A stretch of 64,000 bases of DNA from an uncultured delta proteobacterium (GCA_963745035.1 CAVUVW010000004.1:7425-71424), one strand, 5' to 3'; counted from the stretch's first letter, positions 1 to 64,000 are shown. Program-made: numbers and translations. Notes: a model not told the origin generated them from the letters alone.

Positions 1-1472
1 TGGATGACGATCCTATGATCTGTGAACAATTAGAACGGCTATTCATTCACGAAGGTCATCACGTCACACTCGCAACAAACGTCGAGCAAGCAAAGCAAGC
101 TCTAGAAAATGAAGATATTGATCTGGTGATTACGGATATTCGGCTTGAAGGAATTTGTGACGGAGTTGAATTGACCAAAATCATCGCGGAACGGTGGAGC
201 GATATACCGGTGATCGTCATAACGGGATACGCGGACATTCAGACTGCGGTCGAAGTTCTTAAAATCGGGGCCACTGACTATCTTGTGAAGCCTTTGAGTG
301 TGGCCGCAATTCAAGAGTCCATCCGGGCGGGATTGCAAAAGGCCAGCCTTTTTACTGAATTTCGCAGGCTAAGACGGCGACTTAAAGAAAATTGCGAATT
401 CGGCGGCATACTAAGCCGTGCCCCTGAAATGCATCAGATCTTTGAGACTATCCGAATGGTTGCGCCCACGGACAGCACTGTCGTCGTCGAAGGGGAAACA
501 GGTACTGGAAAAGAGCTGGTAGCAGTCGCCATCCACCATCAAAGCCCGAGGCGAAATGGGCCTTTTGTCACAATTAATTGCGGCGGCGTGCCTGAAGCGC
601 TTCTCGAAAGCGAACTGTTCGGATACGAACGAGGCGCGTTCACCGGGGCAGATCAACCGAGAGCAGGAAAGATCGAATTAGCGGACGGCGGCACGCTCTT
701 CTTGGACGAAATAGAAAACATGCCGTTGACCATGCAAGCCAAGCTTTTGATTGCTCTCGAGAATAAAAAAGTCCAACGGCTCGGCGGTAGTCGATGGACG
801 CCGGTCAATATGCGTGTCATTGCTGCGAGCAATGTTCCCCTACAGGAGTTAATCGCAGAAGGCAAAATGCGAAAAGACTTTTATTACCGGATCAGTGTGC
901 TTTCGATACGTTTATTGCCTCTGCGAAAGCGCGTGCAAGATATTCCGCTTCTAGTGCAGGATTTTTTGCATCATCATCCGGTTGCGGTGCAAAAGAAACT
1001 GACTGGCATTTCGGCATCAGCCCTTGATCAGTTAATGCAGTACTCTTGGCCGGGAAACGTCCGAGAGCTGCAAAATGTACTCGAAAAGGCAGTGATCCTG
1101 ACGAAATCCCGTACGTTGAACATTGCAGATCTCCAAATGGAGGGTATGAACTCAAGGGCAGACGCGCCGCTCGGCAATCAGGAACTTTCGCTGGATCTTC
1201 CTTTGAATCAGTGGATTCGAGAACAGGAAAAAGCTTATCTTGTTCATAAGCTTAAGTTGTTCAGAGGGCGGATAGATCTAACCGCAAAAGACTGTGGTGT
1301 GGATGTGCGAACGATCCACCGCAAGCTGCAAATTTACGGAATTGACAAAAAAGTCTTTGGCAAGCGCGCTGCAACGCGGCATTTCAACGCTCGAGTCGAT
1401 CCACGAATTAACCAGAATTTTAAATATAGAAATTCACACGTCCTCCCTAGCACTGATCAACTCGCAGTTTAA
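1..1472 (+). CDS. sigma-54-dependent response regulator (NtrC/Fis family), 5' end cut by window edge
   Basis: The frame stays open from nt 3, upstream of the first ATG (DDDPMICEQ is a typical receiver-domain start). Receiver Asp context is LVITDIRL. AAA+ Walker A is GETGTGKE and the sigma-54 contact loop is GAFTGA. The C-terminal Fis-type HTH reads GVDVRTIHRKLQIYGI. Confidence 0.93.
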   Translation, partial: DDDPMICEQLERLFIHEGHHVTLATNVEQAKQALENEDIDLVITDIRLEGICDGVELTKIIAERWSDIPVIVITGYADIQTAVEVLKIGATDYLVKPLSVAAIQESIRAGLQKASLFTEFRRLRRRLKENCEFGGILSRAPEMHQIFETIRMVAPTDSTVVVEGETGTGKELVAVAIHHQSPRRNGPFVTINCGGVPEALLESELFGYERGAFTGADQPRAGKIELADGGTLFLDEIENMPLTMQAKLLIALENKKVQRLGGSRWTPVNMRVIAASNVPLQELIAEGKMRKDFYYRISVLSIRLLPLRKRVQDIPLLVQDFLHHHPVAVQKKLTGISASALDQLMQYSWPGNVRELQNVLEKAVILTKSRTLNIADLQMEGMNSRADAPLGNQELSLDLPLNQWIREQEKAYLVHKLKLFRGRIDLTAKDCGVDVRTIHRKLQIYGIDKKVFGKRAATRHFNARVDPRINQNFKYRNSHVLPSTDQLAV

Positions 1473-1807
1473 TAGACTAAGTTTAGTTGTGTCACGTCGC
1501 ACATCGCTCAGTTCTCACCACAAATTCTCCGCTGCTTAATCGCTCACCTTTATCAGCCGCACCCTTCTTTCTTTTCAGATAAACATCCGACGCTGACTCT
1601 TTGTCGGTGAACCTCCCTTGGTTTTTGTTCAGCATGGCCGCTGCTGCACGGCGGAGCTATGTCTTTGCGTCCCAATTGTACCGGAATGCTGGCGACTGAG
1701 CGGAAACAAGCATCCGGCGCGCTGGAAAAATCTAAGCGGGTTGGAGTGGGATCCAATTCATACGAACAATTCAGCCATGGCTAATGACTGGAACCCAAAG
1801 TTCGTTT

Positions 1808-1972
1808 TCAAAAACGAGCAACCGCCGCCAGAAGTTCGTCAGCCGTGTTGGTCCAGATGAATGGGTTCAAATGCTCATTATGAACTGACGATAGAGTTCG
1901 AATCGTTTGTTTCAAGCTCGGGGTACTGCGGGGGCGGGGCCAGGCATTGGGAGCGGCTGATCGCCCTCGGAA
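1808..1972 (-). pseudogene. C-terminal remnant of an IS630/Tc1-like DDE transposase
   Basis: The minus-strand frame reads FRGRSAAPNAWPRPRSTPSLKQTIRTLSSVHNEHLNPFIWTNTADELLAAVARF*. The HN..(K/N)PF.WT..AD.(I/L)L tail is the conserved extreme C-terminus of IS630-type transposases. An in-frame stop lies immediately upstream and no DDE core is present. Confidence 0.4.
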
Positions 1973-2379
1973 TCAGCTTTTGAGTGCTCTGCGAACTTTC
2001 GTATGGCTGTTCGTGTGCTGTTTGGATTCAAGTTCATGGCCTCAAACTCAAATATCATACGGCTATCGGATACTCGCGCTACCTCTCACCTGCTGATGCA
2101 AGTGGATTATCCGCACAGAGCAGGAGAGTGCTCCCGGACTGAACCAGTACGCGAATGCTTGGCATTACTTATAATAAGAGCGGCGCTTCGCAGAAGCGTG
2201 GCTAACCGATCCGCGGGGAGGTAATTTCTGCGCGCTGCGATTAGCTTGGCGCGAGCGAGAGGAAGTCCCCGTCTCTTAGTTCTCGGCAAGTCTCGCCCTA
2301 TCCCAATCGGTAAAATTGCAAACAGAGTGTTATTGCGGGCGTGTGAATGCAGAATCAAACTTTTGAATTCTTGGAGCGG

Positions 2380-2577
2380 CTATTTACGTGACGATGGAGG
2401 ACGCTTGATGTTGGAGCGTCTCATTAACCACTGTTCGATCATCTTCGACTTGAAACGCCATTGATTACCGACTTTGAATGCGGGTAATCCCTTGTGCGCT
2501 ATCAACCTGTAAACAGTGAGTTTGTCTACGTTCAGATATTTTGCGACTTGTTCAAGGGTCAGCAATTGTTCCGGCAT
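2380..2577 (-). CDS. excisionase-family (HTH_17, MerR-superfamily) DNA-binding protein
   Basis: 65-aa ORF. LLTLEQVAKYLNVDKLTVYRLIAHKGLPAFKVGNQWRF is the classic excisionase-type helix-turn-helix pattern. Confidence 0.8.
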   Translation of the reverse strand: MPEQLLTLEQVAKYLNVDKLTVYRLIAHKGLPAFKVGNQWRFKSKMIEQWLMRRSNIKRPPSSRK

Positions 2578-2594
2578 ATGATCGAAGCCGCAGC

Positions 2595-2870
2595 TTACGC
2601 GGTCGGAAATGTCTCGATTGGTAATCGTGCCAAACGCAGTGCTTTATGTATGGACGCTGCGACCGTTGGGCAGTGTTCCGCGTACCGCAGTAGATTATGA
2701 GCTTCGCCGTCTTCGCAGCTAATAACTGCATTGCTACCGAAAAAGTTTATCGACGTGGCATCTTCGACAATGAATTTGGAACGCGATCCTGCAGGTATGG
2801 AGTGGTTAAGGCGTTGAAAGCCTTTGTTGTCGAGAAAAATGTTTATCGTCATTGCAACCGTTCCAATCAA
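2595..2870 (-). CDS. hypothetical protein (91 aa), immediately upstream of the HTH gene
   Basis: The ORF ends 18 nt before the HTH gene on the same strand. No motif was recognised, so coding status is inferred only from length and operon-like spacing. Confidence 0.35.
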   Translation of the reverse strand: MIGTVAMTINIFLDNKGFQRLNHSIPAGSRSKFIVEDATSINFFGSNAVISCEDGEAHNLLRYAEHCPTVAASIHKALRLARLPIETFPTA

Positions 2871-3698
2871 ATCAGACTGTCGTTAGAAGCACCTTAAGAG
2901 GTGCCGGTTCCTAACCCAGCCGAGCGCTTCCTGAGCATGGATTGTGCCGGTAGCTTCTGAGGAGTTCTGAGAACGTCTGAAAACTAAACTCTACGTGGCA
3001 ACATGACAGCTTCGCCCGAGATCAAGTAGTCAGAATGAGAATCGGGCGGCATTCCTAGAACGGTGGCTAGGTAGACTGGAGCTGCTCACCTTGGTATACG
3101 CAGCACCGCGGCACGCGCTTCGTGTAGATGAAGCCGATAACACCCTACCGAGCTTTGATTATGCCTGCCGGGCCAAAGCACGCCTCGTCCACAGCAGAGG
3201 TACTGACCGATATTTTACGTACCAACGAATTAGGGTGTTCGCACCCTTTGCTTTCCGCCGTAAAGAGAGTGGTATAGGAGCGGCGATTCGCTTTAAACAA
3301 TGGGAGAGCGCACCATGAGGAGTTTCTGCAAAGTTTCTGGCGACCGTCACGTATCTGCTATGCTTGCCGTGAGCATCATCTTCCCTGTGGACTCGCCCCG
3401 CTAAAGTATTAATCCGAGGGCATCGAGAAACACCCCGGCGCCCACTCCGGAGTAAGGCTCACTAAGATAGCCGGGGTTTCGCCAAGTTTCTTGCCTTGTA
3501 CACGCAAGATATGCGTTTACTACCAATCACCCAACTGTCATCGTCAACTGTCACCGCACCAACGCAAATTAAAGTGTTCTGCATCATCCGATCGTTGTTG
3601 ATAGAACTGATCGTTCGGTGTACATAATGCTGTCATTCCGATTACAGTGATGACCACGGGCTAGTGGATCGCTTATTTATCAACCTCGAGGTGTATTT

Positions 3699-4346
3699 AT
3701 GGGGCCGCGAATCATAATCGTGGATGATCACGCTCTGCTCCGAGCCGGCGTTAAGTCGATGCTCGAACAGCAGGATTATCGGGTCGTGGGCGAGGCGGGA
3801 GACGGTCGCCAGGGCGCGAAACTTATCGAAAAATTTAAACCCCACGCCGTGATCACCGACATCAGTATGCCGAACCGCAACGGGATCGAGTTTACCAAGC
3901 AGATACGTCGTGAATTTCCCGATGTGAAGGTGTTGGTTGTGTCCATGCACAATGAGACTCGGCTGATTATGGAATCGTTTGCGGCGGGAGCGTCCGGATA
4001 TTTGCTCAAGGGTTCGGCGCTTCTGGAGGTCTGTACCGCATTAAGATCGATTCTGAGCGGACGGAAATACATTTCGCCGGACATCGCCGACGCTGTGCTG
4101 GGAAAAGCGCTCGCGCGGTGGTCGTCAGAGTCCCGATGCGATTTACCCCGAATATCGCTCCGAGAGCGGGAAGTCTTGCAGCTGGTCGCCGAGGGCAAGT
4201 CGACAAAAGAAATTGCGGCCAGTCTTTACGTCAGCATCAAAACGGTTGAGAGTCACCGCAGACAAATCATGAACCGACTCAGCCTGAAGAGTATCGCTGA
4301 ACTAACCAAATTCGCGATTCGGGAAGGAATCACATCACTCCAATAG
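3699..4346 (+). CDS. NarL/FixJ-family response regulator (REC + LuxR HTH)
   Basis: Receiver domain with IIIVDDHALLRAG and acceptor context AVITDISMP. LuxR-type HTH reads LREREVLQLVAEGKSTKEIAASLYVSIKTVESHRRQIM. Confidence 0.95.
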   Translation: MGPRIIIVDDHALLRAGVKSMLEQQDYRVVGEAGDGRQGAKLIEKFKPHAVITDISMPNRNGIEFTKQIRREFPDVKVLVVSMHNETRLIMESFAAGASGYLLKGSALLEVCTALRSILSGRKYISPDIADAVLGKALARWSSESRCDLPRISLREREVLQLVAEGKSTKEIAASLYVSIKTVESHRRQIMNRLSLKSIAELTKFAIREGITSLQ

Positions 4347-4489
4347 AGCGCGCCGTCGTACGTCGCATGTTTTGCGACTAGGCAGATTCGAACCCAAATT
4401 CAGGGAATCCCTGATGGGGCTTAGATGCTCTTCATGTCATGACCATGCTTTGCAAGCGACAGTCGGGGCAACGGTAAGCTACGCTGAGC

Positions 4490-5167
4490 ATGGATCGATT
4501 ACACAAAAAAAACTCTGCCGGTAAGCGCGTTCTTATTGTCGAAGATCATAGAATGATGCGCGAAGGGCTCCGGTCTTTGCTCGAAGAAAAGCTCGGGTAC
4601 GAGTGCGTGGCAGAAGCAAGTGACGGGTATGAGGCCGTGCGATACGCCAAAGAATTTCTCCCCGATCTTGTTATTATGGATATCGTATTGCCCAACCTCA
4701 ACGGAATGGAAGCAACACGGCAGATCAAGTCCCAGCACCCGGAAATCGAGATAGTCATCCTCTCCATGCACGCCACTCGCATCTACATTTTGCAGGCATT
4801 GCAGGCCGGTGCTTCCGCTTATCTTTTGAAGGATTCCGCGCTCGAAGATCTTGCCACCGCGCTGGCGACGGTTGTTAAAGGCGGAATGTATCTGAGTCCG
4901 GCCATCACAACCGTCGCTGCTCTCAAAAACGAAGCCGCCGGAATGACGCCCAAAAATGTTGTCGATGTGCAACGCCTCACCAGAAGAGAGCTGCAAGTCT
5001 TGCAACTGATCGCGGACGGCAAGTCGACCAAAGAAATTGGGGCAACTCTGGAAGTCAGCGTCAAGACGGTGGAAACCCATCGCAAGCAGATTATGGATAA
5101 GCTCGGCATCCGAACTACCGCGGGCTTGACAAAATACTGCATCCGCGAAGGTTTGACTTCGCTATGA
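4490..5167 (+). CDS. NarL/FixJ-family response regulator, tandem paralogue
   Basis: Receiver motifs RVLIVEDHRMMREG and LVIMDIVLP. HTH reads LTRRELQVLQLIADGKSTKEIGATLEVSVKTVETHRKQIM. Same architecture as the gene upstream. Confidence 0.95.
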   Translation: MDRLHKKNSAGKRVLIVEDHRMMREGLRSLLEEKLGYECVAEASDGYEAVRYAKEFLPDLVIMDIVLPNLNGMEATRQIKSQHPEIEIVILSMHATRIYILQALQAGASAYLLKDSALEDLATALATVVKGGMYLSPAITTVAALKNEAAGMTPKNVVDVQRLTRRELQVLQLIADGKSTKEIGATLEVSVKTVETHRKQIMDKLGIRTTAGLTKYCIREGLTSL

Positions 5168-5302
5168 GCTCTCCGAGGCCGAGACCTAAGGAAAAACGCA
5201 GCTGCCTAGGGATTTTCCTGATTGCCTCCAAGCGCAAGATTAATTTAGTTTACCGAGCATCGGCGCGAAAGCTTGGCTGCAATAAACTCAAGGAGATCTG
5301 AG

Positions 5303-6016
5303 ATGGACCGACGCAAACATCTGGCATTGGCTGTGACGGGGCTTTTTTTGGCAGGCTGTACAGGAATGACGAGAAATCAAGCCGCTTTGGTGGGCGCGGC
5401 AACTTGCGGCGCGATGGGCGCCGGGGGCGGTGCAGCCGCAGCGCATCAAGGAATTGACGGAAAGCACCGCAACGAAGCTATGGGCGCTGGTATCGGTTTC
5501 ACCGCCGGCGCGCTCATTTGCGGCGGGTTGGCGTATTTGATGACCGAGGATCCGAAGCCAAAACCAGTGCCGCCACCGCCACCTCCACCGCCGCCACCTC
5601 CGCCACCGGAGCCCAAGCCGAAGCCGGCTCCTCCACCGCCGCCGCCGAAACCGGAGCCCAAGCCCGCGCCGAAAGTGGAACGGACGATTATTCTCGACGA
5701 CGTTCTGTTCGACTTCGACCGGAGCACCGTCAAGCCGGAAGCTGCGTCGATCCTCGATCGGCTGGTGGCTTTCATGAACGAGAACAAGGACAAGAAGGTA
5801 AGTCTGTCCGGACATACCGACAATGTGGGCAGCGAAGCATATAACCAAAAACTGTCTGAACGCCGCGTATCCTCGGTACAGGATTACGTGGTGAAGAAGG
5901 GCGTGGAAGGCAGCCGAGTCTCCGGACAGGGTTTCGGCGAGAGCAAGCCGATCGCGGATAACAAGACGCGAGAGGGGCGCGCGAAGAACCGGCGCGTCGA
6001 AATCAAAGTGCAATAA
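5303..6016 (+). CDS. OmpA/MotB-domain lipoprotein with proline-rich linker
   Basis: ATG at 5303 is preceded by AGGAGA (5291-5296); the TTG at 5273 in the track is less likely. Lipobox is LFLAG|C. 13 consecutive Pro codons (5570-5608) sit inside a PKPEP-type linker. The C-terminal OmpA-like domain reads LSGHTDNVGSEAYNQKLSERR and NRRVEI. Confidence 0.9.
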   Translation: MDRRKHLALAVTGLFLAGCTGMTRNQAALVGAATCGAMGAGGGAAAAHQGIDGKHRNEAMGAGIGFTAGALICGGLAYLMTEDPKPKPVPPPPPPPPPPPPPEPKPKPAPPPPPPKPEPKPAPKVERTIILDDVLFDFDRSTVKPEAASILDRLVAFMNENKDKKVSLSGHTDNVGSEAYNQKLSERRVSSVQDYVVKKGVEGSRVSGQGFGESKPIADNKTREGRAKNRRVEIKVQ

Positions 6017-6468
6017 GATCGGCGCAGCGGGTTGACGAGTTGATCTCAGGACGCTTCGGCACTGTCCGAAGCGGTGATTAGTCGCTGGAAAACAGTGCGC
6101 CGGCGCCCAGTCCGGGTTTTGCCGTGAGGTGCCAACGTTGCGGGTGGCTGGCCTCGGCATGAACCTGGTCTGTCCGGCGCGCCCGGACCGTTTTCCGCTT
6201 TGACGTTTCCTCTCCCTCGCCTTGCCTTAGGCTTTTGTGAAAACAGGGAATACCCGATGGTCGGCGCGCTCCGCCGATCATGATAAAGATCGAACACATT
6301 ATCGCATGTAAAACCCGACTCCGGTGATTTTCCGTTCCTCAGAGTCGTTTGCGCGCTCCCGAACAGTTCGCTAAGATTTTTTTCTATCCCTGAGATTTGC
6401 TTTCGCATTGATCAGGTATGGGATAGCACGGCGATTTTTCGACCGGAACTTTCACGTGCCGGGCGTCG

Positions 6469-6696
6469 ATGCGCGACAATGGGGTTGGATTCGATATGAA
6501 ATATCATGATCACATATTCGGCATCTTTCAGCGGCTGCAACGAGGCGAAGATTATCCGGGCACGGGTATCGGTCTCGCGATTGCGCAAGCGGTCGAGAGG
6601 ATGGGCGGATCGGTATGGGCGGAAAGCGCGCCCGGGCGCGGCGCGGTGTTTTATTTGGAGCTTCCGCTCGTGGCGGTTGGCAGCAATAGCAATTGA
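6469..6696 (+). pseudogene. histidine-kinase C-terminal (HATPase_c) fragment
   Basis: Only the G1 box (RDNGVGFD) and G2 box ([10 protein letters not shown]) plus the end of the ATPase fold are present. A stop lies at 6424-6426 in frame upstream, and there is no DHp/H-box or N-box. Confidence 0.6.
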
Positions 6697-6902
6697 CAAT
6701 CGAATCCCACATGAGTTCAATACTCATCGTCAAGCCTCTCGATTTTGCGCCGTTCATGAAAATGGCCGAGCAGATCGAAGCGTACCGGCGCGGGGCCCAG
6801 AGCTCCGCTGAGATGAGTTCATGAGAATCCTCTACGTCGAAGGACACGCCTGCTGACTGCATCCGAGTACACTGCGTCGCGGATCCGTAAGTACGGCATT
6901 CA

Positions 6903-9900
6903 ATGATGGGCACAATCCGAACTACGCCGGGCACACAAGAGGAAGACTGGGAAGTGAAGACGAGCGATTTGCCGCGGGTCACAGATGAACTCGGGCCATT
7001 GAATTCAGGGGTGGCCTTAGCCGGATTCAAATCCATCGCGCTGATCGCGGTCCTCACGTTCCTCGGTTACTATATCGGTGCCGAGCTGGCTTTTTTCCTG
7101 CGAGTTCCCTCCACGCGCAGCTCCATTTTTTGGATCCCCAACGCGGTGCTCCTGGTCGTCCTGCTCTGGACGTCGCCGCGTTACTGGTCTCTTTGGCTGC
7201 TTGCCGCGTTACCCGCCCATATTCTTACGCAAACGAGTCAAGACGATGCTACTGCCTTCATCGTGCTTGCCCCCTTTGTTCCTAACGTACTCCAGGTGAC
7301 GCTCTCGGCTCTCGCGTTACGATATTTTGGCGCTGCCCGGCCGCGTTTCGATGCGCTGCGCGAAACGCTTGTTTTTGTCTCGCTTGCAGTGCTGTTAGTG
7401 CCCGCGATGGTATCGCTTGCCGCCGGCTGGCTTTTTGTCCGTGTAGGTTGGGAAACGGATATCTGGCTCGCAGCGCGCGGCCGCTTTCTCAGCAACGTGA
7501 CGACCGGACTGACGGTGGCGCCCTTGTTGCTCATAGGACTGGCTGCCGTGCATGGCCTGAACGCGCGCTGGCGAATCAAAAAGAGCCTAGAGTTCTTTGC
7601 CTTGGTTTTTCTCCTCATGCTGGGCCTGCTTGCGGTTAATCAGTGGATGCCGGCGACGACCTACGGCTTTCCCTTGCAGCTTTATATGCCGCTGCCGTTT
7701 CTTTTGTGGGCTGCCGTTCGATTCGGCACCGCCGGCTTAGCATTTTCCTTGCTTGCCGTTGCGGTGCATTCGATCTCGGAAACCATCGAGGGGCGGGGTC
7801 TCTATGCCGTGCGTTCGCCGGCGGAAGAGGTGCTTGCTCTTCAATTAGCCTTGGCGGCGCTTGGCGTTCCACTTGTGTTTCTGTCATCGGCGATCGCCGA
7901 ACGAGGGCGGAAAGATGCGGCCTTGCAACAGAGCGAGGAGCGTTACCGCAGCGTGGTTGACGACCAAACCGAGTTGGTTTGCAGGTATCTTCCCGATGGG
8001 AGCCTGACGTTCGTTAACGCGGCCTACGCGCGATATTTCCAGCGCCGGCCTGAAGAACTGATCGGCAACAGCTTTTTGCCTCTCATTCCCGAGCCGCAAC
8101 GGGAGCTTGCCAAATCACAATTGTCGGCGCTGGTTGAAAAGCCCGAAATCCGCTCTCTCGAGCACGAAGTTTGTGCGCCCGCCGGCGAGATCCGATGGCA
8201 ACATTGGATCGACCGGCCGATATTGGATCGCTTCGGTCGAGTGATCGAAATTCAGGGCGTCGGCCGGGACGTAACCGACCGAAAGCGGGCCGAGTCGCGG
8301 CTCAAATTACAATCCACGGTCACCCGCATCCAAGCCGAAGCCGAGTCGATGCCCGAGGCATCGCCAAGAATACTGCAAGCCGTCTGCGAAATACTCGGCT
8401 GGGACATAGGAGAGCTATGGCGCTTGGGCGATGATGGGCGTCGCGTGATTTTTTACGACTCTTGGCATTTGCCGCAGGCGGATCTGTCGGCGTTCGCCGA
8501 CGCGAGCCGCCATTTGGATTTTTCGCTCGGCGTCGGATTGCCGGGGCGAGCATGGCAAACCCGTAAACCGTGGTGGATACCCGACGTTGCGCATGAAAGC
8601 AATTTCAAACGCGCCGCCTTGGCGGCGCAAGCCGGTCTGCGCAGCGCCCTCGCTGTACCGATTACAGACGGCCAGCAGGCGAACTTCGTCCTTATCTTCT
8701 TTGCCCGGCAAGTTTGCAAACAGGCCGATGCTGATTTGCTCGAGACGATGGCCAATATCGGCGACCAAATTGGCCTGTTTATCAAACGCAAATTCGCCGA
8801 AAATGCGGTTCGTGAGAGCGAAAGGCTGCTGCGGCTAAAGGATGAGCAACTGACTCGCACTGAGCACCTCGCCTCAACGATGGTCACCCAAACGAGCTTG
8901 GAAGGCCGATGGCTGAAAGTGCCGCCCAAGCTTTGTGAACTGCTGGGATATGCCGAGGAGGAGTTGCTGGGCCGGCGCTTTCACGAATTCACTCATCCCG
9001 ACGATGTTGACGCAGACTGGAATCAATGTCAGCGCCTGATTCGGGGCGAAGTCAATTCTTTCGACCTCGAGAAACGCTATCTTTGCAAAAATGGCAAGGT
9101 TGTTTGGGTCAGCATCAACGTCTCTGTGGTTATGGATACGGAGGGACGTCCCCTTCAGTTTCTTACCTATATTCGCGATATCTCCCGGCGCAAACAAGCG
9201 GAGGAGGAATTGCGCAAGTCGGAGGCAAAATTTGCCGGGATCATCGACATCGCGGCCGAGGCGATTATCTCCTTCGATGAAGCGCACAAGATTAACCTGT
9301 TCAACGAGGGAGCGGAGAGGATATTCGGCTACACCAAACAGGAGATCATCGGACAGTCGCTCGATACGCTTTTTCCGGAAACATTTCGCCGCGATATGGG
9401 CATGCGTCTTCGTGAATTCGCCTCGGCACCGGCGGTCGCGTGGGGCGAGGGGCGCGAGATATTCGGAATCAGGAAAGGCGGCGAAGAGTTTCCCGCGGAG
9501 GCGTCGCTCTCGTACCTTGAGTTGGACGGCCATAAGATCTTCACCCTGGTGCTGCGTGACATGAGCGAGCGTTATTTGGCGCAGCAAGCGCTGTGGCAAA
9601 GCGAGACTCGGTTGCGGCTGGCGATGGAAGCTGGGCGGCTCGGCTACTGGGAGATCAATCCCCGGACGGGTGAGGTCCATCGAACCGAGAGTCTGGAGCG
9701 CATCTTTGGCTATAGCCCTGGAACCATGCCCGCCACCCGCGAGGCTTTTTTTGCGCTGGTTCATCCGGACGATGCGGCCCAATTGCAGCAACGAAGCCCG
9801 GCCATCAACGCCGCCGGACCCGTAGATTGGGACATAGAGTTCCGCATCATCCGTCGCGACGGCGCCGTCCGATGGATATCGAGCCGCAGCCAAATGCTGT

Positions 9901-11048
9901 ATGGACCCGCCGGTCTCGAAGAACGCATCATCGGCATATTGTGGGATATTACCGAGCGCAAGCAGGCTGAGATTACCTTGCGCGACGCGCTAGCGGAGGT
10001 TGAACGACTGAGAAATCGGGCGGAAGCCGAGAACATCTATCTCCGCAAGGAAGTGTCCGAGACTCACCGAGCGGGAGAGATTGTCGGGCAAAGCGAAAAG
10101 ATACAAAAAGTTATCAAGCAAGTGGCGCAGGTAGCATTGACCGAGATGGGCGTACTTGTTCTTGGGGAAACGGGAACAGGCAAAGAGCTGGTCGCGCGCG
10201 CCGTGCATGAGTTGAGTGCGCGAAGAAGCCGGCCGCTCGTCAAGGTCAACTGCGCCGCGTTGCCAGAATCGCTGATTGAAAGCGAATTGTTCGGACACGA
10301 AAAGGGGGCGTTCACAGGCGCGGCCGCGCGGCAGTTGGGCCGCTTTGAAATCGCCGACGGTGGAACTATTTTTCTCGATGAGATCGGTGACCTGCCACTG
10401 GGACTCCAGGTCAAACTCCTTAGAGTCTTGCAAGAGGGAGAGTTTGAAAGAATAGGCAGCGGCAAGACGATAAAGACTAACGTTCGAGTTATTGCGGCGA
10501 CCAACCGGGATTTGACGGAGGCGATGCAAGGGGGTAGTTTTCGCTCCGACCTGTATTATCGGCTGGCTGTTTATCCAATCCTGGTTCCGCCGTTACGAGA
10601 GCGTAAGAACGATATCAAGCTGTTGGCCGGCAAATTTCTCCTGGAAGCGGGACAGCGCTTGGGCCGGACATTCGATGGAATTCCTCGTAAAATCCTGGAG
10701 GCATTGGAGTCCTATGATTGGCCGGGAAACGTAAGAGAGCTGCAAAATGTGATCGACCGGGCGGCAGTGATATCGTCTGGCACCGGCTTTCAACTGCCCG
10801 AGGAATGGATGCAAGGCGGCAGCAAAGGAAAGGCCGCTCGTGACGATTACACAGGAGCGTCTGCAAAAGTGCAGACCCAGCCTCAAGATACGACTTTGGA
10901 AGATCTTGAGCGAGCTCACATTCTGCGCGTCCTCAAGGACACCCACTGGAGAATCGAAGGGCCTAAGGGAGCCGCGGTTATTCTTGGGTTGAACCCGAGT
11001 ACCCTGCGATCGCGCATGTCCAAATTGGGTATCGGACGCTACCTGTGA
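6903..11048 (+). CDS. membrane-anchored multi-sensor sigma-54 activator (MASE1-PAS-GAF-PAS-PAS-PAS-AAA+-HTH)
   Basis: The N-terminal ~330 aa are polytopic and MASE1-like ([16 protein letters not shown], multiple hydrophobic spans). PAS-type blocks each end in DIT(D/E)RK-type linkers ([32 protein letters not shown]). A GAF-like block ([18 protein letters not shown]) is present. AAA+ motifs are [14 protein letters not shown] and RSDLYYRL. The Fis HTH reads [18 protein letters not shown]. Confidence 0.9.
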
Positions 11049-11052
11049 CGAC

Positions 11053-11080
11053 TTCCGCGACATTTCGCGGATTCCGCGAA
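11053..11080. repeat. nested dyad: TTCCGCGA-CAT-TTCGCGGA-T-TCCGCGAA
   Basis: Read directly. A 17-nt palindrome (8-nt arms, 1-nt centre) lies at 11064-11080. A direct copy of TTCCGCGA lies at 11053-11060 and can pair alternatively with 11064-11071. The element starts 5 nt after the activator stop codon, with no T-tract. Confidence 0.6.
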
Positions 11081-11307
11081 TTATAGCCATTTGGGTTTGC
11101 AATAATTAGCTTTAATAAAGAACGATCACAGAGAATTAACACGGCCTGCCTTCAATCGTTTGCCATTAAATTTCAATAAGTTCAATGGAATTAAATCGGG
11201 CTCGTCGACCTCCTGCCAGATTCTTGAAGTATCGAAATTAAAACTGGCTCTCGGATTGCTGCTCATACTTGGATCAGGCTTTTTAGCCACCCATAGAAGG
11301 GGGAGCA

Positions 11308-12111
11308 ATGCATACGAACCGTGTCACGTACAATCGTCTAAAAAGCAAAGCGAGCCAGCATGAAGGCCGCGGTTTTCCATCGGCCAATCGTCGGCAGCTC
11401 CGAAAGGAAGGCGGGGAGCGCCATCAGACTGAGTGGTGCGTTGAGGCCAATGGCTGGGATCTGGCGGCGCTGGTAGCTGAAATTGAACGGATTCGGGAGA
11501 AGGAACGAAAGCAAATCGCCGACGATTTGCACGATCAACTGGGCCAGAACTTGATTTTGGCAACAATCAAGCTGGGCATGCTCGCGGGTTCGGTTTCGCA
11601 TGACCAACTGCGCGCAATTCAAGATGTCCGCCAGCTCATTGCCCAGAGTATCGATCAAGTGCGATCATTGATAAGCGGGCTTTGCCCGTGCGAATCGGAT
11701 GATCGGGATTTGGGCGCGGCTTTAGAGTGCTTGCTGGAGGAAACTCAGAAACTCTACGGTCTTCGCTGCGCTATGGATATATGGGAAATATCGGCGGCGC
11801 TTGACCACGAAAGGCAAAAGATTCTTCTTTCAGCGGTGCGGGAGCTCCTGATCAACGTTGCCAAGCATGCGGGTGTAAAGGAGGCCGAGGTTTCGCTGCG
11901 ATGCGAGGACCGAAAAATCGTCGTCCTGGTTGCGGACGAGGGATGCGGATTCGATCCGAAGCAGCCGCGACCTCCGAGGCTCAAAAGCATGGGGTTGGGA
12001 TTGATCAGCGTCGGCGAGCGGATCGCCCGGCTCGGCGGCAGCTTTAGCGTCGATTCGCGCGTCGGCCAAGGCACAAAAGCCAGGATCAGTCTGCCGATAA
12101 AATCCAAGTAG
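11308..12111 (+). CDS. soluble HisKA_3-type histidine kinase (NarX/DegS class), no sensor domain
   Basis: H-box is IADDLHDQLGQNL and N-box is LLINVAKHAG. G-boxes are DEGCGFD and GLGLISVGERIARLGG. No TM or PAS segment precedes the DHp domain. Confidence 0.85.
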   Translation: MHTNRVTYNRLKSKASQHEGRGFPSANRRQLRKEGGERHQTEWCVEANGWDLAALVAEIERIREKERKQIADDLHDQLGQNLILATIKLGMLAGSVSHDQLRAIQDVRQLIAQSIDQVRSLISGLCPCESDDRDLGAALECLLEETQKLYGLRCAMDIWEISAALDHERQKILLSAVRELLINVAKHAGVKEAEVSLRCEDRKIVVLVADEGCGFDPKQPRPPRLKSMGLGLISVGERIARLGGSFSVDSRVGQGTKARISLPIKSK

Positions 12112-13068
12112 GAGCGAGCGTGGTTACAGTTAAAAGAAGACGAAAGGTTCGGTGAGCTATCGGGATGATAGGAATCTGCTAATCGCCTTTCACATTTGGA
12201 CCTCTTCTAGAAGGGCCATAACCATCAACGCCATCATCGTTCTGCGGCGCTTTTCGTGCATTTCCTTTGCGTCGGCTAGTGAAAGCGTTTCGACCTCGGC
12301 AGCCGAATGCCGGTGCCGGAACTGCTCTGAGCGGCTCGCGATCGGGTTCGCCGAGGGATTATACTCCTGCCTTACCGGGGATCGAAGACCAGCCGAACTC
12401 TGGTTCGGCGACCGCTGAGCCGCTCATTCCACGCCTCGCAAGTTGCGCGTGGACGTTTGGCAGATCGCCGAGCGCATAATGACTACCGAGCAGCTCGAAG
12501 TGATTACCTGATCCGGGAAATGGTGAATATTCGCAGCCTCCCGGTAGCAGCGCGACCGGCCTGTCGCTGCCTCCTTGCCTAAAAACGAAAGCTCGTTGGC
12601 GCGGCCTGATATTTCCCGGGGCTCTTTTCCTTCATGTCAGACCGTTTGCGACGAGTCTCCTCGTAGAGAATGCCCATGTGATTCGGCCAGCGATGTCTCG
12701 GGATAACCATCATCTCGCTGAGGAATTTGGCACACAATATCCGCCCATGCCTGATGGCCCGGCCACCAGCCGGTGAAATACAATGCTGAAGAAACAATCA
12801 GTAAATTCAATAGGCGGGACAGTTCGATGACAACCAATGCGGGCTCGGTTGCGAGCGATTTGAAAGTTGCGCAGACGGTCAAGGTGGTTTTCTCGGCATG
12901 ACCGGACGGAAGTGAATGAAAAGGAGCCTGAAGGTGAACAGGCTCCAACTGAATGTCCGACCGGTCTGCCGCTACGAGCGTGGAGCGCAGCGGCGAATAG
13001 CGCAGTGCGAGGCGGCGCCAACTATGACCGGAAAACGATAGCTTTCCTTTGCGCAGAAGGAGGATTCC

Positions 13069-13878
13069 ATGGCCCGAGAGCGAGGGCGTTCTCTTGGCGA
13101 AAAACAAGATAGAGCAGACAGGGCGATAGCGGCTGAGAAGGCGAAGAGCCTGCGCCGTAGTGATCAATTGGCCGCCATGGGCACAGCCGCAGCCGTGCTC
13201 GCCCATGAAATGAACAACCAGCTCCATATCATTTACGGCGCGGCTCAGTTGCTGGAGCAGCATATCGCGGAGAACAGGGGAGACGATACGCTGCCAGCGC
13301 TAGTGCCACAAATCAGGAAAGGGCTTGAGCAGATTCGCTGCTTGCTGAAGGATTTCGCGAGTCTGGGACAGCCGCAAAAATTCATCCTCGAGCCGGCCGA
13401 TATCGTCGCATTGGTCCGCGAAGTGGTCAAGTCCGTGGAGCCCAGGTACGGACTGCACGGAATCGACCTTCAGTTGAATATCGCCGGCGATTTACCTGCG
13501 GTTGCAATCGATTCGCAGAAGCTCAGCCAAGCTTTACTGAACCTTTTTAAGAATGGCTTGGAAGCAATGCCCGGAGGCGGCACGCTCATAGTACGGATCT
13601 ACAAGTCGCGGGAGATTGTATGCGTGGAAGTTCAGGATAGCGGGGTGGGAATTCCCGAGGGCATGGACATCTTCGAGCCTTTTCGCACTACCAAGCCCGA
13701 GGGCACCGGCTTGGGGATGGCTATTGTCCGGCAAGTCGTCGCTGCGCACGAGGGAACGTTAACATGGACGAGCCGTGAGGGCGAGGGAACTACGTTCCGG
13801 CTGGGCCTGCCGATAACAAATTCGAAGAGGGCCACCAGAGAGTCCTTCGTTCTAGGTCTGCCGCGCATTATGCAATGA
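13069..13878 (+). CDS. soluble HisKA-type histidine kinase, no sensor domain
   Basis: RBS GAAGGAGGA lies 5 nt upstream of the ATG. H-box is VLAHEMNNQL and N-box is LLNLFKNGLEAM. G1 is QDSGVGIP and G2 is GTGLGMAIV. Confidence 0.9.
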   Translation: MARERGRSLGEKQDRADRAIAAEKAKSLRRSDQLAAMGTAAAVLAHEMNNQLHIIYGAAQLLEQHIAENRGDDTLPALVPQIRKGLEQIRCLLKDFASLGQPQKFILEPADIVALVREVVKSVEPRYGLHGIDLQLNIAGDLPAVAIDSQKLSQALLNLFKNGLEAMPGGGTLIVRIYKSREIVCVEVQDSGVGIPEGMDIFEPFRTTKPEGTGLGMAIVRQVVAAHEGTLTWTSREGEGTTFRLGLPITNSKRATRESFVLGLPRIMQ

Positions 13879-14161
13879 TTGCCCCGCAGCCAGCCTGCGG
13901 ATATCAAAACTCCTGCAATGCTTCCAATGTAAGCTGGGTGCGTTAAGAACCCAGAAGTGCCGGCGTCACGAATACAGGCGTTGCAGTTGCAGGCATGGTT
14001 TGACCTGTCATTTGGAATTTTAGTGTCTCGTGCGTATGTGGCGCTGGGCCAAGGCAGGGGCTATTCCAGGTTCGCCGTTGCGCGTTTTTCAACCGCGGAA
14101 TCAACGTTCATCAAGGAAATTTCACGCTCCGTTTCATAGACCGCAAGCAGGTCAGGTCTCT

Positions 14162-14446
14162 ATGGATATGGTCGGCGTCATTATAGGTCTGATCAGCGGT
14201 GCCGCCGGTGGCAATATTGCCGGGGCCGCGCTCAAGGATCAGAGCTTGGGAACTGTGGGTAATTCCATCGCTGGGATTTTAGGGGGAGGAATCGGCGGGA
14301 TATTGCTGCAAGCGCTCGGACTCGATGCGGGCGGAGGGGGACTCGACGTTGGATCTCTCCTCGGCAATATCGCAAGCGGGGGTGTGGGAGGCGGCATCTT
14401 GATGGTCATCATCGGTTTCCTGAAAAACGCGATGGTGAAAGCGTAG
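14162..14446 (+). CDS. small glycine-zipper membrane protein
   Basis: The internal ATG at 14162 gives MDMVGVIIGLISGAAGGNIAGAAL...GGILGGGIGGILLQALG...GGVGGGILMVIIGFL. These are repeated GxxxG-type glycine-zipper helices. The upstream part of the track ORF looks non-coding. Confidence 0.7.
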   Translation: MDMVGVIIGLISGAAGGNIAGAALKDQSLGTVGNSIAGILGGGIGGILLQALGLDAGGGGLDVGSLLGNIASGGVGGGILMVIIGFLKNAMVKA

Positions 14447-14794
14447 TTGGTCTATTCGCCGCTGCTATTTTCAGCAGGTCCCGTGTTGCTTCTCGCCCCC
14501 AGCGTCTTGCATCGCCGCGGCTTTGCCCATTTGGCGCAGGCCAGTTCGAGGATTGAACGAACGCGCGGGCGGAGCTAGGCTGACGGAGTTCGGTGCAGAG
14601 CGTCCGGCGGACAGAGTTGCCGGCGAGCGAGTCCGGCGCGCCACTACTGAAGCTGCTTGATAGCAGCGAGGCTCTTCCGGGAAAGCGAGCTACAAAATCA
14701 GGGATTCCCCGATACAAAGGGAATCCGGCGCGCAGTAGCCTCGCGACGGTAATCGGCGCAGAGAAAATAACTATTGTTTTTAGGCAGGAGTGTT

Positions 14795-15174
14795 ATGGGC
14801 CAAAAGAGCTTCGGCATCCTAGCGTCTTATGGCTTGCGGGCACCTTGTTCGGTTGCCAGGCCATCACCGGACAAACGTTAGGTCAGAACATCGATGACAC
14901 CAACATCACCACCGCGGTGAAAACCAAATTGCGAGAGTCGGCGTTGAGATATGTAACGGCGCCGACTGGCGGATTCGAACGCTCTTGGTCGGCGGTGCTC
15001 GGAGCAATGGTGGATGAAGGTGTGCGCATCAAGGCCGAAGACCGCGCGTCGGGCACCGTGCACGGCATGTATGATAACATCGGCGTGAGAAGCATCGTTC
15101 GGACACAAGCGGATGGTAGCGTGCGCGTCGAGTTCAACACCTCCGGTCATAAGATCGTGAGATCCGGTCGATAA
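14795..15174 (+). pseudogene. putative lipoprotein with BON-like start, frame break inside the signal peptide
   Basis: ATG 14795 with RBS GGCAGGAG reads MGQKSFGILAS, then runs to a stop after 28 codons. One frame over, the sequence continues VLWLAGTLFG|CQA (lipobox) followed by IDDTNITTAVKTKL. Confidence 0.5.
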
Positions 15175-15558
15175 GCGTGGGGTCGTGCGACGTGTCGCCG
15201 GCGCATGGGCAGATAGTTTCGAGAGGCCGTGTTCAGCGGGGTTCGTCAAAACCGTGAATCCCTCAACAAATAACCAGATTGGAGTCTACATTGAGCTTGA
15301 TCGGCAACATACTTTTCTGGTGCTTGATGGTCGGATTGACGATTTGGTGGTTTCCTTACCTTTCCTAGTGAAGTGTAACAACTAGATGGCGTTTGCCGTT
15401 CATGGTTCGAGAGCCTCACCACGAACGGCTTGTGCCTTGACCGTTCACCCTGACTCGTCGAAGGGTTCTTCGAACATCGACGCAGCCAGAACTACAAGTT
15501 TAAGTAGGAAAACGCGAGGAGTCTGTAAGGCGCAACCAAGGCCTGTCCAAACCTGCCC

Positions 15559-15894
15559 ATGCCGAAAACGCGCTACTGGGTGATCTTCAACAATCAGTTC
15601 CGCCCGGTGCCCGTGGTCACAGAGCCGAACTGGCCGTCGGTCATTCAGCGCGCCATGGAGACCTCGACGCGCGCGGCGACGGCAACCGCGGTGCGGCATC
15701 TCTTCGCCATTGCCGAGATCTCGCGGCTCAAGCGCAAGGCCGAGGTTGAAGTTCGTATCGTGTCGATCCCCGGGGATTGGTTCCCGCCGGTGCCGGGAAC
15801 GTTCATCAAAGAAACGATGAACAATTTGGTGGACCTCGGCGAGAAGATGGGCGCCGACCCCGCGAGCTGGAGCACCGAGCCGCCGCAGTTTTAG
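15559..15894 (+). CDS. hypothetical protein (111 aa)
   Basis: ORF only; no motif recognised. Confidence 0.3.
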   Translation: MPKTRYWVIFNNQFRPVPVVTEPNWPSVIQRAMETSTRAATATAVRHLFAIAEISRLKRKAEVEVRIVSIPGDWFPPVPGTFIKETMNNLVDLGEKMGADPASWSTEPPQF

Positions 15895-15997
15895 CAGCCC
15901 GGGTTTAAGTCGATTCCGTAAATCGCGATCGTGAGGCGAACCGTGCGAGGAACCTTCAACATTCGCAGAGTCGGACGCTCGCCGCGCACGTCGTTGA

Positions 15998-16156
15998 GTA
16001 CCTCGACGAAGGGGCGGCCCCGAAGTCAGCTACCGGGTGCTGTTAGATGAGGACGACGACGAGCTCTACCGGGTCGCCTCGGACGACGGCAAGCCTCTGC
16101 GCTGGGACACCGATCCTCTGTCCACGCGCTGGCAGCGCTTCAAAGCCGGCTTCTGA
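15998..16156 (+). pseudogene. phospholipase-D-family C-terminal remnant (copy A)
   Basis: Reads ..PEVSYRVLLDEDDDELYRVASDDGKPLRWDTDPLSTRWQRFKAGF*, which resembles the extreme C-terminus of bacterial PLD/cardiolipin-synthase-like proteins. The upstream continuation (AHVVEYLDEGAAP) is in another frame, and no HKD motif is present. Confidence 0.45.
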
Positions 16157-16168
16157 GCATCTTGCCGA
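16120..16168. repeat. 49-nt direct repeat, copy 1 (46/49 identical to 18752-18800)
   Basis: Aligned by eye: GTCCACGCGCTGGCAGCGCTTCAAAGCCGGCTTCTGAGCATCTTGCCGA versus GTCCAAGCGCTGGCAGCGCTTCAAGGCCGGTTTCTGAGCATCTTGCCGA. Weaker similarity extends about 20 nt on both sides. Confidence 0.9.
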
Positions 16169-16590
16169 ACCTCGCAGGCCGTAACGAATATCTTCTTTGG
16201 ATTACCAGCGATTGTACTGATGGCGGCGCGTTACGTCGGGTTCCATTCAGCCTGTAGTCGCCTGCTCCATACTACACTACGATGCCACTGCACCTGGGGG
16301 TCGCATATCGCCGCGCAAGCAATGCGCAGCGGCTGCAAACTGGGCGCTTCGTCCTGGCAGCTAACTCCTCTAGAGCGCACATCGTGGCCGCATGGCGAAC
16401 GTCGTCACCTGCCGTCTCTAAGGACTTCGGCAATCGAAATCCGGTTAATCCCGATGAACTTTTTATCGGTTAGGTAGATAGTAGAAGCCGAACCACAACA
16501 GTACTGCCTCCTGCTCGATGCACCGGATTTGCCTTCGTGGCGCTGGTTAAATTTGCGATCGAGGGAAAAATTTTCGCATAGGAGGAAATT

Positions 16591-17652
16591 ATGAACAGTT
16601 TGCTGGATTCGGTTAAGGATTACTTAACCCCGGACGTCATGAGGAAGATTGGCTCCGCCGCCGGAGAAACTCCCGAGAATACTAAAAGAGCCATGGATAA
16701 TATCGTTCCCACTTTGCTTTTCGGAGCAGCAAAGGTGGCCGACTCGCCCGGCGGTGACAATCAGTTGATGAGTCTGATCAACAAGCAGACAAGCGATGGC
16801 AACATCTTGAGCAACCTCGCCGGCCAACTCAGCGGCGAAAGCGCAGCGCAGGGTCTCATGAATTCCGGCCGTGATGCTGCTAAGGCGCTGTTCGGCGGCA
16901 AATTAAACTCTGTGATCGATACGCTTGCCAGGTCGCTGGGGCTCAAGAGCAGCTCGATCGCTTCTCTTCTGAGCATTGCCGCTCCTATAGTCCTGGGCGT
17001 GCTCGGCAAGGAAAGAAGCGCGCGTGGGCTAGGAGCCAGCGGTCTTGCGAGTCTGTTAAGCGGAGAGCGAAATATCCTTTCGCAAATTCTTCCGGCCGGC
17101 TTGGGCAGCGTACTTGGCTGGGGCGATGGCGGACGGACGGAGGAGCGCATCGCGGACACAGTCGGTTACGATCCCGCGCGCGCTGCATACGGAACAGTTG
17201 CTAGAGAGAAGGGCACCGACTGGTGGTTATGGCCGGTGCTCGGATTGGCGGCTCTGGGATTCCTGCTCTACTCTTTCTGGCTGCGCCCGGCCATTGTGCC
17301 GGAAGAAACCGTTGCCAAGCCGGAAATCAGACAGGAAACGCCGGCGCGTGAAGAGAGAACGGCCGCTGTGGAGGTGCCTGCGGCCGTGCAAAGAGAGCCC
17401 GCACCGGTTCCGGAAGAACCGAGCGTGGCAAGACCAGATGCGTCAATTTCGCAAAGCCCGAGCAAGGGCGGGGTCGATGTCCGGCGAGTCCAAGAGTCTC
17501 TGAAGAATCAAGGACAGAATCCGGGACCCATCGACGGCATTCTGGGATCCCGTACTCACCAGGCGATTAGACAGTTCCAAAAGGAGAATGGTCTGCAACA
17601 GACCGGCACCCTCGACGAGGCAACATTAGAAAAGCTCGGGTACAGTCGATAA
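16591..17652 (+). CDS. DUF937-like N-terminal domain / TM / Pro-Glu linker / peptidoglycan-binding (PG_binding_1) protein
   Basis: RBS AGGAGGA. The N-terminus MNSLLDSVKDYLTPDVMRKIGSAAGETPENTKRAMDNIVPTLL is DUF937-like. The TM segment is WWLWPVLGLAALGFLLYSFW. The C-terminus VRRVQESLKNQGQNPGPIDGILGSRTHQAIRQFQKENGLQQTGTLDEATLEKLG is a PG_binding_1 repeat. Confidence 0.8.
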   Translation: MNSLLDSVKDYLTPDVMRKIGSAAGETPENTKRAMDNIVPTLLFGAAKVADSPGGDNQLMSLINKQTSDGNILSNLAGQLSGESAAQGLMNSGRDAAKALFGGKLNSVIDTLARSLGLKSSSIASLLSIAAPIVLGVLGKERSARGLGASGLASLLSGERNILSQILPAGLGSVLGWGDGGRTEERIADTVGYDPARAAYGTVAREKGTDWWLWPVLGLAALGFLLYSFWLRPAIVPEETVAKPEIRQETPAREERTAAVEVPAAVQREPAPVPEEPSVARPDASISQSPSKGGVDVRRVQESLKNQGQNPGPIDGILGSRTHQAIRQFQKENGLQQTGTLDEATLEKLGYSR

Positions 17653-17814
17653 AGCGCACTCATGCAGCTGGTATCGATGATAGCTATGGCAAACGGGTGC
17701 GGCGAGAATACGCCGTAACCCCCGACTACACGGTCCAGGGAAACGTTGGTGCGTCCCATAATACGGCCGGACCTATAAAAATAAGAAATCAAGCAAACCG
17801 GAAGAGGTAAGCGT

Positions 17815-18306
17815 ATGTCGAAAGAAAATGATTACAGTCCGGAAGAATGGAAGGTTATATCTGCGGCGCCCATGATGGCAGGCTTGCTGGTGTCGATGTC
17901 GGATGTGAGCGGTCCTATCGGACTCGCCAAAGAGGCGATAGTGCTCGTCAAGGTGGTAAATGAGCGTACCCAGGAGACTGGCAATGAGTTGATCAACAGC
18001 ATCAGCGAAGAAATCAAAGCTCAACGCGGTAGAACGGATTTGTCAGAACTACGGAGTGATCCGGCGAGCGTCCGCACCTTATTGATTGACCGCTGTAAGC
18101 AAGCCGTTGCTCTTGTCGGACAGAAGTCGCCCGCCGAAGCGGACGACTATAAGAAGTGGTTGGTGTCGTTGGCGAAAGAGACGGCTTCGGCTTCCAAGGA
18201 AGGCGGGTTTCTCGGTTTTGGCGGCACCGTAGTCAGTGGAGCAGAAACCTCTGCGGTGCATGACTTGGCCTTGGCTCTGGGGGTGAAAGACCCTTTATCC
18301 AGTTAG
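17815..18306 (+). CDS. conserved hypothetical protein (163 aa)
   Basis: RBS GGAAGAGG precedes a clean ORF with a helical, non-biased composition (..KEGGFLGFGGTVVSGAETSAVHDLALALG). No family assigned. Confidence 0.65.
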   Translation: MSKENDYSPEEWKVISAAPMMAGLLVSMSDVSGPIGLAKEAIVLVKVVNERTQETGNELINSISEEIKAQRGRTDLSELRSDPASVRTLLIDRCKQAVALVGQKSPAEADDYKKWLVSLAKETASASKEGGFLGFGGTVVSGAETSAVHDLALALGVKDPLSS

Positions 18307-18479
18307 TGGCGATCCGGATTTGCCCTAAATCTCGGCGGCTTCTTCAAGGCGAATTGACCACGGCGCTTTATCCGCATCCCTTGAGGCACGACTTGGCCAC
18401 GCTCAAGGCCAAGCGACTATCCTCCGCAACTTCATGGACGCCGGGACCGGGTCGTGTACGACCGCCCGTCGGCGATTAA

Positions 18480-18817
18480 CCATTCCAAGGCGCGCGTCTA
18501 TGGCGCGCGCTGGGAAAGCGGCTCGAGTCGTTGGACAAGGAGATACTGATCGAATCGGCCTACTTCATCCTCTTGGCGCGCGGCGTCGACGTGGTCAAAG
18601 GCTGGACGCTCGCGGCATCCGGGTCCATGTCGCCACCAACTCGCTCGCTGCAACGATGTCCCGCTTGCCTTTGCCGGCTACTCGATATGCCGCAAAGAGC
18701 TGATTCGAGCGGGCGTGATCCAGGAGGTGCGCTGGGGACACACCGATCCGTGTCCAAGCGCTGGCAGCGCTTCAAGGCCGGTTTCTGAGCATCTTGCCGA
18801 TCATCGAGCCGCTGTAA
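18480..18817 (+). pseudogene. phospholipase-D-family remnant (copy B), multiply frameshifted and internally deleted
   Basis: PLD-family blocks are spread over three or more frames. The blocks are LDKEILIESAYFIL, RGIRVHVATNSLAAT, DVPLAFAGYS.CRKELIRAGV and VRWGHTDP..KRWQRFKAGF*. The region that should hold the second HKD motif is missing. Confidence 0.55.
18752..18800. repeat. 49-nt direct repeat, copy 2
   Basis: See 16120-16168. It covers the last codons, the stop and 12 nt of 3' flank of the PLD-like remnant. Confidence 0.9.
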
Positions 18818-18837
18818 GAATAAAGTAAGTAAGACTG

Positions 18838-18887
18838 AAAACTAGGAATAGAAAAGTACAAGAGTAACAAAGTAAAAGAGTATGAGC
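18838..18887. repeat. AT-rich element: AAAACTA head + 4 tandem 8-nt units (GTACAAGA GTAACAAA GTAAAAGA GTATGAGC)
   Basis: GTA triplets at 18856, 18864, 18872 and 18880 show an exact 8-nt period. The same head and first units recur at 20514-20564. Confidence 0.75.
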
Positions 18888-18935
18888 GATGTACGGATAG
18901 CAATGACGCGAGCTTAATAAAAAAAGGAGGACACA

Positions 18936-19355
18936 ATGGGTATCTTCGACAATATTATGTCTGCAATCTTTGGTTCCGCGAAAAAGGAAGCCTCACCCGG
19001 GGTATCGGCCGGGGCGTCACCGGCGGCGACGGCGGCGCCAGGCGCAACGACGACGGGTGCCACGGCCGCAACTCCGGCTACCCCTCCACCGCTCTCGCAG
19101 GTCGACGTGGAAGCCGTGCTGACCAATCTCGTCGCACAGCAAAAGCAGAAGCTCGATTGGCGAAAGTCAATCGTCGATCTGATGAAGCTGCTCGATCTCG
19201 ACAGCAGTCTCGCCGCGCGCAAGGAGCTGGCGAAGGAGCTGAACTATAGCGGCGACACGAACGATTCCGCGTCCATGAACATCTGGCTCCACAAGCAGGT
19301 CATGACCAAGCTGGCGGCGAATGGCGGTAAGGTGCCTGACGACCTCCGGAACTAG
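18936..19355 (+). CDS. DUF3597-family protein
   Basis: RBS AAGGAGG. The N-terminus MGIFDNIMSAIFGSAKK, an Ala/Pro/Thr-rich linker and the conserved C-terminal domain (LDWRKSIVDLMKLLDLDSSLAARKELAKELNY) match my recollection of DUF3597. Confidence 0.8.
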   Translation: MGIFDNIMSAIFGSAKKEASPGVSAGASPAATAAPGATTTGATAATPATPPPLSQVDVEAVLTNLVAQQKQKLDWRKSIVDLMKLLDLDSSLAARKELAKELNYSGDTNDSASMNIWLHKQVMTKLAANGGKVPDDLRN

Positions 19356-19648
19356 CAGTCTGTCGCCAGGATGAGTGAGGCGCTCGCCGCCGCGGCGGAC
19401 TATCGACCGCCGCGGTAAGCGGGATGCGCGACTGGAAGTCGGTGTTCGATCATGCGGCTCCAGCGGGGTGCGAAAGTGCGCGATGAACGAATGGCTGTCC
19501 ATTGCGATGATCGTTCTCATTGGCCGGCTTGCGCTGATCATCAAGCACAAACGATTCCTGATTATCCGACATCGAGGAAGGGGACTTACCGATGGCATCA
19601 AGTGAAAGAGAAAATACGGGAGCAGTCAAAATTGGTCGAGCGTTGCGC

Positions 19649-20512
19649 ATGACTTCGCGGGATTGGAAACAAAATCGTCGCGCAAGCTCAATCGCCGCAG
19701 CGGTCTTGACGTGGGCATTTTTTTCGCTGGCGCTCCCGGCGGGAGCGCAGTCTGCTTCCGCTGATCCCGCGCAGCCGGCGGGTTCTGAAGAAGATCTCGC
19801 CAAGCAGCTTTCCAATCCGATCGCCAGCCTGATCAGCGTGCCGCTGCAGTTCAACTATGACCGCGGCATCGGGCCGGGTCATGACGGCGACAAGTATTTC
19901 GTCAACGTCCAGCCGGTGATTCCGTTTTCGCTCTCCCAAGATTGGAATCTGATCTCGCGCACCATTGTGCCGATCATCAATCAGAATCACATCTTCCCGG
20001 GCGCCGGCAGCCAGACAGGTCTGGGAGATATTCTTCAGAGTTTGTTTTTTTCGCCGGCAAAACCGGTGGGCGGCGTGATTCTAGGCGTAGGGCCGGCGTT
20101 TTTGCTGCCGACCGGAACGGACCGTCTCCTGAGCGCGCGCAAGTTCGGTCTCGGCCCGACCGGAGTCGGGCTCATGCAGGAAGGTCCATGGACCTTCGGT
20201 ATGCTCTTCAATCATATCTGGTCGGTCGCCGGGCAGGAGAGCCGTCCGCACGTGAGCAACACATTTCTCCAGCCTTTCCTGGCATACACTACGAAGGACG
20301 CCTGGACGTTTACGCTAAACACTGAGACTACCTACGACTGGCGATCGGAAGATTGGTCGGTGCCGCTCAATTTTCTCTTGGCGAAGCTGACGAAGATCGG
20401 CGGCCAGCCAGTTCAATTCCAAGCTGGCCCGCGTTACTGGGCAGAGAGCCCGCGCAGCGGCCCGCACGGTTGGGGCGTGCGATTCAACGTCATTTTGCTG
20501 TTTCCCAAATGA
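19649..20512 (+). CDS. outer-membrane beta-barrel protein (Phenol_MetA_deg-like transporter family, tentative)
   Basis: The internal ATG at 19649 gives the signal peptide MTSRDW..AAAVLTWAFFSLALPAGAQS. The remainder has alternating beta-strand character with the motifs NPIASLISVPLQFNYD, VNVQPVIPF and GLGDILQSLFFSP. Confidence 0.7.
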   Translation: MTSRDWKQNRRASSIAAAVLTWAFFSLALPAGAQSASADPAQPAGSEEDLAKQLSNPIASLISVPLQFNYDRGIGPGHDGDKYFVNVQPVIPFSLSQDWNLISRTIVPIINQNHIFPGAGSQTGLGDILQSLFFSPAKPVGGVILGVGPAFLLPTGTDRLLSARKFGLGPTGVGLMQEGPWTFGMLFNHIWSVAGQESRPHVSNTFLQPFLAYTTKDAWTFTLNTETTYDWRSEDWSVPLNFLLAKLTKIGGQPVQFQAGPRYWAESPRSGPHGWGVRFNVILLFPK

Positions 20513-20513
20513 A

Positions 20514-20617
20514 AAAACTAAAAGGGTACAAGAGTAAGGAGTGCAAAAGTAAAAGAGTAAAAGACCCGGCACGTTCTTTTACTCTTCTACTCTTTTACCT
20601 TTTTACTCTTTAGTTTT
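20514..20617. repeat. 104-nt AT-rich imperfect palindrome made of inverted 8-nt tandem arrays; likely terminator hairpin
   Basis: The left arm holds 5 units (GTACAAGA GTAAGGA GTGCAAAA GTAAAAGA GTAAAAGA, 20526-20564). The loop is CCCGGCACGT. The right arm holds 5 inverted units (TCTTTTAC TCTTCTAC TCTTTTAC CTTTTTAC TCTTTAGT). The termini are AAAACTA and TAGTTTT. A perfect 10-bp core stem pairs 20555-20564 with 20575-20584. The element starts 2 nt after the upstream stop codon. Confidence 0.8.
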
Positions 20618-20788
20618 GCCTCTTTCTCCGATCTTGCCTCAGGGATTTGGCTGTCCAAATAAGGGATTGCCCGATCCTGGAGCGATCGCCTCTCGGATAA
20701 AAAAATATATCGGCAGTTCGATCGGGAGTGAGCACCGGGGCCCGAAACCGGCAGCACAAGTTCTTCGGCGTGGACAAAATTACCTGAG

Positions 20789-21850
20789 GTGGAGGCGACG
20801 AAAATGATGGCGGTATGGCGAGGCTCAAGCGACAAACGCCGAAACTACCAACGCATAGGGAATTTTGCGGCGCGGCTGCCGTTTTTACTCGGCGCTATTT
20901 TTTTGCTGCCGCAGTTTGCCTTTGGGCAGGCAGATGCCCTGCCGTCTTGGAACGACGGCAAGGCAAAGCAGGCCATCGTCGCTTTCGTGGACAAGGTCAC
21001 CAGACAGGGCTCGCCTGATTTCGTGCCGCCGCCCGAGCGCATCGCCACTTTCGACAACGACGGCACGTTGTGGTCAGAGCAGCCGATGTACGTGCAGCTG
21101 GCTTTTGTGCTTGACCGGGTGAGGGAGCTTGCCGCGAAAAATCCCGAGTGGAAAAACAAACAGCCCTTCAAGGCCGTGCTCGAGAAGGATTTCAAGGCCC
21201 TAGCGTCGCAGGGCGAAAAGGGCGCGGCGCAGCTCATCGCCGCCACGCATGCCGGCATGTCGTCCGAAGAATTCAATCGCATCGCCGGCGATTGGATCGC
21301 GAGCGCGCGCCATCCGAAATCCAAGCGGCCATACACCGAAATGGTCTATCAGCCGATGCTCGAAGTGCTCGCTTATCTGCGCGCCAATGGCTTCAAGACT
21401 TTTATCGTTTCGGGCGGCGGCGTGGATTTCATGCGCTCATGGACGGAAAAAGTTTACGGCATCCCGCCCGAACAGGTGGTCGGCAGCACGGGCAAGCTCA
21501 GGTACGAGATGCGCAACGGCAAGCCGGTGCTGATGAAACTCGCCGAAATCGACCATGTCGACGACGGGCCGGGAAAACCGGTGGGCATCCAGAAATTTAT
21601 CGGCCGCCGGCCGCTCGCGGCGTTCGGCAACTCCGATGGCGATCAGCAGATGCTGCAATACACCGCGGCCGGCAACGGCGCGCGCTTCATGATGATCGTG
21701 CACCATACCGACGCCGCGCGCGAATGGGCTTACGACCGCAAGTCTCACATCGGCAAGCTTGATAAGGCGCTCGACGAGGCGAACGCGAAGGGCTGGATCG
21801 TCGCGGACATGAAAAGAGATTGGAAGCGCGTGTTCGCGTTCGATCCATAA
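20789..21850 (+). CDS. secreted HAD-superfamily hydrolase/phosphatase
   Basis: Signal peptide is LPFLLGAIFLLPQFAFGQA. HAD motif I is FDNDGTLW and motif IV-like is GNSDGDQQML. Confidence 0.85.
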   Translation: MEATKMMAVWRGSSDKRRNYQRIGNFAARLPFLLGAIFLLPQFAFGQADALPSWNDGKAKQAIVAFVDKVTRQGSPDFVPPPERIATFDNDGTLWSEQPMYVQLAFVLDRVRELAAKNPEWKNKQPFKAVLEKDFKALASQGEKGAAQLIAATHAGMSSEEFNRIAGDWIASARHPKSKRPYTEMVYQPMLEVLAYLRANGFKTFIVSGGGVDFMRSWTEKVYGIPPEQVVGSTGKLRYEMRNGKPVLMKLAEIDHVDDGPGKPVGIQKFIGRRPLAAFGNSDGDQQMLQYTAAGNGARFMMIVHHTDAAREWAYDRKSHIGKLDKALDEANAKGWIVADMKRDWKRVFAFDP

Positions 21851-21916
21851 CGGTGACGATTCATTAGGTTTCTAATTCAACGATCCACGAAAAATAAGAT
21901 TCCAAAGGAGGACGAG

Positions 21917-23434
21917 ATGGCGCAGCAAGAACAGAAGAAACCGAACATCCTGTTCATCATGGCCGATGACATCGGCTGGTTTAATGTCAGTTGTTACAAT
22001 CATGGCATCATGGGCTACCGCACGCCGAACATCGACCGCATCGCCAGGGAAGGTGCCATGTTCACCGACTTCTATGGTCAGCAGAGCTGCACCGCGGGCC
22101 GCGCCGCCTTCATCACCGGGCAATCGCCGATCCGCACCGGCCTCACCAAGGTTGGTATGCCGGGCGCGACGCTTGGGCTGTCGGCGGAGGACCCGTCTGT
22201 CGCGCAGTTCATGAAAAACTTCGGTTACGCCACCGGCCAGTTCGGCAAGAACCATCTCGGCGACCGCAACGAGCACCTGCCCACAGTGCATGGATTCGAT
22301 GAGTTCTTCGGCAACCTTTACCATCTTAACGCCGAAGAAGAGCCCGAATACACCGATTATCCAAAGGATCCGAATTTCCTGAAGAAGTTCGGTCCGCGTG
22401 GCGTGCTCAAGTGCAAGGCCACCGACAAGGACGATGCGACTATCGACCCGGTATTTGGCAAGGTCGGCAAGCAGACGATCGAGAACACCGGCCCGCTGAC
22501 GCGGAAGCGGATGGAAACGGTGGATGAGGAATTTATAGCTGCCGCGCTCGATTTCATGGATCGCAAGACGAAGGAAGGGCAGCCGTGGCTGTGCTATTTC
22601 AACCCGACGCGGATGCACGTCTTCACGCATTTGAAGCCGTCATCCGTGGGCAAGACCGGGCATGGCCTCTATCCGGATGGCATGGTCGAGCTCGATGGTT
22701 TCGTCGGCCAGCTTCTCAAGAAGCTCGATGACCTCGGCGTCGCTGACAACACAATCGTCGTCTTCACTACCGACAACGGCGCCGAAGTGCTGTCGTGGCC
22801 GGACGGCGGCGCGACGCCGTTTCGCGGCGAAAAAGACACCAACTGGGAGGGCGGCTGGCGCGTCCCGTGCGTCATGCGCTGGGCCGGCGTCATCGAGCCT
22901 GGCCGCGTCATCAACGACATCTGTTCGTTACAGGATTTCATTCCGACATTCGCTGCAGCGGCAGGCGACCCTGACCTCGTCGAAAAAGTGAAGAAGGGTT
23001 ACGCGATCGACGGCAAGACCTTCAAGGTCCACCTCGACGGCGTCAACCTTTTGCCGTTCCTTTCAGGCAAGGAGAAGGAGTCGCCGCGTAACGGTTTCCT
23101 TTACTGGAGCGACGACGGCGACCTGATGGCGCTGCGCGTCAACCAATACAAAATCGTGTTCGCCGAACAGCGGAGCAAGGGACTCGACGTCTGGCGCGAG
23201 CCACTGTCGCAGCTGCGCATCCCCAAGATGTTCGATCTGCGCTCCGATCCATTCGAGCGCGGCGAGGAAAGCTTCAAGTACAACGACTGGTTCGTTGAGC
23301 ACGTCCCGTTCCAGTACGCTGCGCAAGCGATCGTCCACGAGTGGCTTGAGAGCTTCAAGGAATTTCCGCTGCGTCAGAAGGCTGCAAGCTTCACCGTTGA
23401 CAAGATCGTCGAGAAGCTGATGCCGAGGGACTGA
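21917..23434 (+). CDS. arylsulfatase (formylglycine-dependent sulfatase family)
   Basis: RBS AAGGAGG. The N-terminal block PNILFIMADDIGW is present. The sulfatase signature is QQSCTAGRAAFITGQ (a C-x-A-x-R variant). GKNHLGD and DNGAE blocks are also present. No N-terminal signal peptide is seen. Confidence 0.9.
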   Translation: MAQQEQKKPNILFIMADDIGWFNVSCYNHGIMGYRTPNIDRIAREGAMFTDFYGQQSCTAGRAAFITGQSPIRTGLTKVGMPGATLGLSAEDPSVAQFMKNFGYATGQFGKNHLGDRNEHLPTVHGFDEFFGNLYHLNAEEEPEYTDYPKDPNFLKKFGPRGVLKCKATDKDDATIDPVFGKVGKQTIENTGPLTRKRMETVDEEFIAAALDFMDRKTKEGQPWLCYFNPTRMHVFTHLKPSSVGKTGHGLYPDGMVELDGFVGQLLKKLDDLGVADNTIVVFTTDNGAEVLSWPDGGATPFRGEKDTNWEGGWRVPCVMRWAGVIEPGRVINDICSLQDFIPTFAAAAGDPDLVEKVKKGYAIDGKTFKVHLDGVNLLPFLSGKEKESPRNGFLYWSDDGDLMALRVNQYKIVFAEQRSKGLDVWREPLSQLRIPKMFDLRSDPFERGEESFKYNDWFVEHVPFQYAAQAIVHEWLESFKEFPLRQKAASFTVDKIVEKLMPRD

Positions 23435-23545
23435 GGAGTTTACGCGGCGCCAAAAATCGGCGAGCTTCAACGTCGACGGCATCTGTCGCGCGAGGTCAGT
23501 ATTGCTGAAAGACGTCCCCTAACTTCTTTTTGGTGACGAAAAGAT

Positions 23546-23902
23546 ATGATCGATCCCCTGCTTCGGATTCCAAAAATCCTCGGCAAAGCCAGTTCGGCCG
23601 CAATGATTCTAGGGATGACATTGAGTTGCTCCACAACTAAAGCCGAAACGGAGCAGAGATGGCTGAGCTTTCGCTGTCCGGATGGCCGAGCCGTGATAGC
23701 GCGATTCGAGCCGCAAGACGACTTTGTGAATATGCGGTTCGATGGCCACGACTTGCGGCTGCCACATGTGATCTCCGGCTCCGGCGCGCGATACAGCGTC
23801 GGCAAAACAACTTTCTGGAACAAAGGCAGGAGCGCGCTGGTAGAAGTAGACGAGAAAGTCGTCGTGCAAGACTGCGTGCTTGAAGGGGAGCCGCGGGGTT
23901 AG
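23546..23902 (+). CDS. MliC-family lipoprotein (lysozyme-inhibitor fold)
   Basis: Lipobox is MTLS|CS. The MliC-like core reads FRCPDGRAVIARF...LRLPHVISGSGARYSVGKTTFWNKGRSALV. Confidence 0.75.
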   Translation: MIDPLLRIPKILGKASSAAMILGMTLSCSTTKAETEQRWLSFRCPDGRAVIARFEPQDDFVNMRFDGHDLRLPHVISGSGARYSVGKTTFWNKGRSALVEVDEKVVVQDCVLEGEPRG

Positions 23903-24032
23903 TCTTTCGATGGTTGGACCTGCTGAGATTTGCGCCTTGCTCTTTGTGACGCTCGGGTGGCTCAAGAGCCTCGGATCCTTCGCCTAGCGTATGTGTGACA
24001 CGACGAGATGTTCAGGAGGAAGGAATAACAAA

Positions 24033-25410
24033 ATGAGCGCAAAAAGTACTTCCAAAACTAACCAAACGTTTAGCCCGACTGACCTGGGCGAACGTGCGAT
24101 CCATCGTCGCGCCGTCGAAGCCGTTATCTGGGGCATACCCGCGGTGAATTACGATCTCATGTTCCAGTCGATGGTCCGCGACGCCAAGGGTGCCGTGAAC
24201 CAGATCCTCTATTGGTCCGGGTTAGCGGATTGGAAGAATCAGTATCTGACGCCGAATCCAGACACTATCTACCTCATGCCTTTCTTCAGCACGAAGGACG
24301 TTGGTCCAATCGTGCTGGAGATCCCTCCGGCGGACGATGGCTCGATCACCGGAACAATCATGGATTGCTGGCAGATGGCTTTGGAGGATGTTGGACCGGC
24401 CGGCATCGATAAGGGCAAGGGTGGCAAATATTTGATCACTCCGCCCAATTACAAAGACAAGGCTGCGGATGGTTACATTCATCTGCCGTCAGTAACCTAT
24501 CAGGGTTACGCCTTGCTCCGGTCGATCCTGAAGAGTCGCGACGACGCGGATATTGCGAAGGCTGTCGAGTACGGCAAACGGATCAAACTCTATCCGCTTT
24601 CTGCGGCAGCCAAACCACCTGAAACGACGTTCGTCGATGCGATAAATGTGGTGGTTGATGGAGTGATTCCCTATGATGTTCGCTTCTTCCAGTCACTCGA
24701 TCGAATGGTCCAATACGAACCGTGGTTGGAGCGCGATCGGGCGATGATCGATCCACTAAAAACTCTCGGCATTGAAAAAGGCAAAGCATTCAAGCCGGAC
24801 AGCAAAACCACAGACATTCTGAAAGCTGCTGCGCAAGAAGCGCTGGCTCTGTTCGATCTGCGGTACGAGAACACCTACGAGCCACACAACAAAGGCATGC
24901 GCTGGTTCCTTCCGGCTGACCAGAGACTCATCAAATCCATGGAGACAGGTTATGGGGACCCGACATGCTATCCGACCGACGGGCGCGGGGCGCGTCTTCT
25001 ACTTCGCCTTCAGTAGCATCAAGCACATGGGTGCGGGTCAGTTCTACCTATTCGTCAGTCGCGACAAGGATGGTAAGCCGCTTGACGGAGCCGCCACTTA
25101 TCGACTGCATGTACCGCCAAACCCGCCCGTGAAGCAATACTGGTCGGCGGTGCTTTACGATTTCGCCACGCACGCGCTCATCCGCAACATGCCGCACGCG
25201 AGCCGTTCGTCGCAGTCGCCTGGCCTTCAGACCAATAGAGACGGATCGGTGGACGTTTACTTCGCTCCAAAAGCACCCGCCGGAAAGGAATCGAATTGGG
25301 TACCGACTGATCCGAAGGGAAGATTCGAAGCGCTCTTCCGCTTCTACGGACCGGAAAAACCGCTGTTCGAGAAGACGTGGGTGCTTCCGGATATCGAAAA
25401 GATTAGCTGA
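24033..25410 (+). pseudogene. DUF1254/DUF1214-domain protein interrupted by one frameshift near 24980-25000
   Basis: ATG 24033 follows AGGAGGAAGGA. The first ORF (to 25016) and the second ORF (from 24952) overlap by 65 nt. Homology continues from ..GYGDPTCYPTDGRG into VFYFAFSSIKHMGAGQFY.. across a G/C-rich run (GGGCGCGGGGCGCG). Confidence 0.75.
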
Positions 25411-25437
25411 GAACAACCACAGGACGGAGAAACGATC

Positions 25438-26430
25438 ATGGCTACACAAGTACAACAAACTACTACGAGCAAAACGGTTCCGGTCACGGTTGAAAACTTC
25501 GCGCGCGCTGAGACCGATGCTTACTTCAAAAAATACGCGACTGGCCCAGGACGTGAATTGGGCAAAATCATGTTCCGCCGTGACGTGTCGCCGGTGGACG
25601 ACCAGACCATCGTGCGCCAGAACCGCGACACACTTTACGGAGCTGCGGTCTTCGACCTCGATGCGGGTCCGGTGACGATCACGCTTCCCGATCCCCGCGG
25701 GCGTTTTATGTCGATGCAGACCTGGAACGAGGATCAGCACACGCCGGGCGTCAAATACAACGCCGGGTCCTACAAGCTGACAAAAGAAGACGTGGGATCG
25801 CGTTACGTTCTTGCGGCTTTTCGGATTCTCGTCAATTCGAATGACCCCGCCGACGTTCAGAAAGGACGCGACCTGGAGGATGCAATAAAGGTCGATCAGC
25901 CGGGAGGCCCTGGAAAGTTCGAGATCCCGGAATGGGACACGGTGAGTCACAAGAAAGTGCGTGACGCGATTATGGTGCTGGCGGACACGGTTCCCGACTC
26001 GAACAGGATGTTCGGGATGCCGAACGAGGTAGACCCGATTCGATTCCTGTGCGGAACGGCCGCCTTATGGGGCGGCAACAAGCCCGAGGATGCTATCTAT
26101 CTCAACGTTGTGCCCCAGAAAAATGATGGGAAGACGGTTCACAAGTTGACCGTAAAGGACGTTCCGGTCGACGGTTTCTGGTCGGTGATCGTGTACGACA
26201 AGACCGGTTACATTCCTCAGAACGACCGGAAGGTTTACTCATTCAACAATCTCACTGCGAAACCCGACGCCGACGGTTCGGTCACGATCCAGTTTGGCGG
26301 CTGCGGAGACGCGACCGGCAATTGTATTCCCATCGTGCCGGATTGGAATTACACCGTGCGTCTCTATCGTCCACGTAAAGAGATCCTCGACGGGACGTGG
26401 AAGTTTCCAGAAGCACAGCCGGTGAATTGA
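25438..26430 (+). CDS. DUF1254/DUF1214-family protein (intact paralogous neighbour)
   Basis: The motifs VENFARAETDAYF, IVRQNRDTLYGAAVFDL and WNYTVRLYRP are as I recall for this family. Confidence 0.8.
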   Translation: MATQVQQTTTSKTVPVTVENFARAETDAYFKKYATGPGRELGKIMFRRDVSPVDDQTIVRQNRDTLYGAAVFDLDAGPVTITLPDPRGRFMSMQTWNEDQHTPGVKYNAGSYKLTKEDVGSRYVLAAFRILVNSNDPADVQKGRDLEDAIKVDQPGGPGKFEIPEWDTVSHKKVRDAIMVLADTVPDSNRMFGMPNEVDPIRFLCGTAALWGGNKPEDAIYLNVVPQKNDGKTVHKLTVKDVPVDGFWSVIVYDKTGYIPQNDRKVYSFNNLTAKPDADGSVTIQFGGCGDATGNCIPIVPDWNYTVRLYRPRKEILDGTWKFPEAQPVN

Positions 26431-26722
26431 TAGAATGGGAGCAAGACGGGATTTTGGTTGCAGCAAAAAAGATATTGCATGACAAACGGTGTGAGAATTG
26501 ATTGATCCGGTGGATCACGGTAGTGAAGTGAGGTCTTCATTGCGCAGTGCTCTCCAATTGATATACAGATCGTCTACAGTCGGACAAGGCGATCAATTAC
26601 GCGTACGATTAGACATGGAGGAACAGGTGAGGTTGAGGTAGATACTTTAGTGCGGAGTCTGGCCGACGTACTTTTGGGCAATACTCAGCGGAATCAATCG
26701 CCTGATCACCGAATCTTTACTT

Positions 26723-27127
26723 ATGGGTGCACGAATCTCCTGGCTTGGGGTGCTTGTCCGTTTGGTCGGAGCGCTGGGCGTCGTGTTGCTGACGTATAAC
26801 CCTACGGGGAACTCCTTTTACCACTGGGCTCTCCGCGATCTCGCCCATATCACGGCGGTGAAAGCATTAGCCGGGGCGCTCCTGCTGGTCGGATGGGTCA
26901 TATGCATACGCGCGGCATTCGTATCACTTGGCCGCCTCGGGGTGGTACTGAGCGCGCTCGTGCTTGGCACTCTGGTATGGGTGCTTACCGACTATGGCTT
27001 AGTCGATCCTGATCGGCCATCGCTGCTGTCGTGGATCGCGCTGATCGCAATCGGCATTATTCTGGGTATCGGTTTATCGTGGTCGCTGTTGCGCGCGCGG
27101 GTTACCGGTCAAGTTGAGGTAGATTAA
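26723..27127 (+). CDS. small integral membrane protein (4 predicted TM helices)
   Basis: 134 aa that are almost entirely hydrophobic helices (WLGVLVRLVGALGVVLL, ALAGALLLVGWVICI, LGVVLSALVLGTLVWVL, WIALIAIGIILGIGL). No family assigned. Confidence 0.7.
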   Translation: MGARISWLGVLVRLVGALGVVLLTYNPTGNSFYHWALRDLAHITAVKALAGALLLVGWVICIRAAFVSLGRLGVVLSALVLGTLVWVLTDYGLVDPDRPSLLSWIALIAIGIILGIGLSWSLLRARVTGQVEVD

Positions 27128-28154
27128 GAGTTTCGACGGGCTTGCGAACACAACCGGCGAGAATCAATTTCAGATTTCAAAAGTGGTGCGTGCGAATCGA
27201 ACATCGCGTTATGACGTCGCGCCACCAGCGCTGCCCCGCTCCCCGGGGGCTAGATGTTTGCTCGCAGGGGGGTGTTTGCAATAAACAATTGTCAACTGCA
27301 TTAATCGTCGTGGCAGCGATGTAGGAGTGGTGGATTCCGGCATGAGCGCCATAAGCGAAAATCTGCGGGGCAATCAGAACGTTTTCGGCCGCGATTTGAG
27401 GCAGACCGTTCGCTGGTCGCATTTCCGGAATATTCTCGGGCTTGTTTTGTTCGTGGCGGCATGGCGATGCCGAGCATCCGACCGAGTCGCGGCTGCGCCA
27501 GGCAAAACACCTGTGCCCATGGCCACGTTCTTACGATGGCCAGCGCGATCGCGTGACTTCCAAAACAAATCGGGGATTAGTGAGCCTATCTTGAAACGGC
27601 GGGCTCCGGACAAGGTATTTAGCAGGCAAAATCAGGAAACTCCTGATCTACAGCGTCAATATTATGTGGGACGCTCTTGAGCATTCTGCCGTAAAAGGCC
27701 AACGGGAAACGGAGCACTGGAAGATGACGAGAACAATGTTCCATAAGACGAAGAGAACCAAAAGAAGTACGCTCTCCTTCGATCGGGAACGCTGGCTGAT
27801 CGACGGTGCATTGTGCGTCACAGTGTTGGAAGTAAGGACGCATGAGAAGAAGGGTGAAGAAGGCCCCACGCGACGCAGCGGAAAAATTCGACAAGGGAAT
27901 CGAGCAAACGGAGCAGGCGATAGATAAAGCTATAGAAAGCATCAAGGAAAAAAAAGCGGCGAGCTGATGAAGGGATGTACTGCTTAGGTTTCTCTGCGTA
28001 TGAAACGCTCTTTGGCGCTATGAATCATCCGCCGCGCGCGAATCCGCAAGCGCTTTGATGCCTCTTTTGCAGAATAACCGTGGCGAAGTAACGCCGCAAC
28101 TGCGCATGGTGCATCGTGTCTTTCTAAACGAAGTTGGTAACCAAGGAGGGAATT

Positions 28155-28895
28155 ATGCCACTTTCTAATCGTCTTGCAGCGGAGTTCTTCGGAACGTTCT
28201 GGCTGGTTTTGGGAGGGTGCGGCAGTGCCGTGCTCGCCGCGGCATTTCCCAATGTCGGCATCGGACTCTTGGGTGTATCACTGGCCTTTGGTCTGACCGT
28301 GCTGACGATGGCATACGGCATCGGTCACATCTCCGGATGCCACCTCAATCCGGCGGTGACCGTAGGTTTGGTCGTCGGCGGGCGCTTCAAGGCCGCCGAT
28401 GCGCTTCCGTATATTCTTGCTCAGGTGATCGGGGCGGTCGTCGCGGCGATGCTGCTCTATCTTATTGCCAGCGGCAAAGAGGGATTCGATCTTGCGGGCG
28501 GGCTCGCGTCCAACGGCTACGACGCTCATTCTCCCGGAGGCTACTCGCTTGTGTCCGGCTTCGTTACCGAGTTGGTCATGACGTTTATGTTTTTGTTGAT
28601 CATACTCGGAGCCACCGATGAACGCGCGCCAAAAGGGTTTGCGCCGCTCGCCATTGGCATGGCCCTGACGCTCATTCACTTGATCAGCATCCCCGTCACC
28701 AATACGTCGGTGAATCCAGCGCGGAGCACGGGCCCGGCGATCGTCGTCGGAAGCTGGGCGATCTCGCAGCTTTGGCTGTTTTGGGTCGCGCCGCTGATCG
28801 GCGCCGTATTGGCGGGAGTGAGTTATCGCGCGATCGCCGGCGAGGTTGCTGCCGGATCCGCTCCTCACAGCGCTGTGAAACCCGCGACGGTATGA
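28155..28895 (+). CDS. aqpZ: aquaporin Z
   Basis: RBS AAGGAGG. The N-terminus is [26 protein letters not shown]. Both NPA boxes are present ([14 protein letters not shown]). Confidence 0.95.
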
Positions 28896-29172
28896 GCCTT
28901 GGGCTCCGGTCTGTGCATCTTGATGGACGGGCGGGCATCCGCGTGATCGTAGGTGCGATACCGTTGCCAAAGAGATCGATCACGAGCGGCATTGATCCTC
29001 AGCGGTCTTGTGTCGGGGCTTTGGCTTGGTCGTGTTGGCGTATCCCGAAGCGGGAGCGCTAGCTCTCGGCTGGGTAATCGCGGCTTACGCTCTTGTTTTC
29101 CGAGACTTTGATGATTCGTCTGTCTTTTCATACTGAAAAGGCATCGCGTCGCGATTTCTTAGACGGAAAAGG

Positions 29173-30114
29173 ATGCCTTCGAGTACCGAACGACCGGCAC
29201 TGACCCGGTTTGCCTGGCTTTCTGTGGGGGCGGCGGTCCTGACCATCGGCCTCAAGTTCGCCGCTTATCTGGTCACGGACTCGGTGGGACTTCTTTCCGA
29301 CGCGCTGGAATCGCTCGTCAATCTCGCGGCAGCACTGATGGCTCTCGCCATGCTCACGATCGCCGGCCGGGCTCCGGACGAGATGCACGCGTTCGGCTAC
29401 AGCAAGGCCGAGTATTTTTCCAGCGGCGTCGAAGGCGCGCTCATCCTGATCGCCGCGGCGAGCATCCTCTGGGCCGCAATCCCGCGGCTCCTGTCGCCGC
29501 AGCCGGTGGAAAAAATCGGAGCCGGTGTAGTCGCCTCGATGGCCGCATCGGCGATCAATTTCGCCGTCGCGCGCCGTCTGCTCCAAGCAGGCAAAGAGCA
29601 CCGGTCCATCACCCTGGAGGCTGATGCCCATCATCTCATGAGCGACGTATGGACGTCCGCCGGCATCCAGTTGGGCGTCGTTGCGGTGTATTTCACCGGT
29701 TGGAATCGGCTCGATCCGATCATCGCCATCGTCATTGCCGCGAACATCGTTCGCATCGGAGGACAGCTGCTGCGCCGCTCCGTGCTCGGATTGCTGGACC
29801 GGGCGCTGCCCGCGGCGGAGCAGGACGCGATCAAAGCAGCGCTGAGCCGATACGAGCGCGACGGGATTCGCTACCACGCCCTGCGCACGCGCAGCGCCGG
29901 AGCGCGGTCGTTTATTTCTTTGCACGTGCTGGTGCCGGGAGACTGGTCGGTGCAGCGGGGCCATGACCTTCTAGAAAATGTGGAACGAGATCTACGAGAA
30001 GCAGTTCCGGGTTCGGCCGTCTTTACGCACCTCGAACCCATCGATGATCCCGCCGCCTGGGAGGATCAGGAGCTGGATAGCACGCATGACACGATCGGCT
30101 CTAGAAAGATTTGA
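29173..30114 (+). CDS. cation diffusion facilitator (CDF) family metal efflux transporter
   Basis: Six TM helices are followed by a cytoplasmic domain. Metal-site motifs are [10 protein letters not shown] (TM2) and AHHLMSDVW (TM5). Confidence 0.9.
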
Positions 30115-30965
30115 GACAAAATTTACTGAGGCAATTATTTCGAGCATCGGCGACACTATCAGCGCGGCGTCTTCGGCTTCGCGCAGTTTATGAATCGCTG
30201 CGTCACCCATTGGCACTTCTATAAATTCACCCGCGAAGGGACCTTCGGCCGCCTCCGTCTTTTCAATTCCGGGTAGCCACGCGAGCAGCGCCGCGCGACT
30301 TTAAGGTTTTTCGAAATCTGGAATCAGGCGAACCCTGATGGCAATCCATCCGCCGCTCTGGCAAGTGCAAGACTGCGGGGACGGAATTGTAGGACCGCAA
30401 GCTTTCACAAGAGCGGGTCAATGGTGTCGGGCAGATTCAAATTCGCTATGACCCTGCGTATAGTTGCTCGTCGATAAGGCGATACCTACATGCCGGAGAA
30501 GAGGGAGAAGCGGACGTTTGGTAGATCCAAAGGTGAGTGGCGTCAGCGAGAATGAGCGCGGGCAAGCAGGATTTCTGGCGGCTCGTCCTTTGGCGCCCCT
30601 GTGTTTAGGGAATCGAAGCATGCAAGCCTCACTCTGCGAAGACATGAGGCGCACGAGCGTACCTTCAAGCCCTGGGTGAGGACGGTGGTGTCCTTGATCC
30701 CGCGTCCTTCTGGCCGTAATCTCTTCTTTCTAGAAACTGACCCCTCAGATTTAAATGCTTGGAATCTTGGCGGGAAATCCATCACGTTAAGCTGAACGAG
30801 AACCTGTAAGAGCCGTTCGTTACACTGTACCGCTGCCTCACCATCAATTCCGATCGCTTCAAACCCTCCACTTTTTTATCGTAACTTCAGATCGCGCGGA
30901 GAATAACGTCGTTTCCGTCTGACTTGCTGGCGGAAAGCTGCGGCGGGGCGACAATTTTAGGGAGA

Positions 30966-31184
30966 CTAACGAGAGGCGGCGCGACGATTTGAGGCCGAAA
31001 GTCCGCCTTGAATCAGTACCAGATGACGGCCGGTATTCGTGCTTTTGCCCGCGGGAGCGTGGCCAGTATCAGGTTGCGCGGCGGTCGCGGCGATATCCTG
31101 ATCCGAATGCAGCGAAGTAAGCGTCTCCGCACACAGATTAAGTATCTCAATCAGCGTGCCTGCGCTCCCGTTCGATCGGCCCAT
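30966..31184 (-). pseudogene. degenerate N-terminal fragment of an ABC-transporter ATPase
   Basis: The 72-aa ORF reads GTLIEILNLCAETLTSLHSDQDIAATAAQPDTGHAPAGKSTNTGRHLVLIQGGLS. This follows the ABC N-terminal pattern (LIEI.NL....... then Walker A GxxxxGKST) and then terminates. No Q-loop, signature or Walker B follows. Confidence 0.4.
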
Positions 31185-31358
31185 GCTTTCAGGAGAGGCA
31201 AAATCCGTGCAAGAGCGTGGAGTCCGTTAAGGGAGTTTTTGAGCGCAATTGAGATAAGAAGCCGGGTGGCGGTGGCGGAAATGGCACGAAAAGTAACAAA
31301 CGCGTTCGCAAGCTGTTGGTTTGCGGTCCGGCACCGCCGCCATTGATCTCGGCGGCAA

Positions 31359-32237
31359 TCAGCGCGAGGTGAAGCGAATAAACTCGATGAGGTTTTTCTC
31401 GGCAGAGCTGAGAGTCTTGGCGGGATTGTAAATGAGGCGCGCTTTCGGATGCGGAATCAGTTTTTCCAAGGCAACGGTGCGCAGCCTGCTGTTGTCCTCG
31501 GGTTCGACGCAGATGTCGTGAACGATGCCCAGGCCGACGGCATTGGCAACGTAGCGCTTCACTTCCATGCACGTGCTGGCTTCCATCTCTGTATGAAGAG
31601 TAAGATTCTTTTTTCGGAAAGCGCCGTCGATGATCGCGCGCGTAGTGGTGAACGATTGCATCAAGACCATCGGCTGCTGAGCGAGTTCTTTGAGTCCTAC
31701 CTGTTTGGCGGTGAAGTTCACTCCCTGACGGGGAATCACCAACGTGAGTTTGGGAGTGATCAAGGGAATTTCTTTGAGATCGACAAAAGCATGGGGAAAC
31801 AGACCCATGGCCAGGTCGGCGTCGCCGGATCGCACCATCGAGAGCGCGTCCGCATGGCTGCGCGCAAGAATGGTTAGCTTGATCGACGGATAGGCGGCGC
31901 GAAAGCGCGCCAGGCTCGGCAGATAAAAATAACGAAGGCAGGCGGGAGCAGCGAGGGCGATCGTTCCGCAAAAATCGTTGGCCCGGCTCTTTGCTTTGGC
32001 GCCGGCTTCATGGACACTATCCAAAATCTTCTTCGCGTCGAGGTAGAAGTTCGCACCTTTCGGCGTCAAGGCCAGTTTTCGTCCTTTGATTTCGAAGAGC
32101 TTCAGTCCGAGCTCCTGCTCGAGAGTTTTGATCTGCTGTGAAACCGCCGACGGAGTGAGAAAACAGCGCCGCGCGGCTTCCTTCAAAGTGCCGGATTGCA
32201 CGATCTGGCAAAAGCTGTTGAGTTGGCGAAGCTCCAT
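31359..32237 (-). CDS. LysR-type transcriptional regulator, divergent from the catabolic cluster
   Basis: The N-terminal wHTH reads MELRQLNSFCQIVQSGTLKEAARRCFLTPSAVSQQIKTLEQELGLKLF. A full-length co-inducer domain follows. Confidence 0.95.
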   Translation of the reverse strand: MELRQLNSFCQIVQSGTLKEAARRCFLTPSAVSQQIKTLEQELGLKLFEIKGRKLALTPKGANFYLDAKKILDSVHEAGAKAKSRANDFCGTIALAAPACLRYFYLPSLARFRAAYPSIKLTILARSHADALSMVRSGDADLAMGLFPHAFVDLKEIPLITPKLTLVIPRQGVNFTAKQVGLKELAQQPMVLMQSFTTTRAIIDGAFRKKNLTLHTEMEASTCMEVKRYVANAVGLGIVHDICVEPEDNSRLRTVALEKLIPHPKARLIYNPAKTLSSAEKNLIEFIRFTSR

Positions 32238-32267
32238 GGTAATCGTTTAGAAAAACTACACTGACGA

Positions 32268-32312
32268 TTAAATAAATTAAGATTGACACTGCTTCAAGAC
32301 GGTCAGTAGTAT
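32268..32312 (+). promoter_or_regulatory. LTTR box (T-N11-A, TTAA-N5-TTAA) abutting a near-consensus sigma-70 promoter
   Basis: The dyad TTAAATAAATTAA lies at 32268-32280. The -35 TTGACA is at 32283-32288, followed by an 18-nt spacer and the -10 TAGTAT at 32307-32312. This is 34 nt upstream of the Rieske gene ATG. Confidence 0.5.
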
Positions 32313-32345
32313 GGCCGCGCGTGAAGGAATCTTAAGCAGCGAAGA

Positions 32346-33557
32346 ATGAAAAAACACTCCGAAGTATTATTGGCCGACTTGTGTCGCGTGGGCCGCGAAA
32401 CTCCCGCAGGCCAATGGCTGCGCCGATATTGGCTCGCGGTCGGAACCACCCGGGAGCTTTACGACATTCCCCGAGCGGTCAAGGTTTTGGGCGAAGACTT
32501 GGTGCTGTTTCGCGACCCACAGGGCAAAATCGGCTTGTTGGGTCTTCGCTGCCCGCACCGCGGGGCTTCATTGGAATACGGCGACATCGAAGCCGGCGGC
32601 TTGCGCTGTCCGTACCACGGCTGGCTGTTCGACGTGGGCGGGCGCTGTTTGGAGATGCCGGCCGAGGCGACCGACAGTAAGTTCCCTGAAAAGGTGAAGC
32701 ACTTATCTTATCCGGTTCAGGAACTGGGCGGGCTGCTCTTCGCCTATCTTGGACCTGAGCCAACCGATCCCCCGCCCTTGCCCAAATACCGCGCGCTGGC
32801 CGATCCTGCCGGCCGGCGATCGTTGGAGGCGACGCGCGTCTACGATTACAACTGGTTCAACTTTATCGAAAACGGCGCCGACCCGGCGCATTTTTCGATC
32901 CTGCACCGCGCCGATCCGAACGATGGCACCTGGCGCAGCTGGTTTTTTAATTTCAAGGACATTCCGCCGTTCGACGCAGTCGAGACTTCCTACGGGATGA
33001 AAGTCGTGTCGCGCAAGCCGGGACCGACCGGCGACACCGAATACGTCGATGAAAAGAGTTTCGCGCTGCCGAGCATTCTGCAGATCGGCGACACCGAGTT
33101 TACTCACTTCAAGCAGCCGCGCGAGGCGCTCACCGCCGGCTCGCACAACGCCCACTTCATGTTCGTCACGCCGAACGACGATCACAGCTTTACGCTGTTC
33201 ACGGTCAATCACTACACAGGCTCCGATCCGGAATTTTTCGAGAAACTGTCGCCGAGCCGCAAGGTCGAAGCCAAGGCCGAGAAGAAGAGCTATGACCGGC
33301 GCAAGTATTCGCCGTTTCGCGGCAACGTGCGCACAGAGGACATCGCATGCCAGGCGACTCAGCCGCTGCTCGATGAACGTCGGGAGCAACTCGCAACTTC
33401 CGACAAGGGCGTGATTCTGATTCGAAAGATTATCCGGGGCGCGGTCGAGGCGGTGGAGAAGGGCGACGTCCCCAAAGGAATTCCCTCGCGCGGCGATGCG
33501 GAGAAGATGATCCGAATCGATTCGTTCACCGGTATCCGAGCAAAAGGAGGGAGCTGA
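32346..33557 (+). CDS. Rieske non-haem-iron oxygenase, alpha-only type (A1)
   Basis: The Rieske motif is CPHRGASLEYGDIEAGGLRCPYHGW. The mononuclear Fe motif is ENGADPAHFSILH. The N-terminal GQWLRRYW block is typical of phthalate/VanA-type oxygenases. Confidence 0.9.
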   Translation: MKKHSEVLLADLCRVGRETPAGQWLRRYWLAVGTTRELYDIPRAVKVLGEDLVLFRDPQGKIGLLGLRCPHRGASLEYGDIEAGGLRCPYHGWLFDVGGRCLEMPAEATDSKFPEKVKHLSYPVQELGGLLFAYLGPEPTDPPPLPKYRALADPAGRRSLEATRVYDYNWFNFIENGADPAHFSILHRADPNDGTWRSWFFNFKDIPPFDAVETSYGMKVVSRKPGPTGDTEYVDEKSFALPSILQIGDTEFTHFKQPREALTAGSHNAHFMFVTPNDDHSFTLFTVNHYTGSDPEFFEKLSPSRKVEAKAEKKSYDRRKYSPFRGNVRTEDIACQATQPLLDERREQLATSDKGVILIRKIIRGAVEAVEKGDVPKGIPSRGDAEKMIRIDSFTGIRAKGGS

Positions 33558-33558
33558 G

Positions 33559-34989
33559 TTGAAAGTTCGTTCGACGGTATCTCGCTGGTTAGTTGCGGTG
33601 ATTCTGTCCGTTGCGTTGCGCGCCGGCGTTGTCGATGCCGCGCCGCTGCGCGTGGCGTACAGCGCCATCAGTGGCGCGATGTCGTCGCTCTGGGTGGCGC
33701 AGGAGGGCGGCTATTTGAAACGCGAAGGGCTCGATACCGAATTGCTTTACATCGGCGGTGGCTCGCTTCTGATCCAATCGATGATCAGCGGCGACGTGCC
33801 GTTCGCCTACGGTCCGTCGGTGCCGGTGATCAACGCTTCGCTGCGCGGCGCGGATCTGGTGCTGATCGGCAACACCGGCAATTCTTTGGTCTTCTCGATC
33901 ATGTCGCGGCCCGAGATCAAGCAGCCGGCGCAGCTCAAGGGCAAGAAAGTCGGCGTGACCCGCCTCGGCGGCTCCACCGATTGGGCGCTGGACGCTGCCT
34001 TGAAACAGTGGGGGCTTGATCGGCGCGAGCTCACGGTCATTCAAACCGGCGGGATGCCGGAAGGGTTGGCCGGTCTTATCGCCGGCGCACTCGACGCCGT
34101 GGTGCTATCGCCGCCGAGCAACTTCCGCGCGGCAAAGTCCGGCATGCACGAGTTGGTCGACGTAGGGCAGTTGAAGATCATCTTTCCCAACACGCCCTTA
34201 TCCGCGTCCGAGTCCTTCATCAAATCGAACCGCGAAACCGTGCTCCGTTTCCTGCGTGGCTTCACTCAAGGTTTACATCGCCTGCGCACCGACAAAGAAT
34301 TCAGCATGAAGGTTCTCTCCAAGTACACCAAGGTCACCGATGCCGAGACTTTGGGTCAGCTGCACCAGACTTACGGCGTACGCTACAGCGGCGACCGAAT
34401 TCCTTACATCCGGGCGGAGGGCGTAGACGAAATTCTGAAGCGCACTCCTGGTAAGGAAGCGCGCGAAGCCAAGGTAGACAGCTTCATCGATAACAGTTTG
34501 TTGAAAGACCTAGAGCAGAGCGGCTGGTTCAAAAGTTTGGGACGCGTGAGCATGCGGAGTCGTAGTCACCGGAGGCTCCGGACGATTGGGGCAATACGTC
34601 ATTCGGGAGCTTTTCACTCATGCGCATGGAGTGCTGTCGTTGGACGTAGTCAAGCCGCGCGAATGCTTATGCCCGACGGAGGTCGTCGATCTGCAAAAGT
34701 TCGAGGCCTTGGCGGCGCACTTCAAAGGCGCCGACGCGGTAGTGCATCTGGCGCGGATTCGCTTTCCGTACACCGAAACCGGCTTCGATCCGGCGAAGCA
34801 ACAATGGCAGTTCAGCGATCCAGGCGGCGATGCCGACCGCTTCAAGCAAAACGTTGCGCTGACCAGCAACGTCCTGGCGGCGGCCGAGGCATGCGGCGTG
34901 GGGCGAGTCGTTTGCGGTTCGAGTTTGGCCGTGTACGGGTTGTATTATCCGACCAGACCGCAACTGCCGGATTATTTACCGGTGGATGA
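33559..34989 (+). CDS. exported NMT1/SsuA-type substrate-binding protein (SBP1); ORF lacks the expected stop and reads on about 148 codons
   Basis: TTG start follows AAGGAGGGA. Signal peptide is LVAVILSVALRAGVVDA. Similarity to the paralogue at 41297 (about half of aligned residues by eye) ends at ..LEQSGWFKSLGR (nt ~34545). The remaining Arg/Ser-rich tail overlaps the next gene and is not credible protein. Confidence 0.8.
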   Translation: MKVRSTVSRWLVAVILSVALRAGVVDAAPLRVAYSAISGAMSSLWVAQEGGYLKREGLDTELLYIGGGSLLIQSMISGDVPFAYGPSVPVINASLRGADLVLIGNTGNSLVFSIMSRPEIKQPAQLKGKKVGVTRLGGSTDWALDAALKQWGLDRRELTVIQTGGMPEGLAGLIAGALDAVVLSPPSNFRAAKSGMHELVDVGQLKIIFPNTPLSASESFIKSNRETVLRFLRGFTQGLHRLRTDKEFSMKVLSKYTKVTDAETLGQLHQTYGVRYSGDRIPYIRAEGVDEILKRTPGKEAREAKVDSFIDNSLLKDLEQSGWFKSLGRVSMRSRSHRRLRTIGAIRHSGAFHSCAWSAVVGRSQAARMLMPDGGRRSAKVRGLGGALQRRRRGSASGADSLSVHRNRLRSGEATMAVQRSRRRCRPLQAKRCADQQRPGGGRGMRRGASRLRFEFGRVRVVLSDQTATAGLFTGG

Positions 34990-35431
34990 AGACCATCCGC
35001 GCCGCCCGCAAGACCCGTACGGTTTGACCAAGATCGTCGGCGAGCAGCTTTGCGATGCTTTGACCTGGAGAACCGGCGCGCAGGTCGCGAGCTTACGATT
35101 CGCCGGCGTCTACACCGAGGCGCACCGGTCCATGCTGCTCGAGCGGAGAGAAAATCCGCTCGTCCGCGGCACCGGCGCCCTGTGGAGCTACGTCGATGCG
35201 CGCGACGCAGCGCGCGCATGCCGGTTGGCTTTGGAAACGGACTTTGCCGGGCACCAGGCGTTCAATATTTGCGCACCAATCAGTCTCTCGGACACTGAGA
35301 CCGGGGAACTCGTCAGCCGGTATCTTTCTCAAGTCCGACGAATTCGCGATGGTCTGCAAGGTAACTGGTCAGGATACGATACTAAGAAAGCGGCGGCGGT
35401 GTTCGGTTTCCGCGCGCTGCACGTTCTCTAA
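34586..35431 (+). CDS. NAD-dependent epimerase/dehydratase (extended SDR); true N-terminus lies upstream of the track start
   Basis: In the same frame, upstream of the TTG at 34586, the sequence reads VVVTGGSGRLGQYVIREL (Rossmann GxxGxxG) back to a TGA at 34547-34549. No start codon lies in that frame. The catalytic YGLTK (YxxxK) is present. Confidence 0.8.
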   Translation: MGQYVIRELFTHAHGVLSLDVVKPRECLCPTEVVDLQKFEALAAHFKGADAVVHLARIRFPYTETGFDPAKQQWQFSDPGGDADRFKQNVALTSNVLAAAEACGVGRVVCGSSLAVYGLYYPTRPQLPDYLPVDEDHPRRPQDPYGLTKIVGEQLCDALTWRTGAQVASLRFAGVYTEAHRSMLLERRENPLVRGTGALWSYVDARDAARACRLALETDFAGHQAFNICAPISLSDTETGELVSRYLSQVRRIRDGLQGNWSGYDTKKAAAVFGFRALHVL

Positions 35432-35456
35432 AAACCGGAATCTCCCGATAGGAGGA

Positions 35457-36542
35457 ATGATGCCATCGCAAAGCGAATTTGTGCCGAAAACCTACGGAGC
35501 TACCCCGTTCGATCAGTTTCTCGAATGGGAAGAAATTCCGGTTATCAGAAACTTCGTTGTCAGTGACATCCGTAAACTTCCGGTGGAGCCCTGGCGCCGG
35601 CGCGGTGGTCTCGGTTGCTACATCATTCTCGGACATCCGAAGGAGCCACCCAACTCGGCGGCGTATGTGTGTGAAATTCCCCCGGGTCAAAGTCTAAAAC
35701 CGCAAAAGCAGATGTTCGAGGAAATGATCTTTGTCCTCAAGGGACGCGGGGCGACGACGGTCTGGCTTGATGACGGAAAAAAGCAGACATTCGAATGGCA
35801 GGAGCGCTCGATGTTTTCGATCCCGTTGAATGCATGGCACCAGCATTTCAACGGCCAAGGCGGAGAAACCGTGCGCTATATCGGCTACACCAATGCGCCG
35901 TCCGCTTTCAATCTGTATCACAACTATGATTTTGTCTTTAACAATCCATACCAATTCCTCGACCGCTTTCACGGCGAAGAAGGCTACTTTAGCGGCAAGG
36001 GAACTGCGTTATCTGAGCGCCGGGTCTGGGATACCGCCTTTATCGCCGATATTGAGAAGCTTCAATTTCATGACTGGACTAAAAAGGGTCCAGGCGCCAC
36101 CAACGTCGAGCTCGAGTTCTGCGACAACATAATTTCCGCGCATATCACCAGATCTCCCGTTGGCGCTTACAAAAAAGCGCACCGTCACGGCCTCGGCGCC
36201 GACATTCTCGTGCTCGAGGGAAAGGGCTTCTCGCTCATGTGGCTCGAAGGCTCGCCTATGGAGCGCTACGACTGGGGCGAGTTCAGCATGTTTTCGCCGC
36301 CGCATATGTGGTTTCATCAGCACTTCAACACTGCCAAGGAGCCGCTCAAGATGCTCGCCTTCAAGCCATTTGGACAGAAGTTTCAGGTGATGGACTACGA
36401 CAAACTCTTCGTCAGCACCGGCGGAGGCGGACATTTGATCGAATTTCCCGATGAAGACCCAAAAGTGAAAGCGATGTTCGAGGAGGAACTTTGTAAAGAA
36501 GGTGTCCCTCTTAACATGCCGGCGCATATTTACAAGCGCTGA
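35457..36542 (+). CDS. bicupin protein (gentisate-1,2-dioxygenase-like fold)
   Basis: ATG-ATG follows AGGAGGA. There are two cupin barrels. The first lacks the HxH (..PQKQMFEEMIFVLKGRG..WHQHFN). The second has AHRHGLGADILVLEGKG and WFHQHFN. Confidence 0.7.
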   Translation: MMPSQSEFVPKTYGATPFDQFLEWEEIPVIRNFVVSDIRKLPVEPWRRRGGLGCYIILGHPKEPPNSAAYVCEIPPGQSLKPQKQMFEEMIFVLKGRGATTVWLDDGKKQTFEWQERSMFSIPLNAWHQHFNGQGGETVRYIGYTNAPSAFNLYHNYDFVFNNPYQFLDRFHGEEGYFSGKGTALSERRVWDTAFIADIEKLQFHDWTKKGPGATNVELEFCDNIISAHITRSPVGAYKKAHRHGLGADILVLEGKGFSLMWLEGSPMERYDWGEFSMFSPPHMWFHQHFNTAKEPLKMLAFKPFGQKFQVMDYDKLFVSTGGGGHLIEFPDEDPKVKAMFEEELCKEGVPLNMPAHIYKR

Positions 36543-36550
36543 GGCCATTC

Positions 36551-37525
36551 ATGAGAAAGAGCAACATGCAGAAAAAGTTGATCTTGGCACTCGCGCTAGT
36601 AGTTTCTCTTGCCGCGATGCCACCTGTGTCATGGTCGTTGGAAAAGGTCCGGCTCGGCTATAGCGGAATCGGTTCCGGCGAGGAAGTTCACCATTTCGCC
36701 AAAGAAGCGGGTTTGTTCCAAAAAGCCGGCCTCGACGTCGAAATCGTTTACATACCGGGGGGCTCGACGGTCGTGCAGGCGATGGCGTCAGGTGAGATCC
36801 AGTTCGGTCGCGGTTCGGCCACTGAAGTCGTCAGCGCACATATGGCCGGCTTTCCGCTCAAGATTCTCGCGGCGCTCATCAACAAGTTCGTCTACAGTTT
36901 CGTAACACCAACGACTGTCGTGAAGCCGCAAGACCTCAAGGGCCGGGCAGTGGCGATCAGCCGCTTTGGTTCTGGTTCGGATTTCATCACCCGTCTGGCG
37001 CTCAAGTCCTGGGGGCTGGAACCGATGAGGGATGTGACCATACTGCAAGTCGGCAATTCCCCCGAGCGATTGGCGGCGATCGTCGGCGGCAAAGTGCATG
37101 GTTCGATTCTTTCCCTGTCGCAGACGCCGAGAGCCAAGGCGTTGGGCCTGCGCGTGCTCGCTGATCTGTCGCAGATCGATGCCGAATATCCGCAAGGGGT
37201 TCTTTACGTGTCATCGTCCTTGATCGAAAAACGCCCGGACTTGATGCGGACTTTTTTGGGCGCATATGTCGAGGCGATTCGTCAATTCAAAACGAATAAA
37301 CAGCTTGCTTATAAAATTATTGCGAAAAGCAGCGGCTTGAAGGACCGGGCTGAGATCGAAGAGTATCATAACCTTTTGTCTAAAAACTTCTTGCTGGATA
37401 ATCCGATGCCGACTGTAGCCGGCGTCAAGACGGTGTTGGAAGATCTCGGCTCAAAAAATCCCAAGGTGCGTGAAATCAAGCCGGAGGATCTGATGGATAC
37501 ACGCTTCTTGCGGGCGTTGAAATAA
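36551..37525 (+). CDS. exported NMT1/SsuA-type substrate-binding protein (SBP2)
   Basis: Signal peptide is LILALALVVSLAAMPPVSWS. The type-II SBP layout shows blocks DLKGRAVAISRFGSGSDF and LSQIDAEYPQGVLYVS. Confidence 0.85.
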   Translation: MRKSNMQKKLILALALVVSLAAMPPVSWSLEKVRLGYSGIGSGEEVHHFAKEAGLFQKAGLDVEIVYIPGGSTVVQAMASGEIQFGRGSATEVVSAHMAGFPLKILAALINKFVYSFVTPTTVVKPQDLKGRAVAISRFGSGSDFITRLALKSWGLEPMRDVTILQVGNSPERLAAIVGGKVHGSILSLSQTPRAKALGLRVLADLSQIDAEYPQGVLYVSSSLIEKRPDLMRTFLGAYVEAIRQFKTNKQLAYKIIAKSSGLKDRAEIEEYHNLLSKNFLLDNPMPTVAGVKTVLEDLGSKNPKVREIKPEDLMDTRFLRALK

Positions 37526-37550
37526 GGCGAGTTGCAGAAAGGCGGTCAGT

Positions 37551-38945
37551 GTGAGCGCGAACGAAGGAATGATCGATTTAAGACAGTTTCTGAGACTTTT
37601 GGAGTCCGAAGGAGAGTTGCACAAGATCGGCGCGGAGGTCGATCCGAAGCACGAGCTCGGCGCGATCTGCAAGATTCACAACGAGCGCCCAAACACTCCG
37701 GCGCTGCTGTTCGAGAACGTCAAAGGCCATAAAATTCCGGTGGTGGGGCAATTGCTCGCGACCGATCGACGGGTGGCGCTGGCGCTCGGTCTGTCGCAGG
37801 AAAACGTATTCGAAGAGACCGTGGCACGCGCGGGCAAGCCGCTGGCGCCGCGCCGGGTTCCGCAGGGCCCGTGTCAAGAAGTCGTCTTTGAAGGCGTCGA
37901 CGTGGATCTCAGCAAGCTGCCGATCTGCACGAACAACCCCAATGACGGTGGCCAGTACATCACTGCGGGCCACGTCATCATTAAGGATCCCGAATTTGGC
38001 AACAACCTCGCGATCTACCGGATGATGGTGGTGTCGAAGAACGAGGTGACGATCCGCTTCACTCCCGGCCACGATGGCTACGATTTTATCAAAGGCGCCG
38101 AGAAGCGCGGCCAAGAAAAATTCGAGGTCGCGGTGTGCATCGGTGTGCCGCCGGCGGTCTACGTCGCATCGCAGTTCGAGCCCCGCGCCGGAGTTTACGA
38201 GTTGGAAATCGCCGGCGGGCTTGCAGGCGTGCCCGTCGATGTCGTGAAGTGTCGCACTCTCGACTTGGAAGTTCCCGCGCTCGCCGAGATCGTGCTCGAA
38301 GGCGAGCTGACGATCCCGGCGAAGACCGGCGACGAGGGGCCGTTCGGCGAATTCTGCGGCTACACGACCGCGCAGGTGCCCAACGAGCGGATCATGAAGA
38401 TCAAAGCGGTGACCCATCGCAAGAATCCGATTTATCACAACATCTGGCTCGGCAAGCCGCCGCACGAGCACCTCTACGTCGATGCCTTGACCTACGCGGT
38501 GGCGGCCTACCAGGAATTGAAGCCTGCCTATCCGGCGCTGAAAAAAGCTTATGCGCCGCCCTGGGGCGTGTCGATCGTGTTGATCCTGCAATTGGAAAAC
38601 CGTTTGATGCGCCCCGGGATTGTCAACAACATCCTCGCTTCGTCGCTCTACACGCGCAGCGGCAAGTGGAAGCACGTGATCGTGGTCGACGAAGACATCA
38701 ACATGGAAGATCCCAACGAAGTGCTCTGGGCGTTGACCACGCGCTTCCAGCCGGCGACCGACATGTTCGTCATCCCGCGGAGCATCACCAGTTCCCTGGA
38801 GCCGTCGGCCGGCGCCGATGGTTTGACTTCGAAGCTGATGCTCGACCTGACGATCAAAGAGAACTTTCGCGGCGAAGTGGCGCAGCCCACCGACAAAATG
38901 CGCCAGTCGGTTTTGCAGCGCTGGAAAGAGTATGGCTTTAAATAA
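37551..38945 (+). CDS. UbiD-family (prFMN-dependent) decarboxylase 1
   Basis: The N-terminus is DLRQFLRLLESEGELHKI and ALLFENVKGH follows. The family-diagnostic block is DEGPFGEFCGYTT. Length is 464 aa. Confidence 0.9.
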   Translation: MSANEGMIDLRQFLRLLESEGELHKIGAEVDPKHELGAICKIHNERPNTPALLFENVKGHKIPVVGQLLATDRRVALALGLSQENVFEETVARAGKPLAPRRVPQGPCQEVVFEGVDVDLSKLPICTNNPNDGGQYITAGHVIIKDPEFGNNLAIYRMMVVSKNEVTIRFTPGHDGYDFIKGAEKRGQEKFEVAVCIGVPPAVYVASQFEPRAGVYELEIAGGLAGVPVDVVKCRTLDLEVPALAEIVLEGELTIPAKTGDEGPFGEFCGYTTAQVPNERIMKIKAVTHRKNPIYHNIWLGKPPHEHLYVDALTYAVAAYQELKPAYPALKKAYAPPWGVSIVLILQLENRLMRPGIVNNILASSLYTRSGKWKHVIVVDEDINMEDPNEVLWALTTRFQPATDMFVIPRSITSSLEPSAGADGLTSKLMLDLTIKENFRGEVAQPTDKMRQSVLQRWKEYGFK

Positions 38946-38955
38946 GGATAAATTC

Positions 38956-38997
38956 GTTCAAGCTGTTCAAGACGTTCAAAGCGTTCAATCCGTTTAG
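38956..38997. repeat. array A: 4 x GTTCAA + 1 degenerate (GTTTAG) at exact 9-nt spacing, variable 3-nt spacers
   Basis: Hexamers start at 38956, 38965, 38974, 38983 and 38992. The spacers are GCT, GAC, AGC and TCC. The array begins 10 nt after the UbiD-1 stop and ends 19 nt before the GTG of the next gene. Confidence 0.9.
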
Positions 38998-39016
38998 GAT
39001 TCAGAGGGAAACTTCC

Positions 39017-40257
39017 GTGGCGAAGGCGAGACGGGAAGAGAAAAACTAAAAGCGTTACGGTAGCGGATATCCCACATGTAGGGCCGGGAACGCCGTGTGG
39101 CGAATGGTTTCGGCGCTACTGGATCGTGGTCGGAACCGCGCAGGAGCTGTACGACATTCCCCAAGCTGTGAAAGTGCTCGGCGAAAAATTGGTGTTGTTC
39201 CGCGATCCGGCCGGGAAAGTCGGCTTGCTCGGCGAGCACTGTCCCCATCGCGGCGCGTCGTTGGAATACGGCGACATCGAAGACGGTGGTTTGCGTTGCC
39301 CCTATCACGGCTGGCTTTTCAATACCGCACGGCCAATGCCTGGAGATGCCGGCGGAGCCGAAAGACAGCAAGTTTTGCCAGAAGGTGAAACATCTTTCCT
39401 ATCCGGTGAAAGAACTCGGCGGCTTGTTGTTCGCGTACATGGGGCCGAATGCGGACGATGCGCCGCCGCTGCCGAACTATGCGCCGCTCGCCGAGCGGCC
39501 CGGCCAGTGGCAGGTCGAGCCGGTGCGGCATGCGGACTACAACTGGTTCAACTTCTTCGAAAACTCCGCCGACCCGGCGCACGTGTGCATCCTGCATCGC
39601 CACGCCGGCTACGGCCAGCAGTCCTGGGGCAATCAGTTCTTCAGCTACACGGATATGCCGCACTTCGAGTTCATCGAAATGGATTACGGCATGAAAGTCG
39701 TGATGACCAAGCCGGGGTCAGAAAAGGGAACCGAGTTTGTCGACGAGATGAGTCTCGCGCTGCCGAGCATCGTGCAAGTCGGCGATACCGAGTTTGTGCA
39801 TGCCAAAGTCGATGCCGCGGAACTGATGGCGCGGGGCTCTCAGTGCGAGCACTGGATGTTCGTGACGCCGAACGACGATGACCACTTTATGCTTTTTACC
39901 GCTGACAATTATCGCGGCCCGGAGGCGGATTTTTTCGCCAAGCTGAAGACGCTGCGCGCCAAAGAGATGCCGGCCGAAGAAGTCAAGCCGTACGACAAGC
40001 GGCGCTTCATGCCGTACAAAGGCAACATCCGTCAGGAAGACATCATCACTCAGGGAACGCAGGGTCTCCTCGGCGAACGCGGCGAGCAGCTCGGCGTCTC
40101 CGATCGTGGCGTGATCAAGTTTCGCAAGATCGTGCTCGAGGCGATCGAGACGGCGCTCAGCGGCGGCCGTCCCAAGGGCGTGATCGGGAAAAGCGAGTCC
40201 GCGGGGCTTTATAAGCTGGATACGCAGGTGGGACTGCGAGAGAAGAAAACTCAGTAG
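39017..40257 (+). pseudogene. Rieske oxygenase A2 (paralogue of A1) with two frame breaks
   Basis: The GTG at 39017 (RBS GAGGGAA) reads MAKARREEK, then hits a stop after an A5 run (39041-39045). The next frame gives ..ADIPHVGPGTPCGEWFRRYW..CPHRGASLEYGDIEDGGLRCPYHGWLFN. A second switch near 39325 leads to GQCLEMPAEP..ENSADPAHVCILH and on to the end. Confidence 0.8.
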
Positions 40258-40328
40258 AAGGGCGGCAAAAGCTAGGTGAAAGATTTTTGCGCATTTCGCC
40301 GCGCATTGCAGGTGACAAGGAGGCAACG

Positions 40329-41191
40329 ATGATACGAGGAGTGCTGCTGCCGATTATCACGCCGTTCGACGAAAAGGTTCGGGTCGACGAACAGATGATG
40401 CGCCAGCTGGTCGATTTTCACATCAAGGCTGGGGTGCAGGGATTGTTCGTGGCTCGGCTCCACCGGCCAAGGACCGGCGATGACGGTCGAGGAGCGCAAG
40501 CAAACGGCCGCCGATCGCGCTCGATCAGGCGAAATCGCGCGTGCCGGTGATCATTCACGTCGGCACGGCCGATGCGGGCAGCGCGGTCGAGCTGGCTGAG
40601 CACGCCGCGGCGCACAAAGCCGACGCGGTGGCAATCGTGCCGCCGTATTACTATTCCGATCACACCGAATACGAGATCATCGCGCACTACGAAGCGGTCC
40701 ACAAAGCGGTGCCGCTGCCGATCTATATCTACGAAAATCCTAAATACTCTGGGATTTCGATTCCGCCCGGCTTTGCCGTTCGCATGAAAGAAAAGGTGCC
40801 GGCGCTTAAAGGCATCAAAGTCGCTTATGGCCAAGGCGCGCTGCTCGACTACGTGCGGCTGTTGCCCGACGTTTCGGTGTTCACCGGCAACGCAGACCTT
40901 TTCGGTTTGGTGCCGTTCGGCGTCGCCGGGATGATCAATCCGCCGACGAGCTTCGTCCCCGAACTGTGCGTCGATCTTTTCAACTCTCTCGATCGCAAAG
41001 ACTTCCCGGCGGCCGTGGAAGCGCAGAAGCGGGTAGATACCGCGGCGCGAATCGTGGCCGCTCGCTTGCGCAAATACGGCCGAGTGCCGCTGCAGGAGGT
41101 CTATCGCATGCGCGGTTTCGCCGTGAAGCGTTTTCCCAAGTGGGAGACCGAGCAGATGCCGAAGGAGGAAATCGCCGAAATTGGAGCGTGA
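40329..41191 (+). pseudogene. DapA/HpaI-like class I aldolase (dihydrodipicolinate-synthase family) with two frame breaks about 57 nt apart
   Basis: The ATG follows AAGGAGG. The sequence MIRGVLLPIITPF..GVQGLFVA switches frame to GSTGQGPAMTVEERKQTAA. It then switches again to IALDQAKSRVPVIIHVGTAD...ALKGIKVAYG (Schiff-base Lys region). Confidence 0.75.
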
Positions 41192-41296
41192 GCTTAGGGA
41201 CGCGGGGATTCTCGGACAGTGAAAGGATTTAAGTTATTGCTTGAAAACGGGATGAAGTTGCAAGAATTGCTCTGCGACTAAGCGCGATTATGATGC

Positions 41297-42304
41297 TTGA
41301 AGCGAGCGCTCAGTCGCATGCTGATGAATGCTGGAGAGATGCTTTGTCCTTTGTGCTCTTTCGCACTGAGTTTTCTTATTCCGTCGGTCGCGCAAGCAGA
41401 GCCCATTCGATTGGCGTATAGCTCGATCAGCGGCGCCATGGCGCCTTTATGGGTGGCGCAGGACTATGGGTATTTTCGCCGCCACGGAGTGGATCTTCAG
41501 CTGCTCTACATCGGCGGCGGCTCGGTGGCGACTCAAGCGCTCCTCGGCGGCGATGTGCAGTTCGTTCGGCTCGGCGCGAACGCCGTCGTTCAGGCGTCGC
41601 TTAGAGGCGCCAATCTCAAAATGATCGGCAATACGATCAACACGCTGGTATTTTCATTGATGGCCCGCCCCGAAGTCCAAACCGCCAAGGATCTCAAAGG
41701 TAGAAAAATCGGTTTGACACGCCTCGGCGGCTCGACGGATTTTGCTTTGGATCTCGCGCTCAAAAAATGGGGACTGCGGCGCGGCTCCGACGTTGCGGTT
41801 CTCCAGACCGGCGGCATGCCGCAATTGCTCGGGGCGATCACCGGCGGAGTCGTCGACGCCGGCGTGGTCTCGCCGCCGACCAACTTGTCGGCGGCCAAGC
41901 TCGGTCTCAAGGAACTTGTCGACTTCGGCGAAATCGGCATTGTCTATCCCAACTCGCCGCTCGCCACATCTCAAGTGTACTTGGAAAAAAACCGGGCTAC
42001 CGCTCTGAGGGTCTTGCGCGCCTACTGCGAAGGCATTCATCGGGTGAGAACGGACAAAGAGGGAACGATGAAGGTCCTGGCGAGATACACGAAGGTGAAT
42101 GACCCGGAGATTCTCGCCGAGCTTTACCGAATCTACGGCGTCAAGTATCTCGAGCCGATTCCGAGAGTGAGACTGGATGCCGTCGATGAAGTGTTGCGCT
42201 CCGAGGTGAAAGCGGGGGCGGGTGTCAAGGCGAGTGATTTCATTGACAACAGCCTGGTGGCCGAGCTCGAGCAGCAGGGATTGTTTCAGACGTTGTACCG
42301 ATAG
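41297..42304 (+). CDS. exported NMT1/SsuA-type substrate-binding protein (SBP3, paralogue of SBP1)
   Basis: The signal peptide ends SVAQA. Its blocks align with SBP1: IRLAYSSISGAMAPLWVAQ, DLKGRKIGLTRLGGSTDFALD and FIDNSLVAELEQQGLFQTLYR*. The start codon is uncertain (TTG 41297 or an ATG a few codons downstream). Confidence 0.85.
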   Translation: MKRALSRMLMNAGEMLCPLCSFALSFLIPSVAQAEPIRLAYSSISGAMAPLWVAQDYGYFRRHGVDLQLLYIGGGSVATQALLGGDVQFVRLGANAVVQASLRGANLKMIGNTINTLVFSLMARPEVQTAKDLKGRKIGLTRLGGSTDFALDLALKKWGLRRGSDVAVLQTGGMPQLLGAITGGVVDAGVVSPPTNLSAAKLGLKELVDFGEIGIVYPNSPLATSQVYLEKNRATALRVLRAYCEGIHRVRTDKEGTMKVLARYTKVNDPEILAELYRIYGVKYLEPIPRVRLDAVDEVLRSEVKAGAGVKASDFIDNSLVAELEQQGLFQTLYR

Positions 42305-42313
42305 GAGGAAGTG

Positions 42314-43741
42314 ATGGCTTATAAAGATCTCCGGGAGTGGCTGGATCAGGTCAACCAGTTAGGCGAGCTCAAAACCGTGGAGGGCGCGGACTGGGATCTG
42401 GAGATCGGCGCGATCATCGAGATGGCGCGCAAGGAAGCCAAGGTCGCTCCTTGTATACTGTTCGATTCAATTAAAGGCTTCGATAAGGGTTTGCGGCTCG
42501 TGGCCGGACAGCTTAACTCGATCAAACGGGTCGCGCTCACCTGCGGCATGCCGACCGACATGGCGACCATGGATTTGGTCCGAGCCATGCGCACGAAGAT
42601 CAAGGAAATGAAGCCGATTCCGCCGCGCGAGGTCAAAGAAGGGCCTTTCCTGGAGAATGTTTGGGAGGAAAAAGACGTCGACGTCATGCGTTTCCCGACG
42701 CCGCGCTACAACATCGGCGACGGCGGACGCTACATCGGCACCGGGCATCTGACGATCACCCGGGATCCGGAAGAAGGCTGGCTCAACATCGGCACTTACC
42801 GAGTGATGATTCACGATGAGAAGTCCGTCGGGCTGTATATCTCTCCGGGACGGCACGCGCGCATTCAAATGGAAAAGTATTTTGCCCAGAAGCGCCCTAT
42901 GCCCGTGGCGCTCTCGTTGGGGCACGATCCGCTTCTCTTCATGGCGTCGGCCTTTGAAGTGCCGTACGGGCTCTCGGAATACGATTTCGCCGGCGGCCTC
43001 AAAGGCGCGCCGATCGAGGTGGTCAAACTGGCGCGAACGGGTCTTCAAGTGCCGGCGACCGCGGAGGTTGTCATCGAGGGCGAATGTTTGCCGGGCGATC
43101 AAAAGACCGAAGGGCCGTTCGGCGAGTGGACCGGATACTACGCGAGTCACGTCCGAGAAGAGCCCATCATCCGCATCCGCCGTATGTATTGTCGCAACGA
43201 TCCGATCATGGCGGGCGCGCCGCCGAGCCGGCCGCCGACGGAGGCAACTTTCTATAAAAGTTTTTGGCGGTCGGCCATGGTTTGGGAAGAGCTCGAGCGC
43301 GCCGGCGTGCCCGATGTCGTCGGGGTTTACTGCCCGCCTGAAGGCAATACGCGGCTGCTCACTGTAGTCGCCATCCGCCAGCGTTATCCGGGCCACGCGC
43401 GCCAGGCGGGATTGATCGCGTCTCAATGCCACGCTGCCGCGTATCTCGGGCGTTTCACCGTTGTGGTCGACGAGGACATCGACCCAACCGACATGAAGGA
43501 TGTGTGGTGGGCGATGACGACCCGCTGCGATCCGTCGGAAGACATCGAAATTCTGCGCCGCTGCTGGAGCGGGCCGTTGGATCCGATCGTTCAAAGAGGC
43601 AAAAAGGGATTCAACTCCCGAGCTGTCATCGACGCTTGTCGACCGTACGAATGGATCAAAGATTTCCCCGCTTCGGTGATCGTACCGCCGGACCTGGCGC
43701 AGCAGGTGAGACAAAAGTGGGGCAAACAAATTTTGTCGTAA
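42314..43741 (+). CDS. UbiD-family (prFMN-dependent) decarboxylase 2
   Basis: The ATG lies 4 nt after AGGAGGA (the track ORF begins at GTG 42311). Motifs DLREWLDQVNQLGELKTV, ILFDSIKGF and TEGPFGEWTGYYA are present. Confidence 0.9.
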   Translation: MAYKDLREWLDQVNQLGELKTVEGADWDLEIGAIIEMARKEAKVAPCILFDSIKGFDKGLRLVAGQLNSIKRVALTCGMPTDMATMDLVRAMRTKIKEMKPIPPREVKEGPFLENVWEEKDVDVMRFPTPRYNIGDGGRYIGTGHLTITRDPEEGWLNIGTYRVMIHDEKSVGLYISPGRHARIQMEKYFAQKRPMPVALSLGHDPLLFMASAFEVPYGLSEYDFAGGLKGAPIEVVKLARTGLQVPATAEVVIEGECLPGDQKTEGPFGEWTGYYASHVREEPIIRIRRMYCRNDPIMAGAPPSRPPTEATFYKSFWRSAMVWEELERAGVPDVVGVYCPPEGNTRLLTVVAIRQRYPGHARQAGLIASQCHAAAYLGRFTVVVDEDIDPTDMKDVWWAMTTRCDPSEDIEILRRCWSGPLDPIVQRGKKGFNSRAVIDACRPYEWIKDFPASVIVPPDLAQQVRQKWGKQILS

Positions 43742-43769
43742 GCGGCTTGAAACGTAGTTTGTTCATTTC

Positions 43770-44369
43770 ATGATTCGTTACGATTGCTTCGAATGGTTGG
43801 CGCCGCTTATGACGGACCAGCTCGTGGTCACGTCCCTCAGCGGACAAAGAGTGGAGTGGGGACATCTGTCGAAGCGTGAGGCGGACCTGAACCTCGGTTC
43901 CATGGGCAATGCATTGGCCGTAGGAATCGGCCTTGCGCTCGCGTTGCCGCATCGCAAAGTCTTCGTGTTCGAGTCGGATGGCAGCATCCTGCTCTCGCTC
44001 TTCAATCTCCCCACACTGGCGAACCTCAATCCGCCCAACATGGCCGTGTTCGTGTTCGACAATCAGGCTTACAGCGGCACGCGGATCAGCTATCCGAGCG
44101 CGACGGCGGGGAAAACGGATCTTGCGGCGGTGGCCAAAGGGTCCGGCATCGAGCATGCCGTGACCGTGTCGGAGCTGGAGGATTTCAAGAGGGAAGCTAC
44201 CGGAGCGATGAACCAGACCGGCTTGCGCTTCGTCGTCTGCAAAATCGAAGAGAGCCTCGGTCACCGGAAGATCACCCGAAGCGACATCGATTTGTTGGAG
44301 ACCAAGTACCGCTTCGTGCGTTATCTCGAGCGCACCGAAGGCAAAGCCATTTTCCAAGGACGGGGATAA
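43770..44369 (+). CDS. split thiamine-diphosphate enzyme, PP-domain (beta) subunit, pair 1 (ComE/phosphonopyruvate-decarboxylase-like)
   Basis: 199 aa. Contains GSMGNALAVGIGLALALP and a ThDP-Mg motif variant, ESDGSILLSLFNLPTLANLNPPNMAVFVFDNQAYSGT. Confidence 0.8.
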   Translation: MIRYDCFEWLAPLMTDQLVVTSLSGQRVEWGHLSKREADLNLGSMGNALAVGIGLALALPHRKVFVFESDGSILLSLFNLPTLANLNPPNMAVFVFDNQAYSGTRISYPSATAGKTDLAAVAKGSGIEHAVTVSELEDFKREATGAMNQTGLRFVVCKIEESLGHRKITRSDIDLLETKYRFVRYLERTEGKAIFQGRG

Positions 44370-44396
44370 ACACTCGATAGTACGATTTGTAATCTT

Positions 44397-44903
44397 ATGA
44401 AAGCCGAGCTCGCCAGCAGAACCGTCGCGGGACTGAAAGCCGCGGGGATAGATTTCGTCAGCTACATGCCCGAGACGAGGTTGAGCGAAATTCTCCCGCT
44501 GATGAAGGCAGACGGGTCTTTTACTCTGGTGCCGGTGGCCAGTGAAGCCGAGGCGGTGGGTATCGCCGCGGGGGCCTCCCTGGGAGGAAAACGCTCGGCT
44601 GTATACATGGAAGGAACCGGTCTTTTCGTTTCGACTTACAACCTGCTCACGATCGGCGAGCGCTACGGCGTGCCGATGCTGTTGCTGGTGGCTTACGTTG
44701 GAAGTTTCGAAGACCAGCGCAACTCCTATCTGTTTTCCCACTACGGCAACAAGACCAAGGGCATACTCGATACTCTTGGCATTCAATACCTGACCGTCGC
44801 TGCCGCCGACGAGCTCGAACCGCGGATCAAAGACGCGGTCAGAATGATGCACGCCCTGAAGCTGCCCGTGGCTTTGCTGTTCACGGGAGAATTCACCGAA
44901 TAG
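44397..44903 (+). CDS. split thiamine-diphosphate enzyme, PYR-domain (alpha) subunit, pair 1 (ComD-like)
   Basis: 168 aa. Contains LKAAGIDFVSYMPE, VPVASEAEAVGIAAGASLGGKRSAVYMEGTGL (catalytic-Glu region) and VPMLLLVAYVGS. Confidence 0.8.
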   Translation: MKAELASRTVAGLKAAGIDFVSYMPETRLSEILPLMKADGSFTLVPVASEAEAVGIAAGASLGGKRSAVYMEGTGLFVSTYNLLTIGERYGVPMLLLVAYVGSFEDQRNSYLFSHYGNKTKGILDTLGIQYLTVAAADELEPRIKDAVRMMHALKLPVALLFTGEFTE

Positions 44904-44929
44904 CTATCCGTTTAGAAAGGTCCATCAAA

Positions 44930-45901
44930 ATGAAATTGCGCAGCTCGATCCTGCACGCTGTTTTTCTTATCGCAGGGACTTTAAGTTTGGCCAGCGTCGA
45001 GGCGAAAACGATCTATATCGCCGTTTCCAATCCCGACATGTCGTTCTTGAGCGGCGGTGTTGCTAAGTTTCAAGGCTACTTCAAGGACGAGGGACTGGAC
45101 GTCGAAGTTTTACAGATGAACGCCAACGTCTCGGTGGCGGCCCTAGCGGCGGGCAACGTCGATTACAATCTGATCCTGCAGTCTGTGGTCACGGCAAATC
45201 TGCGCGGCTTGCCGCTCAAGATCGTCGGCATTCTGATCGAACGGCCCAATCACGTCGTGGTCGTCCATCCGAGCATTCAGAAATTCGCCGATCTAAAAAA
45301 TAAAAAAATTGCGATCAGCTCATTTGGCTCTCTGGTGGATATCCTGGCGCGACTCACGGCCGCCCATTTCCAGCTCGATCCGCGCAGGGAAGTGGAGTAT
45401 GTCGCGGCGGGGAGCAGCTCGGCGCGCGTCGCGCAACTGCAGGCCGGCGTGGTGCAGGCGGCCTTCGTGACTCCTCCCGGCAATCTGCGGGCGGAAGCTT
45501 CGGGCTTCAAAACTTTGCTGCGGGTCCGAGACTTGTTCCCTTTTCCGGTAAACGGCATCGGCGTTACCGAGCAGAAGCTCAAGACCAACCGGGACGAAGT
45601 GAAGAAAATCGTCCGGGCGCTGCTGCGCGCCAACCGTTTTATCGTCAATAATCCAAAGGGCGCGGTTAAAATCCTCTCCGATTGGGGCAGGACCAAACCC
45701 GAGGTAGCCGAGGACGCTTACAATGACAACGCGAAAAATTATAGCCGCAATCTGCTGGTATCGAGAGCGACTTTGGAGAACGTCATCGAGAGCACGCGTT
45801 TGAACGTGGAGTTGAAAAGAAGCGTCTCGGTCGACGAGATCTTCGACTTTAGCTTGGTCCGCGAGGTGCTTAAGGAAATGGGAGAATCGCCGAATCCATG
45901 A
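44930..45901 (+). CDS. exported NMT1/SsuA-type substrate-binding protein (SBP4)
   Basis: Signal peptide is AVFLIAGTLSLASVEA. SBP blocks are DLKNKKIAISSFGSLVDILAR and AFVTPPGNLRAE. Confidence 0.85.
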   Translation: MKLRSSILHAVFLIAGTLSLASVEAKTIYIAVSNPDMSFLSGGVAKFQGYFKDEGLDVEVLQMNANVSVAALAAGNVDYNLILQSVVTANLRGLPLKIVGILIERPNHVVVVHPSIQKFADLKNKKIAISSFGSLVDILARLTAAHFQLDPRREVEYVAAGSSSARVAQLQAGVVQAAFVTPPGNLRAEASGFKTLLRVRDLFPFPVNGIGVTEQKLKTNRDEVKKIVRALLRANRFIVNNPKGAVKILSDWGRTKPEVAEDAYNDNAKNYSRNLLVSRATLENVIESTRLNVELKRSVSVDEIFDFSLVREVLKEMGESPNP

Positions 45902-46887
45902 ACATGCGAATGAGCAACTTGACTCAAATCATCTTTCTGGCCGTCTTTCTGCTCTGTGCTTCGACGGCGGAGCTGCCGGCGCAGGCGCGCCCCGAAAAGA
46001 TCGTCTTCTCGATTCCCAGCCGGAGCATCGCTGCTATCGATCTTTACGTCGCCAAGGAGCGGGGCTTCTTTCGCGATGAAGGCCTCGACGTCGATATCGT
46101 GCAGATCCGCGGCAATGTGGCGGTGGCGGCGGCGTTGAGCGGCCAGGTGCAGGCAACCAACGGGGTTGGAACGGTTATTCGCGCGCTGGAGCGGAGCGAG
46201 ATTCCCCTCAAAGTTCTCACGGTAAGCCTCAAAAGAAATCTGTTCTGGCTTGTCGCGCGAAAAGAAATTACCTCGATTGCCCAGCTTAAAGGAAAGATTT
46301 TGGGCACGACGACCTTCGGCGGTTCACAGCATACGGCCGCGACCCGGATCATACGAAAGGGCGGCGTCGATCCGGATAAGGATCTTACGGTGGTGGTAGG
46401 AGGAGATGTGCCGGCGCAGCTACAAAGTTTGATTAGTGGAGTTATCGACGTCGCCGCGCTTTCCCCGCCTACGGTGATCTTGGCGCGTGACAAGTTTCAA
46501 ATGAATGTGCTCGGGTCGGCCATGGAAGATCTCTCGAACCTCCAGAACGGCACCGCCGTAACCGAGAAATATCTGCGCGAGAACAGAGACCTGTTGAAGC
46601 GGATTCTGCGCGCTCGCGCCAAGGCGAACCGTTATTTCTGGGAAAACGAGCGAGGCACAAGCGAAGTCCTGGCGAAATTTCAGAACGTCGATCTTGCCGT
46701 CGCGCGCGAATCTTATCGATTGGCCAAACCCGCTTTCACCGCGGATGGAATTCCTTCGCCCAAAGAGATCGACGAGTTTCTCAAGGCCGATGCCGAGCTG
46801 CTGAAATTGAAGGAACCGATCGCCGCGGCAAAGATCTTCGACTTCTCGCTGCAGCGTGAAGTGAATCAGGAGCTGGGCATGAAATAG
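45898..46887 (+). CDS. exported NMT1/SsuA-type substrate-binding protein (SBP5)
   Basis: There is an ATGA start/stop overlap with SBP4. Signal peptide is IIFLAVFLLCASTAELPAQA. An SBP block is QLKGKILGTTTFGGSQHTAATR. Confidence 0.85.
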   Translation: MNMRMSNLTQIIFLAVFLLCASTAELPAQARPEKIVFSIPSRSIAAIDLYVAKERGFFRDEGLDVDIVQIRGNVAVAAALSGQVQATNGVGTVIRALERSEIPLKVLTVSLKRNLFWLVARKEITSIAQLKGKILGTTTFGGSQHTAATRIIRKGGVDPDKDLTVVVGGDVPAQLQSLISGVIDVAALSPPTVILARDKFQMNVLGSAMEDLSNLQNGTAVTEKYLRENRDLLKRILRARAKANRYFWENERGTSEVLAKFQNVDLAVARESYRLAKPAFTADGIPSPKEIDEFLKADAELLKLKEPIAAAKIFDFSLQREVNQELGMK

Positions 46888-46918
46888 TGCGCTTCTGGCG
46901 GTGACGATTCGGTGAATT

Positions 46919-47425
46919 ATGGAAGCGGAATTGGCGCAAAGACTCGTCGGCGGCCTCAAGCAAGCCGGTATCGATCTCGTGACTTACTTGCCGGAAACCC
47001 GGCTCAGCCAGATCTTACCGCTTTTGCGCGGCGATCCATCGTTTACCTTGGTGCCCGTCGCCAGCGAATCGGAGGCGGTCACGATCGGCGCGGGCGCGGC
47101 GTTGGCGGGCAAGCAAGTCGCGATCTATATGGAATGCACTGGGCTCTATGTCTCATGCTACACGCTCGTGTCCATCGCCCGGCGCTACGGTGTCCCTTTG
47201 CTGCTGGTGGTCGCCTATCTCGGCAGTATGGCCGATCAGCGCAACAATTCGGTTTATGCCGTATCGGGAACCTACGTCGAGCCGTTGTTGGAAGCGTTGC
47301 AGATTCAATTCCAGATCATCAAGAGCGGCGAACGGCTCGAAGCTGATATCCAGGACGCGGTGCGGCACATGCATGCGCTCAAGCTGCCCGTGGCGCTGGT
47401 GTTTACCGGAGACTTCACCGAATGA
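46919..47425 (+). CDS. split thiamine-diphosphate enzyme, PYR-domain (alpha) subunit, pair 2
   Basis: 168 aa and collinear with 44397-44903 (LKQAGIDLVTYLPE, VPVASESEAVTIGAGAALAGKQVAIYMECTGL). Confidence 0.85.
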   Translation: MEAELAQRLVGGLKQAGIDLVTYLPETRLSQILPLLRGDPSFTLVPVASESEAVTIGAGAALAGKQVAIYMECTGLYVSCYTLVSIARRYGVPLLLVVAYLGSMADQRNNSVYAVSGTYVEPLLEALQIQFQIIKSGERLEADIQDAVRHMHALKLPVALVFTGDFTE

Positions 47426-48021
47426 TCCGCTATGATTGCTTGAAGCTGCTGGCCCCGCGGATTACCGACCAACTCGTCGTGACTTCGCTCAGCGGGCAAA
47501 AGATCGAGTGGGCGAGTCTGTCGCAGCACCCGGGCAATCTCCTGGTCGGCACCATGGGAACGGCGCTCGGCGTGGGCATTGGCCTGGCCATCGGTTTGCC
47601 ACGGCGCAAAGTCATCGTCTTGGAATCCGACGGCAGCGTGCTGCTCTCGCTGTTCAATCTGGCGACCTTGGCCAATCTCGATCCGAAGAACTTGATCGCC
47701 TTCGTCTTCGATAACCAGGTATACAGCGGCACGCGCATCAGCGAGCCGACCGCCACAGCGGGTAAAACCGATCTGGCGATGATGGCGCGCGGAGCGGGCA
47801 TCGAGCAAGCAACGACGGTGCGCGATTTGCCGACGTTTGAACAGGTAATGAACGCGGCACTCGATGGAAATCAGCTTAAATTTATCGTTTGCAAGGTCGA
47901 AGAGAGCGTTTCCCACAGGGAAATATTGCGTACGGATTTGGATCCCATCGAAAACAAATATCAGTTTGTCCGCTATCTCGAACGGAGCGAAGGCAAACCG
48001 ATCTTCCGCAGCCGCGGCTGA
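47422..48021 (+). CDS. split thiamine-diphosphate enzyme, PP-domain (beta) subunit, pair 2
   Basis: There is an ATGA overlap with the alpha gene. 199 aa and collinear with 43770-44369 (GTMGTALGVGIGLAIGLP, ESDGSVLLSLFNLATLANLDPKNLIAFVFDNQVYSGT). Confidence 0.85.
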   Translation: MIRYDCLKLLAPRITDQLVVTSLSGQKIEWASLSQHPGNLLVGTMGTALGVGIGLAIGLPRRKVIVLESDGSVLLSLFNLATLANLDPKNLIAFVFDNQVYSGTRISEPTATAGKTDLAMMARGAGIEQATTVRDLPTFEQVMNAALDGNQLKFIVCKVEESVSHREILRTDLDPIENKYQFVRYLERSEGKPIFRSRG

Positions 48022-48055
48022 TCGAGCGAAGAAAGAAAGGAACCGAGGAACTTCA

Positions 48056-48814
48056 ATGAATGAGAACAATCAGGCCGGCGAGTACGTCAACGAGCACTAC
48101 CGAAAGGTCGCCGCGCGATGGCGCGCGCGGGTCACCGATTCGCCCTTCATGCAGCAATTGAGGGCCGGCACCCTCCCGATGGAGAAACTTCGGACATTTT
48201 TCAAGAACTGGGGTTCCTACACGATTGAGATCAACACGGTGGAGGCGGCTTCGTACCACAAACATATTTCGTTCTTTCGCAAGCATCGCGATCTCATGGC
48301 GCGCATGGCCGAAAAGCTCGCCGACGAGTTGATTCACCCCAAGCCGCCTGGGCATGTGCACGTGGTCGTGGAAACCGCCAAGGCTTTGGGCATCACCGAA
48401 GATGAGATTTTCATGGCGCCAATGCTCGCTGAGTTTCGCGCCAAGCTCGATTTCAAGAGATCGCTTTTGTGGGAAGGGACGATGGCGGAGTTCTACGCCG
48501 CGGGCGCGACGGAAGAACAGACAGGCTACTGGTCCGCGGATTTCTACAAGGCGCTGACCACCCATTACGGTCTCTCGCGCGAGCAGGCGGTGTACTTTTC
48601 CACCCACGAAGAAGCCGATCTCAAGGAACACGACGGCGTGATGGGCCACGGGAGTTTCCGCCGCCTGGTTCTCAAGACGCTCTTGGAGGACGGTATGGCA
48701 CAAGCGCGGCCGGGCTACACTTTGGAGTATTGCGGCTTGACCGCGGTCGACTTGCATGGCGTCTGCTTACAAGCCGCTTTCGACGCTGCCTCCAAGGATT
48801 CACGGGGAAAGTAG
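48056..48814 (+). CDS. TenA/PqqC-like (haem-oxygenase-fold, possibly di-iron) protein
   Basis: The ATG at 48056 lies inside the longer track ORF. The protein is all-helical. The motifs PFMQQLRAGTLPMEKLRTFFKNW, AEFYAAGATEEQ and STHEEADLKEHDG resemble the TenA_C/PqqC 'iron-containing redox enzyme' family. The assignment is tentative. Confidence 0.55.
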   Translation: MNENNQAGEYVNEHYRKVAARWRARVTDSPFMQQLRAGTLPMEKLRTFFKNWGSYTIEINTVEAASYHKHISFFRKHRDLMARMAEKLADELIHPKPPGHVHVVVETAKALGITEDEIFMAPMLAEFRAKLDFKRSLLWEGTMAEFYAAGATEEQTGYWSADFYKALTTHYGLSREQAVYFSTHEEADLKEHDGVMGHGSFRRLVLKTLLEDGMAQARPGYTLEYCGLTAVDLHGVCLQAAFDAASKDSRGK

Positions 48815-48818
48815 AGAA

Positions 48819-51083
48819 GTGAAAGCACACGTCAGCCAAGCGCGTTATAAGACGGCGCGAAAAGTCATCGGCACGCCGGTGCAGCGGCTCGAAGGTCCGG
48901 AGAAAGTGTCGGGGCGAGCGACCTATGCCACCGACGTGAGCCTTCCAGGCATGCTCTGGTGCAAAGTCCTGCGCAGCCCGATCTCTTACGGGCGCATCAA
49001 GCGGATCGACGTGAGCCGCGCGCTTGAATTGCCCGGCGTCCATGCGATCGCCACCGGCGAAGACGTGCAGGGGCTGCTGATCGGCAGAAAAATCTACGAC
49101 ATGCCGATCCTCGCCGACGGCGTGGTACGCTTCATCGGCGAGAAAGTCGCCGCGGTGGCGGCGGAGAGCGAAGAGCGATCGCCGAAGAAGCGATCGAGCT
49201 GATCGATGTCGAGTACGAGGAAATGACGCCGCTGCTCGATCCACTCAAGGCGGTCCAGCCTGACGCGCCGCTACTCCATCCCAACGTGCAGGGCTATCGC
49301 GGGCTGCTCCATCCGATCGATGCACCGACCAATGTTTTCGTGCACATGAACTGGAAAAAGGACGACGTCGAAACGGGCTTTCGCGAGTCCGATGTTATCG
49401 TCGAGAACACGTTTACGACCAAACCGGTGCATCAAGCCTATATCGAGCCCCACGCTTGCGTTGTGCAAGCGCAAGAAAATGGCAATGGCGACATCTGGGC
49501 CTGTTCTAAAGTTCCCTTTGCGCTGCGCGAGCAAGTGGCGAACGCCTTCGGCAAAGGCCTGGAAAATTTTATCGTTCATCCGTGCTACATCGGTGGCTGC
49601 TTCGGCGGCAAGGGCGACTTCATGGACGTACCGGTTTGCTATCTGCTCTCGCTCAAGAGCGGCAGGCCGGTAAAAATGGTGATGGATTATTCCGAGGAGT
49701 TCGTCGCCGGCAATCCGCGCCACGCTGCCATCGTGCAGGTCAAAACCGGCGTCAAAAAAGACGGCCGGATTGTCGCCCATCAGATGAACTATGTCTTCGA
49801 CAGCGGCGCCTACGGTGCGTTCAAGCCGCAGGGCTATTTGGTCGGTCCCAAGGAAGCCGCCGGCCCGTACAATATTCCCAACGTCTTCATCGAAGAGAAG
49901 ATCGTCTACACGAACAAAATACCGTGCGGCCACATGCGCGCGCCGGGCGATCCGCAGGGCTTTTTTGCCAACGAGTCGCAGATGGACTTGATCGCGCGCC
50001 GTTTGGGCATGGACCCCGTTGCGTTCAGAAAAAAGAATCTCATGCATGACGGCGACCTCTCGCCCATCGGCCATGCGGTGCCGCATATCAAGAGCGACGA
50101 GATTCTCGATGGCGCAGTCGAAAGCTCCGGTTATCGCCGGCCGAAGCGAAAACATACCGGCCGCGGCATCGGCGATTGCCCAGTGGCTGCCGCTCGGCGG
50201 CGAGTGCCACGCGTTCGTAAAGATCGATGAGCGAGGAGCAGTCACGGTAGCCACCGCGATGCTCGATCAGGGCGCGGGCACGCACACGGCCATGCGCCTG
50301 GTTGCGGCAGAGGAGTTGAAGATTCCGCTCGAGAAAACCGGCATTGCAACGCTCGACACCAGCGACGTCGGGCCGGACACGGGAATCGGCGCCAGCCGCG
50401 GCACGCGAATTTTCGGCAACGCCACCCGCTTGGCGGCGGCGCATGCGCGACGAGCAACTGCTTGCCGCGGCAAGCGAGGTGCTCGGAGTCGGTCAAGAAG
50501 AACTTTCGCTGTCGGGTGACGGCGAGAGTAGCGGCTTTGTCTGGACGGAGTGTGAGTTACGCCGACCTTGCGCGCAGCAATGGCTCGGCCATTCGCGGCG
50601 CTGGCTTCTACAAGAATTTCGAGTCGGGGCCCGAAGCGGCGCTCTGCGTGCAGGTGGCCGAAGTGGATGTCGATCCGGAAACCGGCCAGGTGAAGCTTAG
50701 CCATTTCACCAGCGCGCACAGCACCGGCACCGTGTTGAATCCGCTCATGCATCAAGGCCAGATCGACGGCGGCGTCGTGATGGGTATGGGATACGCGCTG
50801 ATGGAAGGCGTGATGATCGACGGCGGCAGTGTGGTCACGACCAACTTCGGCGAAAACAAGATTCCCGTCGATTTGCGACATTCCACCTTTGAAAACCGTG
50901 ATTCAAGAATTCCCCGTGGGCAACGGTCCCTACGGCGGCATGAGCATCGGCGAGCCGCCGGTCGTTCCTACGGCTGCCGCGATCGCCAACGCCGTGCAAG
51001 ATGCCGTCGGGGCGCGGATTTACGATTTGCCGATCACGGCGGAGAAGGTGCTGCGCGCGCTCGGCAGCGAGAAGACGCGGTAG
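48819..51083 (+). pseudogene. molybdopterin-binding large subunit of a xanthine-dehydrogenase/aldehyde-oxidase-family hydroxylase, at least 5 frame breaks
   Basis: The GTG lies 4 nt after the previous stop. Homologous blocks follow one another through frames 0,2,0,1,2,0 (track ORFs 48756, 49223, 50019, 50344, 50462, 50829). Representative blocks are VIGTPVQRLEGPEKVSGRATYATD, VHQAYIEPHACV, CGHMRAPGDPQG, LDQGAGTHTAM, VAEVDVDPETGQVKL and GEPPVVPTAAAIANAV. Confidence 0.8.
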
Positions 51084-51184
51084 TAATGGAGTATTGGGAG
51101 CTCTCGATATCGATGGACCTAATCGTTGGCTCGGCATCCCCGTTGCGACGGATTATTTTACCTGCTAATTCAATTGGACCAACT

Positions 51185-51693
51185 ATGAAAGACGAACTGG
51201 CGAAACGATTGGTTCAAGGCCTGAAAGACGCCGGCATCGATTTCGTCACCTATTTGCCGGAGACGCGCTTGAGCCAGATCTTGCCGTTGATCCGCGACGA
51301 TCCGGAAATGGAGTTGATCGCGGCAGCGAACGAGCAGGAGGCGGTGACGATCGCCGCGGGCGCGACCCTTGGCGGCAAGCAGGCGGCCGTTTACATGGAA
51401 AACACCGGCATCTACGTATCGAGCTACAGCTTGCTGACCGATCGGCAAGCAACTCGGCGTGCCGATCCTGCTCGTGGTCGGCTATCTGGGCGGCGTGCCC
51501 GACCTGCGCAACAGCTTTCTTTACGCCACCATCGGCAAGCACACGATTCCCACCCTCGACGGGCTGGGCATCGAATACATGCTTCTCAAACGACGGCGAC
51601 AAGCTCGAAATCAAGATCGGCGACGCGATGCGGGCGGCCAATGCGCTGCGCGCGCCCTACGCGCTGCTGTTCGCCGGGGAGTTTTCCGAATGA
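51185..51693 (+). pseudogene. split ThDP enzyme alpha subunit, pair 3, at least 2 frame breaks
   Basis: MKDELAKRLVQGLKDAGIDFVTYLPE..AANEQEAVTIAAGATLGGKQAAVYMENTGI is followed by a switch to VPILLVVGYLGG. A further switch leads to ..LRAPYALLFAGEFSE*. Confidence 0.75.
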
Positions 51694-52299
51694 TCCGCTC
51701 ACGAATGTCTTCGAATGGCTCGCCGGGCAAGATGAGCAGATCAATTGGTCGTCACTTCGCAGAGCGGCCAGCGCATCGAATGGTCGCACTTGTCGAAGCA
51801 CGAAGGCAATTTGCTGGTCGGCATGATGGGCTGCGCCATCGGCGTGGCGACCGGATTGGCTTTGGCTTTGCCGCACCGCAAGGTGATCGCGCTCGACTCC
51901 GACGGCAGCGTGCTGCTGTCGCTGTTCAATCTCGCCGACCTTGGGCAATTTGCGTCCGAAAAATCTGGTCGTTTACGTCTTCGACAACGGCGTTTACAGC
52001 GGCAGCCGCATCAGTTATCCGACGGCGACCGCCGGCAACACGGATCTGGCCGCGATGGCGCGCGGCGCGGGCATCGCCAATGCGCACACGATCGACGACG
52101 TCGAAGATTTCAAGAACAAAGGCGATGCGCGGCGCTGGCGCGCGACGAGCTGGCTTTCTTTGTCTGCAAAGTCGAAGAGAGCTTGCTGCACCGGGAGATT
52201 CCCCGGCCCAACACCGATCTCGCCGAAAACAAATATACTTTTGTGCGGTATCTGGAGCGCACGGAAGAAAAAACGATGCCGTTCGTCGGGCGCGGCTAA
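51690..52299 (+). pseudogene. split ThDP enzyme beta subunit, pair 3, at least 3 frame breaks
   Basis: It has the same GAATGATCCGCT alpha/beta junction as pair 2. The blocks NVFEWLAGQ, VVTSQSGQRIEWSHLSKHEGNLLVGMMGCAIGVATGLALALP..DSDGSVLLSLFNLADLG, NLVVYVFDNGVYSGSRISYPTATAG and FFVCKVEESLLHREI..YTFVRYLERTE lie in different frames. Confidence 0.75.
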
Positions 52300-52322
52300 C
52301 GTAAGATCTCAGGAGAAACAAA

Positions 52323-53364
52323 GTGGGATATGTGAAGAACTAGTTTTGATCGCGTGCGGTCCTTGCGCTCGGCGTTGCGGCTGCGCAGCCTACGGCTCAG
52401 GCGCAGGATTTCTACAAAGACAAAACGCTTGACGATCATCGTCGGCTATTCGCCCGGCGGTTCCTTCGATCTCTACGCGCGCGTGATCGCGCGTTACATC
52501 GGCCGCTATCTGCCGGGCAATCCGACGCGCATCGTGGAAAACATGACGGGCGCGGGCGGGCTGATCGCCGCCAACCATCTGTACAACCGCGGTCAAGCCG
52601 GACGGCTTGACGATCGGCGCATGGGCGTCGCCGTTGGTGTTGCAGCACATCATGGGCAATGAGGCGGCGCAGTTCGACGGTCGCAAGTTCGGCTATCTCG
52701 GCATCCCCAGCCCGTACGACACGGTCTGCACGTTCAATCAGCAAAGCGGCATTACCAAGATGGACGATTGGATCAACGCCAAGCGGCCGCAGAAAATTTC
52801 CGCCATCGGTCCGGGCACGAGCACGTCGGATATTCCCAAGCTGCTCAAAGCGGCGCTGAATCTGCCGATGGACGTGATCGACGGCTACAAAGGCGGCGCG
52901 GACGCGCGCCTGGCGGTCGAGTCGGGCGAAGTCGACGGCTACTGCGGCTCGTGGGGCACGGTGGAAACGGTGTGGCGCGGCGCCTTCGAAAGCGAAGAAA
53001 GTTCATCCGGTGTTGCAGGCGTCGCTGAAATCGCATCCCAAATACAAGCAATATCCGCTCGCGATCAGCTACGCCAAGACCGAAGAAGCCCGCGAGTTGC
53101 TCACGGTCGCCGACAACGCCCACGGCGCGCAATTTCCTTTCACCGTGCCGCCGGGCATGGCCAAGGAGCGGCTGGAGATGTTGCAGCAGGCTTTCATCAA
53201 GACCCTTAAGGATCCCGATCTCATCGCCGAAGCAAAGCAAGTCGCAGCTGGACATCGACCCGGTCGACGGTCCGACGGTGACGAAGACTCTGGCGGGTCT
53301 CTACGACTTCAAGCCGGCGACCGTGGCACGGCTGAAGGAAATTCTCCTGGCGAAAAAGAGATAA
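52323..53364 (+). pseudogene. Bug/TctC-family (tripartite tricarboxylate transporter) substrate-binding protein, at least 4 frame breaks
   Basis: RBS AGGAGA. The signal-like LVLIAC / VLALGVAAAQPTAQAQ is followed by TIIVGYSPGGSFDLYARVIARYIGRYLPGNPTRIVENMTGAGGLIAANHLY, PDGLTIGAWASP.. and ..DPDLIAEAK. These blocks and the C-terminal end lie in successive frames. Confidence 0.75.
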
Positions 53365-53523
53365 ACGCGTAGCTCCGATCCCGAGTCCGGCATTGAGCCA
53401 GCCAAGCACGGCCATGCCGAATCGCGCATTCTAACTTGACACTCCCGGCGGTTTCCCGATAGACACTCACACAGAAGATTTTGCTCCCGATCGACACTCT
53501 TCGACGAAGGGAGGCCGGCGAAC

Positions 53524-54485
53524 ATGGCGGAAATCGTAATCGGCATCGGCACATCCCACAGCCCGCAGTTGAGCATCCGCGCAAAGGACTGGGAATACCT
53601 TCTCAAAAAGGACGAGACCGATCCGCGGCTCGACTATCCAGGCCTTGCTGCAAAAAGGCCAAACCGGGCCTCGATAAACGAGCTGACGCCGGAGAAATTT
53701 CGCGAGCGCGATCAGGCTTGCCAGACGGCGATCCGAACCTTGGGCGAGGCGCTGCAAGCGGCGCGCGCCGATCTGGTGGTGATTTTCGGCGACGATCAGC
53801 AGGAGCAGTTTCACGACGACAACATGCCGACGTTCGCGATCTATCACGGCAAGTCGGTGCCGGTCGTAAAGGACAACAAGCATCAATCCGTCGGGGTGGA
53901 AAGACGCGGAGCGGCGCGGTTGGGCCGAAACCGCGGCGGAGTACGACACCGCGCAGGAGCTAGCCAATCATCTGATTCGCTCGCTCGTCGATGCCGAGTT
54001 CGACATCGCGCGCTGCAACAAGCTGCGCGAAGAAATCGGCGTCGGCCATGCCTTCAGCTTTCTCTACCGGCGCATCTTGCCGGGCGGCAAGCTGCCCATG
54101 GTGCCGGTGATGGTCAACACTTATTATCCCCCCAATCAGCCGACGCCGAAGCGCTGCTACGCTTTCGGCCAGGCGGTGCGCAACGCGATCGAATCGTGGG
54201 ACAGCGACAAGCGAGTGGCGCTCATGGCTTCGGGCGGGCTGAGCCACGTGGTGATCGATGAAGAAATCGACGCCATGGTCATCGACGGCTGAAGAACAAG
54301 AAGCCGGAAGTCGTTGTTTCAGTTTGCCGCGGGAAAAACTGCGCGGCGGCACATCGGAAATCCTCAACTGGGTGGCGTTGGCCGGTGCCATGGAAAAGCG
54401 CGAACTCAAGTATTTCGAATACGTCACGACCTACCGTTCTCCGGCGGCGACCGGGTGCGGGATGGGGTTTGCGTACTGGACGTAG
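53524..54485 (+). pseudogene. class III (LigB-type) extradiol ring-cleavage dioxygenase, 3 frame breaks
   Basis: MAEIVIGIGTSHSPQL..VVIFGDDQQEQF is followed by a switch near 53890 to ..IGVGHAFSFLY..VNTYYPPNQP..ALMASGGLSHVVIDEEID. Two further switches at 54290-54330 lead to LPREKLRGGTSEILNWVALAGA. Confidence 0.75.
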
Positions 54486-54523
54486 AGTCGGCGGCAGTTT
54501 CGCCGCGCGTGACAGGATTTTTC

Positions 54524-55188
54524 ATGGCAAGAGAAGCGATCATCGAACGGCTGGCGAAGCTCGATACCTGCGCAGTTTCGGATGCACTGGATAGCTTGGA
54601 TCTGAAAGGCGCGACTTGGGGCGTGCGGCCACAGTGGCAGTGCCCGCGGATCGTCGGCCGGGCGGTGACGATGAAGATCAAGCCGGCGGGATTCGCAGCA
54701 ACCAAAGCAACATCTCGGCACCGCGCCCATCGAAGCGGCGCAGTCCGGCGATATCATCGTCATCGACAACGGCGGCAAGCTGGAGTTTTCCTGCTGGGGC
54801 GGTTTGCTGGCGCTCTCGGCGAAGTTGAAAGGCTTGAGCGGTGTGGTGATCGACGGCGCGTCGCGCGACATCGACGAAGCGCGCGAGCTGGAATTTCCCG
54901 TTTTTGCGCGCGGCGCAGTGCCGATGACCGCGCGTGGGCGGATTGTCCAAGAATCCTTCAATCAGGAAATTCAATTTGCCGGCGTGCAATGCCGATCCCG
55001 GAGATCTGGTGATCGCGGACGGCAGCGGCGTGGTGATTATTCCCAAAGAGAAAGAAGCCGAGGTGGTGACCGCGGCGGAGACGATTTACGCCAAAGAACA
55101 GGAAATGGCCGCGGGCATCCGCAAAGGCTTTTCCGGCCTAGAGATGCTCGAAAAGCTCGGCTATGAGCAGATGCTGAACAAAAAATAG
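54524..55188 (+). pseudogene. RraA-fold protein / 4-hydroxy-4-methyl-2-oxoglutarate-type aldolase, 2 frame breaks
   Basis: LAKLDTCAVSDALDSLDLKG is followed by a switch to GDIIVIDNGGKLEFSCWGGLLALSAKLKGLSGVVIDGASRDIDEARELEFPVFARG. A second switch leads to PGDLVIADGSGVVIIPKEK. Confidence 0.75.
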
Positions 55189-55224
55189 CAAAGGCAAGTA
55201 ATTTAGATTGCCATAAAAGAAACG

Positions 55225-56508
55225 ATGCTGACACGTGAAGAAAATCTGCTTCTGACCGAAGTGAGCCCCGGCACGGCGTGCGGCGAGCTCTTGCGGAGAT
55301 ACTGGCATCCGGTTGCCGCCGCCGCGGAATTGACCGACGAGAAGCCGATCAAAGCCGTGAAGATTCTCAATGAGGAGCTGGTCGTCTATCGAAATCGCAG
55401 AGGCGAGTACGGCCTGGTAGGCGAGCATTGCCCGCACCGTTTGGCTTCGTTGGCGTACGGGCGGGTCGATGACGAAGGGATTCGCTGTCCGTATCACGGC
55501 TGGAAGTTCGACCGCAGCGGGCGCTGTCTCGAACAGCCGGCGGAGCCTGCTGAAAGCACGTTCAAAGACCGCATCCGCCACGTCGCCTATCCGGTGCAGT
55601 ATTTAGGCGGGCTGATCTATGCCTATCTAGGTCCCGCGCCCGCGCCGCTCTTGCCGCGCTGGGACGTGTTGGTTTGGGAGCACGGGCGGCGCTGGATCGT
55701 CAAAGAATCGATCATCGACTGTAACTGGCTGCAGCCGATGGAAAATTCCGTGGACCCGTCGCATCTTTATTGGCTCCACGGCGATACCGAGCGCTTTGTG
55801 CCGTCGGTAAAAACCTACGCCGAGAGTTACGAGTTTATTCGTTTCGAATACGGCATCAGAAAACGTCGAACGACCTTGCCGCTGGCAACCGGAGGGAATC
55901 CGGCCGTGGACGATCATCCGTTGCTCTTCCCGACAGTGTTGCGGCACGTGGCGCCGTTTAACGAGGGCAGCGGGCACCGCCATAATTTACAGATTCGCGT
56001 GCCGGTGGACGATCATCACACCCAGGTGTTTCGGGTGAATTTTTTGCCGATGGATTCGGAGCGGACGCCTGCAGATGCGCCGGTGCCGCTGCGCTTCGTG
56101 CAACTCAAAACCGGTCCGCGCGAGTACAAGATGAACATGATTCCCGCGCAGGACTCGATGGCATGGGAAACTCAGGGAACCCGCACCGACCGCACCCAGG
56201 AGCATCTGGGCGTGGGCGACGAAGGCATCATCGAACTCAGAAAACTTTTGCGCGAGCAGATCGAGCGCGTGCAACGGGGCCAGGAGCCGATGGGATTGAT
56301 ACGCGATCCGCAGGAAAATCAACTGATTGACCTCCACGTGATCAACGAGCGCATCGGCCTGTTCGCTCCCGAGTTCTGGGATTCAGAACCGCAGTCGGGC
56401 TGTGGGCATTTAACTTCTCCGCTCTTTCCTGCACCTTTTACATCCCGTAATTGCTCGCGTTCGCACGCGACCAAATCATTCTCTTGCATGCTGACCGTTA
56501 AGACATAA
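55225..56508 (+). CDS. Rieske non-haem-iron oxygenase, alpha-only type (A3)
   Basis: The motifs are GELLRRYWHPV, CPHRLASLAYGRVDDEGIRCPYHGW and ENSVDPSHLYWLH. The C-terminal ~40 aa (..SGCGHLTSPLFPAPFTSRNCSRSH..) look non-native and may reflect a late frame problem. Confidence 0.85.
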   Translation: MLTREENLLLTEVSPGTACGELLRRYWHPVAAAAELTDEKPIKAVKILNEELVVYRNRRGEYGLVGEHCPHRLASLAYGRVDDEGIRCPYHGWKFDRSGRCLEQPAEPAESTFKDRIRHVAYPVQYLGGLIYAYLGPAPAPLLPRWDVLVWEHGRRWIVKESIIDCNWLQPMENSVDPSHLYWLHGDTERFVPSVKTYAESYEFIRFEYGIRKRRTTLPLATGGNPAVDDHPLLFPTVLRHVAPFNEGSGHRHNLQIRVPVDDHHTQVFRVNFLPMDSERTPADAPVPLRFVQLKTGPREYKMNMIPAQDSMAWETQGTRTDRTQEHLGVGDEGIIELRKLLREQIERVQRGQEPMGLIRDPQENQLIDLHVINERIGLFAPEFWDSEPQSGCGHLTSPLFPAPFTSRNCSRSHATKSFSCMLTVKT

Positions 56509-56633
56509 AAAGTTCATGTCTTATCTAAATACCTGATTTATTTGATGTTTTTTGCCGAAAAGCCCTTGCGCTGCGCAAGCCTCTTCGACTAATATCTGGC
56601 AGGCTTGAATGAAGACGTCACGAGGGTGAACGC

Positions 56634-57800
56634 ATGCTGACGCGCGAAGAAAACGAAATGCTGACGAGGGTGGGGCCGAGTACTCCAGCCGGTGATTTGC
56701 TGCGGCGCTACTGGTTTCCGGTCGGGGTTGCGAGCGAGCTCACCGAAGGAGAATCCAACCCAGATTGTCCGCATTCTCGGCGAAACGCTGGTACTCTTCC
56801 GCGACAAATCGGGGAATGTCGGATTGATCGATGATCGCTGCGCGCATCGCGGCGCGTCGCTTTGCTACGGCAGGGTCGAAAAGCGCGGCATCGCGTGCCC
56901 GTATCACGGCTGGCTTTATGATACCAAGGGCAACTGCCTGGAGACTCCGGCCGAGCCGGCAAGCAGCAAATTCCATCTCACAGTTAAACAGAAAGCCTAT
57001 CCGGTGCAGAAATTGGTCGGGCTCTATTGGACCTACATGGGGCCGAGCCGGCGCCGCTGATCACCAACTTCGATATCTGGTTTCGCAAAGATGGACGGCG
57101 CAAAATTTTTATCCAGCCCCAGCTCGACTGCAATTGGTTTCAGGCGATGGAAAACTCCGTTGATCCGGCGCACTTGCAAATTCTTCATCAAGAGACCGCC
57201 GGGCGCGGGCGCGCCGTGGCGGATAGCACGCGCGGCCTCACCGACGACGTCGCGAATTTCGATTTCTACGAAGTTTCCTACGGCATCATGAAGCGGCGCA
57301 CCTATAAAAACGGCATGATCGACGAGCACCCGCTGATTTTCCCCAACATCTTGCGCCAGGGAAACGTCGGCCAGATCCGCGTGCCGATGGACGATACCCA
57401 CACCAAAGTTTACTTCGTCAGGTTCTTTCCCAGCGAGGACGGTGAGATCATCGAAAACGACGAGCCACCGGCGGAATATCTCGCGCCGTACAAAAACCCA
57501 CCCGATGCGCTGCATCCCTATACGAAATTCCGTATGGACTGCGTGCAGGCGCAGGATCACATGGCCTGGGAAACCCAGGGTCCGATCGCAGATAGGACGC
57601 GCGAGCGCCTGGCGACCACCGACCGCGGTATCATCATGCTGCGCGAAGTCATGTTCCGCGAGATGAAAAAATTGCGCGCGGGGCAGGATCCGATGGGCGT
57701 GATCCGCGATCCCGGCAAGAATCCATTCATCGATACGCACTTGCTGGAATCGATCGAGCAAGGGGTCATGGATCGCGCACCCTACGCCGTCAATCAGTAA
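56634..57800 (+). pseudogene. Rieske oxygenase A4 (paralogue of A3), 2 frame breaks
   Basis: MLTREENEMLTRVGPSTPAGDLLRRYWFPV switches near 56750 to CAHRGASLCYGRVEKRGIACPYHGW..YMGP. A second switch near 57045 leads to ..ENSVDPAHLQILH and on to the end. Confidence 0.8.
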
Positions 57801-57972
57801 CGAATCCTCTGGCGTCTTCCGTTTAGAGGTTCGCCGGTCGTCTCTCTTTGGAGACCGCGCCTGTCCCGCTCGCAGATTTTCGCGTCATCAAGGTTTCTAG
57901 GAAAATCTTCCCTTGCCTTGGCGGAAGGCGGCGAATATGATCGCCGCGCATCCAGCAAAACGAGGAAAAATC

Positions 57973-58707
57973 ATGAGCGATCTCTCAAAATTGCGCGAGT
58001 TGGTGGCGCAGTCGTGCCGGGTGCTCGGCAAACTCAACTTGACCAAAGAACCGAGCGGCCACGTCAGCGCACGGGTGCCGGGCGAGGAGCGCGTGTTGAT
58101 CAAAGCGCGCGGCCCGGAGGAATCCGGCCTGCGCTTCGTCGGTGCGCGCGACATCATCACCGTCGATTTTAACGGTAAGAAAGTCGCCGGCGACGACGGC
58201 CTGGAGACGCCGCAGGAAGTATTCATCCACACTTGGCTTTACAAGACCCGTCCCGAAGTCCAGTGCGTCGTCCACGTCCATCCGCTGACCGTCGTGCTGT
58301 TCACGATTTGCGACAAACCGCTGCTGCCGCTCTACGGCGCTTACGATCCATCGGGTCTGCGGCTGCTCGTGGAAGGATTGGCGGAGTATCCGCGCAGCAT
58401 CACGGTGTCCAACGAAAATCTCGGCGAGGAGTTCGCCAAGGCGATGGGCGGCAAAGCGGCTTGTCTGATGCGCGGTCACGGCATCACCACCGCGGGCGCC
58501 GGAGTTGAGGAGGCAACGCTTACCGCGATCAAGCTCAACGATGCGGCCGAGATCAACTACCGCGCCGCGCTGCTCGGCACACCGCGGCCGATTCCGCCCG
58601 AGGATATCGAAATTCTCGCCGGCAGGACACGCCGCGACACGCGCTCGGTTCACAGCGTTTCCAACTGGCGCTACTACTGCAAGCTGCTCGACGAAGATCC
58701 GGTCTAA
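57973..58707 (+). CDS. class II aldolase/adducin-domain protein
   Basis: The ATG at 57973 lies within the longer track ORF. The motifs SGHVSARVPG, CVVHVHPLTVV (metal His) and LMRGHGITTAG are present. Confidence 0.8.
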   Translation: MSDLSKLRELVAQSCRVLGKLNLTKEPSGHVSARVPGEERVLIKARGPEESGLRFVGARDIITVDFNGKKVAGDDGLETPQEVFIHTWLYKTRPEVQCVVHVHPLTVVLFTICDKPLLPLYGAYDPSGLRLLVEGLAEYPRSITVSNENLGEEFAKAMGGKAACLMRGHGITTAGAGVEEATLTAIKLNDAAEINYRAALLGTPRPIPPEDIEILAGRTRRDTRSVHSVSNWRYYCKLLDEDPV

Positions 58708-58795
58708 CCGAGTCCTCATAGCAGCTTTTTGCGATTCACGTCGCGGCCAAGGACTTCAGAGGAATTTAATACCCCCATATTCGCTAACTCGCCCG

Positions 58796-60523
58796 ATGAC
58801 GATGCGGTCAACCGCTGCCGAAGCTGCCGGTCTCAAATTTCATTGGCGTCCGCAGGGCGCGGCGGAACTGCTCATGCTGGTTTTTTTCGCCACGGCGATG
58901 GGGCTGCCGTTGTTCTTTTTGCTCGCGGGCAGCTTCAACTTGTCGCCCCCCGGCGGGGAAGCGATTTACGGTCTTGGTAATTGGCTGCGCGCGTTCCACG
59001 ACGGCGCGACCATCGATGCGCTCTGGATGAGTTTCTTGCTTTCCGCCGTCCGGCTGGTGCCGGCGATGGCGATCGCGGTGATTTTCGCCTGGCTTATCGG
59101 GCGCACGGATATGCCCGGCGGAAACGCCATTGAATTCTTCTGCTGGCTCGCGTTTTTCATCCCCGATTTTCCCCTGACACTTGCTTGGATTTTGCTCCTC
59201 GATCCCAACTATGGTTTTCTGAACGCGCTCGCGCGCGGCTTGCCGTTCGTCGATGGACCGCTGTTCAATCCTTACAGCTTTTGGGGCATCGTCTGGGTGC
59301 ATACCTCGGCGGGCGGCATCTGGTTCAAGGTGATTCTCCTGACGCCGGTTTTCCGGCGGCTCGGCGCATCGTTGGAGGAAGCGGCGCGGGTCGCGGGCGC
59401 GGACACTTGGACCACACTCCGGCGGGTGACCCTGCCGCTGCTGGCGCCGATGATCTTGGCGGTTGCGGTCTTGAGCTTCATTCGCGGCCTGCAATCGTTC
59501 AACACCGAGCTGCTGCTGGGCACGCCGGCCGGCATCTACGTCTATTCGACGCGCATCTACGACTACATCCGCCGCGAGCCGGCTTCCTACGGCGAAGCGA
59601 CCGCGCTCGGCTCGATCTTCATCGTCATTCTCGGCATCCTGTTGTTTTCCTATTGGCGTTTTCTCGCGGCCAAGGGCAAGTTCGCGGTCATCACCGGGCA
59701 GGGCTACTCGGCCGCGCGCGTTAAGCTCGGCAAGTGGCGCGGCATTGCTTTGGCCGGCTGTCTTTTCTACTTGGCGGTCATGACCGTGTTGCCGCTGATT
59801 TTCCTAGTTGTCGGCTCGTTCATGCGCCGCTTTGGATTTTTTCATATCGCTTCGCCGTTTACCTTGGCGCACTGGCAGAATCTTTTGAGCGACGCGATTT
59901 TTCTCGTGGCGCTGAAAAACAGTTTGATCATTGCAACGGTGGCCGCCGCTGCCGGGATTTTGCTCTACTCCACCGTGGCCTACCTGTTGGCGTCGCGCCG
60001 GACGGTCGCGGGCGCGGTTTTGGAAGGACTCTGCTGGCTGCCGCACGTTCTGCCGGGCATCCTTTTAGGTTTGGGGGTGCTCTGGCTTTTTCTCGCCACC
60101 CCGCTGAGATTTTTTCTTTACGGCACCGTGTGGGGCATCGCCTTCGCGCTCATGCTGAGCGACAGTCCGGTGTCGACCCAGGCATTTCGCGCCGGATTTC
60201 TGCAATTGGGCGCCGATCTCGAAGAAGCCGCGCGCGTTGCGGGGGCGTCGTGGTGGTACACCTACCGGCGCATCTTGCTGCCACTGCTCGCGCCGATCGC
60301 CGGCGCGGTGGGCCTGATGAACTTCGGTGGCGCCTTGACCAGCATCAGCACTCCCGTGCTACTTTACAGCCACCAGTCGCGCCCGCTGGCGATTTTGCTC
60401 CTTGAATACAGCGTGACCGGAGAGTTGGAGCGCGGCGCTGCGCTGGGCTTGCTGATTACCGCCATGATCTGCGTAATGATGCTCGCCGGCCTCAAGCTCG
60501 GTCTGCGTTTGTCCGGGCTGTAG
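58796..60523 (+). CDS. fused two-domain ABC importer permease (2 x BPD_transp_1)
   Basis: The ATG at 58796 lies within the track ORF. There are about 12 TM helices. Two EAA loops are present (LEEAARVAGADTWTTLRRVTLPLLAP and LEEAARVAGASWWYTYRRILLPLLAP). Confidence 0.85.
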   Translation: MTMRSTAAEAAGLKFHWRPQGAAELLMLVFFATAMGLPLFFLLAGSFNLSPPGGEAIYGLGNWLRAFHDGATIDALWMSFLLSAVRLVPAMAIAVIFAWLIGRTDMPGGNAIEFFCWLAFFIPDFPLTLAWILLLDPNYGFLNALARGLPFVDGPLFNPYSFWGIVWVHTSAGGIWFKVILLTPVFRRLGASLEEAARVAGADTWTTLRRVTLPLLAPMILAVAVLSFIRGLQSFNTELLLGTPAGIYVYSTRIYDYIRREPASYGEATALGSIFIVILGILLFSYWRFLAAKGKFAVITGQGYSAARVKLGKWRGIALAGCLFYLAVMTVLPLIFLVVGSFMRRFGFFHIASPFTLAHWQNLLSDAIFLVALKNSLIIATVAAAAGILLYSTVAYLLASRRTVAGAVLEGLCWLPHVLPGILLGLGVLWLFLATPLRFFLYGTVWGIAFALMLSDSPVSTQAFRAGFLQLGADLEEAARVAGASWWYTYRRILLPLLAPIAGAVGLMNFGGALTSISTPVLLYSHQSRPLAILLLEYSVTGELERGAALGLLITAMICVMMLAGLKLGLRLSGL

Positions 60524-60546
60524 CGATCAAGCGCCTCGGAGGAAGC

Positions 60547-61638
60547 ATGAGAATGATCGCGTTGCTTTTTATCATGGTTGCGTCGATCGCGCCGGTATGG
60601 GCGCAAACCAAGGCGAGCGACAAGGACTGGAACGCGCTCGTGGAAGCGGCCAAGAAAGAAGGCAAGGTCGTGGTCGCCGGATCTCCCGATCCGGTGATGC
60701 GCAATGAAATCATTCCCAAGTTCAAAGAGCGCTACGGCGTCGCCGTCGAACTCCTCGCCGGCCGCTCGAGCGAGATCACCGCGCGGGTCAAAACCGAGCG
60801 GGGATCCGGAATCTACAGCGTCGACGTTTATCTCGCTGGACCGGACACGACGGCAGTCGTGCTCTACGGCGAGAGGATGATCGATCCGCTGCGGCCGCTG
60901 TTGGTCATGCCCGAAGTGGTGGACGGCACGAAATGGAAACGCGGCAAGGTCTGGTTCGCCGACCCGGAAGAGCGCTTCGCGGCGCGGCCGTTCAGCAGCG
61001 TGGCGACCATGCTGTTCATTAATACGGATCATGTGAAGCCCGAGGAAATGCGTTCGGCCAAGGATCTGCTCAATCCTAAGTGGCGGGGTAAAATTTCGGC
61101 TGAGGACCCGACCACCACCGGCTCAGGTTCGAACGCCGCGGCGCGGTTTTATCACGATCTCGGCGAAGAATTCGTGCGCAAACTCTATATCGAGCAAAAG
61201 ACCGTGCGCACTCGCGAGCGCCGGCAGATGTCGGACTGGCTCGCGCGCGGCACCCAGCCGATCTGCTTGAACTGCCGGGAAGACGACGTGCGACCGCTGG
61301 TTAAGGAGGGATTCAAGATCCTTGAAATTTTCGAACTGACCGATATGCCCGGCTCGGTCAACGGCTCGCCGTGGATGATCACCATCGCCAATCGAGCCCC
61401 GAATCCGAAAGCGGCGCAATTGTTCGCCAACTGGATTCTGTCGCGCGAGGGCCTTGGTATCTATGCGCGCGGCTACGGCTCGGTCAGCATGCGCACGGAC
61501 GTCGAGGAGAGCAATCTCAATCCGGGTAATCTGCCGAAGAAGGGCGTGAAATATTTCGACGACACCGATTGGAACTGGATTGTCACCGGACGCCATGAGT
61601 ATCGGGAGAAGGTCTGGCAGGTACTCAAATCGCGCTGA
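60547..61638 (+). CDS. periplasmic solute-binding protein, family 1 (FbpA/PotD-like)
   Basis: Signal peptide is MIALLFIMVASIAPVWAQ. The motifs KEGKVVVAGSPDPVMRNEIIPKFKERYGV and ISAEDPTTTGSG are present. Confidence 0.8.
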   Translation: MRMIALLFIMVASIAPVWAQTKASDKDWNALVEAAKKEGKVVVAGSPDPVMRNEIIPKFKERYGVAVELLAGRSSEITARVKTERGSGIYSVDVYLAGPDTTAVVLYGERMIDPLRPLLVMPEVVDGTKWKRGKVWFADPEERFAARPFSSVATMLFINTDHVKPEEMRSAKDLLNPKWRGKISAEDPTTTGSGSNAAARFYHDLGEEFVRKLYIEQKTVRTRERRQMSDWLARGTQPICLNCREDDVRPLVKEGFKILEIFELTDMPGSVNGSPWMITIANRAPNPKAAQLFANWILSREGLGIYARGYGSVSMRTDVEESNLNPGNLPKKGVKYFDDTDWNWIVTGRHEYREKVWQVLKSR

Positions 61639-61652
61639 GCGCGATTTGAAAC

Positions 61653-61694
61653 GTTCAAGCCGTTCAAATGGTTCAAGTCGTTCAAGCCGTGCGA
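61653..61694. repeat. array B: 4 x GTTCAA + 1 degenerate (GTGCGA) at exact 9-nt spacing, variable spacers
   Basis: Hexamers start at 61653, 61662, 61671, 61680 and 61689. The spacers are GCC, ATG, GTC and GCC. The array begins 14 nt after the SBP stop (itself inside the palindrome CGCGCTGAGCGCG) and ends 29 nt before the next ATG. Confidence 0.9.
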
Positions 61695-61723
61695 GCAACC
61701 ACGGAAAGAAAGGCGAAGGAGTT

Positions 61724-62659
61724 ATGGCTGCAAAAAAAATTCGTATTTACTACCGGGCGCCGAGCCACGTACCGCTGTGGAAGGTGATGGAAGCATGCGG
61801 CTTCATGGAAAAGCACGGCTTGGCGATGGAAATGGGCTCGCTCGAAGGGCAGCGCAAACGAGCGGCCGAAGGCCTCAAGGCGGGCGAGTTGGATATCGTC
61901 TCGGGCAATCATCACAATTTGTACGCGCGCAAAGCGCTGCACGGCGATCCGTACGTGCACATCGGGCAGAGCAATAATGCCTGGCGTGAGAATTTTTTAG
62001 TCTGCGGCAAAGGCATCAATGGCCTCGCGGACCTGAAAGACAAGCGCATCGCGATGGACGATTACGACGGTCATACGGGACTTAATGTCTGGCTCTATCT
62101 CAGACAGCACGGCTTGGAAGAGGGGCGCGACGTCGAGCTGGTCACCGATCCGGTGAAGGGCGCGGAGCGCGCGAAAGGCGTTATGGACGAAAAATACGAT
62201 GCCACCTTTATCCGCGCGGTGGACCGGCTGCGCGCGTTGAAATTCGGCGCGAAGATCGTCGAAGTCCCGCCCATGGCGATGATCGAAGGCGTGACACTCA
62301 CGACGACGACCACTTACGTGAAGAATCATGAGGGCGAAGCGCGCGCGTTGATTATGGCGATGATCGACGGCATTCATTTCTTTAAAACCAACAAGGCCGA
62401 TACGCTCGCGATCCTAAAAAAGCACTGCTCGCAGCTGCTCAAGATGCACGACGACGCGGAGTGGGATTGTTTTTACGAGACCCAATCCGAGACGCTGGAG
62501 AAAGCGCCGTATCCTTCCATCGAAGCGATTCAGAACGTCTTTGCCCTCGCCGTGAAGCGCGACCCGGAAATCAAGGAATTCAATCCGCTGGCGCTGTGGG
62601 ATCTCCACTATGTCAAAGAGATCGACGACAGCGGTTACATCCGACGACTGTATCAGTGA
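61724..62659 (+). CDS. leaderless (cytoplasmic) NMT1/THI5-fold protein
   Basis: The ATG follows GAAGGAG. The N-terminus MAAKKIRIYYRAPSHVPLWKVMEACGFMEKHGL has no signal peptide. An SBP-like layout follows (DLKDKRIAMDDYDGHTGLNVWLYL). Confidence 0.75.
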   Translation: MAAKKIRIYYRAPSHVPLWKVMEACGFMEKHGLAMEMGSLEGQRKRAAEGLKAGELDIVSGNHHNLYARKALHGDPYVHIGQSNNAWRENFLVCGKGINGLADLKDKRIAMDDYDGHTGLNVWLYLRQHGLEEGRDVELVTDPVKGAERAKGVMDEKYDATFIRAVDRLRALKFGAKIVEVPPMAMIEGVTLTTTTTYVKNHEGEARALIMAMIDGIHFFKTNKADTLAILKKHCSQLLKMHDDAEWDCFYETQSETLEKAPYPSIEAIQNVFALAVKRDPEIKEFNPLALWDLHYVKEIDDSGYIRRLYQ

Positions 62660-62727
62660 TCTGATGAGGGCGACCACCGGTCGGCCCTACGACCTTTGAA
62701 ACATTCTAAAAGATTCTGGAGGTTCTT

Positions 62728-63797
62728 GTGACCGTGACCGCTCAGCCGATCAATCTTTTTGACTTCGAGGAACTTGCCAAAGAACGGCTGCCTAAAGAGG
62801 AGTACGACTACATCGCAGGCGGCGCCACCGACGAGATCAGCGTCGACCGCAACCGGCGCGCGTACGCGTCCTGGGCGTTTCGCCCGCGGGTTTTGCGCGA
62901 CGTGAGCAAGCTCGATCTTTCGACGACTGTGCTGGGCACGAAAGTAAACTTGCCGGTGTTGATCGCGCCGTGCGGCGGGCATAAGCGCGCCCACCCGGAG
63001 GGAGAGTTGGCGACCTATCGCGCCGCGACGACATGCGGCACGGTGCTCGCCGTGAGCGCCAACTCCAACACGTCATTTGAAGATTTGGCGAATTCGGCAA
63101 AGGGTCATCTGTGGGTGCAGATGTATCCATTTCGCAACAAGGAGATGACCGAGGATTGGCTTAAGCGCGCCGCCGACAACGGCTACGAAGCGGTCATCGT
63201 CACCCTCGATTCGCAATGGCCGCCCAAGCGCGAGCGCAACATCCGCAACAACTACCGGCGCACCCGCGGCGTCAACTATCCGAAAACTGGTACCGAAACG
63301 CCGCGGCCGGCGGGACGCGCGGGAGAGGGCTCCGACCCCGCTGCTACCTGGCAGGATCTGGAGTGGATCAAAGAAAGCGGCGGACCTTCCCGTGGTCGCC
63401 AAAGGGCATCATGACCGGCGAAGACGTCGAGCTTTGCATCGAAGTCGGCGCCGACGGCGTGATCGTCTCAAATCACGGCGGCCGACATTTGGACAATACC
63501 CTGGCGACGATCGAAGTGTTGTCCGAGGCAGTCGCGGCGGCAAACGGAAAGTTGGAAGTTTATCTCGACGGCGGCATCCGCCGCGGCGCCGATGTCGTCA
63601 AAGCGATCGCGCTGGGAGCCAAGGCCGTGTTTATCGGCCGCCCGCTCTTCTGGGGGCTCGCGGTCGACGGAGACAAGGGCGTCATTCGTGTTCTCGATAT
63701 TCTCCGTGAAGAGATCGAGATCACCATGGCCAAGTGCGGGAGGCCGACGATCGCAAGCATCGATGCTTCCACCATCGTCAAGGCTCCGCGGTTGTAG
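62728..63797 (+). pseudogene. FMN-dependent alpha-hydroxy-acid dehydrogenase/oxidase (glycolate oxidase/L-lactate dehydrogenase family), 2 frame breaks about 30 nt apart
   Basis: The GTG follows CTGGAGG. NLFDFEELAKERLPKEEYDYIAGGA..TWQDLEWIKES switches to DLPVVAKG and then to IMTGEDV..VIVSNHGGRHLD..YLDGGIRRGADVVKAIALGA. Confidence 0.8.
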
Positions 63798-63928
63798 GCG
63801 TGATAGCTGCTAAACTCCCCTTAATCGCTTTGCATATGAGCGTCACGTCAAAAGCGCCATCGTTGTCGTACTCTCGAAGAGATTTTCGCTGACAGCGTAC
63901 GTTGACCGGGTGGGAAACAGTTTAAAGT

Positions 63929-64000
63929 ATGCACAGGAAACGTTTTCGCGCTCTGAGAAACATCGTGTTTGTGATCACCGGCGGGTTTGCGCTGTTGGTT
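63929..64000 (+). CDS. possible start of a membrane protein, cut by window end
   Basis: ATG 63929 reads MHRKRFRALRNIVFVITGGFALLV, a positively charged N-terminus followed by a hydrophobic helix. Only 24 codons are visible. Confidence 0.25.
   Translation, partial: MHRKRFRALRNIVFVITGGFALLV

Follow-up and report, generated by a model that had tools for sequence, protein, structure and literature searches.

Decarboxylation of lignin-derived aryl-glyoxylates by ThDP-dependent enzymes has a precedent (bioRxiv 10.64898/2026.08.18.745639), and the solved structure 7pda is that of PhdA, a phenazine-1-carboxylate decarboxylase (PMC10850782). The locus described here occupies positions 32346-63797 of a 64-kb stretch of DNA (the window) from a soil bacterium that belongs to the uncultured class Binatia. 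No account of a cluster of this kind was found in a literature search, in agreement with an earlier, sequence-only reading, which had not recognised the combination as a described pathway. With a probability of roughly 0.55, we interpret it as a chromosomal, probably LysR-controlled catabolic supercluster of Binatia for carboxylated (hetero)aromatic acids, composed of a backbone and added cassettes. The enzymes of these "binding protein + decarboxylase" cassettes have never been characterised.

Thirty consecutive plus-strand genes were found (Pfam and NCBIfam scans, with Pfam on near-identical contigs), all 30 with a Pfam or NCBIfam family and in the same order that the sequence-only reading had given for about 30 genes. 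The first block contains Rieske, NMT1, SDR (Epimerase), bicupin, NMT1 and UbiD genes, and the second Rieske, DHDPS, NMT1 and UbiD. The third is formed by TPP_C, TPP_N, NMT1, NMT1, TPP_N, TPP_C, PF14518 (weak TenA) and the Mo-hydroxylase large subunit, the fourth by TPP_N, TPP_C, TctC, LigB, RraA, Rieske and Rieske, and the fifth by Aldolase_II, a fused ABC permease, SBP, NMT1 and FMN_dh. The features of the region are:

31359-32237, minus: LysR-family regulator, divergent, 292 aa (PF00126 and PF03466 on the identical gene in contig L010)
32240-32345, no strand: divergent control region (consensus matches)
32346-33557, plus: Rieske oxygenase 1, alpha-only type, 403 aa, intact (PF00355)
33559-34494, plus: NMT1-family periplasmic binding protein a, 311 aa in L001 (PF13379, PF09084)
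34553-35437, plus: extended SDR / NAD-dependent epimerase-family dehydrogenase, 294 aa in L001, 5' end frame-broken (PF01370)
35457-36542, plus: bicupin, candidate gentisate-type ring-cleavage dioxygenase, 361 aa (Cupin_2)
36551-37525, plus: NMT1-family binding protein b, 324 aa (PF09084, 89 bits)
37551-38945, plus: UbiD-family decarboxylase 1, 464 aa (TIGR00148, 352.7 bits, cut-off 244.85)
39018-40257, plus: Rieske oxygenase 2, ~412 aa, frameshift near 39326 by tblastn frame change
40329-41222, plus: DHDPS/NAL-family class I aldolase-like gene, ~296 aa, several frameshifts (PF00701)
41297-42304, plus: NMT1-family binding protein c, up to 335 aa (288 aa in the L001 gene call)
42311-43741, plus: UbiD-family decarboxylase 2, 476 aa (TIGR00148, 311 bits, cut-off 244.85)
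43770-44903, plus: split ThDP pair 1, beta (TPP_C, 199 aa) then alpha (TPP_N, 168 aa) (PF02775, PF02776)
44930-46887, plus: NMT1-family binding proteins d (323 aa) and e (329 aa), 4-nt overlap
46919-48021, plus: split ThDP pair 2, alpha (168 aa) then beta (199 aa), 4-nt overlap
48056-48814, plus: haem-oxygenase-like putative diiron oxidase, 252 aa (PF14518)
48756-51080, plus: Mo-hydroxylase (xanthine oxidase family) large subunit, 752-772 aa, frame-broken (PF01315, PF02738 and PF20256, read from the intact L001 gene)
51185-52299, plus: split ThDP pair 3, alpha then beta, frame-broken
52327-53364, plus: TctC/Bug-family periplasmic carboxylate-binding protein, 344 aa, frame-broken (PF03401)
53524-54485, plus: LigB-type class III extradiol dioxygenase, 318 aa, frame-broken (PF02900)
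54524-55188, plus: RraA-like aldolase / oxaloacetate decarboxylase, 220 aa, frame-broken (PF03737)
55225-57800, plus: LigXa-type Rieske oxygenases 4 (55225-56412, 395 aa) and 5 (56634-57800, ~388 aa, frame-broken, stitched) (PF00355, PF19301 LigXa_C)
57973-58707, plus: class II aldolase-fold protein, 244 aa (NF053537 PhtC, E 3.9e-55)
58796-61638, plus: fused two-domain ABC permease (575 aa) and its solute-binding protein (363 aa) (PF00528, PF13531/PF13416)
61724-62659, plus: NMT1-like protein f, 311 aa, without signal peptide (PF09084, weak)
62728-63797, plus: FMN-dependent 2-hydroxyacid oxidase/dehydrogenase, 355 aa (PF01070)
63929-64000, plus: methyltransferase gene, 5' end, with which the run of plus-strand genes goes on past the window end

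After frame correction, 18 of the 29 intergenic spacers are shorter than 40 nt or overlapping. Their median is 31 nt, compared with 277 nt for the plus-strand genes just upstream (gene calls on contig L010), so the tight packing is specific to the cluster. A packed co-directional run had been proposed, and its packing stands; the co-directionality is not specific, since nearly all of the window is plus-strand, with a positive GC skew. Spacers of 104-221 nt precede TPP_N3, LigB, Rieske5 and the aldolase-II gene, which suggests more than one transcription unit. Beyond the window, the methyltransferase (start 63929) and an HMGL-like gene are co-directional, followed by an amidase on the minus strand. 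Large antisense ORFs, such as that at 42467-43729 (minus), are high-GC shadow ORFs, with neither a gene call nor a Pfam match behind them.

The LysR gene has a 100% tblastn match in the window. The divergent spacer harbors an inverted repeat, TAATCGT-N17-ACGATTA (32240-32270), and a candidate sigma-70-like site, TTGACA-18-TAGTAT (32283-32312), the best consensus match of the 31-44 kb region. From such consensus matches alone we infer the function of the control region; promoter and terminator scans gave a signal at chance level.

Frame breaks affect at least 12 of the 30 genes in the window: NMT1a (a frameshift removes its 3' end with the stop codon), SDR (5' end), Rieske2, DHDPS, Mo, TPP_N3, TPP_C3, TctC, LigB, RraA, Rieske5 and FMN_dh, the last with two 1-nt insertions (63370 and 63408) when compared with a short-read contig. 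Independent assemblies (L001, L007, L011 and L012) and short-read contigs (L003-L006, L008 and L009) of the same population carry these genes unbroken. Because they are intact in near-identical contigs, the breaks are most likely long-read indel errors of the assembly rather than pseudogenes. The indels cluster in dense patches at 34, 41, 51-54 and 63 kb, and in the other long-read contigs the breaks fall elsewhere. Contiguity is backed by overlapping independent contigs covering 14.3-33.4 kb (L010), 32.4-55.0 kb (L001) and 50.5-64.0 kb (L007).

A gene-neighbourhood survey, which had been recommended, covered 34 loci of at least 15 kb around split-ThDP homologues of other species. The cluster families recur there, NMT1 and Mo in 25 loci each, UbiD and TctC in 23 each, Rieske in 22, DHDPS in 19, SDR in 18, LigB and the putative diiron oxidase (HDO) in 11 each, RraA in 10 and FMN_dh in only two, counts that ignore kinship and are not phylogenetically independent, since most of the loci are from Binatia. 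The combination is conserved in other genomes, and the co-localisation of these genes is not accidental. Cluster order is kept in other Binatia species at 64-92% protein identity. The predicted unit of binding protein and decarboxylase proved to be a conserved genetic pairing: in other species, an SBP gene is found no more than 400 nt from 61 of the 76 ThDP pairs and from 13 of the 30 UbiD genes. Mo flanks 21/76 of the ThDP pairs and the putative diiron oxidase 12/76.

The conserved backbone begins with Rieske1, NMT1, SDR, UbiD1, Rieske2 and the DHDPS-like gene and, after a variable slot, continues with the Mo-hydroxylase, ThDP pair 3, TctC, LigB, RraA and Rieske4. Here the slot contains NMT1c, UbiD2, ThDP1, NMT1d, NMT1e, ThDP2 and the putative diiron oxidase. 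That it is variable is shown by the simpler Binatia loci L069 and L086, in which at most a single SBP gene separates DHDPS from Mo, ThDP3 and TctC. The cassettes of a periplasmic binding protein and a cytoplasmic decarboxylase are read as additions to the backbone; farther upstream, the bicupin and NMT1b form a 2.3-kb cassette that is missing in strain L001. In nearly all Binatia loci ThDP pair 3 is followed by the TctC gene, as it is in Acidiferrales, where Rieske2, DHDPS, SDR, Mo, ThDP3 and TctC are found together. The core of Rieske, DHDPS-like, SDR, split ThDP and Mo enzymes extends to SAR202/Dehalococcoidia and Acidobacteriota MAGs. In SAR202 and Dehalococcoidia it comprises ThDP3, Rieske2, DHDPS, SDR and a protein of the VOC (vicinal-oxygen-chelate / glyoxalase-fold) type; close by, on the other strand, there is a gene for a Mo large subunit (~35% identical). 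The lineage of ThDP pair 3 has 70-81% identity in SAR202, Dehalococcoidia and Acidiferrales MAGs. Within the cluster, the repeated modules are old paralogues and not products of recent duplication, with pairwise protein identities of 56-66% for ThDP, 35-57% for Rieske, 33% for UbiD and 20-54% for NMT1.

Exported binding proteins would capture different acids and feed shared membrane transporters. The N-termini of NMT1a, NMT1d and NMT1e are signal-peptide-like, and NMT1c is 54% identical to NMT1a. The permease and its SBP show weak PhnU2/PhnS-type matches; no ABC ATPase gene is present in the cluster, and the homologous transporter in L012 has one.

The phthalate-dioxygenase-type and LigXa-type Rieske oxygenases may perform ring hydroxylation or demethylation. 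Rieske1, whose translation shows CxH...CxxH and the iron motif DPAHFSILH, is 57% identical to Rieske2, and Rieske4 is 46% identical to Rieske5. In a PDB search, the Rieske2 ortholog of L012 matched phthalate dioxygenase (7fhr, E 7e-52). Dihydrodiols would be re-aromatised by the SDR, in which TGGSGRLG and YGLTK motifs were seen (GalE 46 bits, cut-off 262). Removal of ring carboxyl groups may fall to the UbiD enzymes, whose closest solved relatives are the 2,5-furandicarboxylate decarboxylase HmfF (6h6v, E 2e-76) for UbiD1 and PhdA (7pda, E 4e-113) for UbiD2, and to the PhtC-like protein. The latter had been called an aldolase II; it does have the class II aldolase fold, but is probably a further decarboxylase, of the dihydroxyphthalate type, because it reaches 186.8 bits with the PhtC (3,4-dihydroxyphthalate decarboxylase) model (cut-off 200). 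Ring opening would be due to LigB (PRK13364 112 bits, cut-off 290) or to the bicupin, which matches gentisate 1,2-dioxygenase (3bu7, E 6e-7; PDB search) and has a GGAGG ribosome-binding site ahead of its ATG. Aldol cleavage may be carried out by the DHDPS-like enzyme (dapA 137 bits, cut-off 206; KDG aldolase 132, cut-off 390; PDB matches to generic DHDPS and NanA) and the RraA-like enzyme (LigK/PcmE 104 bits, cut-off 304.5; PRK09262 107.6, cut-off 179).

The split ThDP enzymes would convert 2-oxoacids, either aryl-glyoxylates or ring-fission products, to aldehydes, and the aryl-glyoxylates possibly come from the FMN-dependent 2-hydroxyacid oxidase (LldD, lactate oxidase and MftD models all under cut-off). 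Among solved structures, the phosphonopyruvate decarboxylase RhiEF (9iz3) comes nearest to pair 2, though only with E 3e-6 and 2e-9, and the cofactor motifs E-x2-A...G-x-G and SDGS...DN are conserved in the alignment with it. The ThDP enzymes are very remote from solved ones (E 1e-6 to 1e-9), and they could be lyases or carboligases, not decarboxylases. Altogether, the mixture of oxygenase and ring-cleavage genes, which stand for aerobic aromatic chemistry, with UbiD and ThDP genes that had been noticed at first was recovered, with phthalate-dioxygenase-family and LigXa-type Rieske enzymes, LigB and bicupin, two UbiD and three ComDE/RhiEF-like pairs. The "TenA-like" gene keeps its weak TenA match (PF14518), but is better named a haem-oxygenase-like putative diiron oxidase, with a remote match to CADD (1rcw, E 3e-5) and residues E91, H100, E145, E154, H184, D188 and H198 invariant in 15 homologues.

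No cluster protein reached an NCBIfam equivalog (exact-function) cut-off, so every substrate assignment is by analogy. Genes for a Rieske reductase or ferredoxin, for UbiX and for equivalents of LigC, LigI and LigJ are missing from the cluster; electron-transfer partners, the prFMN synthase UbiX, FeS/FAD subunits and the ABC ATPase would have to come from other parts of the genome. The neighbouring Mo-hydroxylase subunit may turn the aldehydes from the ThDP enzymes into acids. Against this role, its gene has no adjoining FeS or FAD subunit genes, and its best matches are hydroxylases/reductases of aromatic or N-heterocyclic rings, aldehyde oxidoreductases not being among them (4-hydroxybenzoyl-CoA reductase alpha model 440 bits, cut-off 995; PDB matches 1rm6 at 1e-75 and quinoline 2-oxidoreductase at 2e-66).

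The quinoline match, together with those to 6-hydroxypseudooxynicotine dehydrogenase and nicotinate dehydrogenase, fits a rival reading that we regard as unlikely, in which the same architecture serves N-heteroaromatic or amide-containing substrates (phenazine, quinoline or pyridine carboxylates, or purine-like rings), not lignin/phthalate-type benzenoid acids. The Mo enzyme would then hydroxylate beside the ring nitrogen, the Rieske enzymes would act like carbazole/oxoquinoline oxygenases or N-demethylases, and the ThDP enzymes would take small 2-oxoacid fragments freed by amide hydrolysis. The kinship of UbiD2 with PhdA agrees with this, as do the amidase genes found alongside the module in SAR202 and immediately after the window end. 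Rieske2 PDB matches include carbazole dioxygenase, NdmA/B and oxoquinoline monooxygenase; however, its top matches are phthalate dioxygenases (7e-52, versus 1e-15 for carbazole/Ndm). In Rhizobium tumorigenes a ThDP pair is clustered with an Ndm-like Rieske/GST set, guanine deaminase, an amidohydrolase and a Mo enzyme, but this relative is only ~41% identical. The PhtC-like decarboxylase, LigXa_C domains, LigB and the RraA/LigK-like aldolase point instead to benzenoid acids.

It is highly improbable that the cluster serves organosulfonate or organophosphonate metabolism, with the ThDP pairs as true sulfopyruvate/phosphonopyruvate decarboxylases and SsuA/TauA-like and PhnS-like binding proteins. 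The top NCBIfam matches of the ThDP subunits are indeed ComD, ComE and phosphonopyruvate decarboxylase, homologues carry the JGI annotation sulfopyruvate decarboxylase, and Roseobacter plasmids have genuine comDE genes with ~34% identity. NMT1 proteins match SsuA/TauA models, and the permease and SBP match 2-aminoethylphosphonate transporter models. However, scores are far under curated cut-offs (85-98 bits versus 148 and 221; 34-73 versus 163.5; 119 versus 593), as for ThDP pair 1 (ComE 95.7, cut-off 221.5; ComD 93.4, cut-off 147.95) and with SsuA_fam for NMT1a (68.5) and NMT1b (73.5; cut-off 163.5). The cluster and its conserved relatives have no Xsc, SuyAB, sulfite exporter or dehydrogenase, and no PEP mutase, PhnW/X/A or C-P lyase; as conserved partners they have Rieske, UbiD, LigB and Mo enzymes. 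With these low SsuA/TauA and ComD/ComE scores and no desulfonation enzyme in the cluster, the sulfonate substrates initially suggested have no support.

A biosynthetic natural-product cluster deserves still less credence. Haem-oxygenase-like diiron oxidases, RhiEF-type ThDP decarboxylases, UbiD (BagN/FevL) and Rieske (SxtT) enzymes do occur in such clusters and would here serve as tailoring enzymes, but this locus has seven exported solute-binding proteins and a permease, a LysR-type regulator, and ring-cleavage and aldolase genes, with no PKS, NRPS, PEP mutase, terpene or RiPP core gene, and modules are gained and lost between its strains, as they typically are in catabolic islands. Least credible of all is a chance accumulation of unrelated genes, or an array of decaying pseudogenes, for which the strand bias and the frame-broken genes might speak, as order and adjacency are conserved over many species and several phyla, the spacers are far shorter than in the neighbouring region, and the broken genes are intact in other assemblies and short-read contigs, with other long-read contigs broken elsewhere.

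For the preferred catabolic supercluster, ThDP-dependent decarboxylation followed by aldehyde oxidation is supported by aldehyde dehydrogenase genes near the ThDP pairs of cultured relatives (31-41% identity). Such a gene directly adjoins the pair in Bradyrhizobium and lies within ~8 kb of it in Rhizobium, Deinococcus and Ruegeria, often with an amidase, transaminase or amidohydrolase gene alongside. The MAG loci support the same reading, an NAD-ALDH homologue being present in 0/73 of them and the Mo subunit in 25/34. Aromatic-acid chemistry is suggested by the nearest solved relatives, which are phthalate dioxygenase, HmfF and PhdA, and by the PhtC score close to its cut-off.

Plus-strand reading frames run unbroken in series from position 32346 to the end of the window, and ORF listing and translation showed that many switch frame in mid-gene. 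Gene calls and precomputed Pfam assignments were taken from near-identical public contigs, found by look-up of the proteins encoded in the window: L001 (ENA ERZ25039504, 404 kb), L002, L007 (ERZ25039531, 281 kb), L010 and the short-read contigs L003-L006, L008 and L009. Jointly they span 14.3-64.0 kb of the window at 95-99.8% nucleotide identity. The Pfam order on these contigs is as follows.

Block 1: Rieske, NMT1, Epimerase-type SDR, (bicupin, NMT1), UbiD
Block 2: Rieske, DHDPS, NMT1, UbiD
Block 3: TPP_C, TPP_N, NMT1, NMT1, TPP_N, TPP_C, PF14518 (weak TenA), Mo-hydroxylase large subunit
Block 4: TPP_N, TPP_C, TctC, LigB, RraA, Rieske with LigXa_C, Rieske with LigXa_C
Block 5: Aldolase_II, fused BPD_transp_1 permease, binding protein (SBP), NMT1, FMN_dh

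This matches exactly the order of the 30 genes at 32346-63797 proposed in the sequence-only reading. Paralogues are numbered here in gene order (Rieske1-5, UbiD1-2, NMT1a-f, and the split pairs ThDP1-3, with TPP_N as alpha and TPP_C as beta subunit); NMT1 and TctC are binding-protein families.

Mapping of intact orthologues back onto the window showed that at least 12 of the 30 cluster genes shift frame one to three times. These genes are uninterrupted in L001, L007, the short-read contigs, and L011 and L012, a Binatia MAG (79% identity) and a 1.1-Mb contig (90% identity) that repeat the cluster order. Compared with the short-read contigs, the window has just 0-3 indels per 3-6 kb, located exactly at the frame breaks; the Mo gene, for example, carries a surplus AT at 49178, and the FMN_dh gene one surplus base at each of 63370 and 63408. 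The window indels coincide against two independent long-read contigs, with dense patches at 51-54 kb, and other long-read contigs have breaks in different genes. The frameshifts most likely represent assembly errors and not decay. The intact genes of other assemblies and the clustering of the window indels led us to reject a pseudogene array. The 'MFD...bin' names of related genome records presumably denote Microflora Danica nanopore MAGs, which would suit the error pattern. Against independent assemblies, dense indel patches lie at 34.4-34.6, 39-41, 48.7-57 and 63.3-63.4 kb. Most indels are extra bases in the window (69/95 versus L001, 58/65 versus L007) and few are in homopolymers, a pattern unlike the usual nanopore deletions in homopolymers.

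After frame correction the cluster spacers have a median of 31 nt and 18 of 29 are below 40 nt, which bears out the short spacers read earlier from the sequence. For the plus-strand genes immediately 5' of the cluster the median is 277 nt (L010 gene calls), and the tight packing is cluster-specific. Four spacers measure 104-221 nt, which hints at several transcription units. The 5' border is formed by a regulator gene.

31359-32237, minus strand, LysR regulator gene, divergent from Rieske1

The 105-nt spacer between LysR and Rieske1 contains a 7-nt inverted repeat and, at 32283-32312, the best sigma-70-like consensus match of the 31-44 kb stretch. This site alone was noteworthy in the promoter and terminator consensus scans, whose counts were the same as in shuffled controls. 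No Rfam family reached its gathering score in the whole window, and a tRNA scan was also empty. The plus-strand run goes on past the window end with a methyltransferase gene (start 63929) and an HMGL-like gene, and then comes an amidase gene, the first on the minus strand. The strand bias reaches far past the cluster, with nearly all genes over 64 kb on the plus strand and a monotonic rise of the cumulative GC skew, so co-directionality alone is weak evidence. A regulatory block is found 5' of the cluster, at 15-12111.

15-1472, sigma-54 activator with receiver domain
3699-5167, two LuxR-type response regulators
6903-11048, MASE1-PAS-GAF sigma-54 activator (1381 aa)
11308-12111, HisKA_3 histidine kinase

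No tie between this block and the cluster was established. A sulfatase, a MliC-like protein and two DUF1254/DUF1214 proteins are encoded at 21917-26430, also 5' of the cluster and outside it; this sulfatase should not count toward a sulfonate function.

Homologues of the ThDP beta subunit form 1577 clusters at E <= 1e-5, and the named ones belong to 'Candidatus Binatia bacterium'. One genome per GTDB species was scanned, giving 143 matches, from which 73 loci were kept and searched with all 30 cluster proteins. These are mostly from Binatia, with some from Dehalococcoidia/SAR202, Verrucomicrobiia, Acidiferrales and Eisenbacteria. Co-occurrence was counted in those 34 loci that span 15 kb or more, which are mostly Binatia, so that the counts are not phylogenetically independent.

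Occurrence of cluster families in these 34 loci
NMT1, 25/34
Mo subunit, 25/34
UbiD, 23/34
TctC, 23/34
Rieske, 22/34
DHDPS, 19/34
SDR, 18/34
LigB, 11/34
PF14518, 11/34
RraA, 10/34

The sequence-only reading had allowed for an accidental pile-up, should homologous genes never be co-localised elsewhere; because the same families recur together in these loci (mostly Binatia), this does not hold. Outside Binatia, a compact core is kept at surprisingly high identity. The SAR202/Dehalococcoidia core consists of ThDP3 (70-71%), Rieske2 (60%), a small vicinal-oxygen-chelate/glyoxalase-fold (VOC) protein, DHDPS (66-68%) and SDR. The opposite strand carries, not far away, a homologue of the Mo large subunit (about 35% identical), and PF14518, amidase and FMN_dh genes are also close. 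With Rieske, SDR, VOC, aldolase, ThDP and nearby Mo genes, the logic of this core is that of a compact route through dihydroxylation and meta-cleavage. In Acidiferrales the core contains an SBP, Rieske2 (74%), DHDPS (85%), SDR, Mo (68%), ThDP3 (77-81%) and TctC (69%). A contig labelled Chloroflexota MAG262 (L015, JBLMXG010000162.1) also has the cluster, its proteins being 90-93% identical to those of the Binatia window; it probably comes from Binatia and was mis-binned or mislabelled, the alternative being a very recent transfer. The module is also present on the closed Binatia chromosomes OZ253480.1 and OZ244869.1.

The gene orders resolve into a conserved backbone and variable cassettes. Two simple Binatia loci (L069 and L086) carry Rieske1, NMT1a, SDR, UbiD1, Rieske2, DHDPS, Mo, ThDP3 and TctC, and L086 alone has one NMT1 gene between DHDPS and Mo. 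Other loci extend this backbone with LigB, RraA and Rieske4 (and Rieske5, aldolase II and permease). The slot between DHDPS and Mo holds 0 to 9 extra genes, varying by genome. The set in the window is the largest seen: NMT1c, UbiD2, ThDP1 (beta, alpha), NMT1d, NMT1e, ThDP2 (alpha, beta) and PF14518. The bicupin and NMT1b cassette (35269-37613) is a 2.3-kb indel relative to L001, a 98-99% identical strain (L001 2890-3200), and L037 has the pair elsewhere, in inverted orientation. Identity between L002 and the window is about 95% 3' of about 40.3 kb and 80-86% 5' of it. The breakpoint is at the Rieske2/DHDPS junction, a module boundary; L002 looks like a recombination mosaic, which suggests block exchange between lineages. 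Further 5' of the cluster, an insertion-sequence polymorphism separates L010 from the window: L010 1090-3626 encodes a DDE transposase (PF01609) and an additional patatin, against just about 150 nt in the window (15386-15537). The paralogues within the cluster are divergent.

Identity among paralogues of the cluster
ThDP, 56-66%
Rieske, 35-57%
UbiD, 33%
NMT1, 20-54%

Recent tandem duplication was rejected, since the paralogues are just 20-66% identical and orthologues from other phyla are closer. For the same reason, the three ThDP lineages would represent distinct, long-maintained specificities.

The repeated unit of binding protein and decarboxylase, proposed from the sequence, is conserved. 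Among the 76 complete ThDP pairs with at least 1.3 kb of sequence on each side, 61 lie no more than 400 nt from an SBP gene (NMT1 35, TctC 24, other 3), 21 adjoin a Mo subunit gene and 12 a PF14518 gene; likewise, an NMT1 gene adjoins 13 of 30 UbiD genes. Of the six NMT1 proteins, five have a signal-peptide-like N-terminus, as do TctC and the 363-aa SBP; the enzymes have none. The best matches of the NMT1 proteins are SsuA-type models (NCBIfam). The cluster encodes no NitT/TauT-type permease or ATPase. It has a single fused permease without an ATPase gene, the L012 homologue of which has one, and TctB and TctA genes are located about 8 kb 3' of the window. We infer that dedicated capture proteins feed shared translocators. 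NMT1f (61724-62659), a member of the family without a signal peptide, adjoins the FMN-dependent dehydrogenase gene and may act in the cytoplasm, as an enzyme or sensor, instead of binding substrates for transport. Thiamine salvage was considered for the combination of NMT1, TenA-like and ThDP genes; the absence of a TPP riboswitch from the window argues against it, and the TenA Pfam match is just 'weak'.

In an NCBIfam scan of all 30 proteins no equivalog (exact-function) cut-off was reached, and the UbiD subfamily model alone was passed (TIGR00148, 244.85 bits; UbiD1 352.7, UbiD2 311.1 bits). The nearest characterised relative of UbiD1 is HmfF, 2,5-furandicarboxylate decarboxylase (E 2e-76, 261 bits), and that of UbiD2 is PhdA (E 4e-113, 382 bits), phenazine-1-carboxylate decarboxylase (PMC10850782). 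Rieske2 is an alpha-only protein of the phthalate family (7fhr E 7e-52; 7fjl/7v25 E 8e-42) with Rieske and mononuclear-iron motifs, and Rieske4 and Rieske5 carry the LigXa_C domain (PF19301). The aldolase-II protein covers 211/232 positions of the model for PhtC, 3,4-dihydroxyphthalate decarboxylase (NF053537, E 3.9e-55), and its 186.8 bits are just under the equivalog cut-off of 200. Scores were lower for the LigK/PcmE equivalog (104 versus 304.5 bits) and LigB-type models (at most 112 versus 290); LigA, LigC, LigI and LigJ are absent from the cluster and the protocatechuate 4,5-cleavage set is incomplete. The bicupin is nearest to gentisate 1,2-dioxygenase, weakly (E 6e-7). The Mo protein is a large subunit alone (PF01315, PF02738, PF20256) and does not make up a xanthine oxidase-family holoenzyme; a [2Fe-2S] subunit homologue occurs in just 3 of the 73 related loci. 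Its nearest relatives are 4-hydroxybenzoyl-CoA reductase alpha, quinoline 2-oxidoreductase and other hydroxylases, far under all cut-offs.

As a candidate diiron oxidase, the PF14518 protein was assessed by its Pfam match and for conservation of 3 His and 3 carboxylate ligands. Its likeness to CADD is weak (E 3e-5), and 15 homologues all keep E91, H100, E145, E154, H184, D188 and H198; this set is compatible with a diiron site, and we presume that these residues map onto the CADD ligands. PDB sequence searches gave only remote matches for the ThDP subunits, this putative oxidase and the bicupin.

The ThDP pairs are of the split two-subunit type, with PF02776 and PF02775 on adjacent genes. The motifs ES-E-A...GAG and SDGS...(26)...DN align with RhiEF, so that the catalytic Glu and the Mg-ThDP motif are kept. 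RhiEF is a split ThDP phosphonopyruvate decarboxylase (PDB 9iz3/9iz4; PMC12141560), to which the subunits have just E 1e-6 to 1e-9 (9iz3). Against the ComD, ComE and phosphonopyruvate decarboxylase models they reach about half the cut-offs, the ComDE scores (TIGR03845 and TIGR03846) being 85-93 versus 147.95 bits for alpha and 87-98 versus 221.5 for beta. Among 50%-identity representatives there are 54 matches at E <= 1e-30 and 866 at E <= 1e-10, and this two-subunit family has no characterised close member. A protein search of plasmids and chromids detected split pairs of 31-41% identity in cultured bacteria.

Bradyrhizobium guangxiense: amidase, alpha, beta, semialdehyde dehydrogenase, ABC transporter, aminotransferase
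Ruegeria conchae: transaminase, alpha, beta; aldehyde dehydrogenase and Rieske protein nearby
Deinococcus: alpha, beta, ..., aldehyde dehydrogenase
Rhizobium tumorigenes: LysR, alpha, beta, GMC oxidoreductase, amidohydrolase, oxygenase alpha subunit, Mo enzyme, 2Fe-2S protein, aldehyde dehydrogenase

In every cultured context inspected, an aldehyde dehydrogenase gene adjoins the pair or lies within about 8 kb. A homologue of NAD-dependent aldehyde dehydrogenase occurs in none of the 73 related loci, and the Mo subunit is frequent. Because of these contexts, the ThDP pair may convert a 2-oxoacid into an aldehyde that the Mo subunit would oxidise. The R. tumorigenes pair (L087, pRt1078, 221635-242210) is 41% identical to that of the window, and its surroundings, with an Ndm-like Rieske/GST set, guanine deaminase, Mo enzyme, amidohydrolase and aldehyde dehydrogenase, look like a methylxanthine or purine-type catabolic cluster.

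We interpret the genes as a LysR-controlled catabolic supercluster for carboxylated (hetero)aromatic acids, built from a backbone and cassettes, with a probability of roughly 55%. Dedicated binding proteins would serve substrate uptake, Rieske enzymes oxygenation or demethylation, the SDR re-aromatisation, and UbiD and PhtC-like enzymes ring decarboxylation. The extradiol enzyme or the bicupin would open the ring, DHDPS-like and RraA-like enzymes would perform aldol cleavage, and ThDP enzymes would decarboxylate 2-oxoacids prior to Mo-dependent aldehyde oxidation. Accessory parts are missing from the cluster: a Rieske reductase or ferredoxin (none in the flanks either), UbiX for prFMN supply (none in the window or 10-kb flanks), FeS and FAD subunits and an ABC ATPase.

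It is possible, if rather unlikely, that the substrates are N-heteroaromatic instead of benzenoid (phthalate- or lignin-type). The PhdA likeness of UbiD2, the quinoline-oxidoreductase-like Mo subunit, the amidase genes and the Rhizobium context of the split ThDP pair speak for such substrates, and the PhtC-like and phthalate-family Rieske proteins speak for benzenoid ones. Sulfonate or phosphonate metabolism is improbable; no sulfolactate, cysteate or coenzyme M genes were detected in the window or the 73 related loci, where the partners are SBP, Mo, HDO (PF14518), UbiD and Rieske genes. A biosynthetic cluster is very improbable, and an accidental or decaying gene array, given intact genes that recur elsewhere, is hardly credible.

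A wider reading of the catabolic supercluster is doubtful. The split ThDP enzymes could represent an unrecognised catabolic strategy shared across Binatia, SAR202/Dehalococcoidia, Acidobacteriota and Verrucomicrobiota, with each decarboxylase tied to its own binding protein and carboxyl or oxalyl groups stripped serially from poly-carboxylated recalcitrant aromatics. In this speculative scheme their partners would be orphan Mo-hydroxylase subunits, diiron oxidases and UbiD enzymes, and benzene-polycarboxylic acids derived from humic or pyrogenic carbon might serve as substrates, as might dissolved organic matter rich in carboxyl groups. By itself, the window has seven enzymes of decarboxylase type, in four mechanistic classes.

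Binatia and SAR202 are uncultured but abundant in soil and the deep ocean, and what they use as carbon sources is largely guesswork. The cluster provides a concrete, conserved and testable gene set for uptake, stepwise decarboxylation and oxidation of aromatic acids, and an unusual genetic rule, in which a binding-protein gene lies beside the gene of a cytoplasmic decarboxylase without transporter genes there. If the functions are confirmed, it would offer new enzymes for lignin, phthalate or black-carbon-derived acids and new decarboxylases for biocatalysis. The cultured relatives of the ThDP pair on R. tumorigenes pRt1078 (PR017_RS18875 and PR017_RS18880) and B. guangxiense p53363 (X268_RS35500 and X268_RS35505) give an experimental entry, and the pRt1078 locus could be a genetic model for the family.

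The literature searched contained no description of the cluster or of the ThDP clade. With the phthalate, isophthalate and terephthalate operons (pht/oph/tph) of Comamonas, Burkholderia and Arthrobacter, the cluster shares an alpha-only phthalate-family Rieske protein with an adjoining dehydrogenase, a PhtC-like class-II-aldolase-fold decarboxylase, a TctC/Bug-type binding protein and a LysR-type regulator. However, it has no reductase component, its SDR is an epimerase-family enzyme and not a known dihydrodiol dehydrogenase, the PhtC-like gene is 18-25 kb from the phthalate-dioxygenase-like Rieske genes, and those operons lack equivalents of its UbiD, split ThDP, Mo and putative diiron enzymes. 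Common to the lig genes of Sphingobium sp. SYK-6 (protocatechuate 4,5-cleavage, dehydrodivanillate) are LigXa_C Rieske proteins, a LigB-family extradiol dioxygenase and an RraA-fold LigK-like aldolase, whose genes are neighbours in the cluster. The scores are below the family cut-offs, equivalents of LigA, LigC, LigI, LigJ, LigY and LigW are absent, and the decarboxylases are UbiD and ThDP enzymes, whereas LigW is of the amidohydrolase type. With ComDE (sulfopyruvate) and RhiEF the ThDP pairs share two small subunits (about 168 and 199 aa) with PYR and PP domains, the conserved catalytic Glu and the xDGS...DN metal motif, but their context is aromatic catabolism and binding proteins, in place of the coenzyme M, sulfolactate or phosphonate genes of those systems. 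In the mandelate pathway, MdlB is an FMN dehydrogenase, MdlC a benzoylformate decarboxylase and MdlD an aldehyde dehydrogenase; MdlC-type enzymes also use lignin-derived vanillyl glyoxylate (bioRxiv 10.64898/2026.08.18.745639). The cluster could follow the same chemistry, from a putative FMN-dependent 2-hydroxyacid oxidase through a ThDP 2-oxoacid decarboxylase to an enzyme that oxidises aldehydes. The oxidising partner would here be the Mo-hydroxylase subunit, the ThDP enzyme is of the two-subunit ComDE/RhiEF type, with about 25-27 bits to the MdlC-type model, and FMN_dh genes are near ThDP homologues in just 2 of 34 loci. UbiD1 and UbiD2 resemble HmfF and PhdA in sequence, and both pass the subfamily cut-off; the cluster has no UbiX, HmfG or PhdB partner gene, and here an NMT1 binding-protein gene is directly 5' of each UbiD gene. 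As a catabolic gene cluster it is of a known kind, its enzyme combination is undescribed, and the coupling of SBP and decarboxylase genes is unusual and conserved.
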